From positions 3,779 to 67,778 of the forward strand of contig JAQUPE010000003.1 in assembly GCA_028716745.1 (NCBI GenBank): a stretch of 64,000 nucleotides of DNA, written 5' to 3'. This DNA comes from Minisyncoccota bacterium. Lineage in GTDB: Bacteria; Patescibacteriota; Minisyncoccia; UBA6257; 02-FULL-45-10c. Shown piece after piece: positions 1 through 64,000 of the stretch. How positions within the stretch are numbered: the first letter of the stretch is position 1; every line of letters begins with the position of its first letter. Below the pieces are notes generated by a model, which made no database searches, was not told the origin of the DNA, and was given only the letters and a program-made list of their open reading frames with translations. Made by a program: the position numbers and the translations under genes.

Positions 1-1
1 A

Positions 2-2353
2 GTTGACTTGAACGTAGTCGGAGAACTTTACGGATACGGTATTACCCCTCCGGTAGGAACTGGAGTTACTGCAGATGCAGCAGCTTTCAGAACTACTGAT
101 GATCCGTGGTATGATGCCGCTGAAGTTTTGGTTTCCACTGGTTCTATGACTGTCAGCACTTATACTGGAGTACAAGCAGCAAACGTTGCTCTTAACTTAG
201 CTGATCAGCCATTAGGTGGTTGGACAGTTGATGTTAAAGGTGAACCGATTTCTGTTGCGAGCATGGTGTTCAACCTCGGTATTACCGATGCTGACTCCGG
301 CTCTGAAGCTCATGTTACAAACATCGACAACATCAAATTGGTAAACGCAGCCGGAACAGTTTTGGCTGGACCTAAAGATGTTGCTGCAGTTTCCGATTAT
401 TCAATTAGATCTGGAACAGTTACATTCACAGATACAATTACCTTCCCGGTTGGTATGACTTACTTGACCATGAAAGGAAAATTGTCTGTTGATTCTGCGA
501 CAGATGCGTTTGAAAATAACGATACTGTCAGAGCTTCTACAACTCCTCAGACCGATTGGACCGCTGCTACTGGTCAGACAACTGGAAAGGCCATAACGAT
601 CTCTCCTAACTCTGCCATTAGCGGTAACATAATGACTGTAAAAGCGGCTACAACGACACTTTCTGTGTCTTCAGTACCGATAGCGCAGACCATTATCGCT
701 GGTTCTAAGGCTTTTGAGTTTGCCAGAATCATAGTCGATACTTCATCCTCGGGTGAAGATATTAGATTCACATCTCTTCCGTTGGAATATAACGGAACCA
801 CCGCTACAAGCTTGACCAATTGTCAGCTTTACGATGGTACGACATCCTTAACGACTAGTTCTAACATTAAGAATCCTACAGCACGCGCTTCCGCTACCTC
901 ATTTACTTTTGACGGTACTGGACTCGTTGTGACAAAAGGCTCTTCCAAACAATTGTCTGTGAAGTGCGATTTGTCCGCGAGCGACACTTCTGGAATCTTC
1001 CAGTGGGGTCTTGATGCGGCTCAGACGTATTCTGCTACCGGATTAACTTCTGGTCAGAGCGCTGGATTCACAGTGGTTTCAAGCGTAGGACAAGCTATGA
1101 CTTCTTCTGCGGGTGGAACAATGACTGTCGCTTTGGACTCTGGTTCTCCTTCTTATAAGCTCGTTGCTCCTGGTCAAACAGTTGAGCTCAGCAGATTAAG
1201 ATTGACAGCCACCAACGAAGACATTGCATTGAAGCAAATTGGTTTGCAATTGACTGACACAGCTTCTAACTCTCCTATAGATTTGGTTGATCAAAAGATC
1301 ACCATCTGGGATGTTACCAGCGGTACAGCCGTTCAAATCGGTGAAGCTACAATTTCTGCTTCTGGAACCTATGCGGACTTCGCTACTTCTTCTGCAATCT
1401 CCAATCTTACGATTGCGAAAGGAGGATACAAAGTTATCGCTCTTAAGGGAACCATTAACTCTATGTCTTCTACTGGAAACTTGACTTCCTCTGGTCACCT
1501 CTTGAAGGTTGACTACGATGCAGGTAACAGAGGCGAGACTGGAATCTATGGAACAGGAGTTTCTTCCGGAACGACCATTTCCCCGACAGCAGAAACAGAT
1601 TCTGCTTCCAAGGGAGTTCGTATCGTGAAGGCATATCCTTCGTTCTCTACAGCTTCTCTTCCGACATCCAATCCTAGATTGTCTGCCGGAAACACAGATG
1701 GCGTGAAGCTTTATCGCTTCAAGGTCACTGCGAACAACGGAGATGTTGCTCTTAACAAGTTCACATTCAGCGTTTCCTCTTCCAGCTTAATGGCCACAAC
1801 TACCAAATATGCGTTGTATCAATTTGATTCCGCTTTTGGTTCAGTTGATGATTCATTTGCTGCGAACGGTTTGTTGAATGCCGGACCTTGCAACAACGGT
1901 CTCTATCAGGCGACAACAACAGCTATCGTCCCTGGTCAGATATACCCAGCTCCGTCTGTAATTGAAATCTACATGGATAAGACCGGTTGCAGCGCAGGAA
2001 CAACCACTTTGGTTATTCCAGCCGGTGTTACCAAAGGTTTCGAATTGAGAGCCACAGTAAACTCTGTTGAAAGCGGAACTACTTCCACCGATCAGATTAC
2101 TGTTGACTTGCTTGGAGATGCTTACTTCCCAGTAATAATGCAGGGAGGTATGGCCGGTATCATGATGTCTTCTTCCACGATCTTCAACGACACTGCTTCA
2201 GTACAGGATCAGGCGAACAACAATTTTGTTTGGTCTCCTATTTCCACAACATCTGAAAGCGGAGTTGGCGATCAGGACTTCACAAACGGTTATGGAGTCA
2301 CTGGATTAGATCCATCAGGTATGGGTTCTGTATCTCTTAACAGCCCGTCATAA
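2..2353 (+). CDS. Large Ser/Thr/Gly-rich secreted or surface protein (S-layer/adhesin-like, multi beta-sandwich). It is 5'-partial: the frame is open to the window edge.
   Basis: 781-aa ORF with no stop upstream in frame. Composition is dominated by T/S/G/A/V with very few charged runs. Repeated ~90-aa segments look like Ig-like modules. A strong terminator follows it. Confidence 0.5.
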   Translation, partial: VDLNVVGELYGYGITPPVGTGVTADAAAFRTTDDPWYDAAEVLVSTGSMTVSTYTGVQAANVALNLADQPLGGWTVDVKGEPISVASMVFNLGITDADSGSEAHVTNIDNIKLVNAAGTVLAGPKDVAAVSDYSIRSGTVTFTDTITFPVGMTYLTMKGKLSVDSATDAFENNDTVRASTTPQTDWTAATGQTTGKAITISPNSAISGNIMTVKAATTTLSVSSVPIAQTIIAGSKAFEFARIIVDTSSSGEDIRFTSLPLEYNGTTATSLTNCQLYDGTTSLTTSSNIKNPTARASATSFTFDGTGLVVTKGSSKQLSVKCDLSASDTSGIFQWGLDAAQTYSATGLTSGQSAGFTVVSSVGQAMTSSAGGTMTVALDSGSPSYKLVAPGQTVELSRLRLTATNEDIALKQIGLQLTDTASNSPIDLVDQKITIWDVTSGTAVQIGEATISASGTYADFATSSAISNLTIAKGGYKVIALKGTINSMSSTGNLTSSGHLLKVDYDAGNRGETGIYGTGVSSGTTISPTAETDSASKGVRIVKAYPSFSTASLPTSNPRLSAGNTDGVKLYRFKVTANNGDVALNKFTFSVSSSSLMATTTKYALYQFDSAFGSVDDSFAANGLLNAGPCNNGLYQATTTAIVPGQIYPAPSVIEIYMDKTGCSAGTTTLVIPAGVTKGFELRATVNSVESGTTSTDQITVDLLGDAYFPVIMQGGMAGIMMSSSTIFNDTASVQDQANNNFVWSPISTTSESGVGDQDFTNGYGVTGLDPSGMGSVSLNSPS

Positions 2354-2376
2354 ACCTAGTCTTGAGCTAGTACAAG

Positions 2377-2400
2377 AAACCCCCGTAAGGGGGTTTTTTG
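2377..2400 (+). terminator. Rho-independent terminator (CCCCC-GTAA-GGGGG followed by TTTTTT)
   Basis: Perfect 5-bp GC stem, tetraloop and U-tract lie 24 nt downstream of the stop of the surface-protein gene. Confidence 0.65.
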
Positions 2401-2401
2401 T

Positions 2402-2429
2402 TTGTCTATTTTTTAAATTTTGCTATAAT
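2402..2429 (+). promoter_or_regulatory. Candidate sigma70-like promoter TTGTCT-16nt-TATAAT upstream of the TPR gene
   Basis: TTGTCT at 2402-2407 and TATAAT at 2424-2429 with a 16-nt spacer, about 10 nt before the ATG at 2440. Confidence 0.3.
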
Positions 2430-2439
2430 AGTTATCAAT

Positions 2440-3210
2440 ATGAAAACAAAAACAACCATCATAATTTTAGCGGTATTAATTTTGGTCGCAGGAGCGTCTT
2501 GGCTTATTTATAAAGATTTATCCAATAAGGAACCTCAGGCGCAGGAAGCAGAAAATACAGCATCTACAACAGAGTCTAATAGTCAGGCAGAGCAGATTGC
2601 CGAAAATGAAGCTTATCAAGCTTTGGCCAATGAGATAATCTCTCATCCAATAGCTTTTGGAAAGGACGTATCCGAGGCCGATAAACAGAGGTATACAAAA
2701 AAGATTAATGAAATTAAGGAGTCTATCAGGAAAAATTTCGATTATGATCTCGTTTGGCTGGATTTGGGAAATTATTTGAAAGCCGCCGGTGATTATAATG
2801 GAGCGATTGAAGCCTTTAATTTTGTCGGCAAGATTCGTCCGGAAAGCTATGTTTGCTTCCATAATTTGGGAGATTTGTACGGATTTTATCTGAAAAATTA
2901 TCCTAAGGCGGAAGAGAGTTTTTTGAAGGCGATTAAAAATGAGCCAGCCAGCGCAGACAGCTATGTTTTACTGACACAAGTTTATTATTCTTATGAGGCA
3001 GGCAAGGCGAAGATAGAGCCTCTATTGTTGAAGGGAATTAAAAGCAATCCGACTAATGCTAGCTTAAAAATCATGCTGGGTGAATATTATAATCGGGAAG
3101 GAAACAATGTTGAGGCTTTAAAATATTTTGAGGAGGCGTTTAAATCAGATCCGACAAACACGGCCTTAAAGGAGGATATAGAGAAGCTGAAAGCTTTGAT
3201 AGGATTGTAA
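2440..3210 (+). CDS. TPR-repeat protein with N-terminal membrane anchor
   Basis: The ORF-track start at 2398 is unlikely. MKTKTTIIILAVLILVAGASWLIY forms a TM/signal anchor. The C-terminal half has repeated A..Y..A/G..Y..G TPR-like helices (ALKYFEEAFKSDPTN). Confidence 0.55.
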   Translation: MKTKTTIIILAVLILVAGASWLIYKDLSNKEPQAQEAENTASTTESNSQAEQIAENEAYQALANEIISHPIAFGKDVSEADKQRYTKKINEIKESIRKNFDYDLVWLDLGNYLKAAGDYNGAIEAFNFVGKIRPESYVCFHNLGDLYGFYLKNYPKAEESFLKAIKNEPASADSYVLLTQVYYSYEAGKAKIEPLLLKGIKSNPTNASLKIMLGEYYNREGNNVEALKYFEEAFKSDPTNTALKEDIEKLKALIGL

Positions 3211-3915
3211 TTATTTGCGGAAAATTAATTTCCAAGGCATCAAAATGGCTTCCGATATTATATTGGAAGTCATTTTTGATTTTCCGTTGCTTCGTTCATC
3301 GAAGAAAATCGGGATTTCTTTTATTTGCGCGTTATTTTTGAGAAGATAATATTTTAGGCTAAATATGAAAGCGTATCCCTTAGGGCTCAATAAATCGAGA
3401 TCTATTCTTTTGAGAACGTTTGTTTTAATCAGATTATATCCGGTAGTCCAGTCTTTTATCTGTTTTCCTAAAATCATTCCTAAATAAATATTTGCTCCGC
3501 GGCTCAGAAGTCTTCTGAAGAAATTCCATTTTTTTGTTATTTCTCCTCCCTTAATATATCTTGAGCCGATTACTAAATCGCAGTTCTTTGCTTGTTCTAT
3601 CATTGGAAGAAGCGTTTCTGGGTTATGAGATAAATCTCCGTCCATCATTATAATGTTTTCAAATTTTTCTCCGGAAAGTATTTTTTTAAATGCTGCCACA
3701 TAGGCTTTGCCAAGTCCTTGTTTTTCCGGCCGTTCCAAAAGAAGAAGATTGGGGAATTTCATCCGCATTTTTTTAATGACAGCGGCTGTTCCGTCCGGAG
3801 AGCTGTCATCAACTACCATGACATAAATATCCGGAACAGAATTGAAAATTTTTTCCAAAAGGATGGCTATAGACTCTTTTTCGTTGTAGGTTGGGATCAC
3901 AATTATGCTGGCCAT
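3211..3915 (-). CDS. GT2 glycosyltransferase, Dpm1-like polyprenol-phosphate mannose/glucose synthase
   Basis: N-terminal IVIPTYNE...VVDDSSPDGT...DGDLSHNPE is the typical GT2 DXD/DxxD arrangement of dolichyl/undecaprenyl-phosphate sugar synthases. The 234-aa size fits. Confidence 0.7.
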   Translation of the reverse strand: MASIIVIPTYNEKESIAILLEKIFNSVPDIYVMVVDDSSPDGTAAVIKKMRMKFPNLLLLERPEKQGLGKAYVAAFKKILSGEKFENIIMMDGDLSHNPETLLPMIEQAKNCDLVIGSRYIKGGEITKKWNFFRRLLSRGANIYLGMILGKQIKDWTTGYNLIKTNVLKRIDLDLLSPKGYAFIFSLKYYLLKNNAQIKEIPIFFDERSNGKSKMTSNIISEAILMPWKLIFRK

Positions 3916-3994
3916 AATAATATGAGTATTATAACAAGTTTTTTGAAAACATTGTTTTACCGGCGATTTTTGATTAGAATATAGCTATTAATCA

Positions 3995-5629
3995 ATGAAG
4001 CCATTAAGCTCTAAATTTATTATTTTAGCCGTTGCGGCAATTGTTGCCGCAGCCTTTTTATTTAGGATTATCGGAGTTGGCAGTCTTGATATGGCAGGCG
4101 ATGAGGCTTCTTATGCTTTCAGGTCAATCGGATATTTGGACTACATAGGCACCAGTTTTCAAACGCAGCCAGTAGAGTGGTTTAACGGAAAACAATTGCC
4201 TTTTTGGACCAAGCTTTCTTTTCATGATCAGCCGCCGCTTGTTTTTGCAATACAAAATTCATTTTTCAGAGTTTTCGGAGATTCGGCGCTGGTTGCCCGT
4301 TTGCCCTCGGCAATATTCGGCGCGGCTTCGGTATTTTTAATTTATATTTTAGCCAAGATGTTTTTAGGGGAATCACTGGCCTTGCTTTCGGCATTTATTT
4401 TTGCGGTTAACGGAGCCTTGGTTGGAATTTCAAGAACGGCATTGCTGGAACCGATTCTTTTATTTTTTATTCTTCTTAATATTTATTTATTTTTTAAATT
4501 TGTCGGTTCGCCGAAACGTTATTGGCTGGCTTGGGGGACGAGCTTAGGCTTAGTATTTCTTTCAAAGTACACGGGAGTTTTTCTTATCCCTATTTATTTT
4601 ATTTATTTATTAATAGGAGAAAGAGCGGTTTTTAAAAATTCAAAATTTTATTTGGCTTTAATAGTGGCTCTAATTTTATTCAGCCCGGTTATTATTTATA
4701 ATATTTGCCTTTATAAAGCGGTTGGCCATTTTGACTTGCAGATTTCTTATTTGCTGGGACAAAGCACTCCCGAATGGCAGAGCCTCATAGGAAAGGTTCA
4801 AAATCCATTTTCAGAAATAGGCAAGAATCTTTTGAGCCTATATGGCGTTCCGGCTCTAATTGCCGCGTTATTAGGAGCTATTTATTCGGCTTTTTCGTTT
4901 GTTAAAATCCGTTCGCCGTTTATTTTATTTTGCTGGCTATATATTGTCTCGCTGGTTTTGTTGCTTATAAAGATAGGATCGGCTCCGAGGTTTATAGTTC
5001 TTTTCGCGCCGGTTCTCATTATTTTTTCCGTTTTATTGATTAAGTTCATTTGGGGTTTGAAGGGCGGAACAAAATTTAATTATCTTTTTAAATTTTTAGC
5101 GGTAGCTTTTATTTGTTTTGAAATTTTCTTCTCTGTCAAAAGCAATTTTTTTAATATTAATAATTATGGAATAGCGAGCCTGGATAATAGCCTGAACGAA
5201 ATATTTAAAGGAAAGCAGTCGGCTTCAGTTCCTTCTTCTTCTAATTCTCATTTAAACGATGTAATTAAAGAATTTTCTCAGAAACAAAAAGGAAAGCTTT
5301 ACCCATTTATAATTGTTTATAACGATAATGTTGCCATGCCGACGCTGCAATGGATTTTTTATAGGCGTTTCTTTTATCACAGTATTCCGACTCTTTATGT
5401 AGAAGACTTTGTTAAAATGATCCAGGGAAAGCAGGTGGATTTGAGGGGATTCGATATTTATTTTGTTCAAAGTACGGAAAATACATTGCTTAATCAATTT
5501 AAGCTCGACAAGAAGATCGGCGCAGAGCTTGAGGAAAATCTGAAAAAAAATACTCAAAAGCCGCCGGAAATTATTTATGGCCAGGAGGGCAGGGAAATGT
5601 TCAGGATTTATAATTTTTCCTTAAAGTAA
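3995..5629 (+). CDS. GT-C fold polytopic membrane glycosyltransferase (GT39/PMT_2 / ArnT-like)
   Basis: About 11 predicted TM helices. A conserved acidic DE motif sits in the first extracytoplasmic loop (MAGDEASYAF), as in PMT/ArnT-family transferases. It is divergently paired with the Dpm1-like GT2 gene. Confidence 0.6.
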   Translation: MKPLSSKFIILAVAAIVAAAFLFRIIGVGSLDMAGDEASYAFRSIGYLDYIGTSFQTQPVEWFNGKQLPFWTKLSFHDQPPLVFAIQNSFFRVFGDSALVARLPSAIFGAASVFLIYILAKMFLGESLALLSAFIFAVNGALVGISRTALLEPILLFFILLNIYLFFKFVGSPKRYWLAWGTSLGLVFLSKYTGVFLIPIYFIYLLIGERAVFKNSKFYLALIVALILFSPVIIYNICLYKAVGHFDLQISYLLGQSTPEWQSLIGKVQNPFSEIGKNLLSLYGVPALIAALLGAIYSAFSFVKIRSPFILFCWLYIVSLVLLLIKIGSAPRFIVLFAPVLIIFSVLLIKFIWGLKGGTKFNYLFKFLAVAFICFEIFFSVKSNFFNINNYGIASLDNSLNEIFKGKQSASVPSSSNSHLNDVIKEFSQKQKGKLYPFIIVYNDNVAMPTLQWIFYRRFFYHSIPTLYVEDFVKMIQGKQVDLRGFDIYFVQSTENTLLNQFKLDKKIGAELEENLKKNTQKPPEIIYGQEGREMFRIYNFSLK

Positions 5630-6736
5630 TTTATAAACGCCTTCGGTTTCCTTAACCATTTTTTCAAGAGAGAAATTTTCTCTGATATTTTTTTGCGCTT
5701 TAGCTCCAAATTCTTCGGCTAGTTTGGGATTTGTTAAAAGGCGATTGATGGCATCCGCAAGCATCCCCGGGTTTTTTTGGGGCACAATTAAGCCGTTTTC
5801 TTCGTTTTTAACGACTTCGGGCATGCCGCCTGCATTAGTGACTATAGTCGGTAATCCGGCAGCCATAGCTTCAAGAAGAATATATGGGAGGCCTTCTTTT
5901 ATGGAAGGCAGAACAAAAATATCAAAAGCTTTTAAAAACATAGCATCGTTTCCAATAGGATCAACGATAAAAGTATTTTTTAAATTTAATTTTTTAATTA
6001 AATTACTCAATTTTACTCTCTTCTGTCCATCGCCAATTATTATGAAGTTTGCGGTCGGAATTAATGAAGCCGTTTTGATGAGGGCTTCATAATTTTTTTC
6101 TTTTGTCAGTCGCCCAATAGAGCCAATAAAAGGTAAATTTATATTTATATTCTTATTTTTACGTCCAGCATCTTTTTTAATGAATAGTCTGGAATTTTCG
6201 CGTGTTTCTAAATTGAAATTATTTATGCCGTTATGAATCATAGTTAATTTTTCGGCGGGGGCGATTTTATATTTAAGCGCTAATTGATAATCGCACCCGG
6301 AAACGCAGATTATTTTATCCTGAAACAAAGCGGCAATTTTATGAAGTAAAATATAAAACCAGCGGATAGGAGCGATTATTGCATTGTCGGGATTAAAAAC
6401 CCAGCCGTGGGCGGTAAAAACCACTTTAGTTTTTCCATAAATTTTTGCGGCGATAGCGCCGAGTACGCCTGCCTTGGAGCTGTTTAGATGAACGATGTTC
6501 GGGCGTTCTTTTTTGTAAATTTTTATTAATTCAAAAATAGCTAATATGTCATTGGAGAATAAAAATCCGCTATTATTGGATAGGTGTTTTATTTTATCGT
6601 TCTCTGCTCCTATGCCTCCAAATGAAACCTTTGTTTCAAAAAGGCTTTTATCCAAATTATTGGCAAGGTCAGTAACATTTTTTTGCGCTCCGCCCCAGCC
6701 GGATTTTGTAATAATAAATAGAACTTTTAGCTTCAT
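5621..6736 (-). CDS. GT4 family glycosyltransferase (GT-B)
   Basis: C-terminal EGLPYILLEAMAAGLPTIVTNAGGMPEVV is the E-x7-E/GT4 signature. The start was moved to MKLKVLFIITKSGWGGAQ (ATG at 6734-6736 on the complementary strand). Confidence 0.75.
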   Translation of the reverse strand: MKLKVLFIITKSGWGGAQKNVTDLANNLDKSLFETKVSFGGIGAENDKIKHLSNNSGFLFSNDILAIFELIKIYKKERPNIVHLNSSKAGVLGAIAAKIYGKTKVVFTAHGWVFNPDNAIIAPIRWFYILLHKIAALFQDKIICVSGCDYQLALKYKIAPAEKLTMIHNGINNFNLETRENSRLFIKKDAGRKNKNININLPFIGSIGRLTKEKNYEALIKTASLIPTANFIIIGDGQKRVKLSNLIKKLNLKNTFIVDPIGNDAMFLKAFDIFVLPSIKEGLPYILLEAMAAGLPTIVTNAGGMPEVVKNEENGLIVPQKNPGMLADAINRLLTNPKLAEEFGAKAQKNIRENFSLEKMVKETEGVYKLL

Positions 6737-6774
6737 TTTTGTGTTATATAAATATAACTTATAATATAACGTGT

Positions 6775-7956
6775 ATGGACAATGAAAAGCCACAAATAGC
6801 GGTTTTTTCTTTAGCTTTTTATCCTTTTGAGGGAGGGGCTGAAGTAGCTTGCCGGGAGATAATAAAGCGCCTGCCAAGGCTGAATTTCGCGATTTTTACT
6901 TATAAATTTGATATGAAGTGGCCTTCTGTTGAAGCGGACGGAAATGCCGAAATTATCAGGCTGGGGCTGGGAAGCAACGGAAAGAAATACGGCAGAATTT
7001 TGGATAAAGCGCTTTATATTTTTAGGGCTTTACGCGCGGCGGAAAAAGCTCATAAAGAAAAAAAATTCAAAGTGATCTGGGCGATAATGGCTTCTTATGG
7101 CGGAATCGCTGCTTTATTTTTTAAGTTGAGGCATCCGGAAATTTCTTTGTTATTAACTGTTCAGGAAGGAGATTCGGAAAAATATCTGGTATCCGGAAGA
7201 ATGGGACTCGTAGGTTTTTTTGGAAAAAAGATTTTTCAAAAGGCGGATTTTATACAGGCGATAAGCAATTATTTGAAAGATTTTGCTATTAAGCGCGGAG
7301 CGCGCTGTCCGATAGAAGTCGTTCCGAATGGAGTGGATATTAAAAATTTCAGCAAGAAATATTCCGAATTGGAAATTAAGGAATTAAGAGACAGGCTGGG
7401 CCTTAAAGACGAATATATTATTGTAACGACTTCCCGCTTGGTTTATAAAAACGGCGTGGATGTCTTGATTGACGCAATAGCGAAATTCAGAGAAAAAACT
7501 CCGAATGTAAAATGCCTGGTTGTCGGAGACGGGCCGGAGCGGAGTAATTTAGAATCAAAAATAAAGAAATTGGGAATTGAAAGGAATATTTTATTGCTCG
7601 GACAGATAGATCAGAAAGAAATCCCTCTTTATTTGAAAATTTCCGATATTTTTGCAAGGCCATCCCGTTCTGAGGGACTGGGAAATTCTTTTTTGGAAGC
7701 GATGGCTGCCGGTATTCCGGTTATTGGAACTCCGGTTGGGGGAATTGTTGATTTTTTGGTTGATAAAGAAACAGGATTTATCATGCAGGTGGACGATTCA
7801 AAAGAATTAGCCGATAAAATTGATTTTATAATTCAAAATCCCGAGCTTTGCAAAAAAATAGCTAATAACGGGCTTAAAATGGTTAAGGACAGGTATTCTT
7901 GGGATAAAATTGCCGAATCGTTCAGCGATATATTCAATAATAAATTAATTAAATGA
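6775..7956 (+). CDS. GT4 family glycosyltransferase
   Basis: SEGLGNSFLEAMAAGIPVIGTPVGGIVDFL motif. The start was moved to MDNEKPQIAVFS to avoid overlap with the divergent gene. Confidence 0.75.
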   Translation: MDNEKPQIAVFSLAFYPFEGGAEVACREIIKRLPRLNFAIFTYKFDMKWPSVEADGNAEIIRLGLGSNGKKYGRILDKALYIFRALRAAEKAHKEKKFKVIWAIMASYGGIAALFFKLRHPEISLLLTVQEGDSEKYLVSGRMGLVGFFGKKIFQKADFIQAISNYLKDFAIKRGARCPIEVVPNGVDIKNFSKKYSELEIKELRDRLGLKDEYIIVTTSRLVYKNGVDVLIDAIAKFREKTPNVKCLVVGDGPERSNLESKIKKLGIERNILLLGQIDQKEIPLYLKISDIFARPSRSEGLGNSFLEAMAAGIPVIGTPVGGIVDFLVDKETGFIMQVDDSKELADKIDFIIQNPELCKKIANNGLKMVKDRYSWDKIAESFSDIFNNKLIK

Positions 7957-9077
7957 CAAAACTTTTAATAACTACCGGAATTTTTCCGCCCGATATCGGC
8001 GGGCCGGCGGCTCAAATTGAATATTTGGCTTCGGATTTGGTTAATGCGGGGTTTAAAGTGACGGTTTTAACTTATGGATCGCCGGAGAAAAAGGAGAGGA
8101 ATTTTAAGCTGGTTAAGGTTTCAAGAAAATTATTGCCGGGATTAAAGCAATTGATTTTCGGCATAAAAGTTTTTTATCTGGCTTATAAGTCGGAAGTTAT
8201 TTATACGACAGATTTGTATTCTCCTGGATACTGGTCAATGTTGGCGGCAAAAATTTTAAATAGGAAGTTCGTTGCCCGTTTTGCGGGGGATTCGGCGTGG
8301 GAAACAGCTGTTAATTCCGGCCAGACCAATGACGATATAGTTGTTTTTCAGGATAAAAAATACAACAGCTTTATTGAAAAAAGAAAAAAACAAAGAGCCA
8401 ATATTTTAAAATCAGCCGATGCGATTGTGGCAGTCAGTAATTTTATGAAACATTTGGCGATGAAAATCGGCGTGGAAGAAAGTAAAATAAAAGTTATTTA
8501 TAATGCCGTAGATTTTTTGCCGGACATTCCGAAATATCAGGAGCCGGCTGCTCCAACCCTGACTTTCGTCGGCCGATTAACTCCTTGGAAGGGAGTAGAA
8601 ATGCTTGTTCGGGTTATGGCGGAATTGAAATTAAAATATAAAGATATTATGCTGGAAGTTCTCGGCGAAGGATCGGAGTTTGAAAATCTTAAAAATTTAG
8701 CTGAAAATCTTGGGCTTAAGGATAACGTAATGTTTCGCGGAAGAGTGAGTAAGCAGGAGGCGTTATCTATTCTTAGCCGTTCAACTGTATTTGTTTTAAA
8801 CACTAATTATGAGGGCCTGCCTCATACGGTTTTAGAAGCTATGAGCGTAGGAGCGCCGGTTATTACTACTTTGGTAGGCGGGAATCCCGAGGTCGTTAAG
8901 GATGAGGAAAATGGCTTTCTTTTGCCCTATAATGACAAAAGAGCGTGGGTTGGCGCTATCGATAGATTGCTGGGTGACAAGGGCCTGAGAAATAAATTTT
9001 CTCAGAATGGACTCAAAACATTGGAGAAGTTTAAGTGGAATGAGTTACTGAGCAAAACCATAGAAGTTTTAAAGTAA
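7953..9077 (+). CDS. GT4 family glycosyltransferase
   Basis: YEGLPHTVLEAMSVGAPVITTLVGGNPEVV motif. ATGA start/stop overlap with the upstream gene. Confidence 0.75.
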   Translation: MTKLLITTGIFPPDIGGPAAQIEYLASDLVNAGFKVTVLTYGSPEKKERNFKLVKVSRKLLPGLKQLIFGIKVFYLAYKSEVIYTTDLYSPGYWSMLAAKILNRKFVARFAGDSAWETAVNSGQTNDDIVVFQDKKYNSFIEKRKKQRANILKSADAIVAVSNFMKHLAMKIGVEESKIKVIYNAVDFLPDIPKYQEPAAPTLTFVGRLTPWKGVEMLVRVMAELKLKYKDIMLEVLGEGSEFENLKNLAENLGLKDNVMFRGRVSKQEALSILSRSTVFVLNTNYEGLPHTVLEAMSVGAPVITTLVGGNPEVVKDEENGFLLPYNDKRAWVGAIDRLLGDKGLRNKFSQNGLKTLEKFKWNELLSKTIEVLK

Positions 9078-9081
9078 AAGA

Positions 9082-10542
9082 ATGAAAAAAATAATACTTA
9101 TTAATCCGGCTTTTAATATTGTTAAGTCAAAATACGATACCAGCTTATCGGTTGGGCTTTTGTGTCTGGCTTCTTATTTATATAAAAGGAATTTCCCGGT
9201 GAAAATCGTTGATTGCGCCAGGCAGGGGAATTGGCAGGAAACTTTGGATAAAGAATTGTCGCAGACCGGATATGTTGGCTTGTCGGTTATGACCTCACAG
9301 GTTCCTTCCGCTATTGAGATAGCAAAAAAAATAAGAAAAGCATATCCGAAAATTAAATTAATCTGGGGCGGTCCCCACGTTACATTTTTCCCAAAAGAAG
9401 TTTTGGAAAGCGATTTATCTGATTTTATAGTTTTAAATGAAGGGGAAAAAACTTTGTGGGAGCTTTTGCAGGAGCTTGAAAAAAACAGCGGAGATTTTTC
9501 AAAAATCAGGGGGCTGGGATATAAATCAAGCGGAAAGATTTTCATAAATCCTCCAAGAGAGCTTTTGCCGATGGAGGAAATTCCTTTGCCTAATTGGGAA
9601 TTGGTGCCCAAGGAAATTTTGGAAAGACTGGAAATGGTGCCGACGCATACTTCGCGCGGCTGTCCGCACAGATGCGCTTTTTGCATCAATGCCATTACAA
9701 AAAATCGTTGGAGAATGAGAAGCTCGGAACAGGTCTTAAGCGATATCTCCATAATTGAATCCAAGCCGTTTTTTACAGGAAAGAAACTCCGTTTTTGGGA
9801 CGAGAATTTTTTTGTTGATTTGAGAAGAGTTGCGGAAATTGTGGATGGAATGATTTCAAAGAAACTTATTGTTCCTTGGGAAACTACGATAAGAGCGGAT
9901 TATTTTTCTCTTCCGGATTTAACAGATGAATTTTTGGCGAAGCTTAAAAAATCAGGCTGTTATTTGCTTTCTTTCGGAGCGGAATCGGGATCTATAAAAA
10001 TTTTAAGAAAAATAGATAAAGACATTACAAGGGAGCAGATTTTGAATTCCGCTCGCCGATGCCTGAAATACGGGATAATTCCTCAATATTCATTTATGGT
10101 TGGACTGCCCGGCGAATCAAGAGAGGATATGAATCAGACAATCAGCTTAATAGATGAGTTATTGAAACTCGACGCCAGAGTGCAAATACTCGGCCCGCAG
10201 GCGTTTCGCCCCTATCCAGGCTCTCCTTTATATGAAGAATGCTTGCTATCCGGCTGGAAGGCTCCGGCTGGCTTGGAAGATTGGTCAAATGCCATACTGA
10301 ATGAAATGAGTTATTTGACCCCATACCAGTTTCCCTGGGTAAAAGATCCGGACATGGTGGATTCCTTGGAGGCCTATGCCCGTTTTGGAGCTCAGAGCTT
10401 TAAGAGCGCGCTTGGCTCGACTGTTACTTCGAATAAATTTCTAAAGTTTTTGTTTTCTTTGGTTTGCAGGCTTCGCTGGAAGTTGAGATTTTTTAAATGG
10501 CCTATAGAATATAAATTGGCGAAGAAATATGTTGCTAAATAA
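9082..10542 (+). CDS. B12-binding domain radical SAM protein (class B)
   Basis: N-terminal Rossmann-like B12-binding region is followed by SRGCPHRCAFC (CxxxCxxC radical SAM cluster motif). 486 aa. Confidence 0.75.
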   Translation: MKKIILINPAFNIVKSKYDTSLSVGLLCLASYLYKRNFPVKIVDCARQGNWQETLDKELSQTGYVGLSVMTSQVPSAIEIAKKIRKAYPKIKLIWGGPHVTFFPKEVLESDLSDFIVLNEGEKTLWELLQELEKNSGDFSKIRGLGYKSSGKIFINPPRELLPMEEIPLPNWELVPKEILERLEMVPTHTSRGCPHRCAFCINAITKNRWRMRSSEQVLSDISIIESKPFFTGKKLRFWDENFFVDLRRVAEIVDGMISKKLIVPWETTIRADYFSLPDLTDEFLAKLKKSGCYLLSFGAESGSIKILRKIDKDITREQILNSARRCLKYGIIPQYSFMVGLPGESREDMNQTISLIDELLKLDARVQILGPQAFRPYPGSPLYEECLLSGWKAPAGLEDWSNAILNEMSYLTPYQFPWVKDPDMVDSLEAYARFGAQSFKSALGSTVTSNKFLKFLFSLVCRLRWKLRFFKWPIEYKLAKKYVAK

Positions 10543-10550
10543 ATACTAAG

Positions 10551-11246
10551 ATGAAAAAAACCAACGAAGAATTAAAAAAGATTATTGATGAAAAGGCGCC
10601 CGGAAGCCCGGAAGAAAAAAACTGGGCTTTTAATGTTTTGTTCAAAGATTGGGCGAATATGCACGAATATATTTATAAAAGATTCAATGTTGATTTTGGA
10701 ATGAATATTCTGGACATCGGCAGCAATTATGGGCAAAACTTTATTCATTTTGGAAAAGACTCTCTCGGCGTCGAGATAAATCAAAAGGCGGTGGAATTTG
10801 CAAAATCGCTGGGGCTCAAAGTTGCTTCAATCAATGCTGAAGACGATTTAAAATCAATTAATCAGAAATTCAATCTTATCTGGTGCACCGATTTTTTGGT
10901 GCATGTAGCCAGCCCTTATAAGTTTTTATACGATAGCCGCAAGTTGCTGGAGGATAAGGGAAAAATTATTATTCAGATTCCTCTTATGTCAATATTCAAC
11001 AGGCATAAATCAGGCTGCCATCTTTATGCTTTTAATAAAAAAGCGCTTTTGTATTTAATGGAAATGGCCGGTTATAAAATTATTAAAACCTCCGGCTATA
11101 TAAGAAAAAAGCCGAAATGGTTTAATTTTATTTTTGAACCGCTTCTTCAGATTTATGGAGGAAATATCTGGGTATTGGCGGAGAAAAAAGAAGGCACTCC
11201 TTTTAATTTGCAAAAGGTTTTTATGCCGAAATGGTTTGAAATTTAA
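10551..11246 (+). CDS. Class I SAM-dependent methyltransferase (divergent)
   Basis: ILDIGSNYGQNF (motif I-like Gly-rich loop) and an overall Rossmann MTase layout. Low similarity. Confidence 0.45.
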   Translation: MKKTNEELKKIIDEKAPGSPEEKNWAFNVLFKDWANMHEYIYKRFNVDFGMNILDIGSNYGQNFIHFGKDSLGVEINQKAVEFAKSLGLKVASINAEDDLKSINQKFNLIWCTDFLVHVASPYKFLYDSRKLLEDKGKIIIQIPLMSIFNRHKSGCHLYAFNKKALLYLMEMAGYKIIKTSGYIRKKPKWFNFIFEPLLQIYGGNIWVLAEKKEGTPFNLQKVFMPKWFEI

Positions 11247-11258
11247 ACGTTAAATAAA

Positions 11259-12023
11259 ATGGACTGGAAAAAATTAGAACAACCCTATTATCTTAGGTCA
11301 AAAAAATATGAAGGAGGAAAATACTTATCCTTGAACAGAAAGCATAAGGGCGTTTTAGAATATTTGGATTTTGCTTTGGAGAAAATCAATAAAGACGGCG
11401 TTGATTTCTGCGACGCTGGATGCGGGAACGGAATATATCTTAAATTTTTAAAGGAAAATAGAACTGGATTGGCGAGCCTGTGCGGCTTTGATTTTTCGGA
11501 AAAAATCGTTGAATTGGCAAAGGAAAACACGGGTTTAGAGGAGATTAAGATCGGAAACCTTGAAAATGCTCCTTTTGGGAATGAAAAATTTGATCTGATA
11601 TTATGCACTCAGGTAATAGAGCATTTATTGGAAGATAAAAGGGGAATTGCGGAGTTATATAGGATGTTGAGAAAAGGCGGGTATTTGGTAATAAGCACAG
11701 ATAATACATATAATATTATCTCCGAGTTCTTAAATTTGCCGTTTAGAATTTTGTCTTTGCCTTACGCCTTGCTTAAAAAGATTTTTAGGGATAAAAAATA
11801 TTTTCCTCATAAATCTTACTCGATTAAAGAATTCAAGAATTTAATCGGTGTTGGAAATTTTGAAATAGAAAAAGTTTCGACATTCAGATTTTCTATGCCG
11901 TTCCCGTTTTATAAGATCAAGGCAATGAGAGACACAATAGATTTTTTTGAAATGATTTGCGGAAAAATTGGAATTTTCAAAAATAATGGAGATATAGTAA
12001 TCGCTTTGTGCAAAAAAATATGA
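11259..12023 (+). CDS. Class I SAM-dependent methyltransferase
   Basis: DAGCGNGIYLKFL (motif I), FDLILCTQVIEHL (motif II) and LRKGGYLVIST (motif III). Confidence 0.65.
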   Translation: MDWKKLEQPYYLRSKKYEGGKYLSLNRKHKGVLEYLDFALEKINKDGVDFCDAGCGNGIYLKFLKENRTGLASLCGFDFSEKIVELAKENTGLEEIKIGNLENAPFGNEKFDLILCTQVIEHLLEDKRGIAELYRMLRKGGYLVISTDNTYNIISEFLNLPFRILSLPYALLKKIFRDKKYFPHKSYSIKEFKNLIGVGNFEIEKVSTFRFSMPFPFYKIKAMRDTIDFFEMICGKIGIFKNNGDIVIALCKKI

Positions 12024-13450
12024 TAACTCTTATCCAAATAAATTACAGCGAGGATCACTCGGAAAAAATATTGCCGCTGGGCATTCTTTCGGTTGGAAGC
12101 GCGCTTAAAAAGAAGGGATATGATGTTCAGCTTATAAATATTAATGAAAGGCAGATAAATAGTACGGCAGAAAAAATTGCGGCAATGAAGCCCGACTTTA
12201 TAGGCATTTCAGTAATGACGGGAATTCAAACCCAGCATAGCGCCGAGTTTTCAAAGAAAATAAAACAATTGGGCAATATCCCGATAGTGTGGGGTGGAAT
12301 ACATCCGACTTTGTTGCCGGATCAGTGCATAAAAGAAGAATATATAGATTATGTAATTTATGGCGAAGGAGAAATAACCACTTTGGAATTTGCGGAGAAA
12401 TTTTATAAGGATAAGAATTTCAGCGGAATTTTGGGATTAATTTATAAAAAGGACGGCAAGATTATTACAAATTCCGAAAGGCCGCTTATTGAGAATCTGG
12501 ACGCCTGGAGGCTGGATTTCAGCTTGATTGATATGAATCAGTTTATTTTTCCTTTGAGCAAATATAAAAGGGTTATCGCTTATAAATCCAGCAGGGGATG
12601 TCCGTTTGGCTGCGCTTTTTGCTATAACTTCAAATTTAATAAAAGCAGATGGAGGGTTTGGTCTGAAGACGCGGTTATGGAAGATATAAATTTTTTGAAG
12701 GAAAAATATAAAATAGACGCGATAAAGTTTTATGACGATAATTTTTTTGTGGACAAAGAGCGTGCACTTTCATTGTTATCAAAAATAAATTTGCCGTGCC
12801 ATTTGGAAATAAGAATAGATTTTATAGATGATGAGCTGGTGGCTAAGCTGAAAAACTTTAATATTTTTGACATGCTTATCGGACTTGAATCGGGATCTGA
12901 AAGGATGCTTCAGCTGATTGATAAGCGTTTTACAGTTGAAAGATTGCTTCAGGGAGTGAGAAGCATAGCCAAATATGGATTGCATGCCACCTATTCTTTT
13001 ATAGTGGGACTGCCATCGGAAACAGAAAAAGATTTTAATGAAACAATCAGCGTAATGAATCAGGTTTATAAAATTCATCCTCAGGCGGGATTTACTGTTG
13101 GCGCTTATCTGCCGTATCCGGGATCAAAACTTTATGATTTCAGCTTGATGCAGGGGTTTGTTCCGCCGCAGAGAACTGAGGATTGGGGGAAAATAGACCG
13201 GTTTAGAAAGGATTTTAATTCTCCTTGGGTTAATGTAAGGAAAGTCTGGGTCATCAGAGAGTGCTTTAAGATTTTAAGCTGGGATCTGAAGATATTGAAA
13301 AAATGGTTTGAATTCAGAATAAGCCATAATTTTTATTCTTTTCCTATAGATATTTATGTCGTTGAATTTTTGGCCGGCATAGCGATAGAGGAGAAGTGGT
13401 TTGTGGGTAAGTTAATGCGCCGTTTATACAATAAATTAAGGAATAGATGA
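12008..13450 (+). CDS. B12-binding domain radical SAM protein (class B), paralog 2
   Basis: SRGCPFGCAFCYNF CxxxCxxC motif. Same architecture as the 9082 gene. Confidence 0.75.
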   Translation: MQKNMITLIQINYSEDHSEKILPLGILSVGSALKKKGYDVQLININERQINSTAEKIAAMKPDFIGISVMTGIQTQHSAEFSKKIKQLGNIPIVWGGIHPTLLPDQCIKEEYIDYVIYGEGEITTLEFAEKFYKDKNFSGILGLIYKKDGKIITNSERPLIENLDAWRLDFSLIDMNQFIFPLSKYKRVIAYKSSRGCPFGCAFCYNFKFNKSRWRVWSEDAVMEDINFLKEKYKIDAIKFYDDNFFVDKERALSLLSKINLPCHLEIRIDFIDDELVAKLKNFNIFDMLIGLESGSERMLQLIDKRFTVERLLQGVRSIAKYGLHATYSFIVGLPSETEKDFNETISVMNQVYKIHPQAGFTVGAYLPYPGSKLYDFSLMQGFVPPQRTEDWGKIDRFRKDFNSPWVNVRKVWVIRECFKILSWDLKILKKWFEFRISHNFYSFPIDIYVVEFLAGIAIEEKWFVGKLMRRLYNKLRNR

Positions 13451-14550
13451 AAGTTTTAATTATAAATTTAGACAAGGGTATTTTTAAGCAAGAATCGGCC
13501 GTGTTGGAAAAGCTCCGAAAACACAGCCGTTTTTTTGATAAATTTTTTACGATTACCTGGACTTTAAAAAATGACAAAGTCATTATTGAAAATAATTTAG
13601 CGGCTTACCCGACTAATTCTATCGCGAAGATTTTTTACATTTTTGATACATTGAGGATTTTTAAGAAATTTATAGCGAAGGAAAAGATAGATTTAGTTTC
13701 GGCTCAAGATCCTTTTGAAACAGGCCTGGCTGCCTGGATGGTAAGCAGGCTGTTTAAGATTCCTTTGCATTTGCAGGTACATACGGATGTTTTTAGCCCA
13801 TATTTTTGGAAAGATTCGTTTTCAAATAAAATCAGAGTTTTGCTGGCTAAATTTTTACTGCCTAAGGCCGATGGAATAAGAGTAGTTTCCGAAAGAATAA
13901 AAAAATCTTTCGCCGGACTAAATCTTAAAACCGAGCCGGTTGTTTTATCGATATTTGTAGATGCTTCTAAAATCCAAAGAGCGGAAATAAAAAGCGATTT
14001 GCGGAAAAAATATCCGCAATACGATTTTATTATTTTAACAGCCTCGCGTTTTACCAAGGAAAAGAATATCGGCTTATCTATTGGGGCCATGAAGGAAATC
14101 GTAAAAAGGCATCCGAAAACAGGATTGGTAATAGCCGGTTCCGGTCCAGAAGAGAATAAGCTGAAGGTAATGGTTGAAAAATCGGGATTAAATAATAATG
14201 TTGTTTTTGAGCCATGGACTAAAGATTTGGCTTCTTATTATAAAAGCGCCGATTTGTTTATTTTGACTTCTAATTATGAAGGGTATGGTTTGGTGGTAGA
14301 GGAGGCGATGATTGCCGGCTTGCCGGTGGTAATGACGGATGTCGGCTTGGCCGGAGAAATCGTGAAAAATGAAATTAACGGGATTATTGTTCCGGTTGGA
14401 GATGCCGATAGATTAATTAACGCAGTTAATTTATTATTAGAGAACGGAGAAAAAAGGAAGAATTTGGCCGAAAAAGCCTTAAAAATTTCGGCAGATCTGC
14501 CCGAAGAAGAACAGATAATAAGACAGTCGCTAGTCGTAAAAAATTTATAA
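13447..14550 (+). CDS. GT4 family glycosyltransferase
   Basis: YEGYGLVVEEAMIAGLPVVMTDVGLAGEIV motif. Confidence 0.7.
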   Translation: MKVLIINLDKGIFKQESAVLEKLRKHSRFFDKFFTITWTLKNDKVIIENNLAAYPTNSIAKIFYIFDTLRIFKKFIAKEKIDLVSAQDPFETGLAAWMVSRLFKIPLHLQVHTDVFSPYFWKDSFSNKIRVLLAKFLLPKADGIRVVSERIKKSFAGLNLKTEPVVLSIFVDASKIQRAEIKSDLRKKYPQYDFIILTASRFTKEKNIGLSIGAMKEIVKRHPKTGLVIAGSGPEENKLKVMVEKSGLNNNVVFEPWTKDLASYYKSADLFILTSNYEGYGLVVEEAMIAGLPVVMTDVGLAGEIVKNEINGIIVPVGDADRLINAVNLLLENGEKRKNLAEKALKISADLPEEEQIIRQSLVVKNL

Positions 14551-14555
14551 CATTT

Positions 14556-15197
14556 ATGGAAAAGGGAATAGAATCGGTTTATAAGCATCATCATCAAAAT
14601 AGGCCTCCGGAGTTCGCCGTCTTTGGGGATGCGCGCGGAAATTTTTTCAGCAGCCAAATAGGAAAAGGAAAAAAAGTCTTGGATTTGGGATGTCGAGATG
14701 GTACTTTGGCGAAATATTTTTTGGAAGGCAATAGGGTTTGGGGAATTGATATAGATAATGAAGCGCTTGGCAGGGCGGCGGAAAAAGGAATAACAACTCG
14801 CCAGGTGGACTTAAATGGTTCCTGGGATATTTTAAATGGAGAAAAATTTGATGCCGTGGTAGCGGCCGAAGTGCTGGAGCATCTTTATTTTCCGGAAATT
14901 GTTTTGGATAAAATAAACGATGTTCTTAATTCCGGCGGAGTGCTGGTTGGCTCTATTCCGAATGCATTCAGTTTGAAAAATAGGATAAGATTATTGCTTG
15001 GAAAAAAGAGATATACCACATTAGGCGATCCGACCCACATAAATCATTTCAGTTTCAATGATTTGAACAATGCCTTGAAAAAAAAGTTTACAGAGGTCAA
15101 AATAAAGCCATTGGTCAGGAAGCCCTTTGGCCCTATAGCCAGGCTTATGCCGGGCCTAATAGCTTACGATTTTATCTTTTCAGCTAAAAAAATATGA
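14556..15197 (+). CDS. Class I SAM-dependent methyltransferase
   Basis: VLDLGCRDGTLAKYF (motif I), DAVVAAEVLEHLYFPE (motif II) and GGVLVGSIPN. Confidence 0.65.
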   Translation: MEKGIESVYKHHHQNRPPEFAVFGDARGNFFSSQIGKGKKVLDLGCRDGTLAKYFLEGNRVWGIDIDNEALGRAAEKGITTRQVDLNGSWDILNGEKFDAVVAAEVLEHLYFPEIVLDKINDVLNSGGVLVGSIPNAFSLKNRIRLLLGKKRYTTLGDPTHINHFSFNDLNNALKKKFTEVKIKPLVRKPFGPIARLMPGLIAYDFIFSAKKI

Positions 15198-15892
15198 AAA
15201 AATTATCAATAATAATGCCGGCCTATAATGAGAAAGGCACAATAGAAGAAATTATCAGCCGGATAAAAAAAGTTAATTTGGAAGGAATAGAAAAGGAAAT
15301 AATAGTCGTCGATGACGGCTCCAAGGATGGTACTAGGGAAATTTTGAGAAATATCCCGGATATCAAATATTTTTTCCATGAAAATAATCTTGGCAAGGGA
15401 GGGGCGACTAAGACAGGCCTTCAAGAAGCCACTGGCGACATTTTAATTATTCAAGATGCGGATTTGGAGTATGATCCCGAGGATTACAAAAAAATGCTCA
15501 AGCCGATTTTAAACGGACAGGCAGATGTTGTTTATGGTTCAAGATTTCTGACGGGGGAGCCCAAAAGAGTTTTGTTTTTCTGGCATCTCTTGGGCAATCT
15601 TTTTTTGACATTTCTTTCAAATTTATTTACCAGTCTGACTTTAACCGATATGGAGACTTGCTATAAGATGTTTAAAAAAGAAGTGGCGGATTCTTTTAAG
15701 GATAAATTAGAATCAAAGAGATTCGGCATAGAGCCGGAATTGACCGCCAGAATAGCAAAAGGAAACTGGAGAATATATGAAGTAGGAATTGCTTATTACG
15801 GAAGATCTTACAATGAGGGCAAAAAAATAAATTGGAAAGACGGCGTTGCCGCTATTTGGCACATAATAAGATTTAATTTGTTTACTAAATGA
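15194..15892 (+). CDS. GT2 family glycosyltransferase (Dpm1/GtrB-like)
   Basis: LSIIMPAYNEKGTIEE...VVDDGSKDGT...IQDADLEYDPED. GT2 DXD architecture, 232 aa. Confidence 0.7.
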   Translation: MKKLSIIMPAYNEKGTIEEIISRIKKVNLEGIEKEIIVVDDGSKDGTREILRNIPDIKYFFHENNLGKGGATKTGLQEATGDILIIQDADLEYDPEDYKKMLKPILNGQADVVYGSRFLTGEPKRVLFFWHLLGNLFLTFLSNLFTSLTLTDMETCYKMFKKEVADSFKDKLESKRFGIEPELTARIAKGNWRIYEVGIAYYGRSYNEGKKINWKDGVAAIWHIIRFNLFTK

Positions 15893-17304
15893 AAAGATTA
15901 AAAGTATTACTGATGAGGCCCGATTCTAGGTCGGATGAATTAATACCCCCGTTCGGTTTGGGGTATTTAATTACGGCTGCGAGAAAAAAACATGATGTTG
16001 AAATTTTGGACGGCATTAAAGAAAAATTAACGCCGGAAAAATTTAGAGAGATTTTAAAAGATAAAAAGTATGATGTGATAGGAATTCAAATTTTTACTTT
16101 TCACGTTATTTCGGTAAAAGAATATGTAAAAGTAATAAAAGAAGTGCTGCCTGAGGCAAAAATAGTATTTGGCGGACCGCATCCGTCTTGCGCTTATGCC
16201 AATATTTTCCAGCTTTTTCCTAATATAGATTGGGCCTTTAGAGGAGAGGCAGAAGTTGGCTTGGCAAAGCTATTGGATTTAATAGCGGAAAATAAGGAAG
16301 CCGATAGAAATAAGCTGATGGAAGTGCCTGGCCTCATATGGAGAATAGACGGCCGGACAGTGGCAAATCAGCAGTTGTTTGTTGAAGATTTAGATGAACT
16401 GGGGATGCCGAGCTGGGATATTTTAAAGCCGAATACTTATCCTTTGGCTCCTCATGGAGGGTTTTTCAAAAACTATCCGATTGCTCCGATTATCATTACT
16501 CGCGGATGCCCGTTTTCCTGCACTTATTGTGCCGGTTATTTGGTTAGCGGAAAGAAAATAAGATTTAGAAGCGTTGATAAAGTTATGGAAGAAATAAAGT
16601 GGCTTTACAACGAATACGGCATAAGAGAAATCCATATTGAAGACGATAATTTTACTTTCAATCCTGATTTCGTAAGAGAGTTTTGCAGAAAGATGAAGGA
16701 GTCCGGACTTGGAATAACCTGGACTTGTCCGAATGGAGTGCGTTTGGATACTTTGACGGAAGATCTTCTTTTGACGATGAAAGATGCGGGGCTTTACAGT
16801 ATTTCCGTAGGAATAGAATCCGGTTCGGAAAGAATATTGAAAGAAATGAAAAAAAGTTTGACCAAGGATGTAATAAGAGAAAAAGTCAGTCTGATTAAAA
16901 AGTGCGGTTTGGAAATTTCCGGATTTTTTATCATCGGTTATCCGGGAGAAACAATAAAAGATATAACAGAGACAATTGATTTTTCAATTGAGCTCGGACT
17001 TAAAAGGGCAGGATTTTCTCTTTTCAAGCCGTTTCCCGGAACGGAAATTACGAGAAAGCTAGTGGAAAGCGGGGAGCTCAAAGAAATGTCCGACGAGGAT
17101 TGGAGCAGATTTGTTTTGGCCGATGCCGTTTATGCTCCGCAGGGATTTACCAGAGAGCAGATGAAAGGATTGAGAAAAAAAGCTTTGAGAAGATTTTATT
17201 TCAGGCCGAAAATAGTTATAAAGTTTTTCAGCGAAGTGAGAAACATACAGCATTTAAAGATTGTTTTAAAAAGGATTTACAGCTGGCTATTTAAGGCTAA
17301 ATAA
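15889..17304 (+). CDS. B12-binding domain radical SAM protein (class B), paralog 3
   Basis: TRGCPFSCTYCAG motif with an N-terminal B12-binding-like domain. Confidence 0.75.
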   Translation: MKRLKVLLMRPDSRSDELIPPFGLGYLITAARKKHDVEILDGIKEKLTPEKFREILKDKKYDVIGIQIFTFHVISVKEYVKVIKEVLPEAKIVFGGPHPSCAYANIFQLFPNIDWAFRGEAEVGLAKLLDLIAENKEADRNKLMEVPGLIWRIDGRTVANQQLFVEDLDELGMPSWDILKPNTYPLAPHGGFFKNYPIAPIIITRGCPFSCTYCAGYLVSGKKIRFRSVDKVMEEIKWLYNEYGIREIHIEDDNFTFNPDFVREFCRKMKESGLGITWTCPNGVRLDTLTEDLLLTMKDAGLYSISVGIESGSERILKEMKKSLTKDVIREKVSLIKKCGLEISGFFIIGYPGETIKDITETIDFSIELGLKRAGFSLFKPFPGTEITRKLVESGELKEMSDEDWSRFVLADAVYAPQGFTREQMKGLRKKALRRFYFRPKIVIKFFSEVRNIQHLKIVLKRIYSWLFKAK

Positions 17305-17309
17305 TTTTT

Positions 17310-19019
17310 ATGACTACTGTTTTGAATTTTATGAATCGGCACAAGATTTTGCTCTTGATTTTAGCCGCCGCATTTTTAATAAGAATTGTCGGCATTGGAT
17401 ATGGCTTGCCCCACGAATTTATCGGTGATGAATTTGTGCAGGTGGCTGTGTCTTTAAAAATGATTGATGCCAAAGCGCTTACGCCGAATTTCCCGACTAT
17501 TTTTTATCATCAGCCCCTTAGCGCTTACATTTCGGCCTTGGGAATCGGCGCATATTTATTTTTCCAATTGATTTTTGGAAAGTTTGGAAGCATTGCGGCG
17601 ATGAGGGATTATTATATTGTTCATCCGACGGATCTCCTTATTGTTACTCGTTTTATGGCGGTGCTGTGCGGGGCTTTGACTGTATGGCTCTTATATTTAA
17701 TAGGCAGGGATTTGTTTAATAGGCGTGCCGGTTTAATAGCGGCATTTTTGGGGGTCTTTGATTTTTTGTTCATATATAACCAGCATACGGGAAGAGTTTG
17801 GAGCTATATGTCGGTTTTTATCGCTTTGGCTTTATGGGCGAGCGTTAAGCTGTTTAAAGAGGATAAATTCAAAAATTATCTATTGTCGGCCGGGGCTTCG
17901 TTGCTGGCGGCCGCTAATTTGCTGCCCGGGCTTTTGACGTTTATTCCTTCGGTGGTAGCGAGGTTTAAATGGAATAACAAAAAAATATGGATTGCTTTTG
18001 GAGCGATTATTTTGGGGCTGATTTTAATCTTTCTTATGAGTCCGCGCGGATTTGGGGCGGTGTTTTTCCGTTTTGATATTTTCAGCGGGAGTAAGATTTT
18101 AGAAACGGTGGCAAAAACGACGGTTGAATATCAGGTGGCGCCGACGCCGGTTTTTAACAGGATATTTGATACATTCATCACCTTATTCAATTATTTACCG
18201 GTTTATTTTATTTTGTTTTTGGCAGGTATGGCATTTTTATGGAGAGAAGACAGAAAGAAGTTTTTCTTTTTCGCTTCTTTTCCTTTTTTCTATTATCTTT
18301 TTATAGGCCCGTTTTATACTTTTGGCTGGGTAGCGCGGTGCATGGTTCCTTTCTCCGTTTATTTTGTTTTGGGCTCGGCTTATTTGCTGGATTTATTGGC
18401 TAAAAAATATTTTAATGATTCTAAAAAAGTTTTGATTATCGGCGTGCTGGCGGTTTCCTTACCGTCAATTGTTATGTCGGTTTTGTTTGACGTGAAAATT
18501 TCTAGAGACGACACAAGAACTCAATCCGTTAATTGGATTTATAAAAATCTTCCGGAAGATTCCAGAATTATAGATTATTCGGGAACCGATGAAGTTATAA
18601 ACCAGGACAGGGGAATTTTGGAATTAATGAAGAAAACCGGGGTTAAGGAACTGAGCACTAAGCAGAAGTTTTTGTTGTCGGCTGGCGACGAGGCATATCC
18701 GCGTCCGGAATATTTTGTTTTGGATTTGAGGGAATTTAATCCAGGCCTGATGGAAAAGGATTTTTTTAAAAATAATAAATTTATTTATTACAGAAAAACC
18801 GATTGGGGAAGCAAGACAACGGAAGATTTCGGATACTTGCTGGAAGGAGCATTTGCCAAAAAAGAGCTGATTGCCAAATTTTCTCCATTTGCCGATGGGG
18901 TTAGCTACGGACCGGAAGATCTCGGAAACGTTCATGATATGCAATACCCGATTCTTCCTCTTATTAAAGCTCAGAGATTTGGACCCGTGGTGGAAGTATA
19001 CAAAATCAGTTTTAAGTAG
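17310..19019 (+). CDS. GT-C fold polytopic membrane glycosyltransferase (PMT_2/ArnT-like), second copy
   Basis: Multi-TM protein with the loop-1 GDE motif (EFIGDEFVQV) and a large C-terminal soluble domain. Confidence 0.55.
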   Translation: MTTVLNFMNRHKILLLILAAAFLIRIVGIGYGLPHEFIGDEFVQVAVSLKMIDAKALTPNFPTIFYHQPLSAYISALGIGAYLFFQLIFGKFGSIAAMRDYYIVHPTDLLIVTRFMAVLCGALTVWLLYLIGRDLFNRRAGLIAAFLGVFDFLFIYNQHTGRVWSYMSVFIALALWASVKLFKEDKFKNYLLSAGASLLAAANLLPGLLTFIPSVVARFKWNNKKIWIAFGAIILGLILIFLMSPRGFGAVFFRFDIFSGSKILETVAKTTVEYQVAPTPVFNRIFDTFITLFNYLPVYFILFLAGMAFLWREDRKKFFFFASFPFFYYLFIGPFYTFGWVARCMVPFSVYFVLGSAYLLDLLAKKYFNDSKKVLIIGVLAVSLPSIVMSVLFDVKISRDDTRTQSVNWIYKNLPEDSRIIDYSGTDEVINQDRGILELMKKTGVKELSTKQKFLLSAGDEAYPRPEYFVLDLREFNPGLMEKDFFKNNKFIYYRKTDWGSKTTEDFGYLLEGAFAKKELIAKFSPFADGVSYGPEDLGNVHDMQYPILPLIKAQRFGPVVEVYKISFK

Positions 19020-19034
19020 TTATATTATTAATAT

Positions 19035-19991
19035 ATGAAAATCTCGGTAGTAGTCCCCATATTTAATGAAGAATTGGCCATAGCGGAAAACGTCAGGGCT
19101 ATAGTTAAAGCTCTTAACGATTTGGGCCGCGATTGGGAACTCGTTTTGGTAAATGATGGAAGCAGGGATAAAACATTGGAAATAATTACCGGTTTAGCCA
19201 AAGAAAATTCCAAAATCAAAGTCGTTTCTTATACAACGAACCGCGGACGAGGACATGCTTTGAAGACCGGATTTGCGGCAGCAACAGGCGATTATGTCAT
19301 AGCGACAGAATCGGATTTGAATTGGGGAACGGAAATTTTCGGAAATTTTGTAAGAGAACTCGATAAGGGAGATGCGGATATAATTGTAGCCTCTCCGCAT
19401 ATGAAGGGAGGGAGAATGGAAAACGTTCCATTTTCGAGGTGGCTGTTAAGTTATTTGGGAAATAAGATTTTCTCATTGGCATTTCCGGGGAAAATGACAA
19501 TGTGCACCGGAATGACGCGCGCTTATAAAAAAGAAGTTTTGGATTCTTTAGATTTGGAATCGGACGACAAAGAATTGCATATAGAAATTCTTTATAAGGC
19601 CTTGGATCTGGGATTTACGGTAAAAGAAATACCGGCAATATTAAGATGGAAAAAGCCGGAGAAGGGAGTCATTGTCCGCAAATCTCATTTTAAATACAAA
19701 GCAATTCTCAAGCACCTTCTTTTGAGTTTCGGAGTAAAGCCGTTTTTGCTTTTCGGCGGATTGGGTTTCGGCCTTGTTGGAATTGGTTCAATTATAGGAA
19801 TTTATCTTTTGGTTTTGTGGCTGGGAGGCGAAGCTATCGGGGCTCGTCCGATTTTATTTACTGCGGTTTTGCTGATAGTTGTCGGATTTCAAGTTTTAGT
19901 TTTCGGATTTTTGGCCAATCAGAACAGGGAGATAAAGAGACAACTGGCAAGAGTGCAAAAAGCTATTAAGGAATCAAGCGAAAAGAGCTAA
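19035..19991 (+). CDS. GT2 polyprenol-phosphate glycosyltransferase with C-terminal TM helices (GtrB/ArnC-like)
   Basis: ISVVVPIFNEE...LVNDGSRDKT... plus two C-terminal TM helices (LFGGLGFGLVGIGSIIGIYLLVLWL...LLIVVGFQVLVFGFL), typical of GtrB/ArnC. Confidence 0.7.
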   Translation: MKISVVVPIFNEELAIAENVRAIVKALNDLGRDWELVLVNDGSRDKTLEIITGLAKENSKIKVVSYTTNRGRGHALKTGFAAATGDYVIATESDLNWGTEIFGNFVRELDKGDADIIVASPHMKGGRMENVPFSRWLLSYLGNKIFSLAFPGKMTMCTGMTRAYKKEVLDSLDLESDDKELHIEILYKALDLGFTVKEIPAILRWKKPEKGVIVRKSHFKYKAILKHLLLSFGVKPFLLFGGLGFGLVGIGSIIGIYLLVLWLGGEAIGARPILFTAVLLIVVGFQVLVFGFLANQNREIKRQLARVQKAIKESSEKS

Positions 19992-19995
19992 GCCT

Positions 19996-20958
19996 GTGAA
20001 AAAGACAATTTTATATTTTTTAAGGATCGTTTTAACGGCAGCCGTTGTTTGGTATTTTTTTCAAAAAATTAATTTGGAAAAGTCTTTTGAGGCGGTAAAA
20101 CAAGCCGACTTTTTGATTTTTCTTTCGGCATTGGCTGTTTCTTTAATCGCCTGGATTTTTAATTCGCTGAGATGGCGACAGATTTTTTTGGCGGCAAATA
20201 TCAATATGCCGGCGAAGAAACTTTTTTTATATAATCTCGTCGGGGTTTTTTACGGCGTTGTTTTGCCTGGCGGGAAGCTGACGGGCGATGCGGTTTGCGC
20301 TCATCGGCTTACGGAAGATAATTCCGAAAACGGATACGATAAAAGATATTTTCTTTCAATATTAATGGATAGAGCAATAGGGATGCTCACGATGATATTT
20401 TTCGTGTCGGTTTATTTTATATTCAAAAAGCCATTTTATAATCTTGGCTGGCAATCGGATGCTTTCGGATATTTTTTATTGGCGGCTGATTTGCTGGGTT
20501 TCATTCTTATATTTACACCGGTTTTTGGTTTGGTTGTTTCCAAAATAATTAAATTATTTGCCAGCCGATGGAGCCTGCTTAATAATATTGAATCTATAAC
20601 TCAGGTTTATGGTCAGAATAAAAGGAGGCTTTATCCGGCATTATTATTTTCAATAGCGGGAGTTTCTTGCTTAGCGTTGTCGGTTTATTTGCTTAGCTTG
20701 AGCGTCGGGCTGGGGGCCAGTTTTGGAGCTGTAGGTTTTTCTTATTTATTGGCAACTATTTTAATAGTTGTTCCGATTACTATCGGAGGAATCGGCTTGA
20801 GGGAGGGAGGCATAACTTATTTTTTGATTCATTTAGGGGCGCCTATAGACGGCGCGGCTGCCTTGTCTATTCTTATGTTTGCGCAGTTTGCGATTGTGGC
20901 TTTAATCGGAGGAGCGATAGAGTTGTATTTTGTAGTTTTTAAAAAGGCTTTAAAATAA
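19996..20958 (+). CDS. Flippase-like polytopic membrane protein (lysyl-PG synthase TM-domain / UPF0104-like). GTG start.
   Basis: About 8 TM helices and no soluble domain. It sits immediately after the GtrB-like GT2 and before a GT-C protein, the classic position of a lipid-linked sugar translocase. Confidence 0.45.
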   Translation: MKKTILYFLRIVLTAAVVWYFFQKINLEKSFEAVKQADFLIFLSALAVSLIAWIFNSLRWRQIFLAANINMPAKKLFLYNLVGVFYGVVLPGGKLTGDAVCAHRLTEDNSENGYDKRYFLSILMDRAIGMLTMIFFVSVYFIFKKPFYNLGWQSDAFGYFLLAADLLGFILIFTPVFGLVVSKIIKLFASRWSLLNNIESITQVYGQNKRRLYPALLFSIAGVSCLALSVYLLSLSVGLGASFGAVGFSYLLATILIVVPITIGGIGLREGGITYFLIHLGAPIDGAAALSILMFAQFAIVALIGGAIELYFVVFKKALK

Positions 20959-20962
20959 GAAG

Positions 20963-22273
20963 ATGCTGAACTCATTTGTAAAATATGAAAAATATTGGAT
21001 TTCAGGGATAATTATCGCCGCTTTTATTGCGTCTTTGTGTTATTCGTTCGGATTTAGTCTTCAGCCGAGCGTTGATGCGCGCGCCTACGACAGTATTTCT
21101 TGGGATATAGCTCAAGGGAAAGGATACGATACGGATAGTTCGGTTGGGCGGCCGGGACCGGGATACGAATATTTTTTGGCGGCGATATTTTATATTTTCG
21201 GCCATTCTTATCCGGCGGTTTGGATTATTCAGGCCTTGCTTTTGGCGGCGACGGCTTATTTAGTTTTTTTGATAACACGCCTGGTATTTAAAGAATCTTG
21301 GCATCCGTTGATGGGACTGATTGCCGCTGCCTTGGTCGGCTTGTCTCCGGATTTGATTTCTATGTCCGCAATGCTGATGACGGAAATGCTGGTTGTGTTT
21401 TTATCAGTCGCATCAATTTATTGTTTTTTTAAGTATATTGACGCTAAAAATATAATTTGGATTCCCTTGGCTGCAATTTCTATGGCGGCGGCAATTTTAA
21501 CCAGATCCAATTTATTATTTTTGGTTTTGCCGATGATAATATATTTTATAATTTCTAAAGACTGGAAAAGAGGACTATTGTTTATTTTTATATTTTTAAT
21601 TTGTTTCATTCCCTGGACAGTCCGCAATTATGGAGTATACGGAGAATTCAAGCCCTTTAATTCTTCAATGGGTTTGATTTATGTCGGTAATCATTCCGGG
21701 GCGACCGGAGAATTGGTTTTGAATTATTCTTTTCCGGAAGGATACGGAGATTTTAGGAAAATGGATCAGATAGATTTTGACAATAATTTGGGGCGCGCCG
21801 GCATAGACTATATTATTCATAATCCGCTGCAATTTATTAAGCTTACGATTTGGAGGATTTCTACTTATTTCAGTTTTGCCAGGCCGTTCGCTTTTTGGCC
21901 GCATTTAGCTGGCTTGGCAAAAGCCATAACTATAGTTTTGTCTTCTATTTATTCAATTATTATTTTCGGACTGGGATTGGCCGGGGCGGTTTTATCGCTC
22001 AAGAGATTTGGGGAAAAGAAAAGTCCGGCTTTGCTTTTGGCGATGTTTTTAACAACCCTGTCGGTCGTAGTTTTGATTGTTGAAACGAGATACCGCTTGG
22101 TGAGTTATCCGATGCTGGCGGTTTTCGGCGGTTTTTCCGTTTACTGGCTTGCGTCTAAGCAGGAGGAATTGAAGAGGATTTTAATCAAAATTTGGCCTGT
22201 TTTAGCCCTATTGGCTGCCAACACGGCCTTTGATGTAATTAGGAATTGGGACCGGATTATTGAGCGTCTTTAG
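20963..22273 (+). CDS. GT-C-like polytopic membrane glycosyltransferase (third copy)
   Basis: Multi-TM protein with an acidic first-loop motif (SVDARAYDSISWD), arranged as in the PMT_2/ArnT family. Confidence 0.5.
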   Translation: MLNSFVKYEKYWISGIIIAAFIASLCYSFGFSLQPSVDARAYDSISWDIAQGKGYDTDSSVGRPGPGYEYFLAAIFYIFGHSYPAVWIIQALLLAATAYLVFLITRLVFKESWHPLMGLIAAALVGLSPDLISMSAMLMTEMLVVFLSVASIYCFFKYIDAKNIIWIPLAAISMAAAILTRSNLLFLVLPMIIYFIISKDWKRGLLFIFIFLICFIPWTVRNYGVYGEFKPFNSSMGLIYVGNHSGATGELVLNYSFPEGYGDFRKMDQIDFDNNLGRAGIDYIIHNPLQFIKLTIWRISTYFSFARPFAFWPHLAGLAKAITIVLSSIYSIIIFGLGLAGAVLSLKRFGEKKSPALLLAMFLTTLSVVVLIVETRYRLVSYPMLAVFGGFSVYWLASKQEELKRILIKIWPVLALLAANTAFDVIRNWDRIIERL

Positions 22274-23009
22274 ATTTTTGAGCCGCAACGAAATATCCTT
22301 CGGATAAGTCGAAGTTGTTGAACAGGTTGCTTATCATGATAAAAGGATAAAGCGTTATTGGATTAAAGAATAATTTTACAAAAGAGGGCAGCTTTATTAT
22401 GACGCTGCTCTTTTTTGTTCTAGACTCATCGTTTCCGGAAATATGCGGATTGGTTATTTTGAAATAAAAATTTCTTATTACTTGAAGAACATTAAGCCAG
22501 GGGAATCCCGGGGAATATAATTGGATTACGGAAAACCCGGCTTGCTCCAAAAGTTCTTTTAATTCTTTCTTTTCATATCTTCTTTTGTGCCCGGCCACAA
22601 TATCGCCGTAGCCCCACATTTTTTGATGAGCCGGTATGGAAATAATCAGATAGCCGTTTTCTTTAAGCCAGCTATTCATTTTTTTAAGCGCTTTAAAATC
22701 TTCTTCAATATGTTCTAAAACTTCGAAAGAGACGATTGCGTCGGCATTTGGATTTTGAGGATAATCAAAAAAGTTTGTTTCGTGAAGCTGGATATTGGGC
22801 AAATTTTTTCTTACCTTAGTTTCTTTAAAAACATCCGCTGCTTCTCCTGAAAATTCAAAACATTCAACCCCATATCCTTTTTCGGCCATTTGAAAATCAA
22901 AATCTCCCTGGCCGCAGCCGATATCGACAATTTTGCTCTTTACGAGCAGATGTTTTTTAATAAATTTTTCGGCCAGATAATGTCTGAAAAGCGGCCTGAT
23001 GGCAATCAT
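22257..23009 (-). CDS. Class I SAM-dependent methyltransferase
   Basis: VDIGCGQGDFDFQMAEKG (motif I), DAIVSFEVLEHIEED (motif II) and NGYLIISIP. Confidence 0.65.
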   Translation of the reverse strand: MIAIRPLFRHYLAEKFIKKHLLVKSKIVDIGCGQGDFDFQMAEKGYGVECFEFSGEAADVFKETKVRKNLPNIQLHETNFFDYPQNPNADAIVSFEVLEHIEEDFKALKKMNSWLKENGYLIISIPAHQKMWGYGDIVAGHKRRYEKKELKELLEQAGFSVIQLYSPGFPWLNVLQVIRNFYFKITNPHISGNDESRTKKSSVIIKLPSFVKLFFNPITLYPFIMISNLFNNFDLSEGYFVAAQKSKDAQ

Positions 23010-24070
23010 ATCTTTATTATGGTGTTTGAAATTATTTCGGCAAGCTGATTTTTCAAAGAATTGAAATTACATACCTTATTGAAAGCTTCATGCCCGTTTT
23101 CGGCTATTTTTTGGCGCAGCCCCGGATCATTTTTAAGCTTGAGAATTTTATCGGCTAAATCTTGGGGATCGCCGGCGCGGCAGAGAATAAGGCTTTCTCC
23201 GTCTTTAAATACTTCTCGTATAGCTTCGGAATCGCAGGTAATAAGAGGTTTTCCGCAAGCTACTGCTTCAAAAGCTTTGTTCGGTATGACGCGGAAAGTT
23301 TTATCCACGGTGCCGAATATTCCGAGCGCCAGATCTCCTTGGTTTATAAAGGCAGGCAATTCTTCTATTGGAATGAATTTGTCGTAAAAGACGATATTTT
23401 TGATTTTCAGTTCCTCGGCTAATTTTTTGACGGAATCCAGCGTCGGACCTTTTCCGAGAATGTTAAAAATTATGTCAGCTTGATTTTCAAGAATTTTTGC
23501 AGCCCTAATAATGGTATCCACGCCCTGGAGAGGAATAAATCCGCCATGGAATTCAATTATAAATTTATTATCATGCGGTTTTTGCAGGGGTTTAAAGAGC
23601 GTAGGATCGGCGCAAATATAAAATGATTTGAATTTTGCCGGAGGAAGATTGAATGTTTTGGCAAACCAGTCGGCGTGGGCTTGGGTATCGGTAATTATCG
23701 TGTCGGCCCAGGCACAGGATGTTTTATCCAGGAAGTAGGCGATTTTCCCGATTAAAGAATTGGGCTTGAATATTTTCCGGTCAAAGCAGATTGAGTCGTA
23801 GAGAGAAATAAAGACATCAAATATAATCGGTTTTCTTGAAAAAATTTTAGCTAATATTACCAGCGGGTGCCCCATGAAGCCTATATAAATTGCGTCAGCA
23901 TCTTTTTTAGAAAAAATAAATCTGAATCCGACATTTAGAAATCTTTTAATATAGCTGTTGGCGGAACAGGTTATTTCTTTTACTTCAAAATTTTGCCTCA
24001 ATAATTTAAGATTGTTGGAGTTTCTGGGATAATTGGGTTTTGCGCCGGCAATGAAGAGTATTTTTTTCAT
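23006..24070 (-). CDS. GT4-like glycosyltransferase (GT-B)
   Basis: C-terminal FEAVACGKPLITCDSEAIREV resembles the GT4 EX7E region. N-terminal Rossmann-like half. Confidence 0.6.
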   Translation of the reverse strand: MKKILFIAGAKPNYPRNSNNLKLLRQNFEVKEITCSANSYIKRFLNVGFRFIFSKKDADAIYIGFMGHPLVILAKIFSRKPIIFDVFISLYDSICFDRKIFKPNSLIGKIAYFLDKTSCAWADTIITDTQAHADWFAKTFNLPPAKFKSFYICADPTLFKPLQKPHDNKFIIEFHGGFIPLQGVDTIIRAAKILENQADIIFNILGKGPTLDSVKKLAEELKIKNIVFYDKFIPIEELPAFINQGDLALGIFGTVDKTFRVIPNKAFEAVACGKPLITCDSEAIREVFKDGESLILCRAGDPQDLADKILKLKNDPGLRQKIAENGHEAFNKVCNFNSLKNQLAEIISNTIIKI

Positions 24071-24127
24071 AACATTTATCGGTTAAAATAGGTTGTATAT
24101 TTATATTATTATATATTAAAACACACT

Positions 24128-25249
24128 ATGAATATGAATAGTCATAAGCTTTGCTATGTCCTGCCGGAATACAGCCCCGACAGCCATACTCATTTTGCCT
24201 ATATCGCCGATTTTCTAAAAGAGGCCGGAAAAGAAGCTGATATCTTTTTAATAATTGAAAGGGGCAGAAAGCCTGATTTCGGCTTTGGCTGCCGGAAAGT
24301 TTTTGTCGCCGGCGGGTTTGGCTTGTGGCGGATTTTTAAAACAAAATTATTGATTCTTTATGCCAGGATGTCCGGGCACAAAGATTTTTATATTCATTAT
24401 TCTTTTCTATCGGCTTTTATAGCTTCGTGCGCTGTCAGGATTTTTGGGGGCAGAGTTTTTTATTGGAACTGCGGTTTGCCCTGGAATTATAAAAGAAATT
24501 TTTTGCGCGAGGGATTTGAGCGGCTGACTTATAAAATGATTTCTTTTTTAGTGACAGGAACGGAAGGATTAAAAAATCAATACTCCGAACATTACGGATT
24601 AAAATTGGAAAAAATTAAAGTAATGCCGAATTGGATTGATTTGAATAATATTAAAGACCAGATATCGGCTGCCGGAAAGGAGGAGCTGAAAAATCAGTTA
24701 GGCATTAAATCCGGACAAAAAATTATTTTATTTATTCATAGGCTTTCAAAAAGAAAGGGAGCGCATTATTTGCCGGAAATTTTGGAAAAATTAAAAAACA
24801 AGAATGTATCTTTAATTATTGTTGGGGACGGACCGGAAAGAAAAGAATTGGAAATAAAAATTGAAAAATTGGGCCTAAAAGACAGGGCGAAATTTTTAGG
24901 CTGGCTTCCGCACGATGTAGTTGAAGATTATTTCGGAATAGCAGATGTTTTTATTATGCCGTCGGAAGAAGAGGGATTCCCGCACGTTCTGCTAGAGGCG
25001 ATGGCGGCGGGAACGCCGTTTGTGGCTTTTAGCGTCGGAGGAACGGAAGAAATAACGCCCACCGAGTTAAAAAATGATATTATTGCATCTTCGGGCGACA
25101 TCAATGGTTTTATTTTAAAAGCCGGAAATTTTTTGGATTTAGATTTAAATCAGGCAAAAAGAATAAAAACAATTGAACAGCAATGGGTAAAAAGATATAA
25201 CATTAAAGAAGTGGCGCAAATTTTTAAATCATTATTTTATGGCGGATAA
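24128..25249 (+). CDS. GT4 family glycosyltransferase
   Basis: EEGFPHVLLEAMAAGTPFVAFSVGGTEEI motif. Confidence 0.7.
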   Translation: MNMNSHKLCYVLPEYSPDSHTHFAYIADFLKEAGKEADIFLIIERGRKPDFGFGCRKVFVAGGFGLWRIFKTKLLILYARMSGHKDFYIHYSFLSAFIASCAVRIFGGRVFYWNCGLPWNYKRNFLREGFERLTYKMISFLVTGTEGLKNQYSEHYGLKLEKIKVMPNWIDLNNIKDQISAAGKEELKNQLGIKSGQKIILFIHRLSKRKGAHYLPEILEKLKNKNVSLIIVGDGPERKELEIKIEKLGLKDRAKFLGWLPHDVVEDYFGIADVFIMPSEEEGFPHVLLEAMAAGTPFVAFSVGGTEEITPTELKNDIIASSGDINGFILKAGNFLDLDLNQAKRIKTIEQQWVKRYNIKEVAQIFKSLFYGG

Positions 25250-26369
25250 AGTAAAAATATTATTTGTAACAAATGATCTCGGGGTTGGCGGGGTCCAGCG
25301 GCTGGCGGTGGAGTTTGCCAACTTTTTGGATAAATCGAAATTCGACGTTTCGCTGGCTATTTTATTTTCCCGCAAAGATTCTTATTTTTATAAAGACTTA
25401 TTGGGGACGGATATTAAATTTTTTAATTTTGATTTTAATAATTATTGGGATTTGCCGGAATTTTTCAAATTTTATAAATTTCTTAGGAAAAATAAGTTTG
25501 ACATTGTTTTCACCCAATTATTTATGGCGGACTTTATTGGAAGAATAGCCGCGTTTTTTGCCGGAGTGCCGGTGATTGTGACGGAAATACAGAATCTTGT
25601 TGCCGGTCTTCCTCAAAGATATATTCTTACGGATAAATTGCTGGGAAAAATTACAGATCTTTGCATATCAACCACAAACGCAATTACGGAATATGCCATA
25701 AAGATAATCGGATTTCCGCCGGAAAAAGTGGCGGAGGTTCCGACTAATGCCGTAGACGCGAGAAGATTTGAAAAAAAAATAAATAAAGCGGATTTTAAAA
25801 AATCTTTGGGCGTTCCGCCTGATGCCAAAATGGTTATTACTATTGGAAGGATGGTGGGACAGAAGGGGCATACGATATTGCTTAAGGCTGCGCCGAAAAT
25901 TTTGGCTAAAAATCCGAATGTTTATTTTGTAATAGTGGGATCCGGAAGATTGGAAGGCGAGCTTAAAGCCGAAGCAGAAAGTTTGAAATTGGGCGAGAAA
26001 GTTAAATTCCCGGGCGCTCGCACGGACACGCCGGACCTTTTAATGGCATCGGACGTATTTGCTTTTCCATCTCTTTGGGAAGGCCAGGGACTTATTTTAT
26101 TTGAGGCGATGTTTGCCGGAACGCCGATAGTGGCTTCAAACGTCGGAGGAATACCGGATGTAATCAAGCATGAAGAGACGGGTCTTTTGGCCGAGCCGGG
26201 GAACCCCGACGATTTAGCCGAGAAAATTTTAAGGGCCTTGGACGACAAAAAAATCGTTGAAAAAATTACCAAAACCGCTTTTGAGAGATATAAGGACAGG
26301 ACTATGGAAAATTCCGCCAAGAAATTGGAGGATGCTTTTTTGAGAGTTTATAATTCCAAGAGAAACTAA
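25239..26369 (+). CDS. GT4 family glycosyltransferase
   Basis: WEGQGLILFEAMFAGTPIVASNVGGIPDVI motif. Confidence 0.75.
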   Translation: MADKVKILFVTNDLGVGGVQRLAVEFANFLDKSKFDVSLAILFSRKDSYFYKDLLGTDIKFFNFDFNNYWDLPEFFKFYKFLRKNKFDIVFTQLFMADFIGRIAAFFAGVPVIVTEIQNLVAGLPQRYILTDKLLGKITDLCISTTNAITEYAIKIIGFPPEKVAEVPTNAVDARRFEKKINKADFKKSLGVPPDAKMVITIGRMVGQKGHTILLKAAPKILAKNPNVYFVIVGSGRLEGELKAEAESLKLGEKVKFPGARTDTPDLLMASDVFAFPSLWEGQGLILFEAMFAGTPIVASNVGGIPDVIKHEETGLLAEPGNPDDLAEKILRALDDKKIVEKITKTAFERYKDRTMENSAKKLEDAFLRVYNSKRN

Positions 26370-26483
26370 ACGAATTGCTTTGTTGTTTTTATATAGACAG
26401 GCTTGAATGTTCGAGTTCAAGATGTTATTTTTCTAGCTTGTTCCTTAATAAAATAAGGAAGGCATTATAATAAAGGAGAAACT

Positions 26484-27209
26484 ATGCTGATAAAATATCT
26501 TGATTGGGATTCAAAATTCTTCGGATTGAATATAGGAAGCTGCCAGCCGGGAGTTTTTAGCGAAGAAAATCAAAAGATTTTTTGGGAAGAGTTTTCCAAA
26601 AAAGATTTTGATTGCGCTTATCTTTTTTTCTCTCACGAGGATAAGAAGGGAGCCGACTTGGCTTTTAAATTCGGCGGTCTTTATGTCGGCGAGCAGGTTG
26701 TTTATGAAATGCGCCGCGAAGACTGGAAAGGAGATTCTTCGGACGGGAAAAGCGCGGTTTTGGGAAAGATAAGCGAGGCAGAGGATATTCAGCTGTTAAG
26801 CTTGGCGAGAAAACTTTCCGAGACAAGCCGCTTTTTTATGGATCCGAAATTCAGAAGTTTTGCCGCAAAGATGTATGAGATATGGTTTGAAAAGCTGAAG
26901 AACGGAAAAGACAGCATAATAGTGGCAGCGTTCGATGAAGAAAAGAAAATAATAGGATTTATAGGATGCTCAATAACGGGAAATGTCGGGAAGATGGATC
27001 TGGTCGTGGTAAGCGAGAATTGCAGAGGCAAGGGAATCGGGAAGTCGATGATGCGGAAGGCGATGTCTTCGCTTTTTGCCAAAGGAGTGGAAAAAATAAT
27101 AATTGTCACTCAGGCGGAAAACGAAGCGGCCAACAAGCTTTATCAATGGGCCGATTTTAAGCTGAATTTATCGGAGAATAAAAAAATCTACCACCTTTGG
27201 AGGAAATAA
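26484..27209 (+). CDS. GNAT N-acetyltransferase, WecD (dTDP-fucosamine acetyltransferase)-like
   Basis: C-terminal GNAT core VVSENCRGKGIGKSMMRKAM...TQAENEAANKLYQWADF. An N-terminal extra domain as in WecD. The strong SD AAAGGAGAAACT precedes the ATG. Confidence 0.55.
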   Translation: MLIKYLDWDSKFFGLNIGSCQPGVFSEENQKIFWEEFSKKDFDCAYLFFSHEDKKGADLAFKFGGLYVGEQVVYEMRREDWKGDSSDGKSAVLGKISEAEDIQLLSLARKLSETSRFFMDPKFRSFAAKMYEIWFEKLKNGKDSIIVAAFDEEKKIIGFIGCSITGNVGKMDLVVVSENCRGKGIGKSMMRKAMSSLFAKGVEKIIIVTQAENEAANKLYQWADFKLNLSENKKIYHLWRK

Positions 27210-27210
27210 C

Positions 27211-28398
27211 ATGAACAAAAAGAAATTCATTGTTTTCGGAAAGCCGTCGCTGGATAAGGAGGAAATCCGGGCAATTACGGAAGTTTTGAAATCCGGCTGG
27301 ATCGGCATGGGGCCGAAATGCGAAGAGTTTGAAAAGCTCTTTGCAGAATACGTCGGCGCTAAATATGCCGTTTCTGTCAGTTCCTGCACCGCGGCTTTGC
27401 ATCTGGCGCTTTTAGCGGCCGGAGTTGAGCCGGGCGACGAGGTAATCACCACGCCGCTGACTTTTGTGGCGACTATCAACGCCATTGAGTATTGCGGAGC
27501 CAAGCCGGTTTTGGCGGATATCGATCCAAAATCTTTGAACATCAATCCGGAGTTCATCAGAAAAGCAATAACCAAAAAGACCAAAGCAATTCTGCCGGTT
27601 CATTTCGGAGGGTTGCCTTGCGACATGGATTCTATTAACGCCATAGCGCAAGAAAAAGGCCTGGCGGTAATTGAAGACGCGGCGCATGCGGTCGGAGCGG
27701 AATGGCGGGGAGTGAGAATAGGAGGACTAAAAAACTCCATCGCCTGTTTCAGTTTTTATCCGAACAAGAACATGACTTCCATCGAGGGAGGGATGGTAAC
27801 GACTGACAACGCTGAGATAGCGGAGAAGATCAAGATAATGCGCGTGCACGGAATGGACAATGAAGCTTGGAAAAGATACCAGGGCGGAAAGAAACTTATT
27901 CATTCCGAAATGGTGATGCCGGGCTTCAAGTACAATCTGACAGACGCGCAGGCGGCGATAGGAATTTGCCAGCTGAAGAAGCTGGATAAATTTCAGGACA
28001 AGAGGGAGGAGTACGCCGAGATCTACGACGATTATTTTTCCGATGTTTGCGATACGCAAGTCGGCCTTTCCATGGATACGGATTCGGCTGAGTTTCGGAT
28101 CCGCCATGCGCTTCACCTTTACCTGATTCTTCTGAAAACAGAAAAGATGCGCAAGGGGAGGGAAGAAATTCTGCAGGAGATCAGAGATGAAGGAATCGGC
28201 GCAACAATCCATTACCTTCCGGTTCATATGCACCGGTATTACCGCGAAAAATTCGGATTCAAGAAAGGAGACTTTCCTGTAGCCGAAGATGCTTATCAAA
28301 GGATGATTACATTGCCTTTGACGCCTTCAATGACATTGAAAGATGCCAAGAGGGTCGCGGAGACCGTGAAGTGCATCATCGTGACGAACATGAAGTAG
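27211..28398 (+). CDS. DegT/DnrJ/EryC1/StrS-family PLP-dependent sugar aminotransferase (WecE-like)
   Basis: Typical length and layout. SFYPNKNMTSIEGGMV contains the PLP-Lys region. GC-rich relative to flanks. Confidence 0.8.
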   Translation: MNKKKFIVFGKPSLDKEEIRAITEVLKSGWIGMGPKCEEFEKLFAEYVGAKYAVSVSSCTAALHLALLAAGVEPGDEVITTPLTFVATINAIEYCGAKPVLADIDPKSLNINPEFIRKAITKKTKAILPVHFGGLPCDMDSINAIAQEKGLAVIEDAAHAVGAEWRGVRIGGLKNSIACFSFYPNKNMTSIEGGMVTTDNAEIAEKIKIMRVHGMDNEAWKRYQGGKKLIHSEMVMPGFKYNLTDAQAAIGICQLKKLDKFQDKREEYAEIYDDYFSDVCDTQVGLSMDTDSAEFRIRHALHLYLILLKTEKMRKGREEILQEIRDEGIGATIHYLPVHMHRYYREKFGFKKGDFPVAEDAYQRMITLPLTPSMTLKDAKRVAETVKCIIVTNMK

Positions 28399-28413
28399 CA
28401 GCAGCAATTTGCA

Positions 28414-28448
28414 GGCCACCAAACCCTAGTGGGAGAGGTGGCTTTTTA
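28414..28448 (+). terminator. Rho-independent terminator (GGCCACC...GGTGGC + TTTTT)
   Basis: Inverted repeat ggccacc / ggtggc followed by a T-run, just after the aminotransferase stop. Confidence 0.5.
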
Positions 28449-28476
28449 TTTGCGGGAATAGTTATATATTACGCTT

Positions 28477-29652
28477 ATGGATTTAAAGACTAGTAAAATT
28501 AAAGTGGGCATAATGGCCGATGGCTTGGAAAGAAAAGCTATGGGATCAGCGATTTATTTGAGGAATATTATTGAACAGTATCTGGCTGATTTTGGCGATG
28601 AAATTGATTTATATCTGATTTATAAAGAAGGGCAGTGCCAGCACGAGCTTTGCGGGCGCGCCAAAAGCGTTTCGGTAAAAATCTTATCGTTGCCGAAATT
28701 TGCGGGATTTTTTTCTTATTTATGGCTTTTTGTTTCCACAAAAAATAAATTTGATATAATTCATTTTTCTCGTCCGGCACTTCACCCGTTTTTCTGGCTT
28801 TTAAAAGTTTTTGGAAAAACTAAAAAAATTGTTGTGACATTTCATGGCGCTCCGGATAACGCGAGTATTCCGATTTTCCAGACTTTTGCGACCCGTTTTA
28901 ATCGCTGGTTTATAATTTCCTTCGGCAGATTTTTTATAGACGCCGCTCTAGCCGATTCCGAGACGGCGATAAATCAAATTGCCTGGTATTATAAATTTCC
29001 GAAAAATAAAATACATTCTGTTTATTTGGGAATTGGAAAAGAATTTTTACTGGCTTCCGATAAGAATATTTTAAAGAAAAAATTATTGGAAAAATATAAA
29101 ATAAATTTTCCTTATATTTTAGGGATGGGGAGAATGGATCCTCATAAAAATACTCATCGTTTGCTTGAGGCATTTTTTAAATTAAAAAAAGAAGGCTTGC
29201 CGCATGAGCTGATTATAATTGGAGGAGAACATGAGCCGGAATATTCTAATTTGATCAAAGAAATTCTGAACGGTTCGGAATATAAGCAAGCCGTTAAGTT
29301 TATTGATTTTGCTGATGACGAAGACTTGCCGGCGTTTTATTCATTGGCTGATGTTTTTGCTTTTCCGTCTCTTTCGGAAGGATTTGGCTTGCCGGTTTTG
29401 GAGGCAATGGCTTGCGGAACGCCGGTCGTAACATCCAATGCTTCTTGTTTGCCGGAGATAGCAGGAGGAGCGGCTGTTTTAGCTGATCCATACCAAATAG
29501 GAGGAATAGCCGATGCAATCAGGCTTGCTATAAAGGACATAAATTTGAAAAGGGAGCTGGTTTTAAAAGGAATTAAAAGGAGCGGGGATTTTAGCTGGAA
29601 AAAAACGGCTGAAGGAAACTTTAGGCTTTACAAGAGTGTTCTAACTTTATAA
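28477..29652 (+). CDS. GT4 family glycosyltransferase
   Basis: SEGFGLPVLEAMACGTPVVTSNASCLPEIA motif. Confidence 0.7.
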   Translation: MDLKTSKIKVGIMADGLERKAMGSAIYLRNIIEQYLADFGDEIDLYLIYKEGQCQHELCGRAKSVSVKILSLPKFAGFFSYLWLFVSTKNKFDIIHFSRPALHPFFWLLKVFGKTKKIVVTFHGAPDNASIPIFQTFATRFNRWFIISFGRFFIDAALADSETAINQIAWYYKFPKNKIHSVYLGIGKEFLLASDKNILKKKLLEKYKINFPYILGMGRMDPHKNTHRLLEAFFKLKKEGLPHELIIIGGEHEPEYSNLIKEILNGSEYKQAVKFIDFADDEDLPAFYSLADVFAFPSLSEGFGLPVLEAMACGTPVVTSNASCLPEIAGGAAVLADPYQIGGIADAIRLAIKDINLKRELVLKGIKRSGDFSWKKTAEGNFRLYKSVLTL

Positions 29653-29663
29653 GATAAAAACCT

Positions 29664-30731
29664 ATGATTAATCCAAGCACTAAATTAGCGGGAAAAACAG
29701 TTTTAATAACAGGCGGAGCCGGTTTTATTGGTTCGCATTTGTGCGATAAGATTTTGGGTTATGGCGGAAAAGTTATTTGTTTTGATGATCTTTCAACCGG
29801 AAGCAAAGCATATGTTGAATCCCAAAAAGACAATAAAAATTTTACTTTTATAAAAGGAGATGTAAATAAGCTCTCGGATATTCATGTTCCGTTTTTAAAA
29901 CACAGAATAGATTATGTTTTGCATTATGCGGCTTTGGTTGGAGTTCAAAGAACAATAGACGATCCGCTTAGCGTTTTAATTGATATCGACGGAATAAAAA
30001 ATATTTTAGATTTGAGCCATAAGCACGGCGTAAAGAAAATTGTTTATGCCTCTTCTTCGGAAGTTTACGGCAATCAGGAAAAACAGCCGCTTCATGAAGA
30101 TGAATCTTATCTTAATACGCGTATTCCTTACGCAGTTGTAAAAATGGTAGGGGAGCATTATTTGCAGACTTACTGGGAAACAGTAGGACTTCCCTATACC
30201 GCTTTAAGATTTTTCAATGTTTATGGGCCGCGCCAGGAATCTTCCCGTTACGGTTTTGTCGTCGGAGTTTTTATTTCTCAGATACTTCAGGGAAAGAAGC
30301 CGACAATTTTCCACGATGGTTCTCAGACTAGAGATTTTATGTATGTAGAAGACAATGTTGAAGCGGCTATTCAGGCATTGATAAATGAAAAAGCAAATGG
30401 ACACGCCATAAATCTTGGCCATAGCAGAGAAACAAGTATTTTGGAGTTAGCTAAAATGGTGGCAGGCATTGCCGGAAGAAAAGACTTGGAACCAGAATTA
30501 TTTCACGAGAGAGCTTTGGCGGAAATAAAAAGAAGAGTTGCCGATAATAGAAAGATGTTGGAAATTTTGGAATATATACCAAAGCATAATTTAGAAAGCG
30601 GTTTAAAATTAACTTTTGATTGGTACAAACAAAATCCTAAATTGACAATGAGCGATGAAAAACAAACCTTTAAAAAATATAGTGAACAAGTTTGGATCCC
30701 TAGAGATGCTAAGGAAACAGATGCTAAATAA
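29664..30731 (+). CDS. NAD-dependent epimerase/dehydratase (SDR; UDP-sugar 4,6-dehydratase/4-epimerase-like)
   Basis: [11 protein letters not shown] Rossmann motif and catalytic YxxxK (PYAVVK). Confidence 0.75.
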   Translation: MINPSTKLAGKTVLITGGAGFIGSHLCDKILGYGGKVICFDDLSTGSKAYVESQKDNKNFTFIKGDVNKLSDIHVPFLKHRIDYVLHYAALVGVQRTIDDPLSVLIDIDGIKNILDLSHKHGVKKIVYASSSEVYGNQEKQPLHEDESYLNTRIPYAVVKMVGEHYLQTYWETVGLPYTALRFFNVYGPRQESSRYGFVVGVFISQILQGKKPTIFHDGSQTRDFMYVEDNVEAAIQALINEKANGHAINLGHSRETSILELAKMVAGIAGRKDLEPELFHERALAEIKRRVADNRKMLEILEYIPKHNLESGLKLTFDWYKQNPKLTMSDEKQTFKKYSEQVWIPRDAKETDAK

Positions 30732-32022
30732 ACCGGCTATTCTGGGCGGAAAGCCGACTTTAGATAAACCGCTTCCGCCATACAACTCAATAGGCAGGGA
30801 AGAGATTGGCGCAATAAACAGGCTTTTAAAGAGCGGGAAAGACCTTTCCGGTTTTTTGGGGCGCGGAGGAGAAAAATTTTTAGGCGGTCCATATGTTAAA
30901 AAGCTTGAGAACGATTTTGAAAAAAAGTTCGGCGTTAACTATGCCGTGAGTTTTAATTCGGCCACTACGGCTTTGCAGGCGGCTGTTGCTGCTTTGGGAA
31001 TTGGGCCGGGCGATCAGGTTATTACGTCTCCATTTACTATGCCGGCAACAGCAACGGCTATTTTGTTTAATAATGCTGTACCGGTTTTTGCGGATATAGA
31101 TCCGAAAACTTATTGTTTGAGCGCCGAATCGATTGCCAAAAAAATCACCAAAAAAACAAAAGCTATTTTAATAGTCAATATTTTCGGCGGAACTCCGGAT
31201 TATGTTCCTATTTTAAAATTGGCCAAAAAACATAATTTAAAAATTATTGAGGACAGTGCGCAGGCGCCGGGCGCTAATTATCGCGGAAAATTTGCCGGCA
31301 CTATCGGCGATATCGGAGTTTACAGTTTTAATGTCCATAAAGTTATCCAAGTTGGAGAAGGGGGAATGATGGTTACAAACAACAAGCGTTATGCTTACAG
31401 GGCTCAATTAATGAGAAATCACGGCGAAGCGGTGATGGATGATGTGTGGGAGAAAGAACCGAAGACCAGAGAATTAATTGCGGGAAATAATTTCCGTTTG
31501 ACGGAGCTTCAGGCTGCGGTAATGGCGGAGCAATTTAAAAAATTGGACAAATTGAATAATCAAAGAATTATGTTGGCAGATTATTTAACCAAGAAATTAA
31601 AAAAGTTTTCTTGGCTGGAGCCAGCCAGCGTTTTGCCGAACAGCAAACACGTCTATTATCTTTACCCGATTAAGTTTTTTTCCGGCAAGCTCGGAATTTC
31701 CAGAAAAACTTTTGCAAAGGCTATGGAGGCTGAAGGGTTTAAGCTGGCCGAAGGATACCAGAAGCCTATTTATCTTATGCCGATTTATCAAAAGAAAAGA
31801 ATTTATGAACGCTCTCAATTCCCGTTTGTTTCAAAAGAATTTTCCCAAAATATTTCTTATAAAAAAGGAGATTGTCCGGTTGCCGAGAGAATGTTCGAAA
31901 AAGAATTTTTAACTACTACTTTATGCCAGCCGCCGAAAAATAAAGCGCATATAGATTTGTTTATTAAGGCGCTGCAAAAAATAGGAGACAGCGCCGGCTT
32001 GCTGAAAAAATATGAGAAATAA
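30721..32022 (+). CDS. DegT/DnrJ/EryC1/StrS-family PLP-dependent sugar aminotransferase (PseC/PglE-like)
   Basis: Start moved to MLNKPAILGGKPT (ATG at 30721, overlapping the upstream stop). DegT-family layout with SFNVHKVIQVGEGGMM. Confidence 0.75.
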   Translation: MLNKPAILGGKPTLDKPLPPYNSIGREEIGAINRLLKSGKDLSGFLGRGGEKFLGGPYVKKLENDFEKKFGVNYAVSFNSATTALQAAVAALGIGPGDQVITSPFTMPATATAILFNNAVPVFADIDPKTYCLSAESIAKKITKKTKAILIVNIFGGTPDYVPILKLAKKHNLKIIEDSAQAPGANYRGKFAGTIGDIGVYSFNVHKVIQVGEGGMMVTNNKRYAYRAQLMRNHGEAVMDDVWEKEPKTRELIAGNNFRLTELQAAVMAEQFKKLDKLNNQRIMLADYLTKKLKKFSWLEPASVLPNSKHVYYLYPIKFFSGKLGISRKTFAKAMEAEGFKLAEGYQKPIYLMPIYQKKRIYERSQFPFVSKEFSQNISYKKGDCPVAERMFEKEFLTTTLCQPPKNKAHIDLFIKALQKIGDSAGLLKKYEK

Positions 32023-32932
32023 AGAAAAAATTTTAGTTTTTTGCCATGATGCCGGCGGGGCAGAAATAATTTCTTCATATATTAAACACAATCTGGATAA
32101 GTATGATTTTATCTGTTTGCCGATTGGTCCGGCGAAGGCGGTTTTTGCAAAGAAAAAACTTAATTACTTAATTCCAAAACAAAAGAATCCTTATAAATAT
32201 TTAGCCTTAAAAGACCTAAAAATGGTATTGCTTGGAACAAGCTGGATTAATTTCGAGTGGCTTAAGCTTATTGAGAAGGCCAAGAAAATGGGGATTAAAG
32301 CCGTGGTCTATCTGGATCACTGGATGAATTATAGAGGGCGCTTCAAAGCTAATTATTCCGAGAAGAATTTTCCTAGCGAATTTTGGACGGGAGACAAGCA
32401 TGCTTTTTATCTGGCAAAAAAAGTGTTTCCGGACAGAATGGTCAAGCTTGAGCCAAATTGTTATTTCAAAGATATTAAAAAAGAATTTAAAAATAAAAAA
32501 GGGGCTTATAAGGGTAGGGCAAATAAAGTTTTATTTTTAAGCGATCCAACCAGCGTTTTTTGGAAGAGAGCAAAAATAAGATTTAATGAGATGGATCTTT
32601 TGGGAAAGATATTAAAATGCTTGTCCGATAAAAATAAGGAGAGGGAAGTGATTATTCGCTTTCACCCCTCTGATGATAGGACAAAATATAAAGAAATTTT
32701 AAAAAAATACTCGGGCAGGGTTAAAATAATCAAATCTTCCAATAAAGATATTCTAGATGATATAGTTAAGGCAGGAATAGTAATCGGGCTGGAAAGCATG
32801 TCTCAAGTTATTTCTTATTTATGCGGAAAGAAAACAATAAGCTGCTCGTTCAATCCAAAGAGGAAGTGCACGCTGCCGTTTCCAGGAATTATAAAAATAG
32901 AAAATTTGGATAAATTAAATAAATATTTATAA
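32012..32932 (+). CDS. Hypothetical protein, possibly GT-B/PseG-like UDP-sugar hydrolase or transferase
   Basis: 306 aa with no clear motif. Alternating beta-alpha pattern in two halves. Embedded in the nonulosonic-acid gene set. Confidence 0.25.
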   Translation: MRNKEKILVFCHDAGGAEIISSYIKHNLDKYDFICLPIGPAKAVFAKKKLNYLIPKQKNPYKYLALKDLKMVLLGTSWINFEWLKLIEKAKKMGIKAVVYLDHWMNYRGRFKANYSEKNFPSEFWTGDKHAFYLAKKVFPDRMVKLEPNCYFKDIKKEFKNKKGAYKGRANKVLFLSDPTSVFWKRAKIRFNEMDLLGKILKCLSDKNKEREVIIRFHPSDDRTKYKEILKKYSGRVKIIKSSNKDILDDIVKAGIVIGLESMSQVISYLCGKKTISCSFNPKRKCTLPFPGIIKIENLDKLNKYL

Positions 32933-32935
32933 ATC

Positions 32936-34219
32936 ATGAGAGAGTTTCTAAATAAAACAGCTGATTTAAACAGATCCATTGTGTCTGATGATTTTGAAAA
33001 GACTTTAGAAATTATAAACAAAAGAATTCCTCTAAAGATATTTTCATATCCATCAGGAAAATTGTGTTTTGATTGGGAGATTCCAAAAAAATGGGTTATT
33101 AGGGGCGCTTATATAAAAGATGAATCCGGGAAAAAGATTGTAGATTTTAAAGACAGTCCGTTACATGTAGTTACTGGGTCCTTGCCGATAAATAAAAGAA
33201 TGTCTCGAGAGGAATTGCTTAAAAAGGTTTATGTTTCGGAAAAATATCCGGAAACGATTCCTTATGTTTTTAAATTTTATGAATTGGATTGGGGCTTTTG
33301 CATGACTAAGAAGCAAAAAGACAGCCTTAAAGGAAATTTTTTTGATGTCGCTATAGATTCGGAATATGTAAATGGCAATTTATTGGTGGGAGAACATATT
33401 ATAAAAGGGGAAAGCGACAAAAGCATAGTGTTATTAAGTCATATTGACCATCCGGGTCAGGTAAATGACGGCTTAGCGGGAGCGGCCGTGATGATACGGC
33501 TGGCGGAAATGCTGAAAGGAACTAAGCCTGCTCTTACTTTGAGGTTCCAGTTTTTGTCGGAAAGAATCGGATCGATAGCTTATTTAAGCCAGCATTATAA
33601 GCAGAAAGATAAAATTCTTGGAGGAATTTTTTGTGAAATGCCGGGAACGCCTAAATATCCGATGGTTTTGCAATATTCAAGAAATAAAAGCGCGAGATTG
33701 GATAGGGCAGCTAAATATGTTTTGGAAAAAACCGGAAAGAAAATAGGATTTGGAGAATGTTTTAGGCATGTGGCGAACGATGACGCTTTTTATAATAGCC
33801 CAGGTGTTGATATTCCATGCATTTCTCTTTCCAGGTCAAAGCCGTTAGTTGAGGGCGACTGGTATCATTTTCCTTACTATCATACCAGCGGAGACAATAT
33901 TAAAAATTTTGATTTTAAACAGGCGGAAGAATATTTGGAGATTTTGAAAGAAATTATATCTATAATCGATAAAGACAGAATCATAACTAGAAATTATGTC
34001 GGCGTGCCCCATCTCTCAAGGCATAAATTATGGATTGACTGGCGGCTCTTCCCGAAATCATCCAGAGGAATTTATAGATTGCTTGAAGAACTGGATAATG
34101 GCGTATCAATATTTGATCTTAGTGAAAAATGCGGAGTAGATTTTGAAGAAGCATACGAGTTTATAAAGAAAATGGAAAAATCAAAATTAGTAAAATTAAG
34201 TTTAATCAAGTCGATTTAA
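32936..34219 (+). CDS. Hypothetical protein with an M28-like aminopeptidase-fold domain (DUF4910/DUF2172-like) and a C-terminal winged-helix-like segment
   Basis: HIDHPGQVNDGLAGAAVMIRLAEML resembles the metal-binding region of M28-fold proteins. This architecture is recurrently found in polysaccharide loci. Confidence 0.35.
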   Translation: MREFLNKTADLNRSIVSDDFEKTLEIINKRIPLKIFSYPSGKLCFDWEIPKKWVIRGAYIKDESGKKIVDFKDSPLHVVTGSLPINKRMSREELLKKVYVSEKYPETIPYVFKFYELDWGFCMTKKQKDSLKGNFFDVAIDSEYVNGNLLVGEHIIKGESDKSIVLLSHIDHPGQVNDGLAGAAVMIRLAEMLKGTKPALTLRFQFLSERIGSIAYLSQHYKQKDKILGGIFCEMPGTPKYPMVLQYSRNKSARLDRAAKYVLEKTGKKIGFGECFRHVANDDAFYNSPGVDIPCISLSRSKPLVEGDWYHFPYYHTSGDNIKNFDFKQAEEYLEILKEIISIIDKDRIITRNYVGVPHLSRHKLWIDWRLFPKSSRGIYRLLEELDNGVSIFDLSEKCGVDFEEAYEFIKKMEKSKLVKLSLIKSI

Positions 34220-34232
34220 TAAAAATAAAAAA

Positions 34233-35033
34233 ATGAAAATAGCATTATTAACAGGAACGGCATATCGCCATAAATATTATGCAAATGAAATTATCGCTAA
34301 TTACGATGTGGTTTTGCATATAAAAGAAAAAAGAGAACAAGATTTAACAGGGGAGGTAAAAGACCCTTGTTCGGAAGAAGATAAAATATTGCTTAAAAAA
34401 CACAGCGATCTTAGAAATCAGATGGAGGAGAAATATTTTCTTCCGCAAGGCAAAGATTTTTTGCCGGTAAAGAAAACAATGGAAGTTGGAAGGAGGGAAT
34501 TGAATTCTCCGGAGGTTATAGCGGCCGTTAAGGAAGCTGCTCCGGATGTGGTTTTGGATTATGGCACATGCCTTTTAAAGGATGATTTGCTCAAAGTAAT
34601 GCCTAAACACGTTATAAACCTTCACGCCGGACTTTCCCCTTATTATAAGGGGGCGGCGACGCTTTATTGGCCTATTTATTTCATGGAGCCGCAAAATCTT
34701 GGATATACAATGCACATTATTGATATACAGATAGACCACGGAACTATTCTTCATCAGAACAAGCCGGAAATTTTTTCTAACGACAATATCCATGATCTTG
34801 GATGCAGGACTATTGTTCAGGCGGCGAAAGACATCCATAAAGTGCTGGAGAAAATACAGAATGGTACCATCCAATATTTCAAGCAAAAATCCAAGGGAAA
34901 AATATTTTATGGCTATGATTTTAAGCCGTATCATCTCAGGGTAACTAATTTTATTATGGAAAACGGATTGCTTAAAGAATATTTGGAACACAAAGAGCGT
35001 TTCCCGGAAGCGGAAATTTTCCGCCAATTTTAA
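34233..35033 (+). CDS. Formyltransferase-domain protein (sugar N-formyltransferase candidate)
   Basis: NLHAGLSPYYKGAATLYW matches the N-x-H-x-S-L-L-P-x-x-[RK]-G formyl-transferase (Fmt/PurN/ArnA-N) signature. The downstream acidic/His segment HIIDIQIDHGTI is consistent with the catalytic Asp region. Confidence 0.55.
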   Translation: MKIALLTGTAYRHKYYANEIIANYDVVLHIKEKREQDLTGEVKDPCSEEDKILLKKHSDLRNQMEEKYFLPQGKDFLPVKKTMEVGRRELNSPEVIAAVKEAAPDVVLDYGTCLLKDDLLKVMPKHVINLHAGLSPYYKGAATLYWPIYFMEPQNLGYTMHIIDIQIDHGTILHQNKPEIFSNDNIHDLGCRTIVQAAKDIHKVLEKIQNGTIQYFKQKSKGKIFYGYDFKPYHLRVTNFIMENGLLKEYLEHKERFPEAEIFRQF

Positions 35034-35034
35034 G

Positions 35035-35781
35035 ATGGAAAAAGTTATCTGTATAATTCAGGCGCGTACCGGATCTACGCGTTTATCGAATAAAATTTTC
35101 TTGCCGCTTCAGGGTAAGCCGGTTTTATTAAGAGTGATAGAAAGAGTTTTCCAATCAAAATATATCAGCGGAGTGGTGGTAGCGACGACAGTTAATCCTA
35201 ATGACGAGAAAATAGTTGAATTGCTTAAAAATTATGATTCAAGAGTAAGTGTTTATCGCGGTTCGGAAGAAGACGTACTAGACAGATATTATCAGGCCGC
35301 GAAAGGAGTGGGCGCGGATATTGTCGTGCGAATAACTTCGGATAATCCCTGCGTTGACCCTGACGTAATAGATAAAATTATCGGAGAAGTTTTAGCCGAT
35401 CCGGAATTAGAATACGCCTCCAACAATATTGGCGAACATACTTATCCGAGAGGATTAGATACGGAAGTAATTCGTTTTAAAACTTTGGAAAAATTATGGA
35501 AAACAACTACGGAAAAAATAGACAGAGAGCACGTAACAATTCATTTAAAAAGATTCCCCGATAATTTTAAATGGAAAACGGTTTTAAACGATATCGATTT
35601 ATCTTCATATCGTTTAACTGTGGATGTTGATAAGGATTATGAATTGGTAAAAACTATTTATGACCGGCTATATCCGGTTAATCCGAAATTCAGGCTAGAG
35701 GACATAATGGATTTATTTAAAAAGGAGCCGGAGCTGATAAAAATTAATCAGGATATTGAACAGCAAAATGCCAAATATTAA
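35035..35781 (+). CDS. Cytidylyltransferase, SpsF/PseF/NeuA-type (CMP-nonulosonate or CMP-Kdo synthetase family)
   Basis: N-terminal ICIIQARTGSTRLSNKIFLPL is the CTP_transf_3 signature (AR.GS.RLP.K). Confidence 0.65.
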   Translation: MEKVICIIQARTGSTRLSNKIFLPLQGKPVLLRVIERVFQSKYISGVVVATTVNPNDEKIVELLKNYDSRVSVYRGSEEDVLDRYYQAAKGVGADIVVRITSDNPCVDPDVIDKIIGEVLADPELEYASNNIGEHTYPRGLDTEVIRFKTLEKLWKTTTEKIDREHVTIHLKRFPDNFKWKTVLNDIDLSSYRLTVDVDKDYELVKTIYDRLYPVNPKFRLEDIMDLFKKEPELIKINQDIEQQNAKY

Positions 35782-36712
35782 ACCTGTTATTTGCGGAGTT
35801 TGCGGTAAGTCCGCCAACCTTAACTTTAAAGAAGACTTTAAAGAATATTCGCTTTGGGAATGCCCGGAATGTTTCGGCCAGTTTTGGTCCCCAATGAAAG
35901 GGCCGGGAGCGGGGTGGTATGAAAAGGATGAAAGGTATTCTTTTAGAAATTTAAATCCTTTGGAAAAACCGGAACGCAATCATCGGGAATTTTTGCGCGA
36001 CTTGCCGGCAAAAGGAGGCAGGCTTTTGGATATCGGAATGGGAACGGGAAATTTTTTGGCCGCAGCTGTAAAAAGCGGCTATGACGGATATGGAGTTGAT
36101 TTTGATAGCGAGGCCATAGAAACAGCCAAAAGAGTTTTTGGCCTTAAAAATGTTTCAACCGGAGATTTGGACGGCGTTCTAAAAGATTTTGGAGAAAAAA
36201 GCTTTGATATCGTTACGATGTTTGAGGTTGTGGAACATCTTGAAAATCCGGCGGAATTTATTGAAAAATCAAAGAGGCTTTTAAAAAATGGCGGATATTT
36301 GGCGATAAGCGTGCCTTTCCGCGGAGCGGCTGAATTTTTAAAGCCGAATGATAAGCCCCCGCGCCATCTGACGCGATGGGATAAAAATTCGATGGAAAAC
36401 TTTTTAAAAGAACACGAATTTGAAACGGCTAGAATTAAAATTATTAAAGCACCTATTTCTTATTTAATTACAAAATTTCATTTTTGGACAAGAGGATTTT
36501 TAAGTTTTAACGCGGTCGGCAAATTATCGGCTGTTCCAGCGGGGCAAAAAGCAGTTAATAATAAAGTTTCTTTGAGGGCGAGAGTGATTCAAAAAATGGC
36601 CAGAATAAAAGATTATATTTTATTCTTATTGCCGGCGATTATTCTTTCGGGTATTTTGCTTGTTACCGGCCGCAATGGGCTCGGGTTATATATTTTAGCT
36701 AAGAAAAAATGA
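35768..36712 (+). CDS. Class I SAM methyltransferase with N-terminal zinc-ribbon
   Basis: CGVCG...CPEC (4-Cys ribbon), LLDIGMGTGNFL (motif I), FDIVTMFEVVEHLENP and NGGYLAISVP. Confidence 0.6.
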   Translation: MPNIKPVICGVCGKSANLNFKEDFKEYSLWECPECFGQFWSPMKGPGAGWYEKDERYSFRNLNPLEKPERNHREFLRDLPAKGGRLLDIGMGTGNFLAAAVKSGYDGYGVDFDSEAIETAKRVFGLKNVSTGDLDGVLKDFGEKSFDIVTMFEVVEHLENPAEFIEKSKRLLKNGGYLAISVPFRGAAEFLKPNDKPPRHLTRWDKNSMENFLKEHEFETARIKIIKAPISYLITKFHFWTRGFLSFNAVGKLSAVPAGQKAVNNKVSLRARVIQKMARIKDYILFLLPAIILSGILLVTGRNGLGLYILAKKK

Positions 36713-37926
36713 AGCATAAAGGAACGAAGAAAACAATTAAATTGGGAAATAAATTAATCGGCTGGGGACAGCCGTGTTTTATCGTTGCCGAAGCGGGAGC
36801 TAATCATGATGGAGATTTTGAAAAAGCTAAAATGTTAATTGACGCAGCAGCTGCGGTTAATGCCGATTCAATAAAATTTCAGCATTATCTTGCGGACAAG
36901 CTGGCGTCGCGGGAAGCAAAAAGATATTGGGTTGTAAGAGGAGACGAGCCGGGTTTTCAGTTTGATCCGAATAATTATAAAGATGATCAGGTAGATACTT
37001 TTAAAAAGATAGACGGTATTCCGCGCCATAGAGACAGCGAGCTTTTTGATTATGCCGATAAAAAAGGATTATTAATGTTTTCGACTCCTTTTGATTTCGA
37101 AAGCGTTGATCATTTGGACAGCCTGGGAATACAGATGTATAAAATTGCATCCGGAGACCTAACTTATCATCAGCTGCTTGATTATGTGGCGCGCAAAGGC
37201 AAGCCGGTTGTTCTATCGACAGGCGCGGCAGACATGGACGAAATTCGGGCAGCGGTTGATGTAATAAAAAAAGCGGGCAACAATCAGATTATTCTTTTGC
37301 ATTGCACTTTGGCTTACACTACGCCGCTGGAAAATGCCAATCTTTTGATGATTCGAAATTTACAGGAAGAATTTCCAGATGAGCTTATTGGATTTTCTGA
37401 TCATACGCCCGGCATTGAAGCCGATATTGCAGCAGCTTTGCTTGGAGCGGTGATGATAGAAAAGCATTTTACTCATACGCCGGGAGCGGCAGTGGGAGAA
37501 AACAGGGTTGGCGATAGCCCCGATCATGATATTGGAATTGGTTCGGCGGCTTTTGAAGAAAAAATAAAAAGAATCAGAGAGCATGAAGGAAAAAATTTAA
37601 GCGTTCGTTTGGGACTTGATTTTGAAAAGGCGCTGGAAATGATAAGTGAACTGGGAATAGAAAAAACGTTAGGCTCGCATCAAATTAAGCAGGTTGATTC
37701 CAAGGTGGAATTAAAGGCGCGTTTACAGGCGAGAAGAAGCGTAGTTACCGAAGTTCCGCTCAAAAAAGGAGAGACGCTGACGCAGAAGTTTATTAATGCC
37801 GGAAACCTGTCTTTTAAAAGGCCGGGCACAGGAATACCGCCTTACGAGATTTGTAAGCTTGCCGGAAAAAAATTAAACCGCGATTTGTCGGCGGACGCGG
37901 TTTTAAAGTGGGAATATTTTAAATAA
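36709..37926 (+). CDS. Nonulosonic acid synthase (NeuB/PseI/LegI family) with C-terminal SAF domain
   Basis: IGWGQPCFIVAEAGANHDGDFEKAKMLIDAA...SIKFQHY is the NeuB TIM-barrel signature. The C-terminal ~70 aa are SAF/antifreeze-like. Confidence 0.75.
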   Translation: MKHKGTKKTIKLGNKLIGWGQPCFIVAEAGANHDGDFEKAKMLIDAAAAVNADSIKFQHYLADKLASREAKRYWVVRGDEPGFQFDPNNYKDDQVDTFKKIDGIPRHRDSELFDYADKKGLLMFSTPFDFESVDHLDSLGIQMYKIASGDLTYHQLLDYVARKGKPVVLSTGAADMDEIRAAVDVIKKAGNNQIILLHCTLAYTTPLENANLLMIRNLQEEFPDELIGFSDHTPGIEADIAAALLGAVMIEKHFTHTPGAAVGENRVGDSPDHDIGIGSAAFEEKIKRIREHEGKNLSVRLGLDFEKALEMISELGIEKTLGSHQIKQVDSKVELKARLQARRSVVTEVPLKKGETLTQKFINAGNLSFKRPGTGIPPYEICKLAGKKLNRDLSADAVLKWEYFK

Positions 37927-38499
37927 ATGAACGAAGAAGATTTTATAAAATTGTTGGCCTTTATTGCCAATGAAAGGCCTGAGCGCGCGGACGCTATTGT
38001 TTTTATTGAAGGAGACGGCGGTTCGGATGTTAAGGCGGCCGTTGATTTATACCGTGCGAAATTTGCTCCGAAAATTTTGATAACCGGAGAAATTAAAAGG
38101 GGAAGCAAATCGCGTGTTTTGGGCGTGTTTAAAAAAATGATTAAGCTTGGCGTCCCGGAAAAAAATATAATTATGGAATTTAATTCCGTCAGTGCGCGCG
38201 AACAGGCGATAGAAGTTTTAAAAATTGCCAAGGAGTTGAAATGGAAAAAAATAATTTTAACGGCTCCTCTTTATCACCAGCCTCGTCTTTACGCGACGTT
38301 TATCAGGAGAATGAAAGAAGTTGGATTGAATTTAAAAATCGTAAATTGTCCGATAAGAGAATTGCCGTGGTTTAAAAAGACTATTCACGGGAAAAGAATA
38401 GATCTTTTGAAAACGGAACTGAATAAAATTAAAAAATATGCCAAGAAAGAACATGTAGCGAGCCTTAAAGAAATAACGGAATATGAAAGAAAAAAATAA
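37927..38499 (+). CDS. Hypothetical Rossmann-like protein (DUF218/YdcF-like?)
   Basis: 190 aa with an alternating beta-alpha pattern (AIVFIEGDGG...ILITGE). No definitive motif. Confidence 0.25.
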   Translation: MNEEDFIKLLAFIANERPERADAIVFIEGDGGSDVKAAVDLYRAKFAPKILITGEIKRGSKSRVLGVFKKMIKLGVPEKNIIMEFNSVSAREQAIEVLKIAKELKWKKIILTAPLYHQPRLYATFIRRMKEVGLNLKIVNCPIRELPWFKKTIHGKRIDLLKTELNKIKKYAKKEHVASLKEITEYERKK

Positions 38500-38599
38500 A
38501 GCTCAAATGCTTTATTTTTTTGTGACTAAATGATTGACTTTTGTGTTAAATTATTATATAAACTATGAACGAACTTTGAAAACAAGAGGAGAAATATTT

Positions 38600-39376
38600 A
38601 TGAAAATAATAGCTGTTATCCAAGCAAAAGTAGGTTCAAAGCGTTTACCCAACAAGGCATTTGAAAAGGTTGCCGGCGTTCCGTCAATTGACCATGTCAT
38701 AGACAGAGTTTTGCGGTCAAAAGAAATTGACGGCGTGGCGATAGCCACTTCAAGCGCGGAGGGAAATGAAATTTTTGAATCCAAGGCGCAGGAAAAAAAT
38801 ATCGGATGCTTTCGCGGTTCGGAGAGCGACATTTTAGAGAGGCTCTATCTGACTGCGAAAAAATTCGGGGCCGACGTGATTTTGAGGATTACGGGCGATT
38901 CGCCTTTTGTTGATCCTCATGTAATCGATCAGCTGGTTTCCGAATACAGGAAAAGGAGCGGGGAAATAGTTTTCGCTTCCACCTGTCTTCCGATGACTTT
39001 TCCAGAGGGGCTGAGCATGGAGCTGGTGTCTTTTTCTGTTTTGGAGAAGTTAAATAAAGAGATGACTGATCCGAACGAAAGAGGAACTTTCATGCTTTAC
39101 ATCAGCAGGAATCCCGAGAAATTTCCGCGTTATGCCCTGAAGTATAAGAAAGATGCCAGCCGTATCAGGCTGACTCTGGATTATCCGGAGGATCTGATTC
39201 TGGCAAGGAGAATCTACGATTACTTCTACGGACATAACAAGAAGCATTTCGGGCTGGACGAGGTGATAAGCCTTCTGGAAAAAAATCCAGGATGGGTAGA
39301 GATTAATCAGCATCGCGCCGACAGGAGCAAGTATCCTTTCGTGTACGATAAAGAGGCGGAATTAAAAGCGCTCTAA
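38600..39376 (+). CDS. Cytidylyltransferase, SpsF/PseF-type, second copy
   Basis: Start moved to MKIIAVIQAKVGSKRLPNKAF (RBS AGGAGA upstream). Same CTP_transf_3 signature as the 35035 gene. Confidence 0.65.
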   Translation: MKIIAVIQAKVGSKRLPNKAFEKVAGVPSIDHVIDRVLRSKEIDGVAIATSSAEGNEIFESKAQEKNIGCFRGSESDILERLYLTAKKFGADVILRITGDSPFVDPHVIDQLVSEYRKRSGEIVFASTCLPMTFPEGLSMELVSFSVLEKLNKEMTDPNERGTFMLYISRNPEKFPRYALKYKKDASRIRLTLDYPEDLILARRIYDYFYGHNKKHFGLDEVISLLEKNPGWVEINQHRADRSKYPFVYDKEAELKAL

Positions 39377-39386
39377 GGAGAAAAAA

Positions 39387-39971
39387 ATGAAAGACACAAT
39401 GTTTTTAAAAGGACGATCGATTTTTCTTCGTCCGGTTGAATCAGCAGATATTCCCAAGATAGCGTCGTGGCTCAACAATCCGAAAATCACGCATTTCATG
39501 TTCTACGGCCAGCTTCCAATGAATCTGGAACAGACCGGGGAATTCGTGATGGGCCAGGTGAGGTCTCCGCATAACACGGTGTTTGTGGTTTGCGATTTGA
39601 AAAGCCGCAAGCCGATAGGTTATGCCGGGCTTTATGATATTCATCTGACGGCCCACAAAGCGGAATTTCGGGTTCTGATAGGCGAGCAGCGTTTCTGGGG
39701 CAAGGGCTGCGGTACGGAAGTGACAAAGCTTCTTACCTTCTACGGATTTGACCGGCTGAACCTGAACAAGGTTTATCTGGGAGTCGTTGCGGACAACCAG
39801 AGAGCGGTCAAGAGTTACGAAAAATCCGGATATGTCCGCGAGGGCGCGCTGAGGGAAGAAGTTTACCGCAACAGCCGCTACTACGACGTTGTGAAGATGA
39901 GTATCCTGAAGAAGGAATACTACAAAAAGATTTACAGGGAACACCTGGAAATCTTCGGCAAGGAGAACTAA
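39387..39971 (+). CDS. GNAT family N-acetyltransferase (RimL/PseH-like)
   Basis: LRPVESADIPKIASWLNNP (N-terminal GNAT) and RVLIGEQRFWGKGCGTEV (acetyl-CoA binding motif A). GC-rich segment. Confidence 0.55.
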   Translation: MKDTMFLKGRSIFLRPVESADIPKIASWLNNPKITHFMFYGQLPMNLEQTGEFVMGQVRSPHNTVFVVCDLKSRKPIGYAGLYDIHLTAHKAEFRVLIGEQRFWGKGCGTEVTKLLTFYGFDRLNLNKVYLGVVADNQRAVKSYEKSGYVREGALREEVYRNSRYYDVVKMSILKKEYYKKIYREHLEIFGKEN

Positions 39972-39998
39972 AACTTTTAAAAAGGAGAAACAACTATT

Positions 39999-41006
39999 AT
40001 GACAAAAAAGTACACAGCGGCCGTAATCGGCTGCGGAAGAATCGGAATGAAGATGGAACTGGATCCGAAAAGATCGCATCCCGCCACTCACGTCGGCGCG
40101 TGGTTGAATAACCCGCGGACGGAATTGGTGGCGCTTGCCGATCCGAATCCGGCCAGCAAAGAAGTCGCCGCGCAGGTGGCGCCCGGAGTACCGATGTATT
40201 CCAGCGCCGAAGAACTGTTCGCGGCGGTCAAGCCGGATATCGTTTCCATAGCGACCATCCTCGAAGGACATTACCCGGTGGTGATGGCGGCGGCGAAAGC
40301 CGGCGTGAAGGCGATAGTGTGCGAGAAGCCGATCGCCGAGAGCGTGGAACAAGGCCTGGAGATGATAGACGCCTGCAAGAAATCGGGATCGCTTCTGATA
40401 ATTAATCACTTCAGAAGGTTTGATCCTGTTCTTAACCAGTGGGCGCAGAAAGTCAGAGGCGGACTCATCGGGGACATCCAGCAGATAACTGGAACTTACT
40501 CGATCGGTCTTTATCACATGGGAACGCACCTTATAGATTTTATAAGGATGTTCGCCGGCGATATCGACTGGGTCATGGGCAAACAGAATACGCGGGCGCA
40601 TACCGCTATTCCCGGCGACACATGCGTGGACGCCATTATGGGAATGAGAAGCGGCGCGCGCGCGGCCATTCAATCGCTCAACGTCAAAGACTACAGCAAC
40701 TTCGAGGTGAGATTTCTGGGAACGAAAGGATCGGTGTGCGTTCGCGACATGGGCCGGGGAATAGAGTATATTCCGGTCCAGGAGTCAAAGCAGTACGGCG
40801 GTTTCTGCGAACTGCATCCCGACAAGCTCGAGTACCACGAGAATCCCTACTTCGCCAAGATGACCTCAATGACAGACTACGTTGTGGCCTGTCTGGACGG
40901 GACTGTTGAAAACGGCAGTAAGGGAGAGGACGGTCTCGCTGTCCTGCGAGTTCTCATGGCTTTGAAAATGAGCGGAGAGGCGGATGGAAGCACAGTCGTT
41001 GTGTAA
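39999..41006 (+). CDS. Gfo/Idh/MocA family NAD(P)-dependent oxidoreductase (GC-rich copy)
   Basis: AAVIGCGRIGMK Rossmann motif, EKP catalytic motif (IVCEKPIAES) and a C-terminal alpha/beta domain. Roughly 58-60% GC versus ~35% flanks. Confidence 0.75.
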   Translation: MTKKYTAAVIGCGRIGMKMELDPKRSHPATHVGAWLNNPRTELVALADPNPASKEVAAQVAPGVPMYSSAEELFAAVKPDIVSIATILEGHYPVVMAAAKAGVKAIVCEKPIAESVEQGLEMIDACKKSGSLLIINHFRRFDPVLNQWAQKVRGGLIGDIQQITGTYSIGLYHMGTHLIDFIRMFAGDIDWVMGKQNTRAHTAIPGDTCVDAIMGMRSGARAAIQSLNVKDYSNFEVRFLGTKGSVCVRDMGRGIEYIPVQESKQYGGFCELHPDKLEYHENPYFAKMTSMTDYVVACLDGTVENGSKGEDGLAVLRVLMALKMSGEADGSTVVV

Positions 41007-41033
41007 AAACAAAAGCAAGAAAACATATGAGAA

Positions 41034-41063
41034 ACCCCCGGCACGTCCGGGGTGTTTTATTTT
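41034..41063 (+). terminator. Rho-independent terminator (CCCCGG-CACGT-CCGGGG + T-run) between the two oxidoreductase paralogs
   Basis: 6-bp GC stem, 5-nt loop and TGTTTTATTTT tail, directly downstream of the stop at 41006. Confidence 0.55.
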
Positions 41064-41073
41064 AATAAGACTT

Positions 41074-42084
41074 ATGGAAAAGAAAATTTATAAGGCGGCC
41101 GTAATTGGCTGCGGAAGAATCGGGGTTTTGCAGGAAAAAGACTGGGATATAAAACCGGCCACTCACGCTTTCGCGTTTTTAAAAAATCCGCGGACCAAGC
41201 TCGTGGCTGTTGCCGATTCAAATATTGAGAATTTAAATAAAGCGAAAAAGATGCTTCCGAAAGGCGTGAAGTTTTTTTCCGACGCGGAAAAACTTTTGCG
41301 CGAAATAAATCCGGATATTGTTTCGGTAGCGGTTCCCCGTGGCGGACATTGCGCATTGGTTGAACTTTTAACAAAATATAAAGCCCCGGCGATTATTTGC
41401 GAAAAGCCGATGGCTGATACAATTGAACAGGCGAAAAAAATGATAGCGGATTGCAAAAAATCAAAGTCATTGCTTTTGATAAATCATCAAAGAAGATTTG
41501 ACCCGGCTCTTAGTGAAATCAGAGACGAAATTAAAAAAGGAACTTTTGGAAAAATTCAGAAAGCCAGATGCCTTTATGTAAATGGGATGTGCAATACAGG
41601 AAGTCATGTAATCGATTATTTAAGATTTTGTTTGGGAGATATTAAATCGGTAAGCGCTGTTAAAAATATGCAGGCGGAAACTTATGATAAAAAAGATTAT
41701 TGCGTTGATGCGTCTTTTAAATTTAAAAATGGTACAGATGTAGTTTGGCAGTCGCTTGATAGAAGAGCGTATTGCATTTGGGAAGCGGAATTTTATGGAA
41801 CTAAAAAAGCGGTGAAAATTAGAGACTTGGGGCAGACGGTTGAAATAGTCGGTCTTAGGCCGAGCCGCCGCTATGTCGGATTTAAAGAGCTTGATCATGA
41901 AAAGCCGGAAAAATTGGGAAATCAAAACAGAAGTTTTTTTAAGGCGATGGCGCAGCACGTTGTTGATTGCTTGGATAAAAAAATAAAACCGGCGAGCACC
42001 GGAGAAGATGGATTAGCGGCTTTAAAAGTTTTGGCGGCGATTAAAAAAAGCGCGGAAAATAAAGGAAAAAGGGTTGACATTTAG
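41074..42084 (+). CDS. Gfo/Idh/MocA family oxidoreductase (AT-rich paralog of the preceding gene)
   Basis: Start moved to MEKKIYKAAVIGCGRIG. ICEKPMADT motif. Collinear ~40% aa identity with the 39999 gene but native AT-rich codon usage. Confidence 0.75.
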   Translation: MEKKIYKAAVIGCGRIGVLQEKDWDIKPATHAFAFLKNPRTKLVAVADSNIENLNKAKKMLPKGVKFFSDAEKLLREINPDIVSVAVPRGGHCALVELLTKYKAPAIICEKPMADTIEQAKKMIADCKKSKSLLLINHQRRFDPALSEIRDEIKKGTFGKIQKARCLYVNGMCNTGSHVIDYLRFCLGDIKSVSAVKNMQAETYDKKDYCVDASFKFKNGTDVVWQSLDRRAYCIWEAEFYGTKKAVKIRDLGQTVEIVGLRPSRRYVGFKELDHEKPEKLGNQNRSFFKAMAQHVVDCLDKKIKPASTGEDGLAALKVLAAIKKSAENKGKRVDI

Positions 42085-42161
42085 GGCTAAATTATCTATT
42101 TTAAACGAATCAGCAGTTTAACAACAAAAAACTACTTATTCTAATACAGGAGGAATTCCAA

Positions 42162-43649
42162 ATGTCTGATTTCAAAGTTCTGCTGCTTAGCATGAACATC
42201 AGGGCTGAAAGCATGATTTCGCCGGCAATCGGCCTTTTCTCCGCTCTTCTCAAAAGAGAGGGATTCAAGGTCGAAATGTTTGACACGACGCTTTACGATA
42301 TGGCGTCGCGGTATGCGGATCTGGACGAAGCCAAGAGGACGAATCTTATCGTGAGGCCGGGAAAGGCGGATGTCCGTCTGAAAATGACGGATCCTTACGA
42401 GGACTTCAGAAAGAAAACCGAAGAGTTCAAGCCGGACATCATTTGCGTTTCGGCAGTCGAGAGTCTGTTTTTTGTGACGATCGATTTTCTGAGGCGCGTG
42501 GACGACCTGAACATTCCGGTAATCGTCGGAGGGATTTTTACAACCTTCGCTCCGGAAATCGCCCTGAAGTTCAAAGAGGTGGATATGATTTGCCGGGGAG
42601 AAGGCGAGACGGCTATCGTCGAGCTGTGCAGAAGGATGAGACAGGGAAAAGATTGCTCCGATATTCCGAATTTGTGGATTAAAAACAAAAACGGAAATAT
42701 TTCGGAGAACCCGATTTCTTCGCCGGTCAACATGGATGAAAATCCTCTGATAGACCTGGGTATTTTTGAAGAAGCCAGGTTTCTCAAGGTGATGACCGGA
42801 AAAGTTTTCCGGATGATTCCGGTAGAGACCGATCGCGGATGTCCCTATGTCTGCACTTTCTGCAATTCTCACGCCTGGGATTTGTTTTATAAATCTCAGA
42901 CCGGAAAAAGATTTCACAGAAAAAAATCTTTGGCGGCCGTGGAAAGGGAGCTGCAGTATTATTACGACCAGAAGAAGTTCGACTTTTTCGGCTTCTGGGC
43001 GGATACCTTTATCAACTGCACCGACAAGGAGTTTGACGCTTTTTGCGAGATGTATAAAAAGTTCAGATTTCCTTTCTGGTGCCAGACGCGCGCGGAGACG
43101 CTTTCGTGGGATCGGGTAAAGAAACTGAAAGATCTCGGCTTGTACAGGATAGATATCGGGCTGGAACACGGGAATGAAAAATTCAGGAGGGAAAGGCTTC
43201 ACCGTCATTGTTCAAACGATGACATGGTGGAAAAGCTGAAGATCCTGAATGAATATGATATTCCGTATACGGTGAACAACATCATCGGTTTTCCCGACGA
43301 AACCAGGGATCTGATAATGGACACCGTTGAACTGAACCGCCTGATAAAATCCGATTCTGTAAGATGTTCGGTGCTCATGCCTCATCACGGAACAGAGCTG
43401 AGAAGGTACGCGGTGGAAAAGGGATATCTCAGGGCCGACAGTGTTTGTTCGATTGATACGAACGAGCCGGTCCTAAATATGCCTCAGATTTCCAGAAGCG
43501 AACTTAAGGGTTTGTTAAAAACTTTCGCGATGTACGTGAAGTTCCCGAAAGATCGCTGGCCGGAAATCGCAGCTGCCGAAAAGCCCACTCCCGAAGGAGA
43601 AAAGATTCACGAGAAGCTCCGGGAAGAATACGTAAGCAACTTTTTTTGA
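42162..43649 (+). CDS. B12-binding domain radical SAM protein (class B), paralog 4 (GC-richer)
   Basis: DRGCPYVCTFCNSH CxxxCxxC motif and an N-terminal B12-binding-like domain. Strong SD AGGAGGAATTCCAA upstream. Confidence 0.75.
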   Translation: MSDFKVLLLSMNIRAESMISPAIGLFSALLKREGFKVEMFDTTLYDMASRYADLDEAKRTNLIVRPGKADVRLKMTDPYEDFRKKTEEFKPDIICVSAVESLFFVTIDFLRRVDDLNIPVIVGGIFTTFAPEIALKFKEVDMICRGEGETAIVELCRRMRQGKDCSDIPNLWIKNKNGNISENPISSPVNMDENPLIDLGIFEEARFLKVMTGKVFRMIPVETDRGCPYVCTFCNSHAWDLFYKSQTGKRFHRKKSLAAVERELQYYYDQKKFDFFGFWADTFINCTDKEFDAFCEMYKKFRFPFWCQTRAETLSWDRVKKLKDLGLYRIDIGLEHGNEKFRRERLHRHCSNDDMVEKLKILNEYDIPYTVNNIIGFPDETRDLIMDTVELNRLIKSDSVRCSVLMPHHGTELRRYAVEKGYLRADSVCSIDTNEPVLNMPQISRSELKGLLKTFAMYVKFPKDRWPEIAAAEKPTPEGEKIHEKLREEYVSNFF

Positions 43650-43657
43650 CACGAAGT

Positions 43658-43684
43658 GCCGCCCCTCAAAAGGCGGCTTTTTTG
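43658..43684 (+). terminator. Rho-independent terminator (GCCGCC...GGCGGC + TTTTTT)
   Basis: Lies between the radical SAM stop (43649) and the asparagine-synthetase-like start (43734). It argues against the ORF-track start at 43656. Confidence 0.5.
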
Positions 43685-43733
43685 CCTTAATTTTTATAAA
43701 ACAAAGAGCCTATTTTTGGGGTTTTATTACTAT

Positions 43734-46700
43734 ATGTGCGGGATAGCCGGAATAATGGATTTTAAGAGCCAGAAGGTTGATGGGGAAATAATCAGGAAAA
43801 TGACCGAAAGCATGGCTCATAGAGGCCCTAATGGAGAGGGCGTTTTTTTATCTGGGAATATTGGGCTTGGACATCGTCGGCTTAGCATTTTGGATTTGAG
43901 CAATGCGGGCAGTCAGCCGATGACAGTTGGCGACGTAACGATTACCCATAACGGAGAAGTTTATAATTATTTGGAAATTAAAAAAGAATTGGATGGAGAA
44001 AAATATAAAAGCGGTACGGATACGGAAGTAATTATTCGCGCTTATGAAAAGTGGGGAGAAAAGTGCGTGGAAAAATTTAACGGAATTTTTGCCTTTGCGA
44101 TTTGGGATGAAAAGAAAAAACAATTATTTGCGGTTCGGGACCGTTTTGGCGTCAAACCATTTTATTACTCTATTTACAAAAACAAATTTTATTTTGCCTC
44201 CGAGATAAAAGCGATTTTGGCAGCGGGTGTTCCGGCAAAGCCGAACGATAAAATTATCCATCAATATTTGACGACAGGATTTTATGATCATAGCGAAGAA
44301 ACTTTTTTTGAGGGCATCAAGCAATTAATGCCGGGGCATGCAATTTTTGCCAAAGACGGAAAAATTAAAATTTGGCGCTATTGGTATTTGCCGGAAAAGA
44401 TTCAAAATCTGAAAGGAATTAAAGATGAAGAATGTGTAGAAAAGTTTTTAAGCTTATTGGAAGATTCTTCCAAGCTTCAGCTTCGCAGCGACGTGCCGGT
44501 AGGAATAAGCGTGAGCGGAGGATTAGACTCCTCGCTTCTTACGGCGGCAGTTGATAAGGCAGCCGGCGGTCAGAGCAATTTTCAATTGTTTCATTTCGTT
44601 TATCAGGGAAAAAATTATGATTTAGAAACTCCTTTTGTTAATTTATTGGCTAAAAGATTGGGATGGGACAAGCCGAATATAGTTGAAGTTAATCCTGCGG
44701 ATGTTGAAAACATGGCTTCTAAAATAATGTGGCATGAAGAACAGCCATTTCCCGGTCTTCCTACTTCGGGCTGGCATAAGCTTTATCGGAACATAGGGGA
44801 TACAAAAACAGTAGTGACTTTGGAGGGGCATGGAGGCGATGAAATGGCGGCCGGTTATGACTATTATGTGGGCAGTTTTCTTTTGGATGTTTTAAATGAG
44901 CGAGGCGCAGAAGCTATGCTGAGGGAATGCGAGGCTATAGCTGAAATTAGAGGCTTAAAATGGGGTCAAGAACTGGATTCATTCATTGAAAATGGATTGA
45001 TGGCATATGCTGGCGGAGGAATTTCTGCTGATTCTTCCAAGTTTATTAACACGGATTGTTTAAATAATAAATTTGTGAAAAACGATTTTCCGAAGCCGAA
45101 ATTTGAAGAACCATTCGATTCTTATTTATTAAACATACAGTTTAGAGAATTGATGCATACTAAGCTGCCGAGAGTGCTGAGAAGCGTTGACCGCGAGTCT
45201 ATGGCGTTTAGCCGAGAACTTCGCGTTCCGTTTTTAGACCATCGTTTAGTGGAATTTTCTTTTTCTTTGCCATTGGAGCAAAAAATACACGGCGGGCACT
45301 TAAGGTATTTTATGAGAAATGCAGCTGCAAAATTTCTTCCAAAAGAAATTAGCCACATGCCAAAGCGTTCTTTGCCTAATCCGCAAAGACAGTGGTTCCA
45401 GAACGAATTAAAGCCGTGGATTTTTGGAATATTATCATCGGAATCTTTTAGAAAAAGGAAATATTTCAATCAGGAAGCGGTTTTAAAAGAATACGAAAAT
45501 TATTGCCGGCAGCCGAATCCGATAAATTCTTTTCATATTTGGCAATGGGTCAATTTAGAATTATGGCTGAGAACCTTCATTGATTCCGATATGAGCGCCA
45601 ATGACGGCGCAAAAACTATTTTTTTTGTTATTGCGACTATGGCGCGCGTCAATTTTATCCTTCGCACGGATATATTTAAAATTTTAAAAGAAAAAGGTTA
45701 TCGCTTAATTGTAATATCTCCTTTCTATAAAGAGGATTGGTTTATAAAAGAATTCGGCGGTCCAAATGTGATTTTTGAAAAACTTGTCAGAAGGGGGCGA
45801 TTGGCGAAAATTTGGGAAAATTTCAGAAATAAAGTTTTATTGATTAATAACCCGAGACTCGAACGTTGCAAGGAAATTCATTCTTGCGCCAGGAAATTTT
45901 ACCGCAAAAAGGGAATTTTGAGCGGTCTCTGGAGGGAGTCAAAGAATATTTTTTATAGTTTTATTTTAGCGATAATTCCCAGAAAATTGCGCGGCTCAGT
46001 TGTTTTTTGGGCAAAAGTTGGTTTTTATTTTTTGACCAAAAAAGATCATAGAGATTTGTTCAAAAAATATAAGCCGGCAGTGGTTGTTATGGCAAGTGCC
46101 GGAGCAGAGGGGGAAAACATACCGTTTTTGGTTAGTTGCATAAAATTCAATGTTTTGTCCTTTGCCGTTGATAATAATATAGATGTCTTTCAGTTCAGGT
46201 ATTTCAGCAGGCCTAGAAAAGTTACTAAATGGGCTCTTTTTAGCGAAATTCAGAAAAAAGAAGCTATGGAAATGCAGTTGGTTCCGGAATCCGAGCTGGC
46301 GGTTACGGGTCCTGCCAGGTATGACCATTACTTCAAGGGATTCAAGCCCATGCCCCGTGAAGAATTTTTCAAAAAGATAGGCGCAGATCCGAAGAAAAAG
46401 CTGATTACTTTTGGAGCAAAAACGCCAATGATTTATCCGCATAACGGGGATATTATAGATATAATTTACGAAGCCATAAGCAAGAATCATTTTTCTAAGC
46501 CAGCTCAGCTATTCATTCGTTTTGATCCCGGCCATAATCCGGCGCAATATAAGGATTTGTCAAAGAAGGCTATTTTCGAAAGAGCTGAAGATTTTTCGCA
46601 TCGTGATCATATCGCAAATCTTTTGTATTATAGCGATGTTGTTATAAGTATGGGATCGACTTTTTGCATAGAGGCTTGCATGGCTGGAACCCCGGCTTTA

Positions 46701-46979
46701 TGGGTAGGCTTTGATGGTTATAAAAAATATCCGAATATAAAAGATTCTTACAGGTATGTGTATGAGCTGGATTTATTTAAGAGGCTTTTGTCCAGCGGAG
46801 GAATACCGCTGGTTGAATCGCCGGAGATGCTGGTTGGGCAGATAGAAAAATATTTGAAAAATCGAGATTTGGATAAAGATAAAAGGCAAAAGTTAATGGA
46901 CCAGGAATATTTTGGGCTGGATGGCCATGCGGGAGAGAGGATAGCTGATTTGATAATTGATTTGGTTGAAAATAATTAA
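43734..46979 (+). CDS. Fusion protein: N-terminal AsnB-type glutamine amidotransferase (asparagine synthetase family, PseA/WbpS-like) plus C-terminal ~450-aa GT-B-like domain
   Basis: Starts MCGIAGI (Ntn-hydrolase Cys1). The SVSGGLDSS PP-loop lies at about aa 290. From about aa 640 (MARVNFILRTD...) the sequence matches the downstream paralog, which has GSTFxIEAxxxGTPAxWV GT-B C-domain-like motifs. Confidence 0.7.
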   Translation: MCGIAGIMDFKSQKVDGEIIRKMTESMAHRGPNGEGVFLSGNIGLGHRRLSILDLSNAGSQPMTVGDVTITHNGEVYNYLEIKKELDGEKYKSGTDTEVIIRAYEKWGEKCVEKFNGIFAFAIWDEKKKQLFAVRDRFGVKPFYYSIYKNKFYFASEIKAILAAGVPAKPNDKIIHQYLTTGFYDHSEETFFEGIKQLMPGHAIFAKDGKIKIWRYWYLPEKIQNLKGIKDEECVEKFLSLLEDSSKLQLRSDVPVGISVSGGLDSSLLTAAVDKAAGGQSNFQLFHFVYQGKNYDLETPFVNLLAKRLGWDKPNIVEVNPADVENMASKIMWHEEQPFPGLPTSGWHKLYRNIGDTKTVVTLEGHGGDEMAAGYDYYVGSFLLDVLNERGAEAMLRECEAIAEIRGLKWGQELDSFIENGLMAYAGGGISADSSKFINTDCLNNKFVKNDFPKPKFEEPFDSYLLNIQFRELMHTKLPRVLRSVDRESMAFSRELRVPFLDHRLVEFSFSLPLEQKIHGGHLRYFMRNAAAKFLPKEISHMPKRSLPNPQRQWFQNELKPWIFGILSSESFRKRKYFNQEAVLKEYENYCRQPNPINSFHIWQWVNLELWLRTFIDSDMSANDGAKTIFFVIATMARVNFILRTDIFKILKEKGYRLIVISPFYKEDWFIKEFGGPNVIFEKLVRRGRLAKIWENFRNKVLLINNPRLERCKEIHSCARKFYRKKGILSGLWRESKNIFYSFILAIIPRKLRGSVVFWAKVGFYFLTKKDHRDLFKKYKPAVVVMASAGAEGENIPFLVSCIKFNVLSFAVDNNIDVFQFRYFSRPRKVTKWALFSEIQKKEAMEMQLVPESELAVTGPARYDHYFKGFKPMPREEFFKKIGADPKKKLITFGAKTPMIYPHNGDIIDIIYEAISKNHFSKPAQLFIRFDPGHNPAQYKDLSKKAIFERAEDFSHRDHIANLLYYSDVVISMGSTFCIEACMAGTPALWVGFDGYKKYPNIKDSYRYVYELDLFKRLLSSGGIPLVESPEMLVGQIEKYLKNRDLDKDKRQKLMDQEYFGLDGHAGERIADLIIDLVENN
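45651..45762 (+). repeat. 112-nt tract 100% identical to 47023..47134 (direct repeat between tandem paralogs)
   Basis: Exact nucleotide identity encoding NFILRTDIFKILKEKGYRLIVISPFYKEDWFIKEFGG. Flanking sequence is diverged even at the protein level. Confidence 0.8.
46335..46405 (+). repeat. 71-nt tract 100% identical to 47709..47779
   Basis: Exact identity encoding KGFKPMPREEFFKKIGADPKKKL in both paralogs. Confidence 0.8.
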
Positions 46980-46980
46980 T

Positions 46981-48333
46981 ATGAAAACAATATTTTTAGT
47001 TATTACTGCTAATACGAGAGTAAATTTTATCCTTCGCACGGATATATTTAAAATTTTAAAAGAAAAAGGTTATCGCTTAATTGTAATATCTCCTTTCTAT
47101 AAAGAGGATTGGTTTATAAAAGAATTCGGCGGTCAGAGTGTTGTTTTTGAAAAATTTATTCCTAAAGCTAAAATTGGAGCCATATGGGATAGCTGGCGCA
47201 GCCAGATTTTGGCGATTAATCATCCAAAGATGAAAATTTTTAAAGAAACTCATGATTATGCCAGCCGGCGTTTTGTTAAGAAAAAAAATCCAGTTCAAAA
47301 AATAGCCAGCATTTTTAAGGGCTTCGTTTTGGCTTTAATTCCGGGATTTCTTAAAACCAGCGCGGATTTATGGGACAAAATAGGTTTTTATTTTTTAGTT
47401 ACTTCAAATCACAAAAAATTATTTAGAAAATATAGTCCGGCGGCTGTTGTTTTGGCGAGCGCCGGAGCTGAGGGTTCGGAAACGCCGTACATATCCTATT
47501 GCGGGAAATATGGGATTTTTTCGTTTGCCGTCGATAATAATATAGACGTTTTTGAATACCGCTATCTCAGCAAGCCAATGAGAGTTTCCAAGTGGACGTT
47601 GTTCGGGGATCCGCAAAAAGAGGAGGCAATAGAGATTCAAAAAATTCCCTCATCGGAATTAGTTGTACCCGGACCGGCGCGTTACGATTATTATTTTAAG
47701 GGATTCAAGCCCATGCCCCGTGAAGAATTTTTCAAAAAGATAGGCGCAGATCCGAAGAAAAAGCTGATAACCTATGGAGCCAAGATTCCGGTTATGTATC
47801 CTCACAACGGCGATATAATGAGAATTATTTTAGATGCCATTAAAGAAAGAAAATTTAATGACGCTCAATTATTTGTGAGATTTGATCCCAATCATGACGC
47901 TAAAATATACGGAGATTTATTGAAAGAAATTATTTATGAACGGGCAGAAGAGGCTCCTACGCGGGATCATTTGGCTAATTTATTTTATTATAGCGATGTT
48001 GTTGTTAGCATCGGGTCTACATTTGGCATAGAAGCATGTTTTACCGGGACGCCGGCAATTTGGGTAGGATTTGACGGCTATAAAAAATATGATGATCCTA
48101 AAGACGCTTACGGATTTATTTACGAACTGGATTTATTTAAAAGAATTGCGGATACCAAGGGGATTCCAATTGTTTGGACCAAGGAGGAATTAACGGATAA
48201 AATAAAAAAATATCTGGCGGATAGGAATTTAGACGCCGATAAAAGAAAAAAACTTATAGATCAGGAGTATTCTAATCCCGACGGACATGCCGGAGAAAGA
48301 ATCGCAAATATAATAATAGAAACAATAAAATGA
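46981..48333 (+). CDS. Stand-alone GT-B-like domain protein, tandem paralog of the C-terminal domain of the upstream fusion
   Basis: About 60% aa identity to aa 640-1107 of the 43734 gene, with the same motifs (PARYDYYFKGFKP, GSTFGIEACFTGTPAIWVGFDGYKKY). Start moved to MKTIFLVI. Confidence 0.55.
   Translation: MKTIFLVITANTRVNFILRTDIFKILKEKGYRLIVISPFYKEDWFIKEFGGQSVVFEKFIPKAKIGAIWDSWRSQILAINHPKMKIFKETHDYASRRFVKKKNPVQKIASIFKGFVLALIPGFLKTSADLWDKIGFYFLVTSNHKKLFRKYSPAAVVLASAGAEGSETPYISYCGKYGIFSFAVDNNIDVFEYRYLSKPMRVSKWTLFGDPQKEEAIEIQKIPSSELVVPGPARYDYYFKGFKPMPREEFFKKIGADPKKKLITYGAKIPVMYPHNGDIMRIILDAIKERKFNDAQLFVRFDPNHDAKIYGDLLKEIIYERAEEAPTRDHLANLFYYSDVVVSIGSTFGIEACFTGTPAIWVGFDGYKKYDDPKDAYGFIYELDLFKRIADTKGIPIVWTKEELTDKIKKYLADRNLDADKRKKLIDQEYSNPDGHAGERIANIIIETIK
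47023..47134 (+). repeat. Copy of the 112-nt identical tract (see 45651..45762)
   Basis: Direct comparison of the two stretches. Confidence 0.8.
47709..47779 (+). repeat. Copy of the 71-nt identical tract (see 46335..46405)
   Basis: Direct comparison of the two stretches. Confidence 0.8.
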
Positions 48334-49556
48334 AAAGAATAAGCCAATATTTTGGAAATTTTTTCGGAGTCAATATGAATTACCTTATTGGAGGGGGATT
48401 TTGGCTCGGCTTAGATCAGATTTTTTCTGCGGGAACAAGCATGGTTCTAACTGTGGCTTTCGCTAACCTTATTTCACAGGAAGCTTACGGGACTTATCGC
48501 TATATTCTTTCAATTTTCGGTATTTTAACGATTGCTACGCTGCCGAACATGAATATAGCCGTTCTAACATCGGTTGCCAGAGGATTTGAAAATTTATCAA
48601 AAGCTCTTAAGAGCAGGATTGAATGGGGATTTATAGGAACGATAGCCGGTTTTTCTTTGGCGGGTTTTTATTTTTATCAAGGCAATAATTTGCTTGGATA
48701 TGCTTTCATAATAATGGCTGTATTTCTTCCCTTCACGGATTCCTTTAATGTCTTTCTGGCTTTTTTCAGGGGGAGAAAGCTTTTTAGGGAACAAACTTTA
48801 TATTCCATTATCATAAAATCGGTATCGGCCGCTGCTTTGATTGCAACACTTTTTCTGACAGAAAATCTGCTGATAATTTTATTGGCTTTTTTTATTCCCT
48901 ATGTTTTATCAAGAGTATTTTTATATTGGCTTGCGGTTAAAAAGTTTTCTCCGAATAACGAAGTTGATCCGAATACAATTTCTTACGGGAAAAATTTAAG
49001 CCTTCTTCAGTTTTTAGGATTCGTAGTGAATTATTTGGATAATCTTCTGATATTTTATTATCTCGGCCCTATTTCCTTGGCTATTTATACGATGGCTATG
49101 GCGCCGATATCAAAGTTTCAGAAAGCCTTTTCTATATTGCCGGACTTGGCATTACCTAAGTTTTCCGAGCGGCCAGCCGAAGAAATAAAAAAGTATTTAA
49201 TTAAGAGAATTTTTAAATTGTTTATTTTTATAATTCCGATAGTTGCGGTCTATATTTTAATAGCCCCGATGATTTTTGATTTTTTTCTTCCCAAATACCA
49301 TGATTCCATATTTTATACGCAGCTGCTTTCTTTGGTATTTTTATGTCTTCCTTTTTCTCTTATTTATACTTTTATGCAGTCCAAGGCAATGCAGAAGCAG
49401 CTTTATATTTACAATATTTCTATTCGCATAATCCAGCTTATCCTCACAGTAATTTTTGTGGGTTTATACGGGGTGATGGGAGCCGTCATAGCCAGGCTGA
49501 TTTTCCAGCTTGCAGCAACGTCCATTCTTTTTGTTATTTTTAAGGCGGTTAAATAG
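48330..49556 (+). CDS. Polysaccharide biosynthesis protein / Wzx-like flippase (MOP superfamily)
   Basis: About 12 TM helices and no soluble domain. Size and topology match oligosaccharide flippases. Confidence 0.5.
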   Translation: MKRISQYFGNFFGVNMNYLIGGGFWLGLDQIFSAGTSMVLTVAFANLISQEAYGTYRYILSIFGILTIATLPNMNIAVLTSVARGFENLSKALKSRIEWGFIGTIAGFSLAGFYFYQGNNLLGYAFIIMAVFLPFTDSFNVFLAFFRGRKLFREQTLYSIIIKSVSAAALIATLFLTENLLIILLAFFIPYVLSRVFLYWLAVKKFSPNNEVDPNTISYGKNLSLLQFLGFVVNYLDNLLIFYYLGPISLAIYTMAMAPISKFQKAFSILPDLALPKFSERPAEEIKKYLIKRIFKLFIFIIPIVAVYILIAPMIFDFFLPKYHDSIFYTQLLSLVFLCLPFSLIYTFMQSKAMQKQLYIYNISIRIIQLILTVIFVGLYGVMGAVIARLIFQLAATSILFVIFKAVK

Positions 49557-49603
49557 TTGTATATTAGTAAGAATAATAGTATTTTAATTAATAAATAATT
49601 AAT

Positions 49604-50440
49604 ATGAATAATAAAAAAATAGGAATTGCGGGCGTTGGGATGGTGGGAAAACAAGTAGAAAGATGGTTTGAGCCCAAGGAAAACCAGGTTTTTGTTTACG
49701 ATAAATTTCAAAAATTAGGATCTTTAGAGGATTTAAATAAGGCAGAGATTATATTTTTATGCCTTCCTACTCCTTATAGGGATAATAATGAAGAGGGCAC
49801 TGATTTAGATGCATTTAAAGAAGTAATAAGGTTTTTTAAAGAACCGAAAATTTTTGTAATAAAATCAACCGTACCAGTCGGTTCAACAGACAAGCTGCAA
49901 GAAGAATTTAGTCAGCATTATTTTTTGCATAGTCCGGAATTTCTTACGGAAGTTACAGCCTGGGACGATTTTTCCAAGCCTTATTTGCAGTTAATCGGAT
50001 ATACGGAAAAAAGCAAAAAATTAGCGGAAGGAATAATGGATATTCTGCCCAAGGGGGAGCAGTCATTTATTTCGTCCGCAAAAGTAACCGAGATGTTCAA
50101 GTTTATCCGCAATGTTTTCCCTTCAATAAAAATTATTTTTATGAATCTTATTTATGATTTGTGCGGACCTCTTGGAATTGAATACGATGAAGTTAAAAAA
50201 ATTATGGCAGCCGATAAATGGATAGGCACAAGCCATTTAGAAGTGGTTCATAAGGGGTATCGCGGTTTTGGCGGGAAATGCTTGCCGAAAGACTTAAGGA
50301 TGCTTATTAAATTATGCAAAAATAAAAAAGTTAAAGCGGATCTTTTGGAAATAGTAGACAAGGTAAATTATGATCTTTTGAAGGGACAGGGCCTTGAGAA
50401 GAAGCTTGAAGAATTCTGGCTAAACAATCATAATCAGTAG
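49604..50440 (+). CDS. Nucleotide-sugar dehydrogenase family protein (UDP-glucose/GDP-mannose dehydrogenase-like), short form lacking the C-terminal domain
   Basis: KIGIAGVGMVGK NAD-binding motif and the catalytic-Cys signature GFGGKCLPKD (compare GFGGSCFPKD). Only 278 aa, and it stops about 50 aa after the Cys. Confidence 0.5.
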   Translation: MNNKKIGIAGVGMVGKQVERWFEPKENQVFVYDKFQKLGSLEDLNKAEIIFLCLPTPYRDNNEEGTDLDAFKEVIRFFKEPKIFVIKSTVPVGSTDKLQEEFSQHYFLHSPEFLTEVTAWDDFSKPYLQLIGYTEKSKKLAEGIMDILPKGEQSFISSAKVTEMFKFIRNVFPSIKIIFMNLIYDLCGPLGIEYDEVKKIMAADKWIGTSHLEVVHKGYRGFGGKCLPKDLRMLIKLCKNKKVKADLLEIVDKVNYDLLKGQGLEKKLEEFWLNNHNQ

Positions 50441-50459
50441 GTTAATTAGATTTAAAACA

Positions 50460-52673
50460 ATGATTCAATCTTTAAAGCTAGAAAAAGCGATTTCTTGGAT
50501 GATTAAAATAGGATTATTTATTATTCCTTTTATACCGCTTCATGTTTCAAACAGCCTGATATTTCCTTATATTACCGGAAAAGCTTTTATTTTCCGCACA
50601 ATAGTGGAAATAGTTTTTGCTCTTTGGATTTTTCTGGCGGTTTTTTATAAGCAATATCGTCCTCAAAAGAATTTTCTTCTTATAGCAATAGGTACTTTAG
50701 TTTTTGTGGCGGCTTTAGCCACTATTTTTGGAGTAAATCCAGTGAAGAGCATGTGGTCAAATTTTGAGAGGATGGAGGGGCTGATCACTTATTTGCATTT
50801 GTTCGCTTATTTTCTTGTTATGGGAAGCGTTTTGCAGAAAAGTGATTGGACAATATTGTTTAATTTTTTTGTGGCCGGCGGGTTGTTTGAAGGCGTTTAT
50901 TCTTTTTTCCAAAAACTGGAAGTATTGGTTCCACGTTCGTTTCAGGGCGGTTTCAGGGTAGACGGCACAATCGGCAATCCTTCTTATTTGGCCGCTTATT
51001 TGATGTTTGTTTTCGGTTTTTGCGTTTTGCTATGGATTAATGCCAAGAAAAAATCTTCCAAATATTATTATGCGTTTGCCGGCCTTTTTACTTTATTAAT
51101 TATCTTTTTTACGGCAAGCCGCGGACCAGCGCTCGGAATTATAATGGGAGCTTTTCTGGCCGGACTTCTGTATTTGATATTTAAGAAAAGCATTACTGAC
51201 AAAGAACGGACCTATAAGAAGGTAGCGGTTATTTTATTGGTTTTATTGGCGGCAATTATCGGTTCTTTGTTGCTATTAAAAGATTCTAAATTTGTTAAGA
51301 GCAGTGAAATTCTTGCCAGGCTTACATCTTTATCATTTACGGAGAGAACTATTTCTGCGCGTTTTACAATTTGGGGGATGAGCTGGCAGGGAGTTAAAGA
51401 GAGGCCTGTTTTGGGCTGGGGGCCGGAAAACTACGGAGTTGTTTTTTCCAAGTATTATCAGCCGGAGCTTTGGTGGCAGGAACCGTGGTTTGACAGGGCC
51501 CACAATGTTGTTTTTGACTGGCTGATAAGCGCGGGAATTTTGGGACTACTTAGTTATCTAAGTATTTTTGCCACAGCTCTTTATTATTTATGGAAGAACT
51601 ATTCTAAAAAAATAGTATTTTTTGAAGAAACACTTCTTATAACTTCCTTGTTTTTCGCTTATTTTTTCCAGAATTTGTTTATATTTGATAATATATCAAC
51701 TTATATTTGTTTCTTCGCCATTCTTTCTTACATATACAGCGTTTCTACTTCCGAAAGATTTGAAGCGCCTAAATCGAATTCTTCTTTGGACGCAAATAAT
51801 GTTTTTTTGGTAGGCGGATTACTGGCGATTTCTTTGGTTTTGGCTGTCTATTTTATTAATATCAAGACCTATATATCAAATCGCAGCCTGCTTGAAACCT
51901 TAAAGTATCAGAGCCAATACAGCGATTTGCCTATTTCTTTCGATTATTTTAATAAGGCTTTTAAAAACGATGTTTTAAATGCTCCGGAAATAAAAGAGCA
52001 ATTAATAAAGTTTGCCGTTGGAGTAAATAGTTTGCCGGCAGCGGATGAGGCTTTTAAGGCTGAGGTTGTCAAAAAAGCGATTGAAGAAGGAAAGAAGATG
52101 GTAGAACAAGATTATCTTGAGCCCCGTTCATATTTATTTTATGGGAACGCTTTAATGGCCGGAAAAGAATTTAAAGAAGCAGAAGAAATATTTAATAAGG
52201 CAATTGAACTTTCTCCAAAAAAGCAGCAGATATATTTTGAGTTATCGGATGTTTTTGTTTATAGAGGCGATTATAAGAGCGCAATTCCATTTTTAGAAGT
52301 AGCTTATAATCTTGATACTCGTTTTGAAATGGCCAGAATTAATTTGGCGGCTATATATATTTCGGCTGGCGAGGTGGAAAAAGCGGAAAAATTATTGATG
52401 GATGCTTACGGAACGATTGCGGTTCCTCATGAAATAATAGGCGCGGCATATGCAAAGATAAAAAGTTATGACAAGAGCATAGCCGTTTGGAAATTAGTTA
52501 AAGAAAGCGATCCTACTAGTTTGCGATACAGGAAAACCTTGGCGGGGATTTATAATTTAGCCGGTCAAAAGGAAAATGCGATAAAAGAAATTGAGGAAGC
52601 GATAGCGGCATTCCCGGAGTTTAAAGCGGCAGGAACTACATATATTGAACAGATAAAATCGGGCAAGATCTAA
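50460..52673 (+). CDS. O-antigen ligase/polymerase-like (Wzy_C) membrane protein with C-terminal TPR repeats
   Basis: The N-terminal ~430 aa are polytopic with the large periplasmic loop typical of the WaaL/Wzy family. The C-terminal ~250 aa contain TPR-like repeats (AEEIFNKAIELSPKK, AIPFLEVAYNLDTR). Confidence 0.55.
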   Translation: MIQSLKLEKAISWMIKIGLFIIPFIPLHVSNSLIFPYITGKAFIFRTIVEIVFALWIFLAVFYKQYRPQKNFLLIAIGTLVFVAALATIFGVNPVKSMWSNFERMEGLITYLHLFAYFLVMGSVLQKSDWTILFNFFVAGGLFEGVYSFFQKLEVLVPRSFQGGFRVDGTIGNPSYLAAYLMFVFGFCVLLWINAKKKSSKYYYAFAGLFTLLIIFFTASRGPALGIIMGAFLAGLLYLIFKKSITDKERTYKKVAVILLVLLAAIIGSLLLLKDSKFVKSSEILARLTSLSFTERTISARFTIWGMSWQGVKERPVLGWGPENYGVVFSKYYQPELWWQEPWFDRAHNVVFDWLISAGILGLLSYLSIFATALYYLWKNYSKKIVFFEETLLITSLFFAYFFQNLFIFDNISTYICFFAILSYIYSVSTSERFEAPKSNSSLDANNVFLVGGLLAISLVLAVYFINIKTYISNRSLLETLKYQSQYSDLPISFDYFNKAFKNDVLNAPEIKEQLIKFAVGVNSLPAADEAFKAEVVKKAIEEGKKMVEQDYLEPRSYLFYGNALMAGKEFKEAEEIFNKAIELSPKKQQIYFELSDVFVYRGDYKSAIPFLEVAYNLDTRFEMARINLAAIYISAGEVEKAEKLLMDAYGTIAVPHEIIGAAYAKIKSYDKSIAVWKLVKESDPTSLRYRKTLAGIYNLAGQKENAIKEIEEAIAAFPEFKAAGTTYIEQIKSGKI

Positions 52674-54118
52674 ATTTGTTTTCTAAACAGAACACCCAAG
52701 AGTTCTTCACCTTGAATTTTCAGCAATGAGAAGTATATTATTGACGTTAAAATTATATTTATTACAACGTTCATGTCGAAGCTCCAGAACAACATGGTCA
52801 GCGGAGCGGTTACGACCGAAGCGATTATTATTTTTTTAATTCTGCCCATAATATGGAATTCATTTATGGAATTCATTTTAATCCAAACAAAAGCATTGGC
52901 GGTAATTTGAGTAATAACCGTTGATAATGCAGCGCCGGCAATTCCCCAAATAGGAATAAAAAGAAAATTAAATATGACATTGCCTGTGGCTCCGAGCAGT
53001 GAATAAGTAATAAGATTTTTTTGTTTGTTGTAGGCGAGAAGAGAATTATTGATAATAACGGAAGGAAAAACAATAATGAGGGTCAGGCATAATACTTTGA
53101 AAGCAGATATTGCCGGAGAATAATCATTTCCGAACAGAAGGGCTATTATTTGGTTTCCTAAGATTATTCCACCCATTAGCATCGGGATAGATATCAGAAG
53201 CGAGGCGGCCAATCCCTTTTCTAAAATCAATCGGAATCTGGTTTTTTCAAGAACGGCTCTTGATAAGACCGGGAATAGGCTGGTTGCAAATAGGCTTGCC
53301 GCAACATAAAGCAATTGGATTGGTTTTTGGGCAGCGGAATAAAAGCCGACTTCTTCCGGGGAACGTAGCCAGCCGAGCATTATTAAATCGGTGTTTATCA
53401 TTATGGCCCCCAAGAAACTTGATAGGGCGAAAGGAATTGAGGCGGAAAGAATTGATTTGATAATTTTATTATCGAAATGATGAGCCGCCTCCATAAAATA
53501 TTTTTTAAGGGTGAAAAAGGTAAAAGAGAATCCGATCATTGTTCCGACAAGATAGGCAAATGCCAGATTGTAGCTGCTGGGGCGATAAATTAAAAAGAAA
53601 AATCCTAAACCAATAATAGCTAAATTGGTAAGAATTTCATTGAGCGCCTCCATTTGCATCCGTTGCTGGGACCGGCTGATAGAAAATCCGAAATTTCTTA
53701 AGCTATCAAAAACCAGCATTATGGCTATAACAGGAAGAAGGGCTACGGCTTCGTTTATTTTTGAAATGTATGGGGCGGCGACAATTAAAAATATCGATCC
53801 TAAAGACAAAAGAATTATTTTAAAAAGAAAGGCGGTGGAAAAATATTTTTTGCTTAACAGAGGATCTTTGGATGATTCCCGGGTGACGATGGCCGTAAGG
53901 CCGATATCGGTAAAAATAAGAAGAAATGCCGACAAGCTCATGACATAAGAAAATGCTCCCCAGCTGGCCGGTCCGAGGATCCTGGCGGCAAAAATAACCA
54001 AAGAGGCTCTGGTTAATTGGCCTACTATTTTTCCGCTAAAAAGCCAGAATGTGTTTTTTGCTACTGTTTGAGCGGTGCTTTTATTGTGGAAAAGAAATTC
54101 TTTTATTTTTGTAACCAT
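52670..54118 (-). CDS. Wzx-type oligosaccharide flippase (polysaccharide biosynthesis protein, MATE-like)
   Basis: 482 aa with about 14 TM helices. N-terminal NTFWLFSGKIVGQLTRASLVIFAARILGP is typical of Wzx/RfbX. Confidence 0.65.
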   Translation of the reverse strand: MVTKIKEFLFHNKSTAQTVAKNTFWLFSGKIVGQLTRASLVIFAARILGPASWGAFSYVMSLSAFLLIFTDIGLTAIVTRESSKDPLLSKKYFSTAFLFKIILLSLGSIFLIVAAPYISKINEAVALLPVIAIMLVFDSLRNFGFSISRSQQRMQMEALNEILTNLAIIGLGFFFLIYRPSSYNLAFAYLVGTMIGFSFTFFTLKKYFMEAAHHFDNKIIKSILSASIPFALSSFLGAIMINTDLIMLGWLRSPEEVGFYSAAQKPIQLLYVAASLFATSLFPVLSRAVLEKTRFRLILEKGLAASLLISIPMLMGGIILGNQIIALLFGNDYSPAISAFKVLCLTLIIVFPSVIINNSLLAYNKQKNLITYSLLGATGNVIFNFLFIPIWGIAGAALSTVITQITANAFVWIKMNSINEFHIMGRIKKIIIASVVTAPLTMLFWSFDMNVVINIILTSIIYFSLLKIQGEELLGVLFRKQI

Positions 54119-54174
54119 GCTAAAAATTGCTTGTTATATAATATGATAGATACAATTAATATATATAACAAATT

Positions 54175-55131
54175 ATGAAATATATAGTTACCGGAGGGGC
54201 AGGATTTATAGGTTCCAACTTAGTCGATCGTTTAATAGAAAACGGGCACGAAGTAACGGTTATTGATAATTTAAGCACGGGCAGGAAAGAAAATATCAAT
54301 CCAAGGGCTAATTTTTTACAGCTGGACATTACCGATGAGAAATCAATAGAGCCATTTTTTAAAGGAATTGACGGCATATTTCATTTGGCGGCGATGGCGC
54401 GCATCCAGCCGTCTTTTGAAAATCCCGATCTTTATTTCAGGGTTAATGTTTTGGGCACCCGCAATATTTTAGAAGCGGCTAAAAAGAACGGAGTAAAAAG
54501 AGTAGTTTATTCAGCTTCTTCCTCGGCTTATGGAGATAGCGATGTGCTGCCGCTTAGAGAAAATTTTAAAGTTCCGGCGCAGGCATTGAATCCTTATGCT
54601 TCGACAAAACGTATTGGAGAAATGCTGATGGTGGATTTAGGAAAATTAACGGGAGGGCCGGAAACTGTTTGTTTGAGATATTTTAATGTTTTTGGACCAA
54701 GGCAATCGACTTTAGCTGACGGGCCATACGCGCTCGTGGTTGGGATTTTTTTGGGGCTTAAAAATCAAGGTAAGCCGATGACGATTGTTCCGGACGGACA
54801 TCAAAGAAGGGCATTCACTTGGGTCAATGACGTGGCGGAGGCGAATATGGCGGCAATGAATTCCCAAAAAGTTGGAAATGGAGAAATTATAAATATCGGC
54901 TCGGGCGTAAGCTATTCAATTTGGGATATAGCAAAATTGGTTTTGGAGTCTCCTAATGCAACTCCGGAACAATTAATTTCTAGCGGCAAATGTGTTTTAG
55001 CTCCAAAACGCCAGGGAGAAGTAAAAGAAACCGTTGCAGACATTTCCAAGGCAAAAGATTTATTGGGATGGGAGCCAAAAATGAATTTTCCCGACGGCAT
55101 CAAGAAATTATTGGAGGCTGATAAAAAATAA
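54175..55131 (+). CDS. NAD-dependent epimerase/dehydratase (UDP-glucose/UDP-GlcNAc 4-epimerase-like)
   Basis: [16 protein letters not shown] motif, YxxxK (YASTKRIGE), 318 aa. Confidence 0.8.
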
Positions 55132-55143
55132 CTTTAGGCAAAA

Positions 55144-56484
55144 TTAGGAGTGATTGGTCAGCAAGAATTTCAAAGTTTTTAAAAGTATTTCTGCGTCTAA
55201 AATAACAGATTTGTTTTTAATGTAATAAATATCGTGCTGGACTTTTTCGTAGGTGTCTTCAACAGAGGCGCCATAGCGGAAGTTTATCTGCGCCCAACCC
55301 GTGATTCCCGGCTTAACCAAAAGCCTTAGTTCGTAATAGGGCACTTGTTTGCGCAAATCAGCGACAAATTCAGGGCGTTCCGGCCTTGGGCCTATAAATG
55401 AGGCATCTCCCTTAATAACGTTTACAAGCTGGAGCAGTTCATCCAGATGGGTTTTCCTGAGTATTTTTCCTATCGGCGTGGCTCTTTTATCGCTGAAATA
55501 ATTTGCCCATTGCGGTCCGTCTTTTTCGGCGTCCTCATACATGGTTCTAAATTTATAAATCGTAAAATTTTCTTCTTTTTGGCCGACTCTTGTTTGCTTG
55601 AAAACAGCAGGCCCCTTGGAGGTTGTTTTTATTAAAATAGTAATCAGAAGAAAAAGAGGCGATAGAATAGCAAACAGAATTAATGCAGAAATTCTTTCAA
55701 TCGGTTCTTTTATTAAATCGTATATTTTATGCCTTTGGGAAAGATTTTCCAAAAACCAAACCTCTTCCAATTCGGCGAGCGGAACCTTTTTAAAAACAGA
55801 TTCGTAAAAAGTGGAAAGATCAACTACTTCAATTCCCAAAACCAGAGTTTTATAAATTAATTTCGCCGATTCATAATCTTTTTTAAGGTGAGCCGGAATT
55901 ACAATGGTGCTTATATCATTGGAAAGTATTATTTGGGAAAGATGTTCGAATTCTTTATCGCTTAGTCCTTCTTTCATCCAAAATTTTACCTGATAGCCTA
56001 GCTGAGGATTATTATTTATATGATTGATTATTTCTCCCGCAGTGTCGTTGGAGCCGACAATCATTATTTTTGTAGTTGTTCCGGTTTCTCCCAAGATGGC
56101 GTTGAATCCGCGGCGCCATAAAAAGTTGATAACTGCGAATATAATGGAAAACAAAATCAGGTTTGTTTTTGGAGTAATTTCAAAATAAGGAACGGTATAG
56201 AAGAATAAGAAAGAAATAATTAAATTAAAGATTATTGCGTAAAGAAAAGATTTTTGAAATTCCAGGTTGTTTTTTAAAGATTTAAGGTCATAAAGCCCAG
56301 CTATATAAAAAACGATTACCCAGACTACGAACATAATAGTGAACGGTTCTAAGTGGAAGGTTATGAGCTGAAAATAGAAGAACTTGCCGTATCTTAATAA
56401 AAGAGTAATTAAAAGAGAGGCGTATAACACGAATACATCGCCTGTTAGGAGGGAAATCTGTTTTATTTTAGAAAATGGATTCAT
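55144..56484 (-). CDS. Initiating polyprenyl-phosphate phosphoglycosyl transferase (bacterial sugar transferase, WbaP/WcaJ-like)
   Basis: The C-terminal domain SPLFLLITILIKTTSKGPAVFKQTRVGQKEENFTIYKFRTM...GDASFIGPRPERPEF...KPGITGWAQI is the Bac_transf signature. The N-terminal half has 4-5 TM helices. Confidence 0.8.
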   Translation of the reverse strand: MNPFSKIKQISLLTGDVFVLYASLLITLLLRYGKFFYFQLITFHLEPFTIMFVVWVIVFYIAGLYDLKSLKNNLEFQKSFLYAIIFNLIISFLFFYTVPYFEITPKTNLILFSIIFAVINFLWRRGFNAILGETGTTTKIMIVGSNDTAGEIINHINNNPQLGYQVKFWMKEGLSDKEFEHLSQIILSNDISTIVIPAHLKKDYESAKLIYKTLVLGIEVVDLSTFYESVFKKVPLAELEEVWFLENLSQRHKIYDLIKEPIERISALILFAILSPLFLLITILIKTTSKGPAVFKQTRVGQKEENFTIYKFRTMYEDAEKDGPQWANYFSDKRATPIGKILRKTHLDELLQLVNVIKGDASFIGPRPERPEFVADLRKQVPYYELRLLVKPGITGWAQINFRYGASVEDTYEKVQHDIYYIKNKSVILDAEILLKTLKFLLTNHS

Positions 56485-56546
56485 GGGCTTGATTTTTATT
56501 TTGACGTTTCATATCATTATAGAACAAATTAATCGTAAGTAAATTT

Positions 56547-57287
56547 ATGGATACCAATAATATTAATACCCCCAAAAAAGACTTTTTGTTACCCGCCAGC
56601 ATTTTAATTGCGGGAATTTTAGTGGCCGGTTCGGTTATTTATAGCACAGGATTAAAAACCTCTGGAACTGGAGGAACAGCCAATATCCAGCAGGTTGTTG
56701 CGGGAGATGCCGCAAAATTAGAAAAAGACGATCCGGTAATAGGAGACGCAAAAGCTCCAGTTACAGTGATAATTTATTCAGATCCTTCTTGCCCTTTTTG
56801 CGGCGCAGCTGCAGGCCAGAACAAGGAAGTTATGGATTATTTAAAACAGCGGATGCCGACATGGACTGCCGCTGTTCCTGGAATAATGGAAGAATATGTA
56901 AAAACGGGAAAAGTCAGGTTGGCGTTCAGATATTTTCCGGGACATGGAAAGGGGGTGGAGGCGATGAAGATGATGCTTTGCGCGAACGATCAGGGAAAAT
57001 TCTGGGAAGTGCATGATAAATTTTTTGCCAATCAGCCTTTGATGGAAAATGGACAGAACGACAAGTTGAAAGAATTAATGGCGGGAATGGGACTGGATAT
57101 GAATAAAATTAATTCTTGCCTTACCAGCAAAAAGTATGATTCAAAGCTGGATAAAGATACGGCTTCGGGGAAGGCGCTTAACATTCAGGGAACTCCGGCG
57201 CTTGTCATTAACGGACAGAAAATGGAAGAAGGAGCTCAGCCTTTTGCCGCGGTTAAAGAGATTATCGATGGTTTGTTAAAAAAATAA
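56547..57287 (+). CDS. DsbA-like thiol:disulfide oxidoreductase (membrane-anchored, extracytoplasmic)
   Basis: N-terminal TM anchor and a CPFC active site (DPSCPFCGAA) in a thioredoxin fold. Confidence 0.65.
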   Translation: MDTNNINTPKKDFLLPASILIAGILVAGSVIYSTGLKTSGTGGTANIQQVVAGDAAKLEKDDPVIGDAKAPVTVIIYSDPSCPFCGAAAGQNKEVMDYLKQRMPTWTAAVPGIMEEYVKTGKVRLAFRYFPGHGKGVEAMKMMLCANDQGKFWEVHDKFFANQPLMENGQNDKLKELMAGMGLDMNKINSCLTSKKYDSKLDKDTASGKALNIQGTPALVINGQKMEEGAQPFAAVKEIIDGLLKK

Positions 57288-57299
57288 TATTTAATTTTT

Positions 57300-57331
57300 C
57301 CGTTCCGACAAAATCGGAACGGTTTTAGTTT
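57300..57331 (+). terminator. Rho-independent terminator (9-bp stem CCGTTCCGA/TCGGAACGG + T-run)
   Basis: Perfect inverted repeat with a CAAAA loop followed by TTTTAGTTT, 13 nt after the DsbA-like stop. Confidence 0.6.
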
Positions 57332-57352
57332 GATATAATATTTTGTATAAAT

Positions 57353-57514
57353 ATGAAGTGGATTAATCAGGGACAATTGATTTTGGGATTGTGGATATTG
57401 GCTTCGCCGTGGATTTTGGGATTTTCTTTTGCCAATTCGGCTTTGTGGAATAACGTGATTATCGGAACATTGCTGATAATTTTGTCTTTAAGAGAAATTT
57501 TAGAAGAGAATTAA
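57353..57514 (+). CDS. Small membrane protein (53 aa) with SPW motif
   Basis: MKWINQGQLILGLWILASPWILGF... One or two TM helices. Below the ORF-track size cutoff. Sits between the terminator and the glutaredoxin gene. Confidence 0.3.
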   Translation: MKWINQGQLILGLWILASPWILGFSFANSALWNNVIIGTLLIILSLREILEEN

Positions 57515-57526
57515 AATAATAAAATA

Positions 57527-57766
57527 ATGTCAAATAAAAAAGTTAAAATTTATTCAACGCCAGCCTGTATTTATTGCAAAATGGCAAAGGATTTTCTTAA
57601 AAGAAATAATATTGAGTATGAGGAGCATAATGTGGCGGAGGACAGCGCAGCTAGAGAGGAAATGGAAAAGAAATCCCACCAGTTAGGAGTGCCGGTGATT
57701 GAGATTGATGGAGAGGTTTTTGTAGGCTTTAATAGAGGCGATATCCAGCAGGCGCTGGGGCTTTAA
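57527..57766 (+). CDS. Glutaredoxin/NrdH-like redoxin
   Basis: 79 aa with a CIYC active site near the N-terminus (VKIYSTPACIYCKMAKDFL) in a glutaredoxin fold. Confidence 0.7.
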   Translation: MSNKKVKIYSTPACIYCKMAKDFLKRNNIEYEEHNVAEDSAAREEMEKKSHQLGVPVIEIDGEVFVGFNRGDIQQALGL

Positions 57767-57773
57767 TAAATTT

Positions 57774-58706
57774 ATGGTGGACTTGGTGATCATAGGAGGC
57801 GGACCTGCGGGAGTGACGGCAGGCGTTTATGCCGCTAGAAAGAAAATGAAAGCGGTTTTAATTACCGATAATTTTGGCGGGCAATCAATAGTTTCCGAGG
57901 ATATTCAGAATTGGATAGGCATTAAATCAATCGCAGGCTTTGATTTAGCGCGAGATTTAGAAGATCAGCTTCGCGCGCAGAAAGGACTGGAGATTATTGA
58001 TGGAGACTTGGTTGTTAAAGTTGAAAAAGCCGGAGAGGGTTTTGCTGTTTCAACTCAAAGAGGAAAAACAATTGAGACAAAAACAATTTTAGTTTGTTCG
58101 GGAAGCGGAAGAAGAAAATTAGGAGTGAAGGGAGAGGGTCCGCTTAATGGCAAGGGGGTAGCTTATTGTTCAATTTGCGATGCCCCGCTTTTTAAAGACA
58201 AAATTGTTGCTGTAATCGGCGGAGGAAATGCCGGTTTGGAGTCGGTCAGGGATTTATTGCAATACTCCAAAAAGATTTATTTGATGGAATTTTTGGATGT
58301 TATTAAGGGCGATGCCGTAACATTTGAAAATATTAAAAAAGATCCGAAAGTGGAAGTAATAATGTCGGCAGCGGTTCAGGAAATTTTAGGGGATAATTTA
58401 GTGAGCGGTTTGAAATATCAGGATAGGAAGACAAACGAGATAAAGGAGCTGAAGCTTGACGGAGTTTTTGTGGAAATCGGTTCTACGCCCAGCGCGGATT
58501 TTTTGGGAGATTTAGTTCAGAAGAATCAATATAAAGAAATAACGGTTGATTGCCTGACCCAGAAAACTTCGCAGGAGGGTATTTGGGCGGCTGGAGATGT
58601 TTCTTCGGGATTATATAAACAGAATAATATTGCGGTAGGCGACGCCTGCAAGGCGGTGCTGAATATTTACGATTACTTGTCCAGCCAAGATATCGGCAAA
58701 AAGTAA
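57774..58706 (+). CDS. trxB: Thioredoxin reductase (FAD/NAD(P)-dependent pyridine nucleotide-disulfide oxidoreductase)
   Basis: IIGGGPAG FAD motif, CSICDAPLF redox-active CxxC, VIGGGNAG NADPH motif, 310 aa. Confidence 0.8.
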   Translation: MVDLVIIGGGPAGVTAGVYAARKKMKAVLITDNFGGQSIVSEDIQNWIGIKSIAGFDLARDLEDQLRAQKGLEIIDGDLVVKVEKAGEGFAVSTQRGKTIETKTILVCSGSGRRKLGVKGEGPLNGKGVAYCSICDAPLFKDKIVAVIGGGNAGLESVRDLLQYSKKIYLMEFLDVIKGDAVTFENIKKDPKVEVIMSAAVQEILGDNLVSGLKYQDRKTNEIKELKLDGVFVEIGSTPSADFLGDLVQKNQYKEITVDCLTQKTSQEGIWAAGDVSSGLYKQNNIAVGDACKAVLNIYDYLSSQDIGKK

Positions 58707-58729
58707 GTTTTTGTTTTGGAAATTTAGGG

Positions 58730-58752
58730 TGCGGTTCATAGCCGCATTTTTT
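58730..58752 (+). terminator. Weak rho-independent terminator candidate (TGCGG...CCGCA + TTTTTT)
   Basis: 5-bp stem, 7-nt loop and T-run, 24 nt after the trxB stop. Confidence 0.35.
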
Positions 58753-58768
58753 GTTTTATAATAAAGGA

Positions 58769-58987
58769 ATGAGAATTACTGTTAAGGCAAAGCCAAATGC
58801 CAAGGAGCGGAAGGTGGAGAAAATATCGGATACGGAATATAAAGTTTCGGTAAAAGAGCCGGCCAAACAAGGCAAGGCGAATTACGCTGTTCTTGAAGCT
58901 ATAGCGGAACATTTTAATGTTGGAATATCTCACGTGCGGATTGTTTCAGGACTGACCGCAAAAAATAAAATTGTAGAAATTATATAA
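58769..58987 (+). CDS. DUF167/YggU-family small protein
   Basis: MRITVKAKPNAKERKVE...YKVSVKEPAKQGKAN matches the conserved YggU pattern. RBS AAAGGA upstream. Confidence 0.5.
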   Translation: MRITVKAKPNAKERKVEKISDTEYKVSVKEPAKQGKANYAVLEAIAEHFNVGISHVRIVSGLTAKNKIVEII

Positions 58988-58994
58988 TTTATTT

Positions 58995-59528
58995 ATGAAT
59001 ATTTATTATACCGGCAAGGGAGATAAAGGAAAAAGTTTTGTATGCCATCAGACAATGGCGAAAACTTCCGCGGGAATGGAGGCGATGGGGGAGCTCGACG
59101 AATTGAATAGTTTAATCGGCTTGATAAGAAGCCAAAAAGCTCCGGCTGATATAAAAAATATATTAAAAGCAATCCAGGAAAATTTATTTTTGATCCAGGC
59201 GAATGTGGCGCGTATGGTTTTTAAAGAGAAATTTGCGGTTCCTGTTTTAAATAAGGACATAGTTAAAAAAATGGAAAAAGTCATTGATTTGTATGCCGGA
59301 AAATTGGGAACGCAGAAAGGGTTTATTGTTTCTGGCGAAAATGAATTATCGGCTTGGCTGGATTACGCGCGCGCTGTTGCCAGAAGAACCGAAAGGAGTA
59401 TTCTGGGGCTAAAGAAGGCAGACGCGGTTATTTTGGCCTATTTGAACAGATTATCCAGCCTGTTGTTCGTTTTAGCCAGGGCTGTTTCAAAGAGGTATAA
59501 TAAGAAAGAGGCTAACCCCTCATATTAA
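58995..59528 (+). CDS. PduO-type ATP:cob(I)alamin adenosyltransferase
   Basis: N-terminal IYYTGKGDKGKS (compare IYTRTGDKGTTS) and the EAMGELDELNSLIGL helix. About 177 aa, as is typical of this family. Confidence 0.7.
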   Translation: MNIYYTGKGDKGKSFVCHQTMAKTSAGMEAMGELDELNSLIGLIRSQKAPADIKNILKAIQENLFLIQANVARMVFKEKFAVPVLNKDIVKKMEKVIDLYAGKLGTQKGFIVSGENELSAWLDYARAVARRTERSILGLKKADAVILAYLNRLSSLLFVLARAVSKRYNKKEANPSY

Positions 59529-59563
59529 TTAAAGAGTCGAAAATAAAAATTAAATATAAAATT

Positions 59564-60352
59564 ATGAATTATAAAAGACTATTAGTTTTAACGATTGGCG
59601 CGGTGTTTTCCGCAAACGTTGTTTTGCCGACATTGGCATTTGCCGATCCCTCGGCCACAACGACTTCGGGAGATTCTGTTAAGGCCAGTTTTTGTGCAAA
59701 ATTAACGGCGTCAGAAGAGAAGACAAATCAGAAATTAGCGGAACGAGCTGCGGTTCAGGAAAAGAAACAACAGGATCGTTTGGCTAAATTTAAAGAAGTT
59801 CGCGAGGGAGTTGATAATATGAGAAATATCCGCCGTGCGTGGTGGGATGAAAATAGGACCAGTGCTTTTACTAAAATAGAAAAGAGAGCGAAGACTGATT
59901 CTGAAAAGGCAGCAGCGGCAGCTTTTAAGATAGCAGCGGAAGCGGCTGTTGCGGCGCGCAAAACTTCCGTTGATGCGGCAGTTAGCGCTTATCGTACGGG
60001 AGTTGATCAGCTCGTTGCTGAAAGAAAAACAGCGATAGTGGCTGCGATATCAAATTTTGCGACTTCGGTAAAAACTGTTATTGATAAGGCAAAGGCAGAT
60101 TGCGCTTCGGGGGCTGATTCAAAAACTGTTAAGAAAGAAATGAAAGCATCATTGAAAGATGTTAGAAATAAATTAGAAAGCGATAGAAAGGCGATTGAAA
60201 AAGTTGGAATTTCTGCAAAGGATTTATCCGTAATTAAAAAAGCCGCTTTTACAAAAGCCGCTGAAGATTTTAAAGCAGCAATTGAAAAAGCCAGAGCAAC
60301 GCTGATGTCTGCATTTGGCAATAAAGAAAAAGCCACAACCACTTCTCAGTAA
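59564..60352 (+). CDS. Secreted Ala/Lys/Glu-rich alpha-helical protein (hypothetical)
   Basis: Signal peptide MNYKRLLVLTIGAVFSANVVLPTLAFA. The remainder is low complexity and predicted all-helical. Confidence 0.4.
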   Translation: MNYKRLLVLTIGAVFSANVVLPTLAFADPSATTTSGDSVKASFCAKLTASEEKTNQKLAERAAVQEKKQQDRLAKFKEVREGVDNMRNIRRAWWDENRTSAFTKIEKRAKTDSEKAAAAAFKIAAEAAVAARKTSVDAAVSAYRTGVDQLVAERKTAIVAAISNFATSVKTVIDKAKADCASGADSKTVKKEMKASLKDVRNKLESDRKAIEKVGISAKDLSVIKKAAFTKAAEDFKAAIEKARATLMSAFGNKEKATTTSQ

Positions 60353-60369
60353 AAAGCATTAGAAATAAA

Positions 60370-60396
60370 AACAACCCATATGGGTTGTTTTTATTT
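60370..60396. terminator. Bidirectional rho-independent terminator (AACAACCCA-TA-TGGGTTGTT flanked by A- and T-runs)
   Basis: Perfect 9-bp palindromic stem lies between the convergent + CDS and the tRNA-Gly on the opposite strand. Confidence 0.5.
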
Positions 60397-60471
60397 TGGA
60401 GCGGGTAACGGGAGTCGAACCCGTGTCTTCAGGTTGGAAACCTAACATAATAGCCGTTATACGATACCCGC
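60397..60471 (-). tRNA. tRNA-Gly (anticodon UCC), CCA encoded
   Basis: The reverse complement folds as GCGGGTA acceptor, anticodon stem TTAGG/CCTGA, loop TTTCCAA and T-arm ACGGG-TTCGACT-CCCGT, ending ...ACCCGCTCCA. Confidence 0.75.
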
Positions 60472-60614
60472 CTTCGCTGAGGCTTCGGCGGGCAAGCCCG
60501 CCATCATCGTTAAAGCCTTTGCGGGGCAAGCCCGCCATAATCATTAGAGCTCTTGCGGGACTGGTCCGCTTCAATATTTGATTTAAAAAGCTCTCATATC
60601 TATAATAAATTTAA

Positions 60615-61238
60615 ATGAAAATTGGTCAAGTGCGGGTAAATAAATTTGGGGTTGCTGCTATGGCATTTGCCGCTCTGGCGATTTTGGGAACCAGCGCCTA
60701 TTTTATAGTCAATAGTTTTTCAGAAGACTCTTTTGTTTCCGAAGCTTTTATTGATGCCAGAAAAGAAGCTTCCTTTATGGCATTTCAAATTAATTATTTA
60801 ACAGAGAAATCTCTTGAGGTGTTAAGCCGTATTTCTGAGGCTGACAGGAAATATAATTTTTCCAGAGCGCTGGAGCTGGTTCATGAAGAGCAAGACGATA
60901 TTAAAGAAATTAGAGAAAAATCAATTTCATTAACAAAAGAATTGGATAATATGACAAGAGAGGTTTCAATCATCAGGCCGGAGAAGGCCCGTAACTTAGC
61001 CATCTCTGCAATAAGCGAAGAAATTTCTCTTATCAATCATTTAGTTAATTACAATGCTTTTTTTGGCGGGCTGCTGGAAACTTTAAAGTTTAAATTTTCC
61101 GGAGATATCAGATATGATTCTTCGGATGTACAGGATTTGGTTAATAATATGAATAAAGAGGTAGCGGAAGTAAACAGATTAAATAAAACTTTTGGAGAGA
61201 AGCTTGCGGAATTTGATAAGCTGACGGAAAAGCCGTAA
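60615..61238 (+). CDS. Hypothetical membrane-anchored coiled-coil protein
   Basis: N-terminal TM helix (VAAMAFAALAILGTSAYFIV). The rest is helical and rich in E/K/L. Confidence 0.35.
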   Translation: MKIGQVRVNKFGVAAMAFAALAILGTSAYFIVNSFSEDSFVSEAFIDARKEASFMAFQINYLTEKSLEVLSRISEADRKYNFSRALELVHEEQDDIKEIREKSISLTKELDNMTREVSIIRPEKARNLAISAISEEISLINHLVNYNAFFGGLLETLKFKFSGDIRYDSSDVQDLVNNMNKEVAEVNRLNKTFGEKLAEFDKLTEKP

Positions 61239-61507
61239 AAATATTTTTATCAGTTAAATTTTTAGGAAATAAAAAAAGCCCTTTTTTGATGGCAGATTTA
61301 AACCTGAAAGCAATTTATATTGCGAATATTGTTCTTTGGACCAAGAAGTCACATTTTTGGTTTACAAGAAGAACTGTTGAGGTTTGAAATAAAAATTTTG
61401 CCGTGAAAACAGGGCTTTGGATAACTGGATATGTGAAGGTACTATAAGATAATAATAAAACAACCAATTTTAGGGTCAAAAAGAAAATTGGGGATAACTA
61501 TATTTTG

Positions 61508-61579
61508 TCGGGGTGCTGGGAATTGAACCCAGTCTACCTGCTCCCAAAGCAGGCGTACTAGCCGGTATACGACACCCCG
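61508..61579 (-). tRNA. tRNA-Pro (anticodon UGG)
   Basis: The reverse complement is CGGGGTG-TC-GTAT..., anticodon stem CCTGC/GCAGG with loop TTTGGGA, T-arm CTGGG-TTCAATT-CCCAG, acceptor 3' CACCCCG, discriminator A. Confidence 0.75.
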
Positions 61580-61674
61580 AATTGAAATTATCGCAATAAA
61601 ATAATATTATAGAACTGTTACTCGATTAACAAGCCCCTATAATCGCCTGGATAGAAAGTTTAATAAATAATCTT

Positions 61675-61746
61675 GTCCCCATAGTTCAATGGATAGAACG
61701 CTAGCCTTCTAAGCTGGACATTGAGGTTCGATTCCTCATGGGGACA
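61675..61746 (+). tRNA. tRNA-Arg (anticodon UCU)
   Basis: GTCCCCA acceptor, D-arm GTTC/GAAC, anticodon stem CTAGC/GCTGG with loop CTTCTAA, T-arm TGAGG-TTCGATT-CCTCA. Confidence 0.8.
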
Positions 61747-61836
61747 CATATGCGGACTTTCTGATTATTGGCAGAAAGAGACGGCAGGAAACAGAAATTG
61801 CTAAAGTGGTGATTTTTGTTAGAATTAAAAATATTT

Positions 61837-61908
61837 GCCGCGGTAGCTCAGTGGTAGAGCGCAGCCCTGAAGAGGCTGGCGTCGAGTGTTCGATTCACTC
61901 CCGCGGCA
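61837..61908 (+). tRNA. tRNA-Phe (anticodon GAA)
   Basis: GCCGCGG-TA-GCTCAGTGGTAGAGC, anticodon stem CAGCC/GGCTG with loop CTGAAGA, T-arm GAGTG-TTCGATT-CACTC. Confidence 0.8.
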
Positions 61909-61929
61909 CAGCATAATTAAATAAATTAT

Positions 61930-62343
61930 ATGATTAGAAAAATAAATAAATTTTTTGATAAGCTTGAGGATAAAATTCGGGCCAGCTTGAGCCGTTACCC
62001 GATACTTTATGCAATTATCGGCGGCGTGGGCATTGTGCTTTTTTGGCGAGGGATTTGGCATACGGCCGATTTATATCCGTTTATGACAGGTCCGGTCTCC
62101 ATAGTTATAAGCATGATTATTCTTTTGGCGACAGGATTATTCGTATCTTTTTTTATAGGAGACAGAATTTATCTTTCCGGATTGAAACAGGAAAAGAAAT
62201 TATTTGAAAAAACAGAAAAAGAAATAGAAGAAATAGAGGCAATAGAAAAAGAACATAGCGGACTAGATAAATCGATGAATGAAATAAAGACCAAGCTTGA
62301 AAAAATAGAAGCCGAGATAAAAGAATTAAAAGAGAGGAAATAA
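61930..62343 (+). CDS. Hypothetical membrane protein with C-terminal KE-rich coiled coil
   Basis: Two TM helices followed by a charged heptad-like tail (EKEIEEIEAIEKE...KLEKIEAEIKELKERK). Confidence 0.35.
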   Translation: MIRKINKFFDKLEDKIRASLSRYPILYAIIGGVGIVLFWRGIWHTADLYPFMTGPVSIVISMIILLATGLFVSFFIGDRIYLSGLKQEKKLFEKTEKEIEEIEAIEKEHSGLDKSMNEIKTKLEKIEAEIKELKERK

Positions 62344-62368
62344 ATTTTGTTTTTTTAAATTGTTTTTC

Positions 62369-62439
62369 GGGCCTATAGTAAAGTGGTATTACGCGGCATT
62401 CGCATTGCTGAGGCGGGAGTTCGATTCTCCCTAGGTCCA
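62369..62439 (+). tRNA. tRNA-Ala (anticodon CGC) with G3:U70 identity pair
   Basis: GGGCCTA...TAGGTCC acceptor (G3-T70 wobble), anticodon stem CGGCA/TGCTG with loop TTCGCAT, T-arm GGGAG-TTCGATT-CTCCC. Confidence 0.8.
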
Positions 62440-62603
62440 CACGCACAAAAACTTTAATTTAAAAATTGCCGAGGCTTATTCGTTTTTGGCGGGCGGGAGT
62501 TCCCCTCCAAAGGCGGGCAGGGAATCTCTCTAGTTCCACCAAATTTTTTTGGAGGAGGAGGGGGGTTGCCAAGGGTCTGGGGGCAGGCTTATACTCCCAG
62601 CCT

Positions 62604-62861
62604 ATGATATACGTTGTTTATTATCTCGTGGGGGTATTAGCGGACTTTTTAGTCACCCTCAATTATAGGTACATATCCCTTAATAAGATTAATCCGGCCG
62701 TTATAACGTCTTTTTTGTTTACGGTTATTAATATGCTTGCGCTTTATAACATCCTTAATCGTTTGGACGATGAAAGGAGCTTTGTCGCGATAATTATTTA
62801 TTCTTTAGGAATTGCTACGGGAACGTTTTTGGCGATGAAGTTTAAGCTGGAGCAGAAATAA
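62604..62861 (+). CDS. Small hydrophobic membrane protein (85 aa), hypothetical
   Basis: The ORF-track start at 62466 runs through a GC-rich tRNA-like remnant. The ATG at 62604 gives MIYVVYYLVGVLADFLV... with 2-3 TM helices. A terminator hairpin (CGCCC...GGGCG + T-run) follows at about 62863-62895. Confidence 0.35.
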   Translation: MIYVVYYLVGVLADFLVTLNYRYISLNKINPAVITSFLFTVINMLALYNILNRLDDERSFVAIIIYSLGIATGTFLAMKFKLEQK

Positions 62862-62931
62862 AATCGCCCCTTTTTTATCAAGGGCGGTTTTTAATTTCTA
62901 TAAAATAAGGAAAGGTACTAAACTTATATTG

Positions 62932-64000
62932 ATGACTGCTGCCAAAAAAGTATTCCTTTTAATTCCAATTTGCCTTCTGATTTTTTACGGCCTTTTTCTT
63001 ACTCATAAGATAAATCTGGTAACGGCGGATCTGGGACGGCATTTAAAAAATGGAGAGATGATTATGGGCGGCGAATTCCCCGTTCTTAAAACGAATTTTT
63101 ATTCTTTTTCTCAGCCTGAATTTTCGACGACAAATCATCACTGGCTGAGCGGAGCGTTGTTTTTCATTACTTATAAAATTTCCGGCTTTGCGGGGCTTTC
63201 GGCATTTTTTACGTTCATTAGTTTTATTACATTTTTATTATTTTTCTTAATAGCCCGCAAAAAGGCGGGGATAGGGGTTGCGGGGCTGATTTCTTTATTG
63301 ATTATTCCCTTGCTGGCATCAAGAACGGAAATTAGGCCAGAGGCATTGAGCTATCTGCTGGCAGGGATTTTTCTTTATATATTATGGGGGGTTAGGGATA
63401 AAATAATTTCATCGCGCTGGCTTTTTACTTTACCGGCTTTGCAGATTTTTTGGGTTAATTTTCATATTTACTTTTTTATGGGGATTTTATTGATAGGAAT
63501 TTTCTGGCTGGAAAGCTTGATAAATAAGGAATTAAAAAAAGAATTATTCAAACGATTTTCACTGATATTAGTTTTGTCCGGCATTGCGTGCTTGATAAAC
63601 CCTTTTGGAATTTATGGAGCACTGGCTCCGCTGACGATTTTTCAGGATTACGGATATAAATTAGTTGAGAACCAGTCCGTGCCATTTATGATAAATTACA
63701 CGGGTCAATTTGGAGGATATCTTTTATTTATTATTGTTTCTGTATTGGCGGTTGCCAGTTTTATTTGGGCATTTATTAAAAAAAGAAGCAGTTTTTTGAT
63801 AGTTAATTTTTTATTGATGATTATTTTTGGAGGCATGGCCTGGTTTGCGATTCGCAATATCGCTTTGTTCGGACTTTTTGTTTTGCCGGTTTTGGCGGCG
63901 AATATAAGCTATATTTTCGGCAAGCAAATTCAAGACTATAATTTTCCTTTAAAAATATCGTCTTTGGCGGCGATAGCGGTAATTTTTATTGCGGCTGTTT
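62932..64000 (+). CDS. Polytopic membrane protein, 3'-partial at the window end (GT-C/YfhO-like or DUF2079-like)
   Basis: ATG at 62932. At least 10 TM helices in 356 aa. The frame is open to the window end. Not in the ORF track because no stop is reached. Confidence 0.4.
   Translation, partial: MTAAKKVFLLIPICLLIFYGLFLTHKINLVTADLGRHLKNGEMIMGGEFPVLKTNFYSFSQPEFSTTNHHWLSGALFFITYKISGFAGLSAFFTFISFITFLLFFLIARKKAGIGVAGLISLLIIPLLASRTEIRPEALSYLLAGIFLYILWGVRDKIISSRWLFTLPALQIFWVNFHIYFFMGILLIGIFWLESLINKELKKELFKRFSLILVLSGIACLINPFGIYGALAPLTIFQDYGYKLVENQSVPFMINYTGQFGGYLLFIIVSVLAVASFIWAFIKKRSSFLIVNFLLMIIFGGMAWFAIRNIALFGLFVLPVLAANISYIFGKQIQDYNFPLKISSLAAIAVIFIAAV

Follow-up and report, generated by a model that had tools for sequence, protein, structure and literature searches.

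The 64-kb stretch of DNA analysed here (the window) belongs to a metagenome-assembled genome (MAG) of a Candidatus Pacebacteria/Paceibacterota bacterium, a member of the CPR. Its region of approximately 24-56 kb is a cell-surface glycan locus centred on a nonulosonic-acid-type cassette, which many CPR lineages share in conserved synteny. Three short patches of this locus are GC-rich, which raises the question of how they came to lie among AT-rich genes. Most likely, they are segments swapped in from GC-richer CPR relatives that carry the same cassette.

The cassette comprises a NeuB-like synthase, two CMP-sugar cytidylyltransferases, PseC/LegC-like aminotransferases, GNAT acetyltransferases, a formyltransferase, DUF4910 and DUF218 proteins, two Gfo/Idh/MocA oxidoreductases, a B12-binding radical SAM protein (B12-rSAM), an AsnB-like amidotransferase, a flippase and a Wzy/TPR protein.

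Extent and composition of the GC-rich patches

GC3 was judged against 54 ORFs of the window, from which alone the host background is known (median 0.379, MAD-based standard deviation 0.034). Ribosomal or other highly expressed genes that could calibrate codon selection are absent from the window. A two-state HMM and likelihood change-points placed high-GC3 segments at 26987-28479, 38782-41205 and 42182-43814, with a likelihood-ratio statistic of 42-123 per boundary and a GC3 of 0.59-0.62 versus 0.35-0.40 in the surroundings. The patches and their flanks contain the following features:

26370..26483, + strand: spacer upstream of patch 1 (114 nt, AT-rich) with a hairpin (CTTGAA..TTCAAG; from sequence and fold) and, by sequence, a TATAAT-like box and RBS preceding the GNAT1 start
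26484..27209, + strand: GNAT acetyltransferase 1 (GNAT1; Pfam PF00583), GC3 0.488 (z 3.2), climbing in the 3' third
27211..28398, + strand: DegT/PseC-like sugar aminotransferase (DegT1; Pfam PF01041, 449 bits), core of patch 1, GC3 0.588 (z 6.2)
28413..28451, + strand: terminator-like hairpin 3' of patch 1, GC stem (AGGCCACC...GGTGGCTT) followed by a T-run
38500..38599, + strand: spacer upstream of patch 2 (100 nt, AT-rich), with an AT-rich hairpin and T-run straight after the DUF218 gene
38600..39376, + strand: second CMP-sugar cytidylyltransferase (CMPtr2; CTP_transf_3), 40% identical to the first (35035-35781), GC3 0.491 (z 3.3; ORF 38534/38600-39376)
39387..39971, + strand: PseH-like GNAT acetyltransferase 2 (GNAT2; Pfam PF13302), GC3 0.621 (z 7.2)
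39999..41006, + strand: Gfo/Idh/MocA oxidoreductase GfoA (MDD5547616.1), the GC-richest gene (GC 55%, GC3 0.664, z 8.5)
41036..41063, + strand: terminator-like hairpin in the 67-nt GfoA-GfoB spacer, CCCCGG-CACGT-CCGGGG then TGTTTTATTTT
41074..42084, + strand: Gfo/Idh/MocA oxidoreductase GfoB, host-like and no outlier (GC3 0.374, z -0.2), with GC3 elevated in the first ~40 codons
42162..43649, + strand: fourth B12-binding radical SAM gene (rSAM4), patch 3, GC3 0.593 (z 6.3)
43658..43683, + strand: terminator-like hairpin 3' of patch 3, GCCGCC-CCTCAAAA-GGCGGC then TTTTTT
43734..46979, + strand: AsnB-type amidotransferase carrying a fused C-terminal domain 'X', host-like, native downstream flank; high GC3 persists about 27 codons into the gene

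Four patch genes thus listed reach a GC3 of 0.59-0.66 (z 6-8.5 relative to the median); the two edge genes at 0.49, the first genes of patches 1 and 2, are intermediate only. The first change point falls inside GNAT1, at about 26987. In CMPtr2, whose start at 38600 was taken from the Logan gene call and 258-aa orthologs, GC3 climbs some 60 codons in (change point 38782, support 38650-38839). Patch 1 ends at a change point at 28482 (support 28392-28710).

The mosaic is thereby real, and GC/GC3 profiling and codon analysis found the patches significantly deviant (z 3.2-8.5). It is weaker than in the original prediction, which had put the patches at 50-60% GC against ~35%: total GC is 42-55% in the patch genes versus 39.1% in the window and about 36-40% in the local background, and 54-56% is reached solely by 40001-41000 (500-nt windows). 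The long antisense ORFs described as a symptom of high GC were recovered at 39441-40673 (410 aa), 42141-43208 (355 aa), 27168-27584 and 27727-28299; none has a Pfam match.

In codon usage and dinucleotide signature the patches match one another, not the host. RSCU correlation to the background is 0.17-0.60 for patch genes versus 0.75 ± 0.12 for background genes, and 0.69-0.71 between patches. By dinucleotide signature, the patches lie at a distance of 161 from the remainder of the window (equal-size-segment null 44 ± 16, maximum 129) and of 78-100 from one another. Because the patches depart from the host in both synonymous codons and signature and resemble each other, a foreign, GC-richer origin is the best explanation of the patches. 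In GfoA the amino-acid composition is shifted as well (GARP 0.284 versus a background of 0.215, +2.2 sd; FYMINK -2.4 sd), as expected from a long stay in a GC-rich genome.

Borders of the patches

The co-directional array at 7953-52673 (45 kb) contains seven gaps of at least 40 nt, and six of them are exactly the six flanks of the patches (hypergeometric p about 6e-6, a hand calculation on the gap counts). All three patches end in a GC-stem hairpin with a T-run. The hairpins at 41036-41052 and 43658-43677 were found by a terminator scan with six of six GC pairs plus T-run, the former as originally predicted after the first Gfo gene; the one at 28413-28451 came from folding (RNAfold of 28399-28476, -24.6 kcal/mol). 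With a GC-rich stem-loop and a T/U tract past the stop codon, all three have the sequence features of intrinsic terminators and are predicted to act as such. Across its whole range the scan was not enriched (27 found versus 21.7 ± 5.3 in shuffles).

Two of these hairpins depend for their position on the downstream start codons. The true start of GfoB is the ATG at 41074, not that at 40984, so the hairpin between the Gfo genes is intergenic; likewise, the start of AsnB was set at the ATG at 43734 (the protein begins MCGIAG), which renders the patch 3 hairpin intergenic. CCCC...GGGG hairpins also lie 3' of GfoA in three related loci: L004 and L006, where a T-run follows, and L018. This conserved position argues that the hairpin would be a natural transcription-unit end rather than an accident at a junction.

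No integrase or transposase Pfam families were found in the region of 24-54 kb, nor any direct repeats flanking the patches. The tRNAs of the window lie solely at 60.4-62.4 kb and none is located at a patch border. Such mobility signatures are not required for recombinational replacement.

The cassette in related bacteria

At least nine further CPR lineages possess the cassette in synteny (locus GC 34-52%), and CPR loci of 38-52% GC have it with the same order of genes. Related loci are numbered here with the prefix L and include the following:

L004/L008: Parcubacteria MAG GCA_016215765.1, JACRHY010000020.1
L006 and L007: MAGs labelled 'Ca. Saccharibacteria'
L009/L018: Ca. Harrisonbacteria CG10 40_38

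From DUF4910 to Wzy/TPR these loci agree with the window in gene content and order, and they share with it the tandem GfoA-GfoB pair. They differ from it in that their proteins are 35-72% identical to those of the window, that most are compositionally homogeneous, and that rSAM, GNAT2 and CMPtr2 vary in position and presence. Their orthologs carry the GC3 of their own genome (e.g. 0.60-0.73 in L004 and L006). The order of the rSAM, GNAT and Gfo genes is polymorphic, and of the patch members rSAM4, GNAT2 and CMPtr2 vary in presence and order while GfoA is always there: rSAM4 is missing from L002, L007, L016 and L023, and CMPtr2 from L023. GNAT2 orthologs (49-60% identity) were detected in L004, L006, L007, L015, L016, L018 and L024 but not in L002 and L023. 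Of the four B12-rSAM genes of the window, rSAM4 shares no more than 24-25% identity with the remaining three; its orthologs are the cassette rSAM genes of L004, L006, L015 and L018 (50-54%). The domain 'X' of the AsnB fusion is a separate gene in relatives.

GfoA has orthologs in every related locus (51-61% identity), and the tandem GfoA-GfoB pair was present in all loci examined (L002, L004, L006, L007, L015, L016, L018, L023, L024). The two window proteins are 44% identical and were sisters in none of 300 bootstraps; they are old paralogs. What would mark a recent duplicate, namely mutual closest relatives and relatives with a single copy, was not found, both genes being present in all related loci. 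The view that the GC-rich and AT-rich Gfo genes reflect retained functional redundancy is contradicted by these data. The GC-rich cytidylyltransferase, GNAT, GfoA and rSAM are each the sole copy of a family that regularly belongs to the cassette. The pattern is therefore one in which members of the cassette were replaced or gained rather than functions duplicated.

Gene families of the original prediction were correct at the Pfam level. GfoA and GfoB contain the N-terminal NAD-binding Rossmann domain PF01408 (79.7 and 66.7 bits, cutoff 24) and rSAM4 contains PF02310 (42.0 bits, cutoff 32.1) and PF04055 (67.6 bits, cutoff 29.5). The labels 'WecE-like' and 'WecD-like' proved loose, as every respective NCBIfam cutoff was missed. 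DegT1 scored 211.5 on the WecE subfamily model (cutoff 434.85) and 255.7 on PRK11706 (cutoff 375), and GNAT1 57.8 bits on WecD/PRK10975 (cutoff 219). On DegT1 the PseC and ArnB models outscored the WecE models; PseC was best at 392.2 bits, below its cutoff of 423.5. GNAT2 likewise remained below the PseH cutoff (70.4 versus 93.1), and no NCBIfam equivalog cutoff was reached by GfoA or GfoB.

Pseudaminic and legionaminic acid clusters (PseB/C/H/G/I/F; LegB/C/H/G/I/F) have in common with the window a NeuB/PseI-type synthase, DegT (PseC/LegC-like) aminotransferases, a PseH-like GNAT, CMP-sugar cytidylyltransferases and a LegB-like dehydratase. Unlike in those clusters, none of ten scanned window proteins reached an NCBIfam equivalog cutoff (PseF 26-34 versus 205.7; PseI 235 versus 340; NeuB 274 versus 399.7), and the cassette additionally encodes two Gfo/Idh/MocA proteins, a B12-rSAM, DUF4910, DUF218, a formyltransferase and an AsnB-type amidotransferase. 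Judged by these extra genes and the scores below cutoff, the cassette probably yields a nonulosonic acid with different modifications.

A search for donors of the GC-rich genes yielded no lineage that could be named and no close GC-rich homolog, the best non-self matches being 53-79% identical (GfoA 61%; DegT1 79% partial and 74% over the full length; rSAM4 53%). Where named, the nearest homologs were mostly CPR bacteria. The closest DegT1 homologs (67-79% identity) reside on CPR contigs with the same GT4-GNAT-DegT order; these contigs have 34-41% GC and an unremarkable GC3. GNAT1 and its positional counterpart in L011-L013, also a GNAT, share only 36-38% identity. GC-rich and AT-rich genes of the window are about equally distant from related loci (about 50-67% identity), and there is therefore no signal of phylogenetic incongruence.

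Origin of the patches

We consider it probable that the patches represent replacement or gain, transcription unit by transcription unit, from GC-richer CPR donors. Horizontal acquisition as originally proposed thus stands as far as the foreign, GC-richer origin is concerned, and falls as simple addition 'into an existing locus'. Piecemeal additions to a complete native locus, with redundant Gfo/Idh/MocA and cytidylyltransferase pairs left behind, would account for the GC3, codon and signature deviation, and the locus does hold two Gfo and two CTP_transf_3 genes. This scenario is nevertheless improbable: besides the ubiquity of the Gfo pair and the failure of its window members to group as sisters, two CTP_transf_3 genes are present in four lineages (L002, L007, L016, L018) whatever their GC, and the window stripped of its GC-rich genes would be left without any GfoA-type, GNAT2 or cassette-rSAM member. 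Somewhat less doubtful, though still unlikely, is that one GC-rich block of ~38.8-43.8 kb (CMPtr2-GNAT2-GfoA-GfoB-rSAM4) was gained once and that GfoB was later replaced by, or is itself, an AT-rich import. Patches 2 and 3 are closest in signature (delta 78, RSCU r 0.70), and GC3 runs on at high level into GfoB and AsnB; the intergenic spacers, however, fall within the change-point support intervals. A 41-nt repeat of 85% identity between the 5' ends of GfoA and GfoB (D13, 40005-40045/41083-41123) could have served as recombination substrate, and the main GfoB clade (94% bootstrap if the window GfoB is omitted) does not include the window GfoB, to which that of L015 is nearest. Contiguity in a donor is not assured, given the variable order of rSAM, GNAT and Gfo genes in relatives.

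A chimeric contig alternating between an AT-rich and a GC-richer organism with the same cassette has to be considered for a sequence from a MAG, and related cassettes are found in many co-occurring groundwater CPR bacteria. Contigs of the Logan assembly of a single run (SRR22315506), which may share underlying reads with the MAG, were 100% identical to the window at 23816-29412 and 30616-43435. One of them breaks at 43435, inside patch 3. Because this different assembler reproduced five of the six patch boundaries, a chimera is very unlikely. It would also require six switches, every one of which would have to return to the same genome without disturbing synteny or losing or duplicating a gene, at boundaries in non-conserved spacers and among cassette orthologs of only 40-70% protein identity, where shared k-mers are unexpected. 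At least as remote is the idea that the genes are native and their GC-rich codons were kept by selection (e.g. on expression level or mRNA structure). Genes of the same families (Gfo, rSAM, GNAT, DegT) do tend to be those with elevated GC3 in other AT-rich CPR loci, such as Gfo, rSAM and GNAT genes of L018 (+0.07 to +0.15), rSAM of L015 (+0.18) and DegT of L023 (+0.15). In most related loci (L002, L007, L016, L024), however, the families in question match the GC3 of their neighbours, and the shift of +0.2 to +0.3 in the window is accompanied by a change in dinucleotides and, in GfoA, in amino acids.

Under replacement or gain by transcription unit, three segments of the locus, i.e. the 3' part of GNAT1 with DegT1, most of CMPtr2 with GNAT2 and GfoA, and rSAM4, would have been exchanged or acquired via recombination with DNA of GC-richer bacteria, probably other CPR bacteria with the same cassette. 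Each imported segment would extend to a transcription unit's 3' end, bringing along its own GC-stem intrinsic terminator, and the unusually long spacers would bracket the imports. This reading is also favoured by the recurrence of single-gene GC3 outliers in other AT-rich CPR glycan loci, namely DUF218 of L011 (0.63 versus 0.25) and the genes of L018, L015 and L023 given above.

Serotype loci for O-antigen and capsule in enterobacteria, pneumococci and other bacteria exchange blocks of sugar-pathway genes of atypical GC through recombination in their conserved flanking sequences. The window resembles such loci in its conserved framework with variable tailoring genes, its gene-scale blocks of foreign composition, its lack of mobile-element genes and the apparent replacement rather than addition. 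It differs from classic low-GC rfb clusters in that its foreign blocks exceed the host in GC, and from O-antigen and capsule loci in its CPR (Patescibacteria) host and in the very small size of the blocks (1.5-2.4 kb), each with its own terminator. The mosaic is of a familiar type but in an unfamiliar bacterial group. For the bacterium, the likely outcome would be an altered tailoring chemistry of its surface sugars, which may concern N-acylation, oxidation/reduction and C-methylation.

Composition and architecture of the GC-rich patches

The window consists almost entirely of glycan biosynthesis genes: many GT4 and GT2 glycosyltransferases and PMT_2 proteins, methyltransferases, four B12-rSAM genes, a NeuB-type synthase, two CTP_transf_3 cytidylyltransferases, two DegT aminotransferases, two GNATs, a formyltransferase, DUF4910 and DUF218 proteins, an AsnB-type amidotransferase, flippases, a Wzy_C/TPR protein and a Bac_transf initiating transferase. 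Ten pathway proteins were scanned against NCBIfam, and all stayed below the equivalog cutoffs; for the aminotransferase DegT1 the top model was PseC (392 vs. a cutoff of 423.5). Judged by sequence, the sugar would be Pse/Leg/Neu-like, by a pathway that is not assignable. GC skew was positive over nearly all of the window, which fits one replichore with leading-strand gene orientation, and about 1.1 kb without an ORF of at least 90 aa (6878-7952) extends from a minus-strand GT4 gene to the start of a long plus-strand array.

The window has a GC content of 39.1%. In 500-nt windows, three plateaus were seen at 27001-28500 (0.46-0.48), 39501-41000 (0.49-0.56) and 42001-43500 (0.44-0.47), while the remainder of the 24-56 kb region ranged from 32 to 44%. 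The signal lies mostly at third codon positions. The baseline for GC3, taken from 54 ORFs of this same window, had a median of 0.379 and a MAD-based standard deviation of 0.034.

Genes and terminator-like hairpins of the three GC-rich patches
26484-27209, GNAT1 (patch 1), GC3 0.488
27211-28398, aminotransferase DegT1 (patch 1), GC3 0.588
28413-28451, terminator-like hairpin, end of patch 1
38600-39376, second cytidylyltransferase CMPtr2 (patch 2), start corrected to ATG 38600, GC3 0.49
39387-39971, PseH-like GNAT2 (patch 2), GC3 0.621
39999-41006, Gfo/Idh/MocA oxidoreductase GfoA (patch 2), GC3 0.664
41036-41063, terminator-like hairpin, end of patch 2
42162-43649, fourth B12-rSAM, rSAM4 (patch 3), GC3 0.593
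43658-43683, terminator-like hairpin, end of patch 3

A two-state hidden Markov model of third positions assigned the high state to 26987-28479, 38782-41205 and 42182-43814, and likelihood change-point statistics were 42-123 at every patch boundary. By all of these measures (500-nt GC, per-gene GC3, HMM and change points) the original prediction had the patch coordinates and pattern right. Its figures of 50-60% against 35% GC were overstated, as patch genes have 42-55% against about 39%. The long antisense ORFs that it reported are present; they lack Pfam matches, whereas the sense genes match strongly.

Patch 1 probably begins inside GNAT1. The left edge of patch 2 was placed about 60 codons within CMPtr2 (change-point support 38650-38839, gene start 38600), the only patch edge whose support interval excludes the gene start; an intragenic breakpoint is not claimed, because the usual AT-rich 5' codons could explain it. 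On the right-hand side, the change points fit the terminator-like hairpins. GfoB, the second Gfo/Idh/MocA gene, sits between patches 2 and 3 with a GC3 of 0.374, raised over its first 40 codons or so.

Codon usage of the patch genes correlated with the background at r = 0.17-0.60, compared with 0.75 +/- 0.12 for background genes against the rest, and correlations among the three patches were 0.69-0.71. By dinucleotide relative abundance, patches and background were 161 apart (null for background segments of equal size 44 +/- 16, maximum 129), and distances from patch to patch were 78-100. In the GfoA protein GARP residues were increased and FYMINK residues decreased, each by more than 2 sd. 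As the three patches have similar signatures, the data suggest one donor lineage for all of them.

Two further ORFs deviated in composition. ORF 62466-62861 (131 aa, weak DUF5698 match; GC3 0.50, z 3.6; codon usage r 0.38) is an outlier beyond the glycan locus, beside a cluster of five tRNA genes (Gly-tcc, Pro-tgg, Arg-tct, Phe-gaa, Ala-cgc; 60397-62440, both strands) directly downstream of it. These tRNAs were the only hits of an Rfam scan, which found no riboswitch near the B12 enzymes. ORF 8-2353 (781 aa, no Pfam match) has a GC2 of 0.52 vs. about 0.33 elsewhere and a total GC of 45.5%; it may encode a low-complexity surface protein.

The patches are also set apart by gene spacing. From 7953 to 52673, neighbouring co-directional genes meet at 36 junctions, of which only seven measure at least 40 nt, the others being 27 nt or less or overlapping; six of these seven flank the patches, one on each side of every patch (hypergeometric p ~6e-6, calculated by hand from junction counts). 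All three patches are closed by a hairpin with a GC stem followed by a T-run. Since the starts of GfoB (ATG 41074, 336 aa) and of the AsnB-type gene (ATG 43734, protein beginning MCGIAG) were corrected, hairpins 41036-41052 and 43658-43677 are intergenic. A 41-nt stretch with 85% identity (core 25/26) is shared by the 5' ends of GfoA (40005-40045) and GfoB (41083-41123); it encodes the AAVIGCGRIG Rossmann motif, coincides with the GC3-elevated codons of GfoB and could have served as a substrate for recombination or gene conversion. Neither mobile-element genes (Pfam) nor flanking repeats were found at the patches.

A glycan cassette shared with other CPR lineages

A syntenic cassette was found in at least nine other lineages (38-52% GC), most with CPR labels or CPR-type content. 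It runs from DUF4910, formyltransferase, polyST-like, CMPtr1, MTase/DegT2, NeuB, DUF218 and CMPtr2 through rSAM, GNAT, GfoA and GfoB, whose order varies between loci, to AsnB, X, flippase, UDPG-dehydrogenase and Wzy/TPR at its end. Patch 1 is part of another conserved module, GT4-GNAT-DegT, also present in loci L011-L013.

Two Gfo/Idh/MocA genes, adjacent or nearly so, occur in every related locus. The GfoA type is well conserved (51-71% identity), and the second gene is fast-evolving. In the window the two are 44% identical, and in a neighbour-joining tree none of 300 bootstraps joined them as sisters; GfoB of the window fell outside the main GfoB clade, which had 94% support. Because the pair is present in every locus, 44% identical and never sister, it is, by these comparisons, ancient and conserved. 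The attractive inference that a foreign GC-rich copy had been added to a redundant native AT-rich one is thus wrong. The GC-rich patch genes are, moreover, the sole members of their cassette families in the window: rSAM4 shares 24-25% identity with the other three B12-rSAM proteins and 50-54% with the cassette rSAM of L004, L006, L015 and L018. The rSAM, GNAT2 and CMPtr2 genes are present in some cassettes and missing in others and, by this distribution, form the accessory, shuffled part of the cassette. Hairpins of a like kind (CCCC...GGGG) follow GfoA in three related loci, L018, L004 and L006, the last two also having the T-run. This makes the GfoA/GfoB junction a predicted conserved transcription-unit end. 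In L009, the NCBI copy of a Ca. Harrisonbacteria locus, each of the two Gfo genes (10001-12124) was split into two tblastn pieces 44-66 nt apart, which may be due to frameshifts, pseudogenes or assembly errors. The JGI version of the locus, L018, was used in its place; its Gfo genes align over their full length.

Orthologs carry the GC3 of their own genome (0.25-0.73), and within most loci the values scatter by no more than about +/- 0.06-0.13. Several loci, mainly AT-rich ones, again have gene-scale outliers: Gfo, rSAM and GNAT in L018 (+0.07 to +0.15), rSAM in L015 (+0.18), DegT in L023 (+0.15), and DUF218 (0.63) and GNAT (0.45) against about 0.25 in L011 (3259-3744 and 5784-6533). The last locus, on an unrelated AT-rich CPR contig (34% GC), has a single-gene mosaic sharper than that of the window.

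The four B12-rSAM genes (within 9082-17304, and 42162-43649), 24-33% identical to each other, are interleaved with SAM methyltransferase and GT4/GT2 genes; immediately beyond the locus, 58995-59528 encodes a cobalamin adenosyltransferase. They probably serve C-methylation of sugars and represent an unusually heavy investment for a small CPR genome. The AsnB-type amidotransferase (from 43734) is fused in frame to a domain X of about 480 aa with only a weak Glyphos_transf match, which all related loci (L002, L004, L006, L023) carry as a gene of its own. Directly behind it comes X2 (46957-48333), a further copy with 61% identity; over roughly the first 170 nt the DNA of the two is 90% identical (45612-45785 and 46984-47157), suggesting a tandem duplication with gene conversion.

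Origin of the patches

GfoA corresponds to protein MDD5547616.1, encoded on a 72.5-kb contig of a 'Candidatus Pacebacteria/Paceibacterota' MAG. A donor lineage could not be named from whole-database protein searches with GfoA, DegT1 and rSAM4 (closest homologs 61%, 74-79% and 53%). The named nearest homologs were mostly CPR, with equally close Acidobacteria and Omnitrophica matches for rSAM4, and the closest relatives of DegT1 were in AT-rich contigs. GfoA-profile scans of genomes and metagenomes yielded 5 and 7 loci, none closely related to the window genome, so that neither an 'empty site' nor an AT-rich allele came to light. Exact-protein look-up of GfoA, GfoB and DegT1 returned only Logan contigs of run SRR22315506 and no alternative alleles; GT4c gave no record. 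Identity patterns over nine related loci, all roughly equidistant, gave no signal of phylogenetic incongruence.

The best-supported explanation is that recombination replaced or added small segments of transcription-unit size in a conserved CPR glycan cassette. The DNA would have come from GC-richer bacteria, and the expected outcome would be that a surface sugar of the nonulosonic-acid type is tailored differently. The foreign, piecemeal character of the segments proposed originally is retained here, as replacement or gain of cassette members and not as redundancy. Plausible donors are CPR relatives with the same cassette, since the named homologs are mostly CPR and gene order and terminator position match CPR loci. 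As a variant, a single larger import (38.8-43.8 kb) could have been followed by replacement of GfoB. Selection on codon usage rather than transfer is an alternative for which highly expressed genes would provide calibration; the window contains none. An assembly chimera has a small residual probability: two Logan contigs, produced by a different assembler from the single run SRR22315506, are 100% identical to 23816-29412 and 30616-43435 and reproduce five of the six patch boundaries. A chimera would, in addition, need six switches at non-conserved spacers with synteny perfectly kept, which is very unlikely, and orthologs of such genomes are just 40-70% identical.

Surface-glycan exchange in CPR bacteria

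In polysaccharide loci, a compositional mosaic counts as classical evidence of serotype-locus recombination. The mosaic described here is the same phenomenon as that of O-antigen and capsule loci in well-studied bacteria, and its principle is not new. It differs in its CPR setting and in its unusually small units, which coincide with predicted transcription units bringing their own putative terminators. The window also exposes a conserved, CPR-wide nonulosonic-acid-type cassette; the literature searched contained no description of one, and no work on CPR bacteria that dealt with nonulosonic-acid clusters or GC mosaics.

A wider reading, tentative and in our judgement rather doubtful, is that the cassette shared by CPR bacteria is lineage-specific and hitherto undescribed, and that CPR lineages differing widely in GC content have time and again swapped a small tailoring sub-module of it. 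Its members (B12-rSAM, PseH-like GNAT, GfoA-type oxidoreductase and second cytidylyltransferase) would travel as self-contained transcription units with their own terminators and leave gene-scale GC mosaics in AT-rich recipients (the window, L011, L015, L018 and L023). CPR bacteria have tiny genomes and live attached to hosts, and their surface glycans plausibly matter for host attachment and phage evasion. If true, such a mobile sub-module would be a moderately interesting mechanism of surface-glycan diversification among episymbiotic bacteria.

Follow-up and report, generated by a model that had tools for sequence, protein, structure and literature searches.

A putative read-through fusion of an AsnB-type amidotransferase and a GT-B transferase in a nonulosonic acid locus of a Minisyncoccota bacterium

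The window analysed here, a stretch of 64,000 nucleotides from a Minisyncoccota bacterium, carries a gene (gene A) that appears, on comparison with related loci, to be a read-through fusion of two adjacent genes that are separate in other CPR bacteria. One part encodes an AsnB-type glutamine amidotransferase and the other a GT-B transferase domain, whose nearest curated family is NF046086 (BFO_1060) and which is remotely related to TagF/TarL; a stand-alone paralog of the transferase domain (gene B) follows directly. With moderate confidence, we read the two activities as AsnB/WbpS-like amidation of a sugar carboxylate and cytidine-nucleotide-dependent GT-B transfer of a CMP-activated nonulosonic acid. 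The fused arrangement is an isolated variation on known components and not a new kind of system, and the functional link between amidotransferase and transferase rests on the conserved adjacency of their genes and not on the fusion. The features discussed below are as follows.

29664..39971 (+): nonulosonic acid biosynthesis cassette (domain matches)
39999..42084 (+): two GFO/IDH/MocA oxidoreductase genes; a block that, together with AsnB, is conserved upstream in NeuB-type related loci
43658..43677 (+): terminator-like GC hairpin, 6/6 GC pairs, TTTTTT tail (sequence)
43734..46979 (+): gene A, fused ORF of 1081 aa, AsnB-type amidotransferase plus TagF-like/BFO_1060-like GT-B domain (Pfam/NCBIfam, BLASTP)
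43734..44222 (+): class II (Ntn) glutaminase domain, aa 1-163, Cys2 nucleophile, HNGEVYNY and TDTEV (Pfam, motifs)
44445..45572 (+): Asn_synthase (PP-loop ATP-pyrophosphatase) domain, aa 238-613 (Pfam, NCBIfam, motifs)
45576..45611 (+): junction, FID (the usual AsnB C-terminus) followed by SD-MSANDGA (comparison with related loci)
45612..46976 (+): GT-B transferase domain of gene A, aa 627-1081 (paralogy, invariant residues)
45651..45762 (+): 112-nt tract identical to gene B 47023-47134 (exact sequence match)
46335-46405 (+): 71-nt tract identical to 47698-47768 (exact sequence match)
46981..48333 (+): gene B, stand-alone 450-aa paralog of the GT-B domain, the more diverged copy (BLASTP)
48330-49556 (+): Wzx-like flippase gene, conserved downstream block
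49604-50440 (+): short UDPG_MGDP_dh-like gene, conserved downstream block
50460-52673 (+): Wzy_C/O-antigen-ligase-like protein with TPR repeats, conserved downstream block (the block as a whole: 48330..52673, +)

The amidotransferase module of gene A

Gene A is annotated by NCBI as an intact protein of 1081 aa, and a deposited Candidatus Pacebacteria MAG protein is its product (100% identity). Residues 1 to ~618 form an intact AsnB-type glutamine amidotransferase, which is followed by a 9-residue join and then by a domain of ~455 aa. An earlier reading of this DNA, made from the sequence only, had given a start at 43734, a length of 1081 aa and the motifs MCGIAG and SGGLDSS, all of which we confirm. 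We take this ATG (MCGIAG...) as the start because the GTG upstream of it sits within the terminator-like hairpin, and a longer ORF from that GTG (43656-46979) was rejected on the same ground. The hairpin lies just past an upstream B12-radical-SAM gene, 57 nt before the start of gene A, and delimits the gene A unit on its 5' side.

GATase_7 (PF13537) matches aa 47-163 (E 6.7e-43; 146 bits vs a cutoff of 25) and Asn_synthase (PF00733) matches aa 238-613 (E 1.3e-60; 206 bits vs a cutoff of 21), while TIGR01536 scores 412 bits vs a cutoff of 267. The glutaminase motifs MCGIAG (aa 1-6, with Cys directly after Met1), HRGPNG, GHRRLS, HNGEVYNY and TDTEV are all in place, as is the PP-loop SGGLDSS (aa 261-267, nt 44514-44534), so that by its N-terminal Cys, motifs, PP-loop and model scores gene A encodes an AsnB-type class II glutamine amidotransferase. 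Because Cys2, the PP-loop and the glutaminase motifs are intact, NH3 is predicted to be transferred and the product to be a primary amide or an amidine. The best solved relative is the hydroxyamidotransferase 7ylz (E 1e-55); E. coli AsnB gives E 7e-36. A housekeeping asparagine synthetase is unlikely, the synteny with a glycan locus being conserved and the E. coli and human enzymes only weakly similar; a sugar substrate is favoured because that glycan-locus context is conserved.

The sequence-only reading had also counted PseA among the AsnB paralogs of glycan loci, which seems not to hold: PseA belongs to the WbpG/N-acetyl-sugar-amidotransferase PP-loop family, and the NCBIfam model of that type matches neither gene A nor gene B. 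Within glycan loci, the AsnB-type enzymes WbpS, WbqG and PGN_1234 have been shown genetically to convert a uronic acid to its uronamide (PMC7468200; PMC6025236). The window module shares their two-domain AsnB architecture and, as far as the truncated UDPG_MGDP_dh-like gene (278 aa) allows, their setting, a glycan locus in which Wzx and Wbp-like oxidoreductase, aminotransferase and dehydrogenase genes adjoin. It differs from them in scoring 344.9 bits vs a cutoff of 816.9 for their model TIGR03108 (eps_aminotran_1), and thus lies below the membership threshold, and in coming from a CPR clade paired with a TagF-like transferase.

The fusion junction and related loci

Synteny was counted in the nine distinct related CPR loci whose upstream DNA is available. 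All of them (9/9) have AsnB, always as an ORF separate from the transferase, so that the same fusion, for which the sequence-only reading had suggested a survey of related genomes, does not recur there. It lies immediately upstream of a single transferase gene, or with one small opposite-strand ORF between, in 7/9 loci, one gene away in 1/9 and 6 kb off in 1/9; in three related loci the two genes overlap at an ATGA. From these comparisons, the window enzyme is a member of a CPR clade of AsnB enzymes that is consistently paired with a TagF-like transferase. The fusion architecture had not been recognised from the sequence, and it is indeed the sole example in the best 120 of 8000 scored AsnB relatives and in the best 150 of 14,261 GT-B domain relatives.

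The junction itself retains traces of two genes. An ATG (45591-45593, M620) stands at the transferase start-codon position of the relatives, and an out-of-frame TGA (45592-45594) is the remnant of an ancestral ATGA overlap; between 'gat' and 'ata tga' the window has 4 nt vs 6 nt in the related locus L010. Because that ATG and the out-of-frame TGA are retained, the fusion is traced to a net +1/-2 nt indel. It is possible, although we lean against it, that this indel is a consensus error of the MAG at 45585-45590 (one nucleotide inserted or two deleted) that merged overlapping genes, in which case the AsnB protein would end ...FID-x-I-stop at the TGA of the ATGA and the transferase would start at ATG 45591, as in relatives. 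Such an error fits the separate ORFs of all related loci, the retained M620 codon and out-of-frame TGA ('ata tga', as in L010) and a difference in spacing of exactly frameshift length. It also fits the occurrence of the fusion as one sequence on one contig among 5.8 billion clusters, an exact-product look-up for the fused gene that returned no record, and a gapped junction pattern without a match in metagenome contigs; an assembly indel is possible because no independent contig carries the fusion. Against it, there is no homopolymer at the site ('tccgat'), NCBI's annotation has the protein intact, members of this transferase family are often fused to tailoring domains in nature, and overlapping gene pairs are a classic path to genuine fusions.

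If real, the fusion would be Rosetta-stone evidence of joint AsnB-transferase action. The fused polypeptide would also offer a single construct for both activities and could help to assign the AsnB genes of glycan loci, including Tanf_01265 of T. forsythia.

The GT-B domain and its paralog

The transferase domain is predicted to adopt a GT-B fold (pLDDT 94) that resembles TagF/TarL; the architecture of AsnB plus GT-B domain claimed in the earlier reading therefore stands, and the C-terminal domain does not model as the non-transferase fold that would have spoken against it. Residues 627-1079 of gene A are 61% identical to the entire gene B product over 454 columns (BLASTP, E = 0.0), in agreement with the ~60% first noted, and gene B starts 1 nt past the gene A stop (TAAtATG). 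The DNA of the two copies is ~55-65% identical outside the identical tracts, and the 112-nt and 71-nt tracts are gene-conversion patches. In gene B we see a tandem copy of the transferase that arose long ago and has diverged, with gene conversion keeping parts of it like the fused copy. A strain-collapse misassembly was rejected as the origin of the tandem copy: identity is ~55% outside the two short conversion tracts, and the junctions look native, with TAAtATG on the 5' side and an overlap with the Wzx gene on the 3' side.

The domain belongs to a large family, with 14,261 relatives at E <= 0.001 (~14,000 cluster representatives at 50% identity), that is related to GtfS and TagF and whose members elsewhere are fused to methyltransferase or deacetylase tailoring domains or to a second copy of themselves. 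In the gene A domain, 25/25 residues that never vary in the close family are kept (DNNID, GPARYD, GAK, RFDP, GST..E, GFDG, DG..GER). No curated family cutoff is reached. NF046086 (BFO_1060) gives 60.8 bits for gene A and 64.3 bits for gene B vs a cutoff of 200, in a match that covers only model positions ~210-365, the C-terminal half (~155 residues), in both copies. It is the best NCBIfam model in 46/46 family members tested (best E 7e-26), of which two match the TarF model (2/46) and one the TarB model (1/46). For PF04464 (Glyphos_transf), gene B scores 17.1 bits vs a cutoff of 22.1 and gene A has no match at E <= 1, whereas more distant relatives of the domain do pass the threshold. The TagF-like candidates of the sequence-only reading were broadly right, but the closest curated family is a T. 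forsythia nonulosonic acid transferase, and another of its candidates, UDP-GlcNAc 2-epimerase, finds no counterpart in the Pfam matches of either copy (Epimerase_2, PF02350, the UDP-GlcNAc 2-epimerase/NeuC family).

Gene B as a single-sequence query matched no PDB sequence; the family profile had TarL as its sole match (E 0.0038), with the GxPRxD and S..S..E nucleotide-domain motifs aligned. The TagF-type 'HP' motif is the histidine of the KMHP stretch of TarL, which aligns to VRFDP here, so that His is replaced by Asp; 'YPHN' has a variable H, none of the family's His positions is invariant, and a D-G (D434-G435) near the C-terminus is invariant. For GtfS, sialyltransferase-like HP and D/E-D/E-G motifs have been reported (PMC5420450), of which the HP motif seems not to be conserved in the window family. 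Catalysis may differ from that of both TagF and the sialyltransferase-like GtfS, since RFDP has Asp in place of His and 'YPHN' does not keep its H throughout the family.

These residues bear on a reading that we consider improbable, in which the GT-B modules are TagF-type phosphotransferases that move an alditol or sugar phosphate from a CDP-activated donor, as in teichoic-acid-like synthesis. The loss of the KMHP histidine argues against it, and if 'NSWD' is the equivalent of TagF 'WHG', the catalytic histidine there is Asp as well. Among the ORFs scanned we saw no TagD/IspD-type cytidylyltransferase and no TagD/TarI-type gene for making CDP-glycerol or CDP-ribitol. Genes for CMP-ulosonic acid synthetases, on the other hand, turn up repeatedly in related loci where a search was possible, and NF046086 outscores the TarB/TarF models in 46/46 members. 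The window context, unlike that of TagF, TarL and TagB, supplies CMP-ulosonic acids and not CDP-alditols.

Nonulosonic acid (pseudaminic, legionaminic) transferases are poorly known, and GtfS of T. forsythia (Tanf_01245/TFUB4_00887/BFO_1060) is among the few with genetic support, its family being the one for which Pse/Leg transfer has been proven genetically (PMC5420450). In T. forsythia, GtfS shares a cluster with AsnB, WecC and methyltransferases, and the glycan of that cluster contains ManNAcCONH2 and Pse5Am7Gra (PMC6120980). Beyond the shared model (best for 46/46 relatives and both window copies), the likeness extends to a TagB-like GT-B domain and to a Wzx-type glycan locus with nonulosonic acid genes, methyltransferases, AsnB and a UDP-sugar dehydrogenase gene. 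In T. forsythia, by contrast, the AsnB gene (Tanf_01265) lies four locus tags from GtfS (Tanf_01245), neither adjacent nor fused. KpsC has two beta-Kdo transferase domains; by description, the window differs from KpsC and Bcs3, as two-module or multi-enzyme proteins, in placing its modules on two polypeptides, one of them amidotransferase-fused.

The locus and a proposed function

That the locus makes a nonulosonic acid, as the earlier reading had it, is borne out by a NeuB-family synthase (36709-37926, 229 bits) and two CTP_transf_3 cytidylyltransferase genes. The cassette further includes a 4,6-dehydratase, a PseC/LegC-like aminotransferase, a formyltransferase, a methyltransferase and a PseH-like GNAT, and presumably supplies the CMP-activated donor. 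NeuB and CTP_transf_3 genes, or PseF-like and KdsC-like genes, also occur in related loci; two of these have PseF-like cytidylyltransferases without a NeuB-family synthase in their flanks.

In the pathway that we propose, the two transferase modules would act at the cytoplasmic face as cytidine-nucleotide-dependent enzymes of the TagF-like superfamily, with GtfS (BFO_1060) as closest curated relative, and would transfer the CMP-activated nonulosonic acid from the upstream cassette to a lipid-linked repeat unit, perhaps at two positions or as two such residues. The AsnB/WbpS-like module would hydrolyse glutamine and adenylate a sugar carboxylate with ATP to yield a carboxamide, and so neutralise an acidic sugar of the repeat unit, most likely by turning a uronic acid into a uronamide, with the nonulosonic acid itself as an alternative target. 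Wzx would then flip the repeat unit and the Wzy_C/TPR protein polymerise or ligate it. The supply of uronic acid is uncertain because the UDPG_MGDP_dh-like gene is truncated (278 aa).

We regard it as unlikely, though less so than the phosphotransferase reading, that the AsnB module instead converts the N-acetyl group of a nonulosonic acid to acetamidino (Pse5Am/Leg5Am-type). Known acetamidino formation uses the PseA/WbpG family, and we know of no AsnB-family enzyme shown to form an amidine. Neither a PseA/WbpG-type amidotransferase nor HisH/HisF-like partners were found among the window ORFs scanned, and the former result favours the amidine. So does the persistence of the AsnB-transferase pair in L004 and L005, two loci with PseF-like cytidylyltransferases whose flanks lack a UDP-sugar dehydrogenase. 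The same conversion has been proposed for Tanf_01265 of T. forsythia (PMC6120980), but what the family has been shown to do in glycan synthesis is to turn a carboxylate into a carboxamide (PMC7468200). The WbpB-like GFO oxidoreductases and the UDPG_MGDP_dh-like gene that flank AsnB fit a Wbp-type uronamide pathway. The Pse5Ac7Am-type chemistry first suggested for this locus survives as one option, while experiment supports uronic acid to uronamide for AsnB-type enzymes (PMC7468200).

Coupled amidation and transfer, also suggested at that time, draws strength from the conserved adjacency in related loci and loses it from the fusion being a singleton that arose by an indel, or possibly by assembly error. 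A stronger form, in which AsnB and transferase make an obligate complex that couples transfer to amidation, either of the nonulosonic acid at its C1 carboxylate or of an acceptor uronic acid, seems to us improbable. If true, CPR bacteria would have on their surface a sialic-acid-like sugar with its charge neutralised (a nonulosonic acid carboxamide) and a previously undescribed bifunctional enzyme that makes it, with the TagF-like modules as a new His-less variant of cytidine-nucleotide-dependent transferases. The tight pairing of a CPR subfamily of the transferase with an AsnB-type amidotransferase extends what little is known of the surface glycans of Patescibacteria.

Least probable of all is a role for the GT-B modules as nucleotide-sugar hydrolases or 2-epimerases of the NeuC/PseG kind, which would provide the missing step of nonulosonic acid synthesis. 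Epimerase_2 matches neither copy, and L001 and L003 have separate Epimerase_2 genes besides the transferase gene. The transferase gene, moreover, is grouped with Wzx and Wzy among the assembly genes of the locus, outside the biosynthesis cassette, and a 306-aa ORF inside that cassette (32012-32932) is a better hydrolase candidate than the GT-B modules.

Gene content and setting of the fusion locus

The locus that the sequence-only reading described, an AsnB-type amidotransferase fused to a GT-B-like domain and followed by a stand-alone paralog of that domain, is real, and the description is accurate as written. Its parts appear to be of known kinds, namely an AsnB-type sugar amidotransferase and a TagF-like or GtfS-like, cytidine-nucleotide-dependent transferase (GtfS being the Pse/Leg transferase of Tannerella forsythia). 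Sturdier, and mildly new, is the finding that CPR glycan loci have a conserved pair of AsnB and transferase genes, with an ATGA overlap in three of them; with the pair comes a branch of the TagF-like superfamily that is large, uncurated and His-less and is linked to CMP-ulosonic acid genes. The features concerned are as follows.

29.6-40 kb: nonulosonic acid cassette (4,6-dehydratase, PseC/LegC-like aminotransferase, formyltransferase, two CTP_transf_3 cytidylyltransferases, NeuB-family synthase, PseH-like GNAT)
After the cassette, in order: two GFO/IDH/MocA oxidoreductases, a B12-radical-SAM gene, gene A, gene B, a Wzx-like flippase
43734-46979 (+): gene A, AsnB-type amidotransferase fused to a C-terminal transferase domain
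46981-48333 (+): gene B, stand-alone paralog of that domain
After the Wzx-like flippase, in order: a short UDPG_MGDP_dh-like gene, a Wzy_C protein with TPR repeats, a second flippase, an epimerase, a Bac_transf initiating transferase

The ORF list gives a 1107-codon frame with a GTG start at 43656-46979; the GTG at 43656 falls within a strong hairpin of terminator type (43658-43677, GCCGCC-loop-GGCGGC and then a T-run), and the protein beginning MCGIAG starts at the ATG at 43734, yielding the 1081-aa product originally described. Its class-II glutamine amidotransferase/asparagine-synthetase module is likewise borne out by the Pfam domains GATase_7 (aa 47-163) and Asn_synthase (aa 238-613), by a TIGR01536 score of 412 bits against a cutoff of 267 (NCBIfam), and by the intact nucleophile Cys after Met1, glutaminase motifs and PP-loop SGGLDSS (aa 261-267). 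Among solved structures the module comes closest to a hydroxyamidotransferase (E 1e-55; for E. coli AsnB, 7e-36), and true asparagine synthetases are only distant relatives. The paralogy, put earlier at about 60%, also holds: aa 627-1079 of gene A align end to end with the whole 450-aa product of gene B (276/454 identical, 61%, E = 0.0).

A Candidatus Pacebacteria MAG (Patescibacteria/CPR; locus tags PHN74_) has a deposited protein that matches the gene A product at 100% identity and has been seen once, on one 72.5-kb contig. The window is almost entirely one large glycan locus, which holds many GT4 and GT2 glycosyltransferases, PMT_2-type membrane transferases and methyltransferases. Four B12-binding radical-SAM genes (9082-10542, 12008-13450, 15889-17304 and 42162-43649), with a cobalamin adenosyltransferase gene near them (58995-59528), suggest that sugars are extensively tailored by cobalamin-dependent (C-)methylation or by other radical chemistry. 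Within the cassette, a 306-aa ORF without a Pfam match (32012-32932) gives weak matches to the C-terminal halves of two models, BFO_1060 (E 5e-8) and TIGR04396 (E 2e-8); it is a candidate either for the PseG/LegG-like nucleotide-sugar hydrolase that is otherwise missing or for a truncated third transferase; a DUF4910/DUF2172/M28-peptidase-like protein (32936-34219) adjoins the formyltransferase gene. The UDPG_MGDP_dh-like gene (49604-50440) encodes only 278 aa, covers model positions 70-294 of 413 and is without the canonical N-terminus and C-terminal domain; because its relatives are likewise short (314-316 aa), it looks like a conserved non-canonical form and not a pseudogene. A 781-aa ORF at the window start (8-2353) matches no Pfam family at E <= 1e-4.

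The transferase domain and its two copies

The gene B model (46-sequence alignment; pLDDT 94.2, pTM 0.90) has two Rossmann-like halves and finds only generic GT-B matches among structures (Foldseek). A single-sequence search of the PDB with gene B gave no match, and with the family profile the only match was the TagF-type enzyme TarL (E 0.0038), in an alignment that covers the GxPRxD motif and the 'S..S..E ... P.I..FD' motifs of the nucleotide domain. Pfam Glyphos_transf is sub-threshold on gene B (17 bits vs 22), absent from gene A and clear in more distant relatives. Among curated models the best is NF046086 ('BFO_1060 family glycosyltransferase'), whose match to the window copies is confined to its C-terminal half and scores 61-64 bits (cutoff 200). 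NF046086 also leads the NCBIfam matches of 46/46 family members (best E 7e-26), among which other matching models are TarF (2), TarB (1) and NeuC (4). Neither copy is a member of a curated transferase family by score. In T. forsythia, deletion of BFO_1060/Tanf_01245/TFUB4_00887 removes the terminal pseudaminic/legionaminic acid derivative from the S-layer O-glycan (PMC5420450). Because of the fold, the TarL profile match, the NF046086 ranking and these deletion data, the domain is predicted to be a GT-B transferase of the TagF-like superfamily that is nearest to known nonulosonic acid transferases. Whereas TagF-type enzymes have conserved histidines, the window domain lacks them and no His is invariant in the family; where TarL has a 'KMHP' stretch, the family has 'RFDP'. 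Invariant or nearly so are D189 (the Asp of the NSWD/DNNID motif), R300 (in RFDP), E351, R422, D434-G435 and R440.

At the DNA level the identity between the two copies forms a mosaic, with two identical tracts in a remainder of ~50-70% identity with saturated third positions.

45651-45762 = 47023-47134: identical tract 1, 112 nt
46335-46405 = 47698-47768: identical tract 2, 71 nt

Together the tracts cover the N-terminal beta-alpha-beta region and the 'FKPMPREEFFKKIGADPKKKLIT' segment. This mosaic indicates that the duplication is old and that gene conversion has patched it recently. Protein identity of the copies outside the tracts is 54.9%. Single-copy orthologs elsewhere resemble the fused copy more (up to 53.5%) than gene B (47-48%), which makes the fused copy the conservative, positionally ancestral one and gene B the diverged extra. 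Both are probably active, since each keeps 25/25 residues that are invariant in the close family.

Rarity and origin of the fusion

The fusion architecture, which the sequence-only reading did not recognise as a known one, has no second case among the relatives compared. From a 5.8-billion-cluster database the best 8000 AsnB relatives were taken, and the top 120, query aside, are all 596-645 aa long; a fused homolog would have outscored them. A search of 1.84 billion representatives with the transferase profile gave 14,261 relatives at E <= 0.001, and among the best 150 the window protein alone has an AsnB-sized N-terminal extension. This exhaustive search recovered the 1081-aa protein, which a word-indexed homology search with gene B had missed despite 61% identity over 450 aa. 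The best-scoring matches of the profile are five proteins of ~900 aa with two tandem transferase domains (P0172-P0176), which parallel the two copies in the window and suggest two successive transfers. Other relatives are fused to a methyltransferase (P0127, P0236), a polysaccharide deacetylase (P0220) or a GT2-like region (P0184). The AsnB fusion is unique among the relatives compared, but the joining of this transferase family to tailoring domains recurs.

Stand-alone AsnB orthologs end in ...W(F/H/L)R.FID(K)(K), and in three related CPR loci (L007, L008, L010) the AsnB stop and the transferase start overlap as ATGA; a gap of 6 nt separates the two genes in L001. The window junction reads ttc att gat tcc gat ATG Agc gcc aat gac ggc gca aaa act att ttt (FID-SD-M-SANDGA-KTIFF), and the assembled sequence within the junction region 45560-45630 contains 'gattccgatatgagc'. 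The ATG at 45591 (M620) occupies the transferase start position of relatives (MNKSDKKTIFF in L008, MSDRTIFF in L005), and the 'ata tga' that ends the L010 AsnB persists out of frame. From 'gat' to 'ata tga' there are 4 nt in the window vs 6 nt in L010, which points to a net +1/-2 nt indel in the last AsnB codons as the putative cause of the shift into the transferase frame. An indel at overlapping genes is a classic natural route to gene fusion. A frameshift-length difference is also exactly what a consensus indel in the assembly would give, and the fusion is a singleton, for which neither an exact-product look-up nor a search of metagenome contigs with the junction pattern found an independent contig; however, the site has no homopolymer and the ORF is intact in the NCBI annotation, and we consider it rather unlikely that two separate genes were artificially merged. 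We describe the architecture as unique, a singleton that arose from a frameshift-length indel at an overlapping gene junction. The conserved pairing with start/stop overlap is the biological message, independent of whether the fusion is real.

The gene pair in related loci and the role of the amidotransferase

The pairing was followed in nine distinct related loci with upstream DNA from Parcubacteria, Harrisonbacteria, Saccharibacteria and Paceibacterota MAGs, counting once each the near-identical assemblies L001/L002 and the same-contig pair L005/L006. In seven loci (L001, L003, L005, L007, L008, L010, L012) the direct upstream neighbor of a lone transferase gene is a ~617-aa AsnB ortholog, 50-64% identical; in L003 one small ORF on the opposite strand intervenes. 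AsnB and the transferase gene are one gene apart in L004 and, with a deoxysugar cassette inserted, 6 kb apart in L013; the L009 match is in two pieces and was not counted as intact. NeuB-type loci share the block GFO-GFO-AsnB-transferase-Wzx-(dehydrogenase-like)-Wzy/TPR. No NeuB-family synthase was seen in the flanks of L004 and L005, which carry an ABC transporter, a PseF-like cytidylyltransferase, further BFO_1060-like genes and, in L005, a KdsC-like phosphatase.

The intact glutaminase domain means that ammonia would be the nucleophile of the AsnB module and a primary amide, or possibly an amidine, its product. In glycan loci, AsnB-type enzymes have been shown to convert uronic acid to uronamide (PMC7468200), and we see about an even chance that the module makes a uronamide in a Wbp-type pathway, with which the WbpB-like GFO oxidoreductases, the DegT aminotransferase with GNAT (26.5-28.4 kb) and the truncated dehydrogenase-like gene of the window fit. 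GtfS, two methyltransferases, AsnB (Tanf_01265), WecC and WecB are encoded together in the O-glycosylation cluster of T. forsythia, whose glycan contains both ManNAcCONH2 and Pse5Am7Gra; that this AsnB makes the acetamidino group is its authors' untested proposal (PMC6120980). Action on the nonulosonic acid itself, as amidine or C1 amide, is a tentative possibility for the window module, favored by the lack of a PseA/WbpG-type enzyme in the window and by the persistence of the pair in two loci, L004 and L005, with no UDP-sugar dehydrogenase nearby. Some other function seems improbable.

Distant transferase paralogs (25-30% identity), two to three per locus, are interleaved with GNAT, methyltransferase, acyl-carrier/AMP-ligase and deacetylase genes, which suggests modules that each combine a transferase with a tailoring enzyme. 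In L015 (5323-13316), L016 (10001-21353) and L005 (14600-20965), two to three TagF-like/BFO_1060-like paralogs each are interleaved with such genes and pyruvyltransferase, with an ABC transporter in some loci, a pattern that resembles modular assembly lines making acidic polymers with heavy tailoring. Sulfate-activation genes (ATP-sulfurylase/APS kinase) adjoin the transferase loci in L005 (20962-21365) and L011 (1615-2316), hinting at sulfated glycans.

Follow-up and report, generated by a model that had tools for sequence, protein, structure and literature searches.

Patchy gene conversion as the probable origin of two identical tracts shared by old tandem transferase genes in a Patescibacteria genome

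Gene conversion between paralogs and the formation of chimeric genes by paralog recombination are both established in bacteria (PMC6053082, PMC13626634), and recent examples of interlocus gene conversion have been described in M. tuberculosis (PMC13061034, PMC12046097). In the concerted evolution of bacterial paralogs such as tufA/tufB and the rRNA operons (PMC6053082), interlocus conversion leaves patches of zero synonymous divergence with sharp borders, and such patches arise preferentially in conserved segments and where the copies lie close to each other. The same pattern is seen in the locus described here, where two neighbouring transferase genes of a Minisyncoccota bacterium share two identical tracts in an otherwise strongly diverged alignment. 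It is likely that the tracts are recent, short, non-reciprocal conversions between adjacent, co-oriented genes that were duplicated anciently. The window, i.e. the whole 64-kb stretch of DNA that was analysed, contains the following features relevant to this reading:

43734..46979, + strand: gene 1, AsnB-transferase fusion (Pfam GATase_7 and Asn_synthase; TIGR01536)
45651..45762, + strand: tract 1, copy A, 112 nt, exact identity; encodes NFILRTDIFKILKEKGYRLIVISPFYKEDWFIKEFGG
45763..46334, + strand: diverged N-domain core of G1C (the transferase domain of gene 1), between the two tracts (pS 0.82, pN 0.32)
46335..46405, + strand: tract 2, copy A, 71 nt, exact identity; encodes KGFKPMPREEFFKKIGADPKKKLI
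46981..48333, + strand: gene 2 (G2), stand-alone GT-B-fold transferase paralog, 450 aa, intact ORF
47023..47134, + strand: tract 1, copy B, 112 nt, exact identity
47698..47768, + strand: tract 2, copy B, 71 nt, exact identity (corrected coordinates)
48330..49556, + strand: Wzx-type flippase (Pfam Polysacc_synt), conserved downstream partner

In gene 1, an AsnB-type glutamine-dependent amidotransferase (about 43734-45590) reads through into a complete GT-B-fold transferase domain, termed G1C (about 45609-46976), to which it is fused. The gene starts at the ATG at 43734 (MCGIAG...) and not at the GTG at 43656, and a terminator-like hairpin lies upstream of this start at 43658-43677. The score of the AsnB part on TIGR01536 (412.3 bits, cutoff 267.1), the Cys following the initiator Met and the presence of both domains together indicate an asparagine synthase B-type amidotransferase. 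At the AsnB/transferase junction five relatives have a stop, a short spacer (about 3-24 nt) and an ATG, and the in-frame ATG at 45591 of gene 1 is likely to be the original transferase start, which has been retained. The product of gene 1 corresponds to a 1081-aa NCBI protein (P0052), and G2 is 100% identical to P0001 (NCBI PHN74_01805, from a Candidatus Pacebacteria MAG). The ATG of G2 follows the stop of gene 1 after 1 nt, with no remnant of AsnB between them.

The AF2 model of G2 (pLDDT 94.1, pTM 0.90) has two Rossmann-like domains in a GT-B architecture. We could not assign a specific family by structure or by profile. Foldseek gave a probability of 1.0 to many GT-B enzymes including TarL, with PDB matches that were generic GT-B, and the profile of the transferase family matched TarL 8va1 at E=0.004. 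The gathering score of Pfam PF04464 (Glyphos_transf; 22.1 bits) was not reached by G2 (17.2 bits) and G1C had no match to it, several relatives having precomputed PF04464 matches. Likewise, both proteins stayed below the cutoff of NCBIfam NF046086 (BFO_1060; 200 bits), with 60.7 bits for G1C and 64.2 bits for G2, and these matches cover just the C-terminal 160 residues or so. Most likely, the two genes code for enzymes that transfer sugars or nonulosonic acids in the synthesis of a surface glycan.

The 112-nt tract is located as first reported, 45651-45762 and 47023-47134 being identical at 112 of 112 positions with an offset of 1372. For the second tract, the preliminary description had the length of 71 nt and the first copy (46335-46405) right and misplaced the other copy: in register, 46335-46405 matches 47709-47779 at only 20 of 71 positions, and the identical segment is 47698-47768 (offset 1363). 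The claim that the tracts share their codon phase in the two genes holds, as both begin at codon position 1 in each of them (45651-43656=1995 and 47023-46981=42 for tract 1, 46335-43656=2679 and 47698-46981=717 for tract 2, all divisible by 3). Each tract is present in exactly two copies in the window when up to 3 mismatches are permitted, and the two are its sole long exact repeats. In the G2 model tract 1 corresponds to residues 15-52, the first beta-alpha-beta unit of the N-terminal Rossmann domain, and includes YKEDWFIK, residues that vary among family members. Tract 2 (residues 240-263) covers the linker between the domains and runs into the first strand of the C-terminal Rossmann domain. 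The G2 counterpart of the N-domain core lies at 47135-47697, and the offsets along the alignment of G1C and G2 differ through indels (1372, 1363, 1360).

Over the whole alignment of 448 codons G1C and G2 are 62% identical in amino acids and 66% in nucleotides, and outside the tracts 55% and about 60%, respectively. DNA and protein identity are thus about equal, and the DNA is not much less similar than the protein, contrary to what had been stated. According to the Nei-Gojobori method there are 0 differences in the 60 codons inside the tracts, whereas pS is saturated outside (0.82) at a pN of 0.28; both ORFs are intact and, by these values, under purifying selection. When residues are conserved outside the tracts, their codons are identical at a frequency of 0.45. 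With every residue assumed to be conserved, the probability that all codons are identical would be 4e-13 in tract 1 and 3e-8 in tract 2. In 20,000 codon-column shuffles no identical run exceeded 49 nt, compared to the observed 112 and 71 nt, and the next longest run between G1C and G2 is 18 nt. An analysis of synonymous sites along the alignment had been proposed, and in our sliding windows pS drops at the two tracts only and does so abruptly. At three of the four tract edges the drop, from 100% identity to about 50-65%, takes only a few codons; intermediate values (80% nt, pS 0.53) are seen in the flank on the 5' side of tract 1. In total about 14% of the alignment is converted.

In the tract regions, orthologues from six other Patescibacteria loci are 52-72% identical to the window in nucleotides. 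A syntenic Harrisonbacteria-like locus (L018) carries a second paralog pair, 52% identical in amino acids and 59% in nucleotides, and its tract-equivalent regions show 62% and 65% nucleotide identity with a longest identical run of 17 nt. Between the halves of three double-transferase fusion proteins the longest runs are 9-24 nt. Conversion tracts were thus found neither in the L018 pair nor in these three fusions. At the protein level the tracts are 98-100% identical between G1C and G2, compared to 61-75% among other family members. Because the orthologues and the L018 pair have diverged in the same conserved regions, protein constraint is excluded as the cause of the tract identity, and chance is likewise ruled out by the synonymous-site statistics and the shuffles. 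Outside the tracts the pair, with its 55% amino acid identity, is barely closer than either copy is to the orthologues (42-54%), and therefore the duplication is old. The tree of this part is star-like and joins G1C and G2 as sisters at 63% bootstrap only; the tracts themselves are too short to support a separate tree. No direction of transfer was apparent, as G+C, GC3 and nucleotide identity to the orthologues do not differ between the two copies.

Taken together, the reading of the tracts as gene conversion, one of two offered in the preliminary description, is strongly supported. Tract identity is significantly above the paralog background at synonymous sites too, the boundaries are abrupt, and the orthologues and the second paralog pair show that functional constraint does not explain the identity. 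The tracts fall on the two protein motifs that are best conserved in the family. These motifs would have kept the highest residual DNA similarity, and strand invasion or template switching between the copies may have started there. A converted patch would also be functionally neutral at a conserved motif, so that conversions there would survive, while conversions of the diverged N-domain core and of the C-domain were probably not initiated or were purged. The exchange between copies 1.37 kb apart could have been RecA-mediated or could have occurred by template switching during replication. It counts against gene conversion that zero divergence in both tracts needs two near-simultaneous events or one complex event, and the case is built on a single MAG-derived sequence.

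Once formed, such tracts could also act as substrates for further recombination. The in-frame deletion proposed earlier has the right geometry, since a crossover in tract 1 would remove 1372 nt and join AsnB in frame to essentially the whole of G2. A crossover in tract 2 would remove 1363 nt and produce, also in frame, a chimera of the N-domain of G1 and the C-domain of G2. The direct repeats of 112 and 71 nt could therefore mediate in-frame deletions to AsnB-G2 or to a chimeric transferase. Such a deletion would be a side effect that makes the locus unstable and not a designed switch, because from the geometry of direct repeats it could not be reversed. The proposal of a domain-swap switch or of antigenic variation from silent cassettes does not agree with the other features of the locus either. 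The window has exactly two full-length, intact ORFs of this kind and no silent or partial donor cassettes, and genes 1 and 2, not separated by a terminator, belong to one co-directional gene string. Inverted repeats are absent from 43-50 kb, and the whole window has none of relevance. No recombinase, integrase or transposase was matched by Pfam in the 54 screened ORFs of at least 150 aa, 3 of which had no Pfam match of any kind.

A milder version is that the tracts have been kept as recombination hinges for glycan variation, and we consider this improbable. The locus would then exist as AsnB-G1C plus G2, as AsnB-G2 after a deletion at tract 1, or with an N(G1C)/C(G2) chimera after a deletion at tract 2 or a double-crossover replacement of the N-domain, so that the transferase coupled to the amidotransferase, and with it the surface glycan, would vary. 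That both deletions stay in frame agrees with this, as does the position of the tracts on either side of the N-domain core, where divergence is highest (pN 0.32). The locus is predicted to make a surface glycan, a typical target of variation, and chimeras from paralog recombination arise readily in E. coli experiments (PMC13626634). Furthermore, in the related transferases of Tannerella forsythia, Pse- and Leg-specific alleles share an identical C-terminal stretch of 241-246 aa and differ in their N-terminal part (PMC5420450). However, besides the missing recombinase and inverted repeats and the irreversibility of deletion, there are only two copies, both intact and arranged in series; no recombinant or chimeric protein was found in public data, and the feature is not a conserved one, since the family's other paralog pairs lack such tracts. 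It is also quite doubtful that hinges around a specificity-determining N-domain core would give locus states of useful frequency in episymbiotic Patescibacteria, as a minimal two-gene cassette without a dedicated recombinase; if true, it would mean variation of a surface glycan containing nonulosonic acid.

It is unlikely that the tracts are an artefact of assembly or consensus, in which strain alleles were stitched in tandem or near-identical segments were homogenised by polishing. The sequence is a MAG contig from a single assembly, and a fusion of AsnB to this transferase was not seen elsewhere in the databases. However, stitching of alleles would need an invented junction, yet the stop of G1, the single nucleotide and the ATG of G2 follow each other without any AsnB remnant, and both ORFs are intact, with different frames and indels. 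In general, sequencing reads are longer than 112 or 71 nt, so that a single read should be able to anchor both flanks of a tract. Homogenisation, for its part, polishes only segments that are already nearly identical, so conversion would still be implied, and two paralogs are present at this locus in a related genome too.

A recent duplication followed by mosaic import, in which the tracts are remnants of the original identity and the diverged segments have been replaced by foreign alleles, is very unlikely. It would yield the same mosaic pattern, and allelic mosaicism is known in related transferases (PMC5420450). Nevertheless, no fewer than three separate replacements would have been required (the 5' 14 codons, the 572-nt core and the 570-nt 3' part), and these would have had to leave just the best conserved motifs untouched. 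Every known homologue is about as far from one copy as from the other, the copies group weakly as sisters outside the tracts, and the G+C and GC3 of their diverged segments are alike. Finally, selection on the nucleotides themselves, for an embedded RNA structure, internal promoter or binding site, is so improbable as to be negligible and is effectively refuted by the orthologues and the L018 pair, which do not keep these nucleotides (52-72%): a few sigma-70-like consensus matches occur in or near the tracts, but their number in the region (29) is not clearly above that in shuffles (22.7 +/- 4.1), the tracts fold no better than shuffles on either strand (z = +0.3, -0.5, +0.4, -0.8), and there is no Rfam match.

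The context of the locus is arguably of more interest than the tracts, and no paradigm is changed by either. The order of AsnB, transferase and Wzx was seen in five loci including L018, and across Patescibacteria this conserved module adjoins nonulosonic-acid biosynthesis genes; in the literature searched we found nothing on nonulosonic acids in Patescibacteria. Fusions of amidotransferase and transferase arose at least two times in these loci: in independent events the transferase was joined to two amidotransferases that are not related to each other, AsnB in this genome and WbuX in a Harrisonbacteria-like one. This suggests that amidation or amidination of the sugar is tightly coupled to its transfer. 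Source proteins aside, word-indexed searches of a collection of 5.8 billion proteins gave no protein more than 52% identical to G2, and an exhaustive HMMER search of 1.84 billion representatives, scans of GTDB genomes and of JGI metagenomes, and a look-up of contigs by exact protein gave no closer relative, other strain or recombinant product. No other AsnB-transferase fusion appeared in the same protein, GTDB and JGI searches, and its uniqueness means that it was not seen rather than proven absent, as the word-indexed protein search missed an 877-aa WbuX-transferase fusion.

In our view this locus, from a genome of the Candidate Phyla Radiation, offers a clean and statistically unambiguous case of patchy gene conversion between tandem paralogs of old origin. 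Homologous recombination is thus at work within genomes of such small size, and conversion stays within motifs that are functionally interchangeable. In addition, the direct repeats could break or mis-join assemblies here and could generate hybrid transferases.

Compared with the described systems, the locus shares with cassette antigenic variation (pilE/pilS, vlsE/vls, msp2) that identical segments flank diverged ones in surface-related paralogs. Those systems have an array of silent cassettes and a single expression site, whereas here two full-length genes stand in series, and the screened ORFs yielded neither a recombinase nor a specialised recombination element. In E. coli evolution experiments (icd/icdC, cpsG/manB; PMC13626634), direct repeats within co-oriented paralogs recombine so that an interval of tens of kb is lost and one in-frame hybrid gene remains, the outcome that had been proposed for the present locus; here the interval is 1.37 kb and the substrate is visible without a product. 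The transferases of T. forsythia that attach Pse/Leg derivatives (Tanf_01245, TFUB4_00887, BFO_1060; PMC5420450) are of the same GT-B/TagB-like type of about 445 aa and also adjoin CMP-nonulosonic-acid biosynthesis genes, although the window transferases are at best their distant relatives (61-64 bits on NF046086, cutoff 200). Their mosaicism, with a diverged N-terminal part, involves a whole domain and the alleles of different strains, in contrast to two short patches in tandem paralogs of one genome. As tandem duplication is recurrent in the transferase family and the T. forsythia alleles are mosaic, the earlier statement that the pattern is unexpected in a biosynthetic enzyme was too strong. 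The tufA/tufB type of concerted evolution affects the whole gene, whereas here conversion is patchy, the rest of the alignment is saturated and the copies are functionally diverged. The host also differs from that of known interlocus conversion, being an uncultured Patescibacteria MAG, as do the genes, glycan transferases of which one is fused to AsnB. Thus the phenomenon is ordinary and well known, and the place is new.

The comparison concerns two adjacent genes in which two stretches of DNA are identical between copies of a transferase that have otherwise diverged:

43734-46979 (+), gene 1, an AsnB amidotransferase fused to a transferase domain (G1C)
46981-48333 (+), gene 2 (G2), 450 aa, with its ATG one base past the gene 1 stop
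45651-45762 in gene 1 and 47023-47134 in gene 2, tract 1, 112 nt
46335-46405 in gene 1 and 47698-47768 in gene 2, tract 2, 71 nt

The mechanical listing of gene 1 (43656-46979) begins too early, and the real start is the ATG at 43734, where the protein opens with MCGIAG and thus supplies the N-terminal nucleophile cysteine of class-II amidotransferases. Between this ATG and the stop of the preceding B12-radical-SAM gene (43649) lies a terminator-like G+C-rich hairpin (43658-43677) followed by a T-run, which implies that the GTG at 43656 was listed as a start in error and that transcription may begin anew with gene 1. Residues 1 to ~620 are the AsnB-type amidotransferase (TIGR01536, 412 bits; Pfam GATase_7 and Asn_synthase), and the last ~455 residues, G1C, are a full-length paralog of G2. 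Both proteins have counterparts in one 'Candidatus Pacebacteria' MAG: G2 is 100% identical to NCBI PHN74_01805, and so is the gene 1 product to a protein of 1081 aa that bears the annotation 'asparagine synthase'. Sequence-level family assignments of the paralogs are weak, as G2 scores 17 bits for Pfam Glyphos_transf (cutoff 22), the paralogs reach 61-64 bits for the NCBIfam 'BFO_1060 family glycosyltransferase' (cutoff 200), and the transferase-family profile matches TarL at E=0.004. The AlphaFold2 model of G2, with 46 homologues as input (pLDDT 94, pTM 0.90), predicts a generic GT-B fold with two Rossmann domains, which Foldseek matches at probability 1.0 with many GT-B transferases, 2-epimerases and TarL. 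The BFO_1060 family comprises the Pse- and Leg-derivative transferases that have been characterised genetically in Tannerella forsythia (PMC5420450), and from this distant kinship it is reasonable to infer that the paralogs are putative nonulosonic-acid or related sugar transferases.

Nearly the whole window is a surface-glycan island with GT4, GT2 and PMT-like transferases, many methyltransferases and the following features:

~30-42 kb, nonulosonic-acid pathway: DegT aminotransferase, formyltransferase, two CMP-sugar cytidylyltransferases, NeuB, GNAT and two GFO oxidoreductases
9082-10542, 12008-13450, 15889-17304 and 42162-43649, four B12-binding radical-SAM paralogs interleaved with methyltransferase and GT4/GT2 genes

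The pathway is followed by gene 1, gene 2, a Wzx flippase, a UDP-sugar dehydrogenase, a Wzy/O-antigen-ligase-TPR protein, a second flippase, an epimerase and an initiating sugar-phosphate transferase. The four B12-radical-SAM paralogs, among which there are no long exact repeats, suggest that the glycan undergoes unusual C-methylation or some other radical reaction. The tandem GFO/IDH/MocA oxidoreductase paralogs (39999-41006 and 40984-42084) overlap by 23 nt, a 41-nt stretch that covers the Rossmann glycine motif is 85% identical between them, and the gene pair is also kept in two loci of relatives (L004 and L018). The UDP-glucose/GDP-mannose dehydrogenase-like ORF at 49604-50440 has only 278 aa compared to 300-314 aa in relatives at the same position, matches the Pfam N-domain from profile position 73, lacks the C-terminal domain, and may be a truncated or specialised form. 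A 34-nt unit in ~2.1 tandem copies (86% matches; 60480-60559) directly adjoins tRNA-Gly(tcc) (minus strand, 60397-60471) in a cluster of five tRNA genes at 60.4-62.4 kb. GC skew is positive in all 2-kb bins from 2001 on and slightly negative only in bin 1-2000, and the plus strand carries nearly all genes, which fits a single replichore with genes strongly biased towards the leading strand.

Direct comparison bore out tract 1 of the preliminary description, with 112/112 nucleotides identical at an offset of 1372. For tract 2 the length and the first copy stood, but the second copy had been placed at 47709-47779, where only 20/71 positions match in register; the true copy is offset by 1363. In both genes each tract starts at codon position 1, which bears out the claim of a common codon phase. 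Each tract occurs exactly twice in the 64-kb window (pattern search allowing 3 mismatches), and a repeat scan of the whole window detected no further long exact repeats. Over 448 aligned codons G1C and G2 are 62% identical in amino acids and 66% in nucleotides, falling to 55% and ~60% without the tracts. Outside the tracts pS is 0.82, beyond Jukes-Cantor correction, and pN is 0.28 (0.32 in the N-domain core, 45763-46334, and 0.25 in the C-domain), whereas inside them there are 0 differences in 60 codons (Nei-Gojobori). The sliding pS profile has just two troughs, both sharp-edged; the third-longest identical run is 18 nt, and in 20,000 codon-column shuffles the longest run was at most 49 nt. 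This mosaic of saturated and zero divergence agrees with the gene conversion suggested earlier, and such patches are absent from comparable pairs, which lie further apart or are more diverged. The pattern is explained most economically by two recent, non-reciprocal exchanges of short tracts between the neighbouring copies.

The same tracts had also been read as a built-in domain-swap switch, and the predicted deletion geometry holds: crossing over in tract 1 would lose 1372 nt and place AsnB in frame with effectively G2, and crossing over in tract 2 would remove 1363 nt and leave a chimera that joins the G1C N-domain to the G2 C-domain, again in frame. Hybrid paralogs made by such deletions arise readily in E. 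coli experiments (PMC13626634). However, there are two intact, co-transcribed-looking genes with no silent cassettes or inverted repeats, a recombinase, integrase or transposase Pfam match was found in 0/54 screened ORFs of at least 150 aa (three of them without any Pfam match), and a deletion between the tracts would be irreversible. In addition, no recombinant protein was found in public data, and the tracts are not kept in the other two-paralog locus, that of two Harrisonbacteria-like contigs (L018/L012). A programmed switch or variation system is thus very unlikely. An assembly artefact is conceivable for a MAG contig, but we regard it as highly improbable: the junction between the gene 1 stop and the G2 start is unique and without an AsnB remnant, both ORFs are intact, the three local offsets (1372, 1363 and 1360) come from codon indels, reads of common length are longer than either tract, and a related genome independently has two paralogs at the same locus.

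Constraint had to be tested as well, since the tracts coincide with the two best-conserved motifs of the transferase family, tract 1 with RxNFILRTD...EFGG near the N-terminus and tract 2 with FKPxPREEFFKxIGADPxKKLIT at the inter-domain junction (in the secondary structure of the G2 model it reaches from where the last N-domain helix ends, across the linker helix, to the first C-domain strand). Other family members are 61-75% identical in protein over the tract columns, tract 1 covers residues (YKEDWFIK) that vary freely among homologues, and the tract regions of orthologues in six other Patescibacteria loci are only 52-72% identical in nucleotides to the window. Residues common to both copies outside the tracts use the same codon in only 45% of cases, and even with full protein conservation granted the chance of every tract codon matching is 4e-13 for tract 1 and 3e-8 for tract 2. 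The best control is the L018/L012 locus, syntenic with the window, with two transferase paralogs ~2.6 kb apart (52% amino acid, 59% nucleotide identity): its tract-equivalent regions are 62% and 65% identical in nucleotides and its longest identical run is 17 nt. In more distant relatives, three fusion proteins with two transferase domains have longest runs of only 9-24 nt between their halves, neither tract folds as RNA above shuffled sequence on either strand, and the only Rfam hits in the window are tRNAs. Constraint at the protein or nucleotide level does not account for the identity.

Gene conversion would also account for the coincidence of the zero-divergence segments with the most conserved motifs. 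These motifs would retain enough local DNA similarity to seed exchange between copies 1.37 kb apart, by strand invasion or replication template switching, and conversion within them would be neutral, while in the diverged N-domain core or C-domain it would wipe out functional differences and be disfavoured by selection.

The tracts are very young relative to the duplication. Outside them G1C and G2 are 55% identical, hardly closer to each other than to orthologues (44-54% for G1C, 42-49% for G2), and a neighbour-joining tree groups them as sisters at a bootstrap of only 63%, suggesting that the duplication is old or that a related lineage was the source of one copy. Five independent relatives (Parcubacteria Athens0714_26, the ENA/JGI/Logan lineage L004-6, groundwater Parcubacteria L009, and Saccharibacteria MAGs L010 and L011) have AsnB as a separate gene, its stop ~3-24 nt before the ATG of a single transferase, and Wzx. 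Unlike these, the window has the transferase twice in tandem and has lost the AsnB stop, with read-through into G1C. The fusion junction (45540-45640) reads FID-SDMSANDGA-KTIFF, with a nine-residue linker where the relatives end in ...FID(K)*. The probable ancestral transferase ATG is still in frame at 45591, and from it the transferase part could conceivably be translated on its own. No second AsnB fusion of this family was seen among 5.8 billion word-indexed proteins or, by exhaustive HMMER, 1.84 billion representatives.

The conserved module of AsnB, GT-B transferase and Wzx flippase, followed in some by the short UDP-sugar dehydrogenase and Wzy/O-antigen-ligase-TPR, occurs in the window (43734-52673) and in Parcubacteria and Saccharibacteria MAGs beside NeuB and CMP-sugar genes (loci L001-L011, L013, L015 and L017). 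In L018 9001-15610 (= L012 77-6356; Logan SRR6240789 and JGI Ga0210057_1003538) one paralog (P0004) stands alone and the other (877 aa) carries an N-terminal WbuX/PseA-type N-acetyl-sugar amidotransferase (TIGR03573), non-homologous to AsnB; a second WbuX and the HisH- and HisF-like partner genes lie between them. The fusions of the transferase to non-homologous amidotransferases are convergent. In another relative P0007 is a transferase-methyltransferase fusion (771 aa), and these fusions hint at a tight physical coupling of the transferases to sugar-modifying enzymes. Tandem duplication, the fused form included, is recurrent in the wider family: ~900-aa proteins with two tandem transferase domains (P0234, P0236, P0254 and P0291; loci L020, L021 and L022) adjoin NeuB and cytidylyltransferase genes, the halves of P0236, P0254 and P0291 being 29-39% identical.

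The observation is solid and its mechanism is textbook; the AsnB, WbuX and methyltransferase fusions, by-products of the analysis, are more unusual than the tracts. Gene conversion between paralogs and their concerted evolution have ample precedent in bacteria (PMC6053082), recently in M. tuberculosis (PMC13061034, PMC12046097), and patchy conversion between tandem paralogs is a known phenomenon of which this is a new instance. The likeness to cassette-variation systems is only superficial, as the locus has no silent cassettes and no specialised recombination machinery was found in the screened ORFs. The Pse/Leg transferases of T. forsythia are reported to show a parallel mosaic pattern (PMC5420450), there between alleles, here between paralogs and at a shorter scale.
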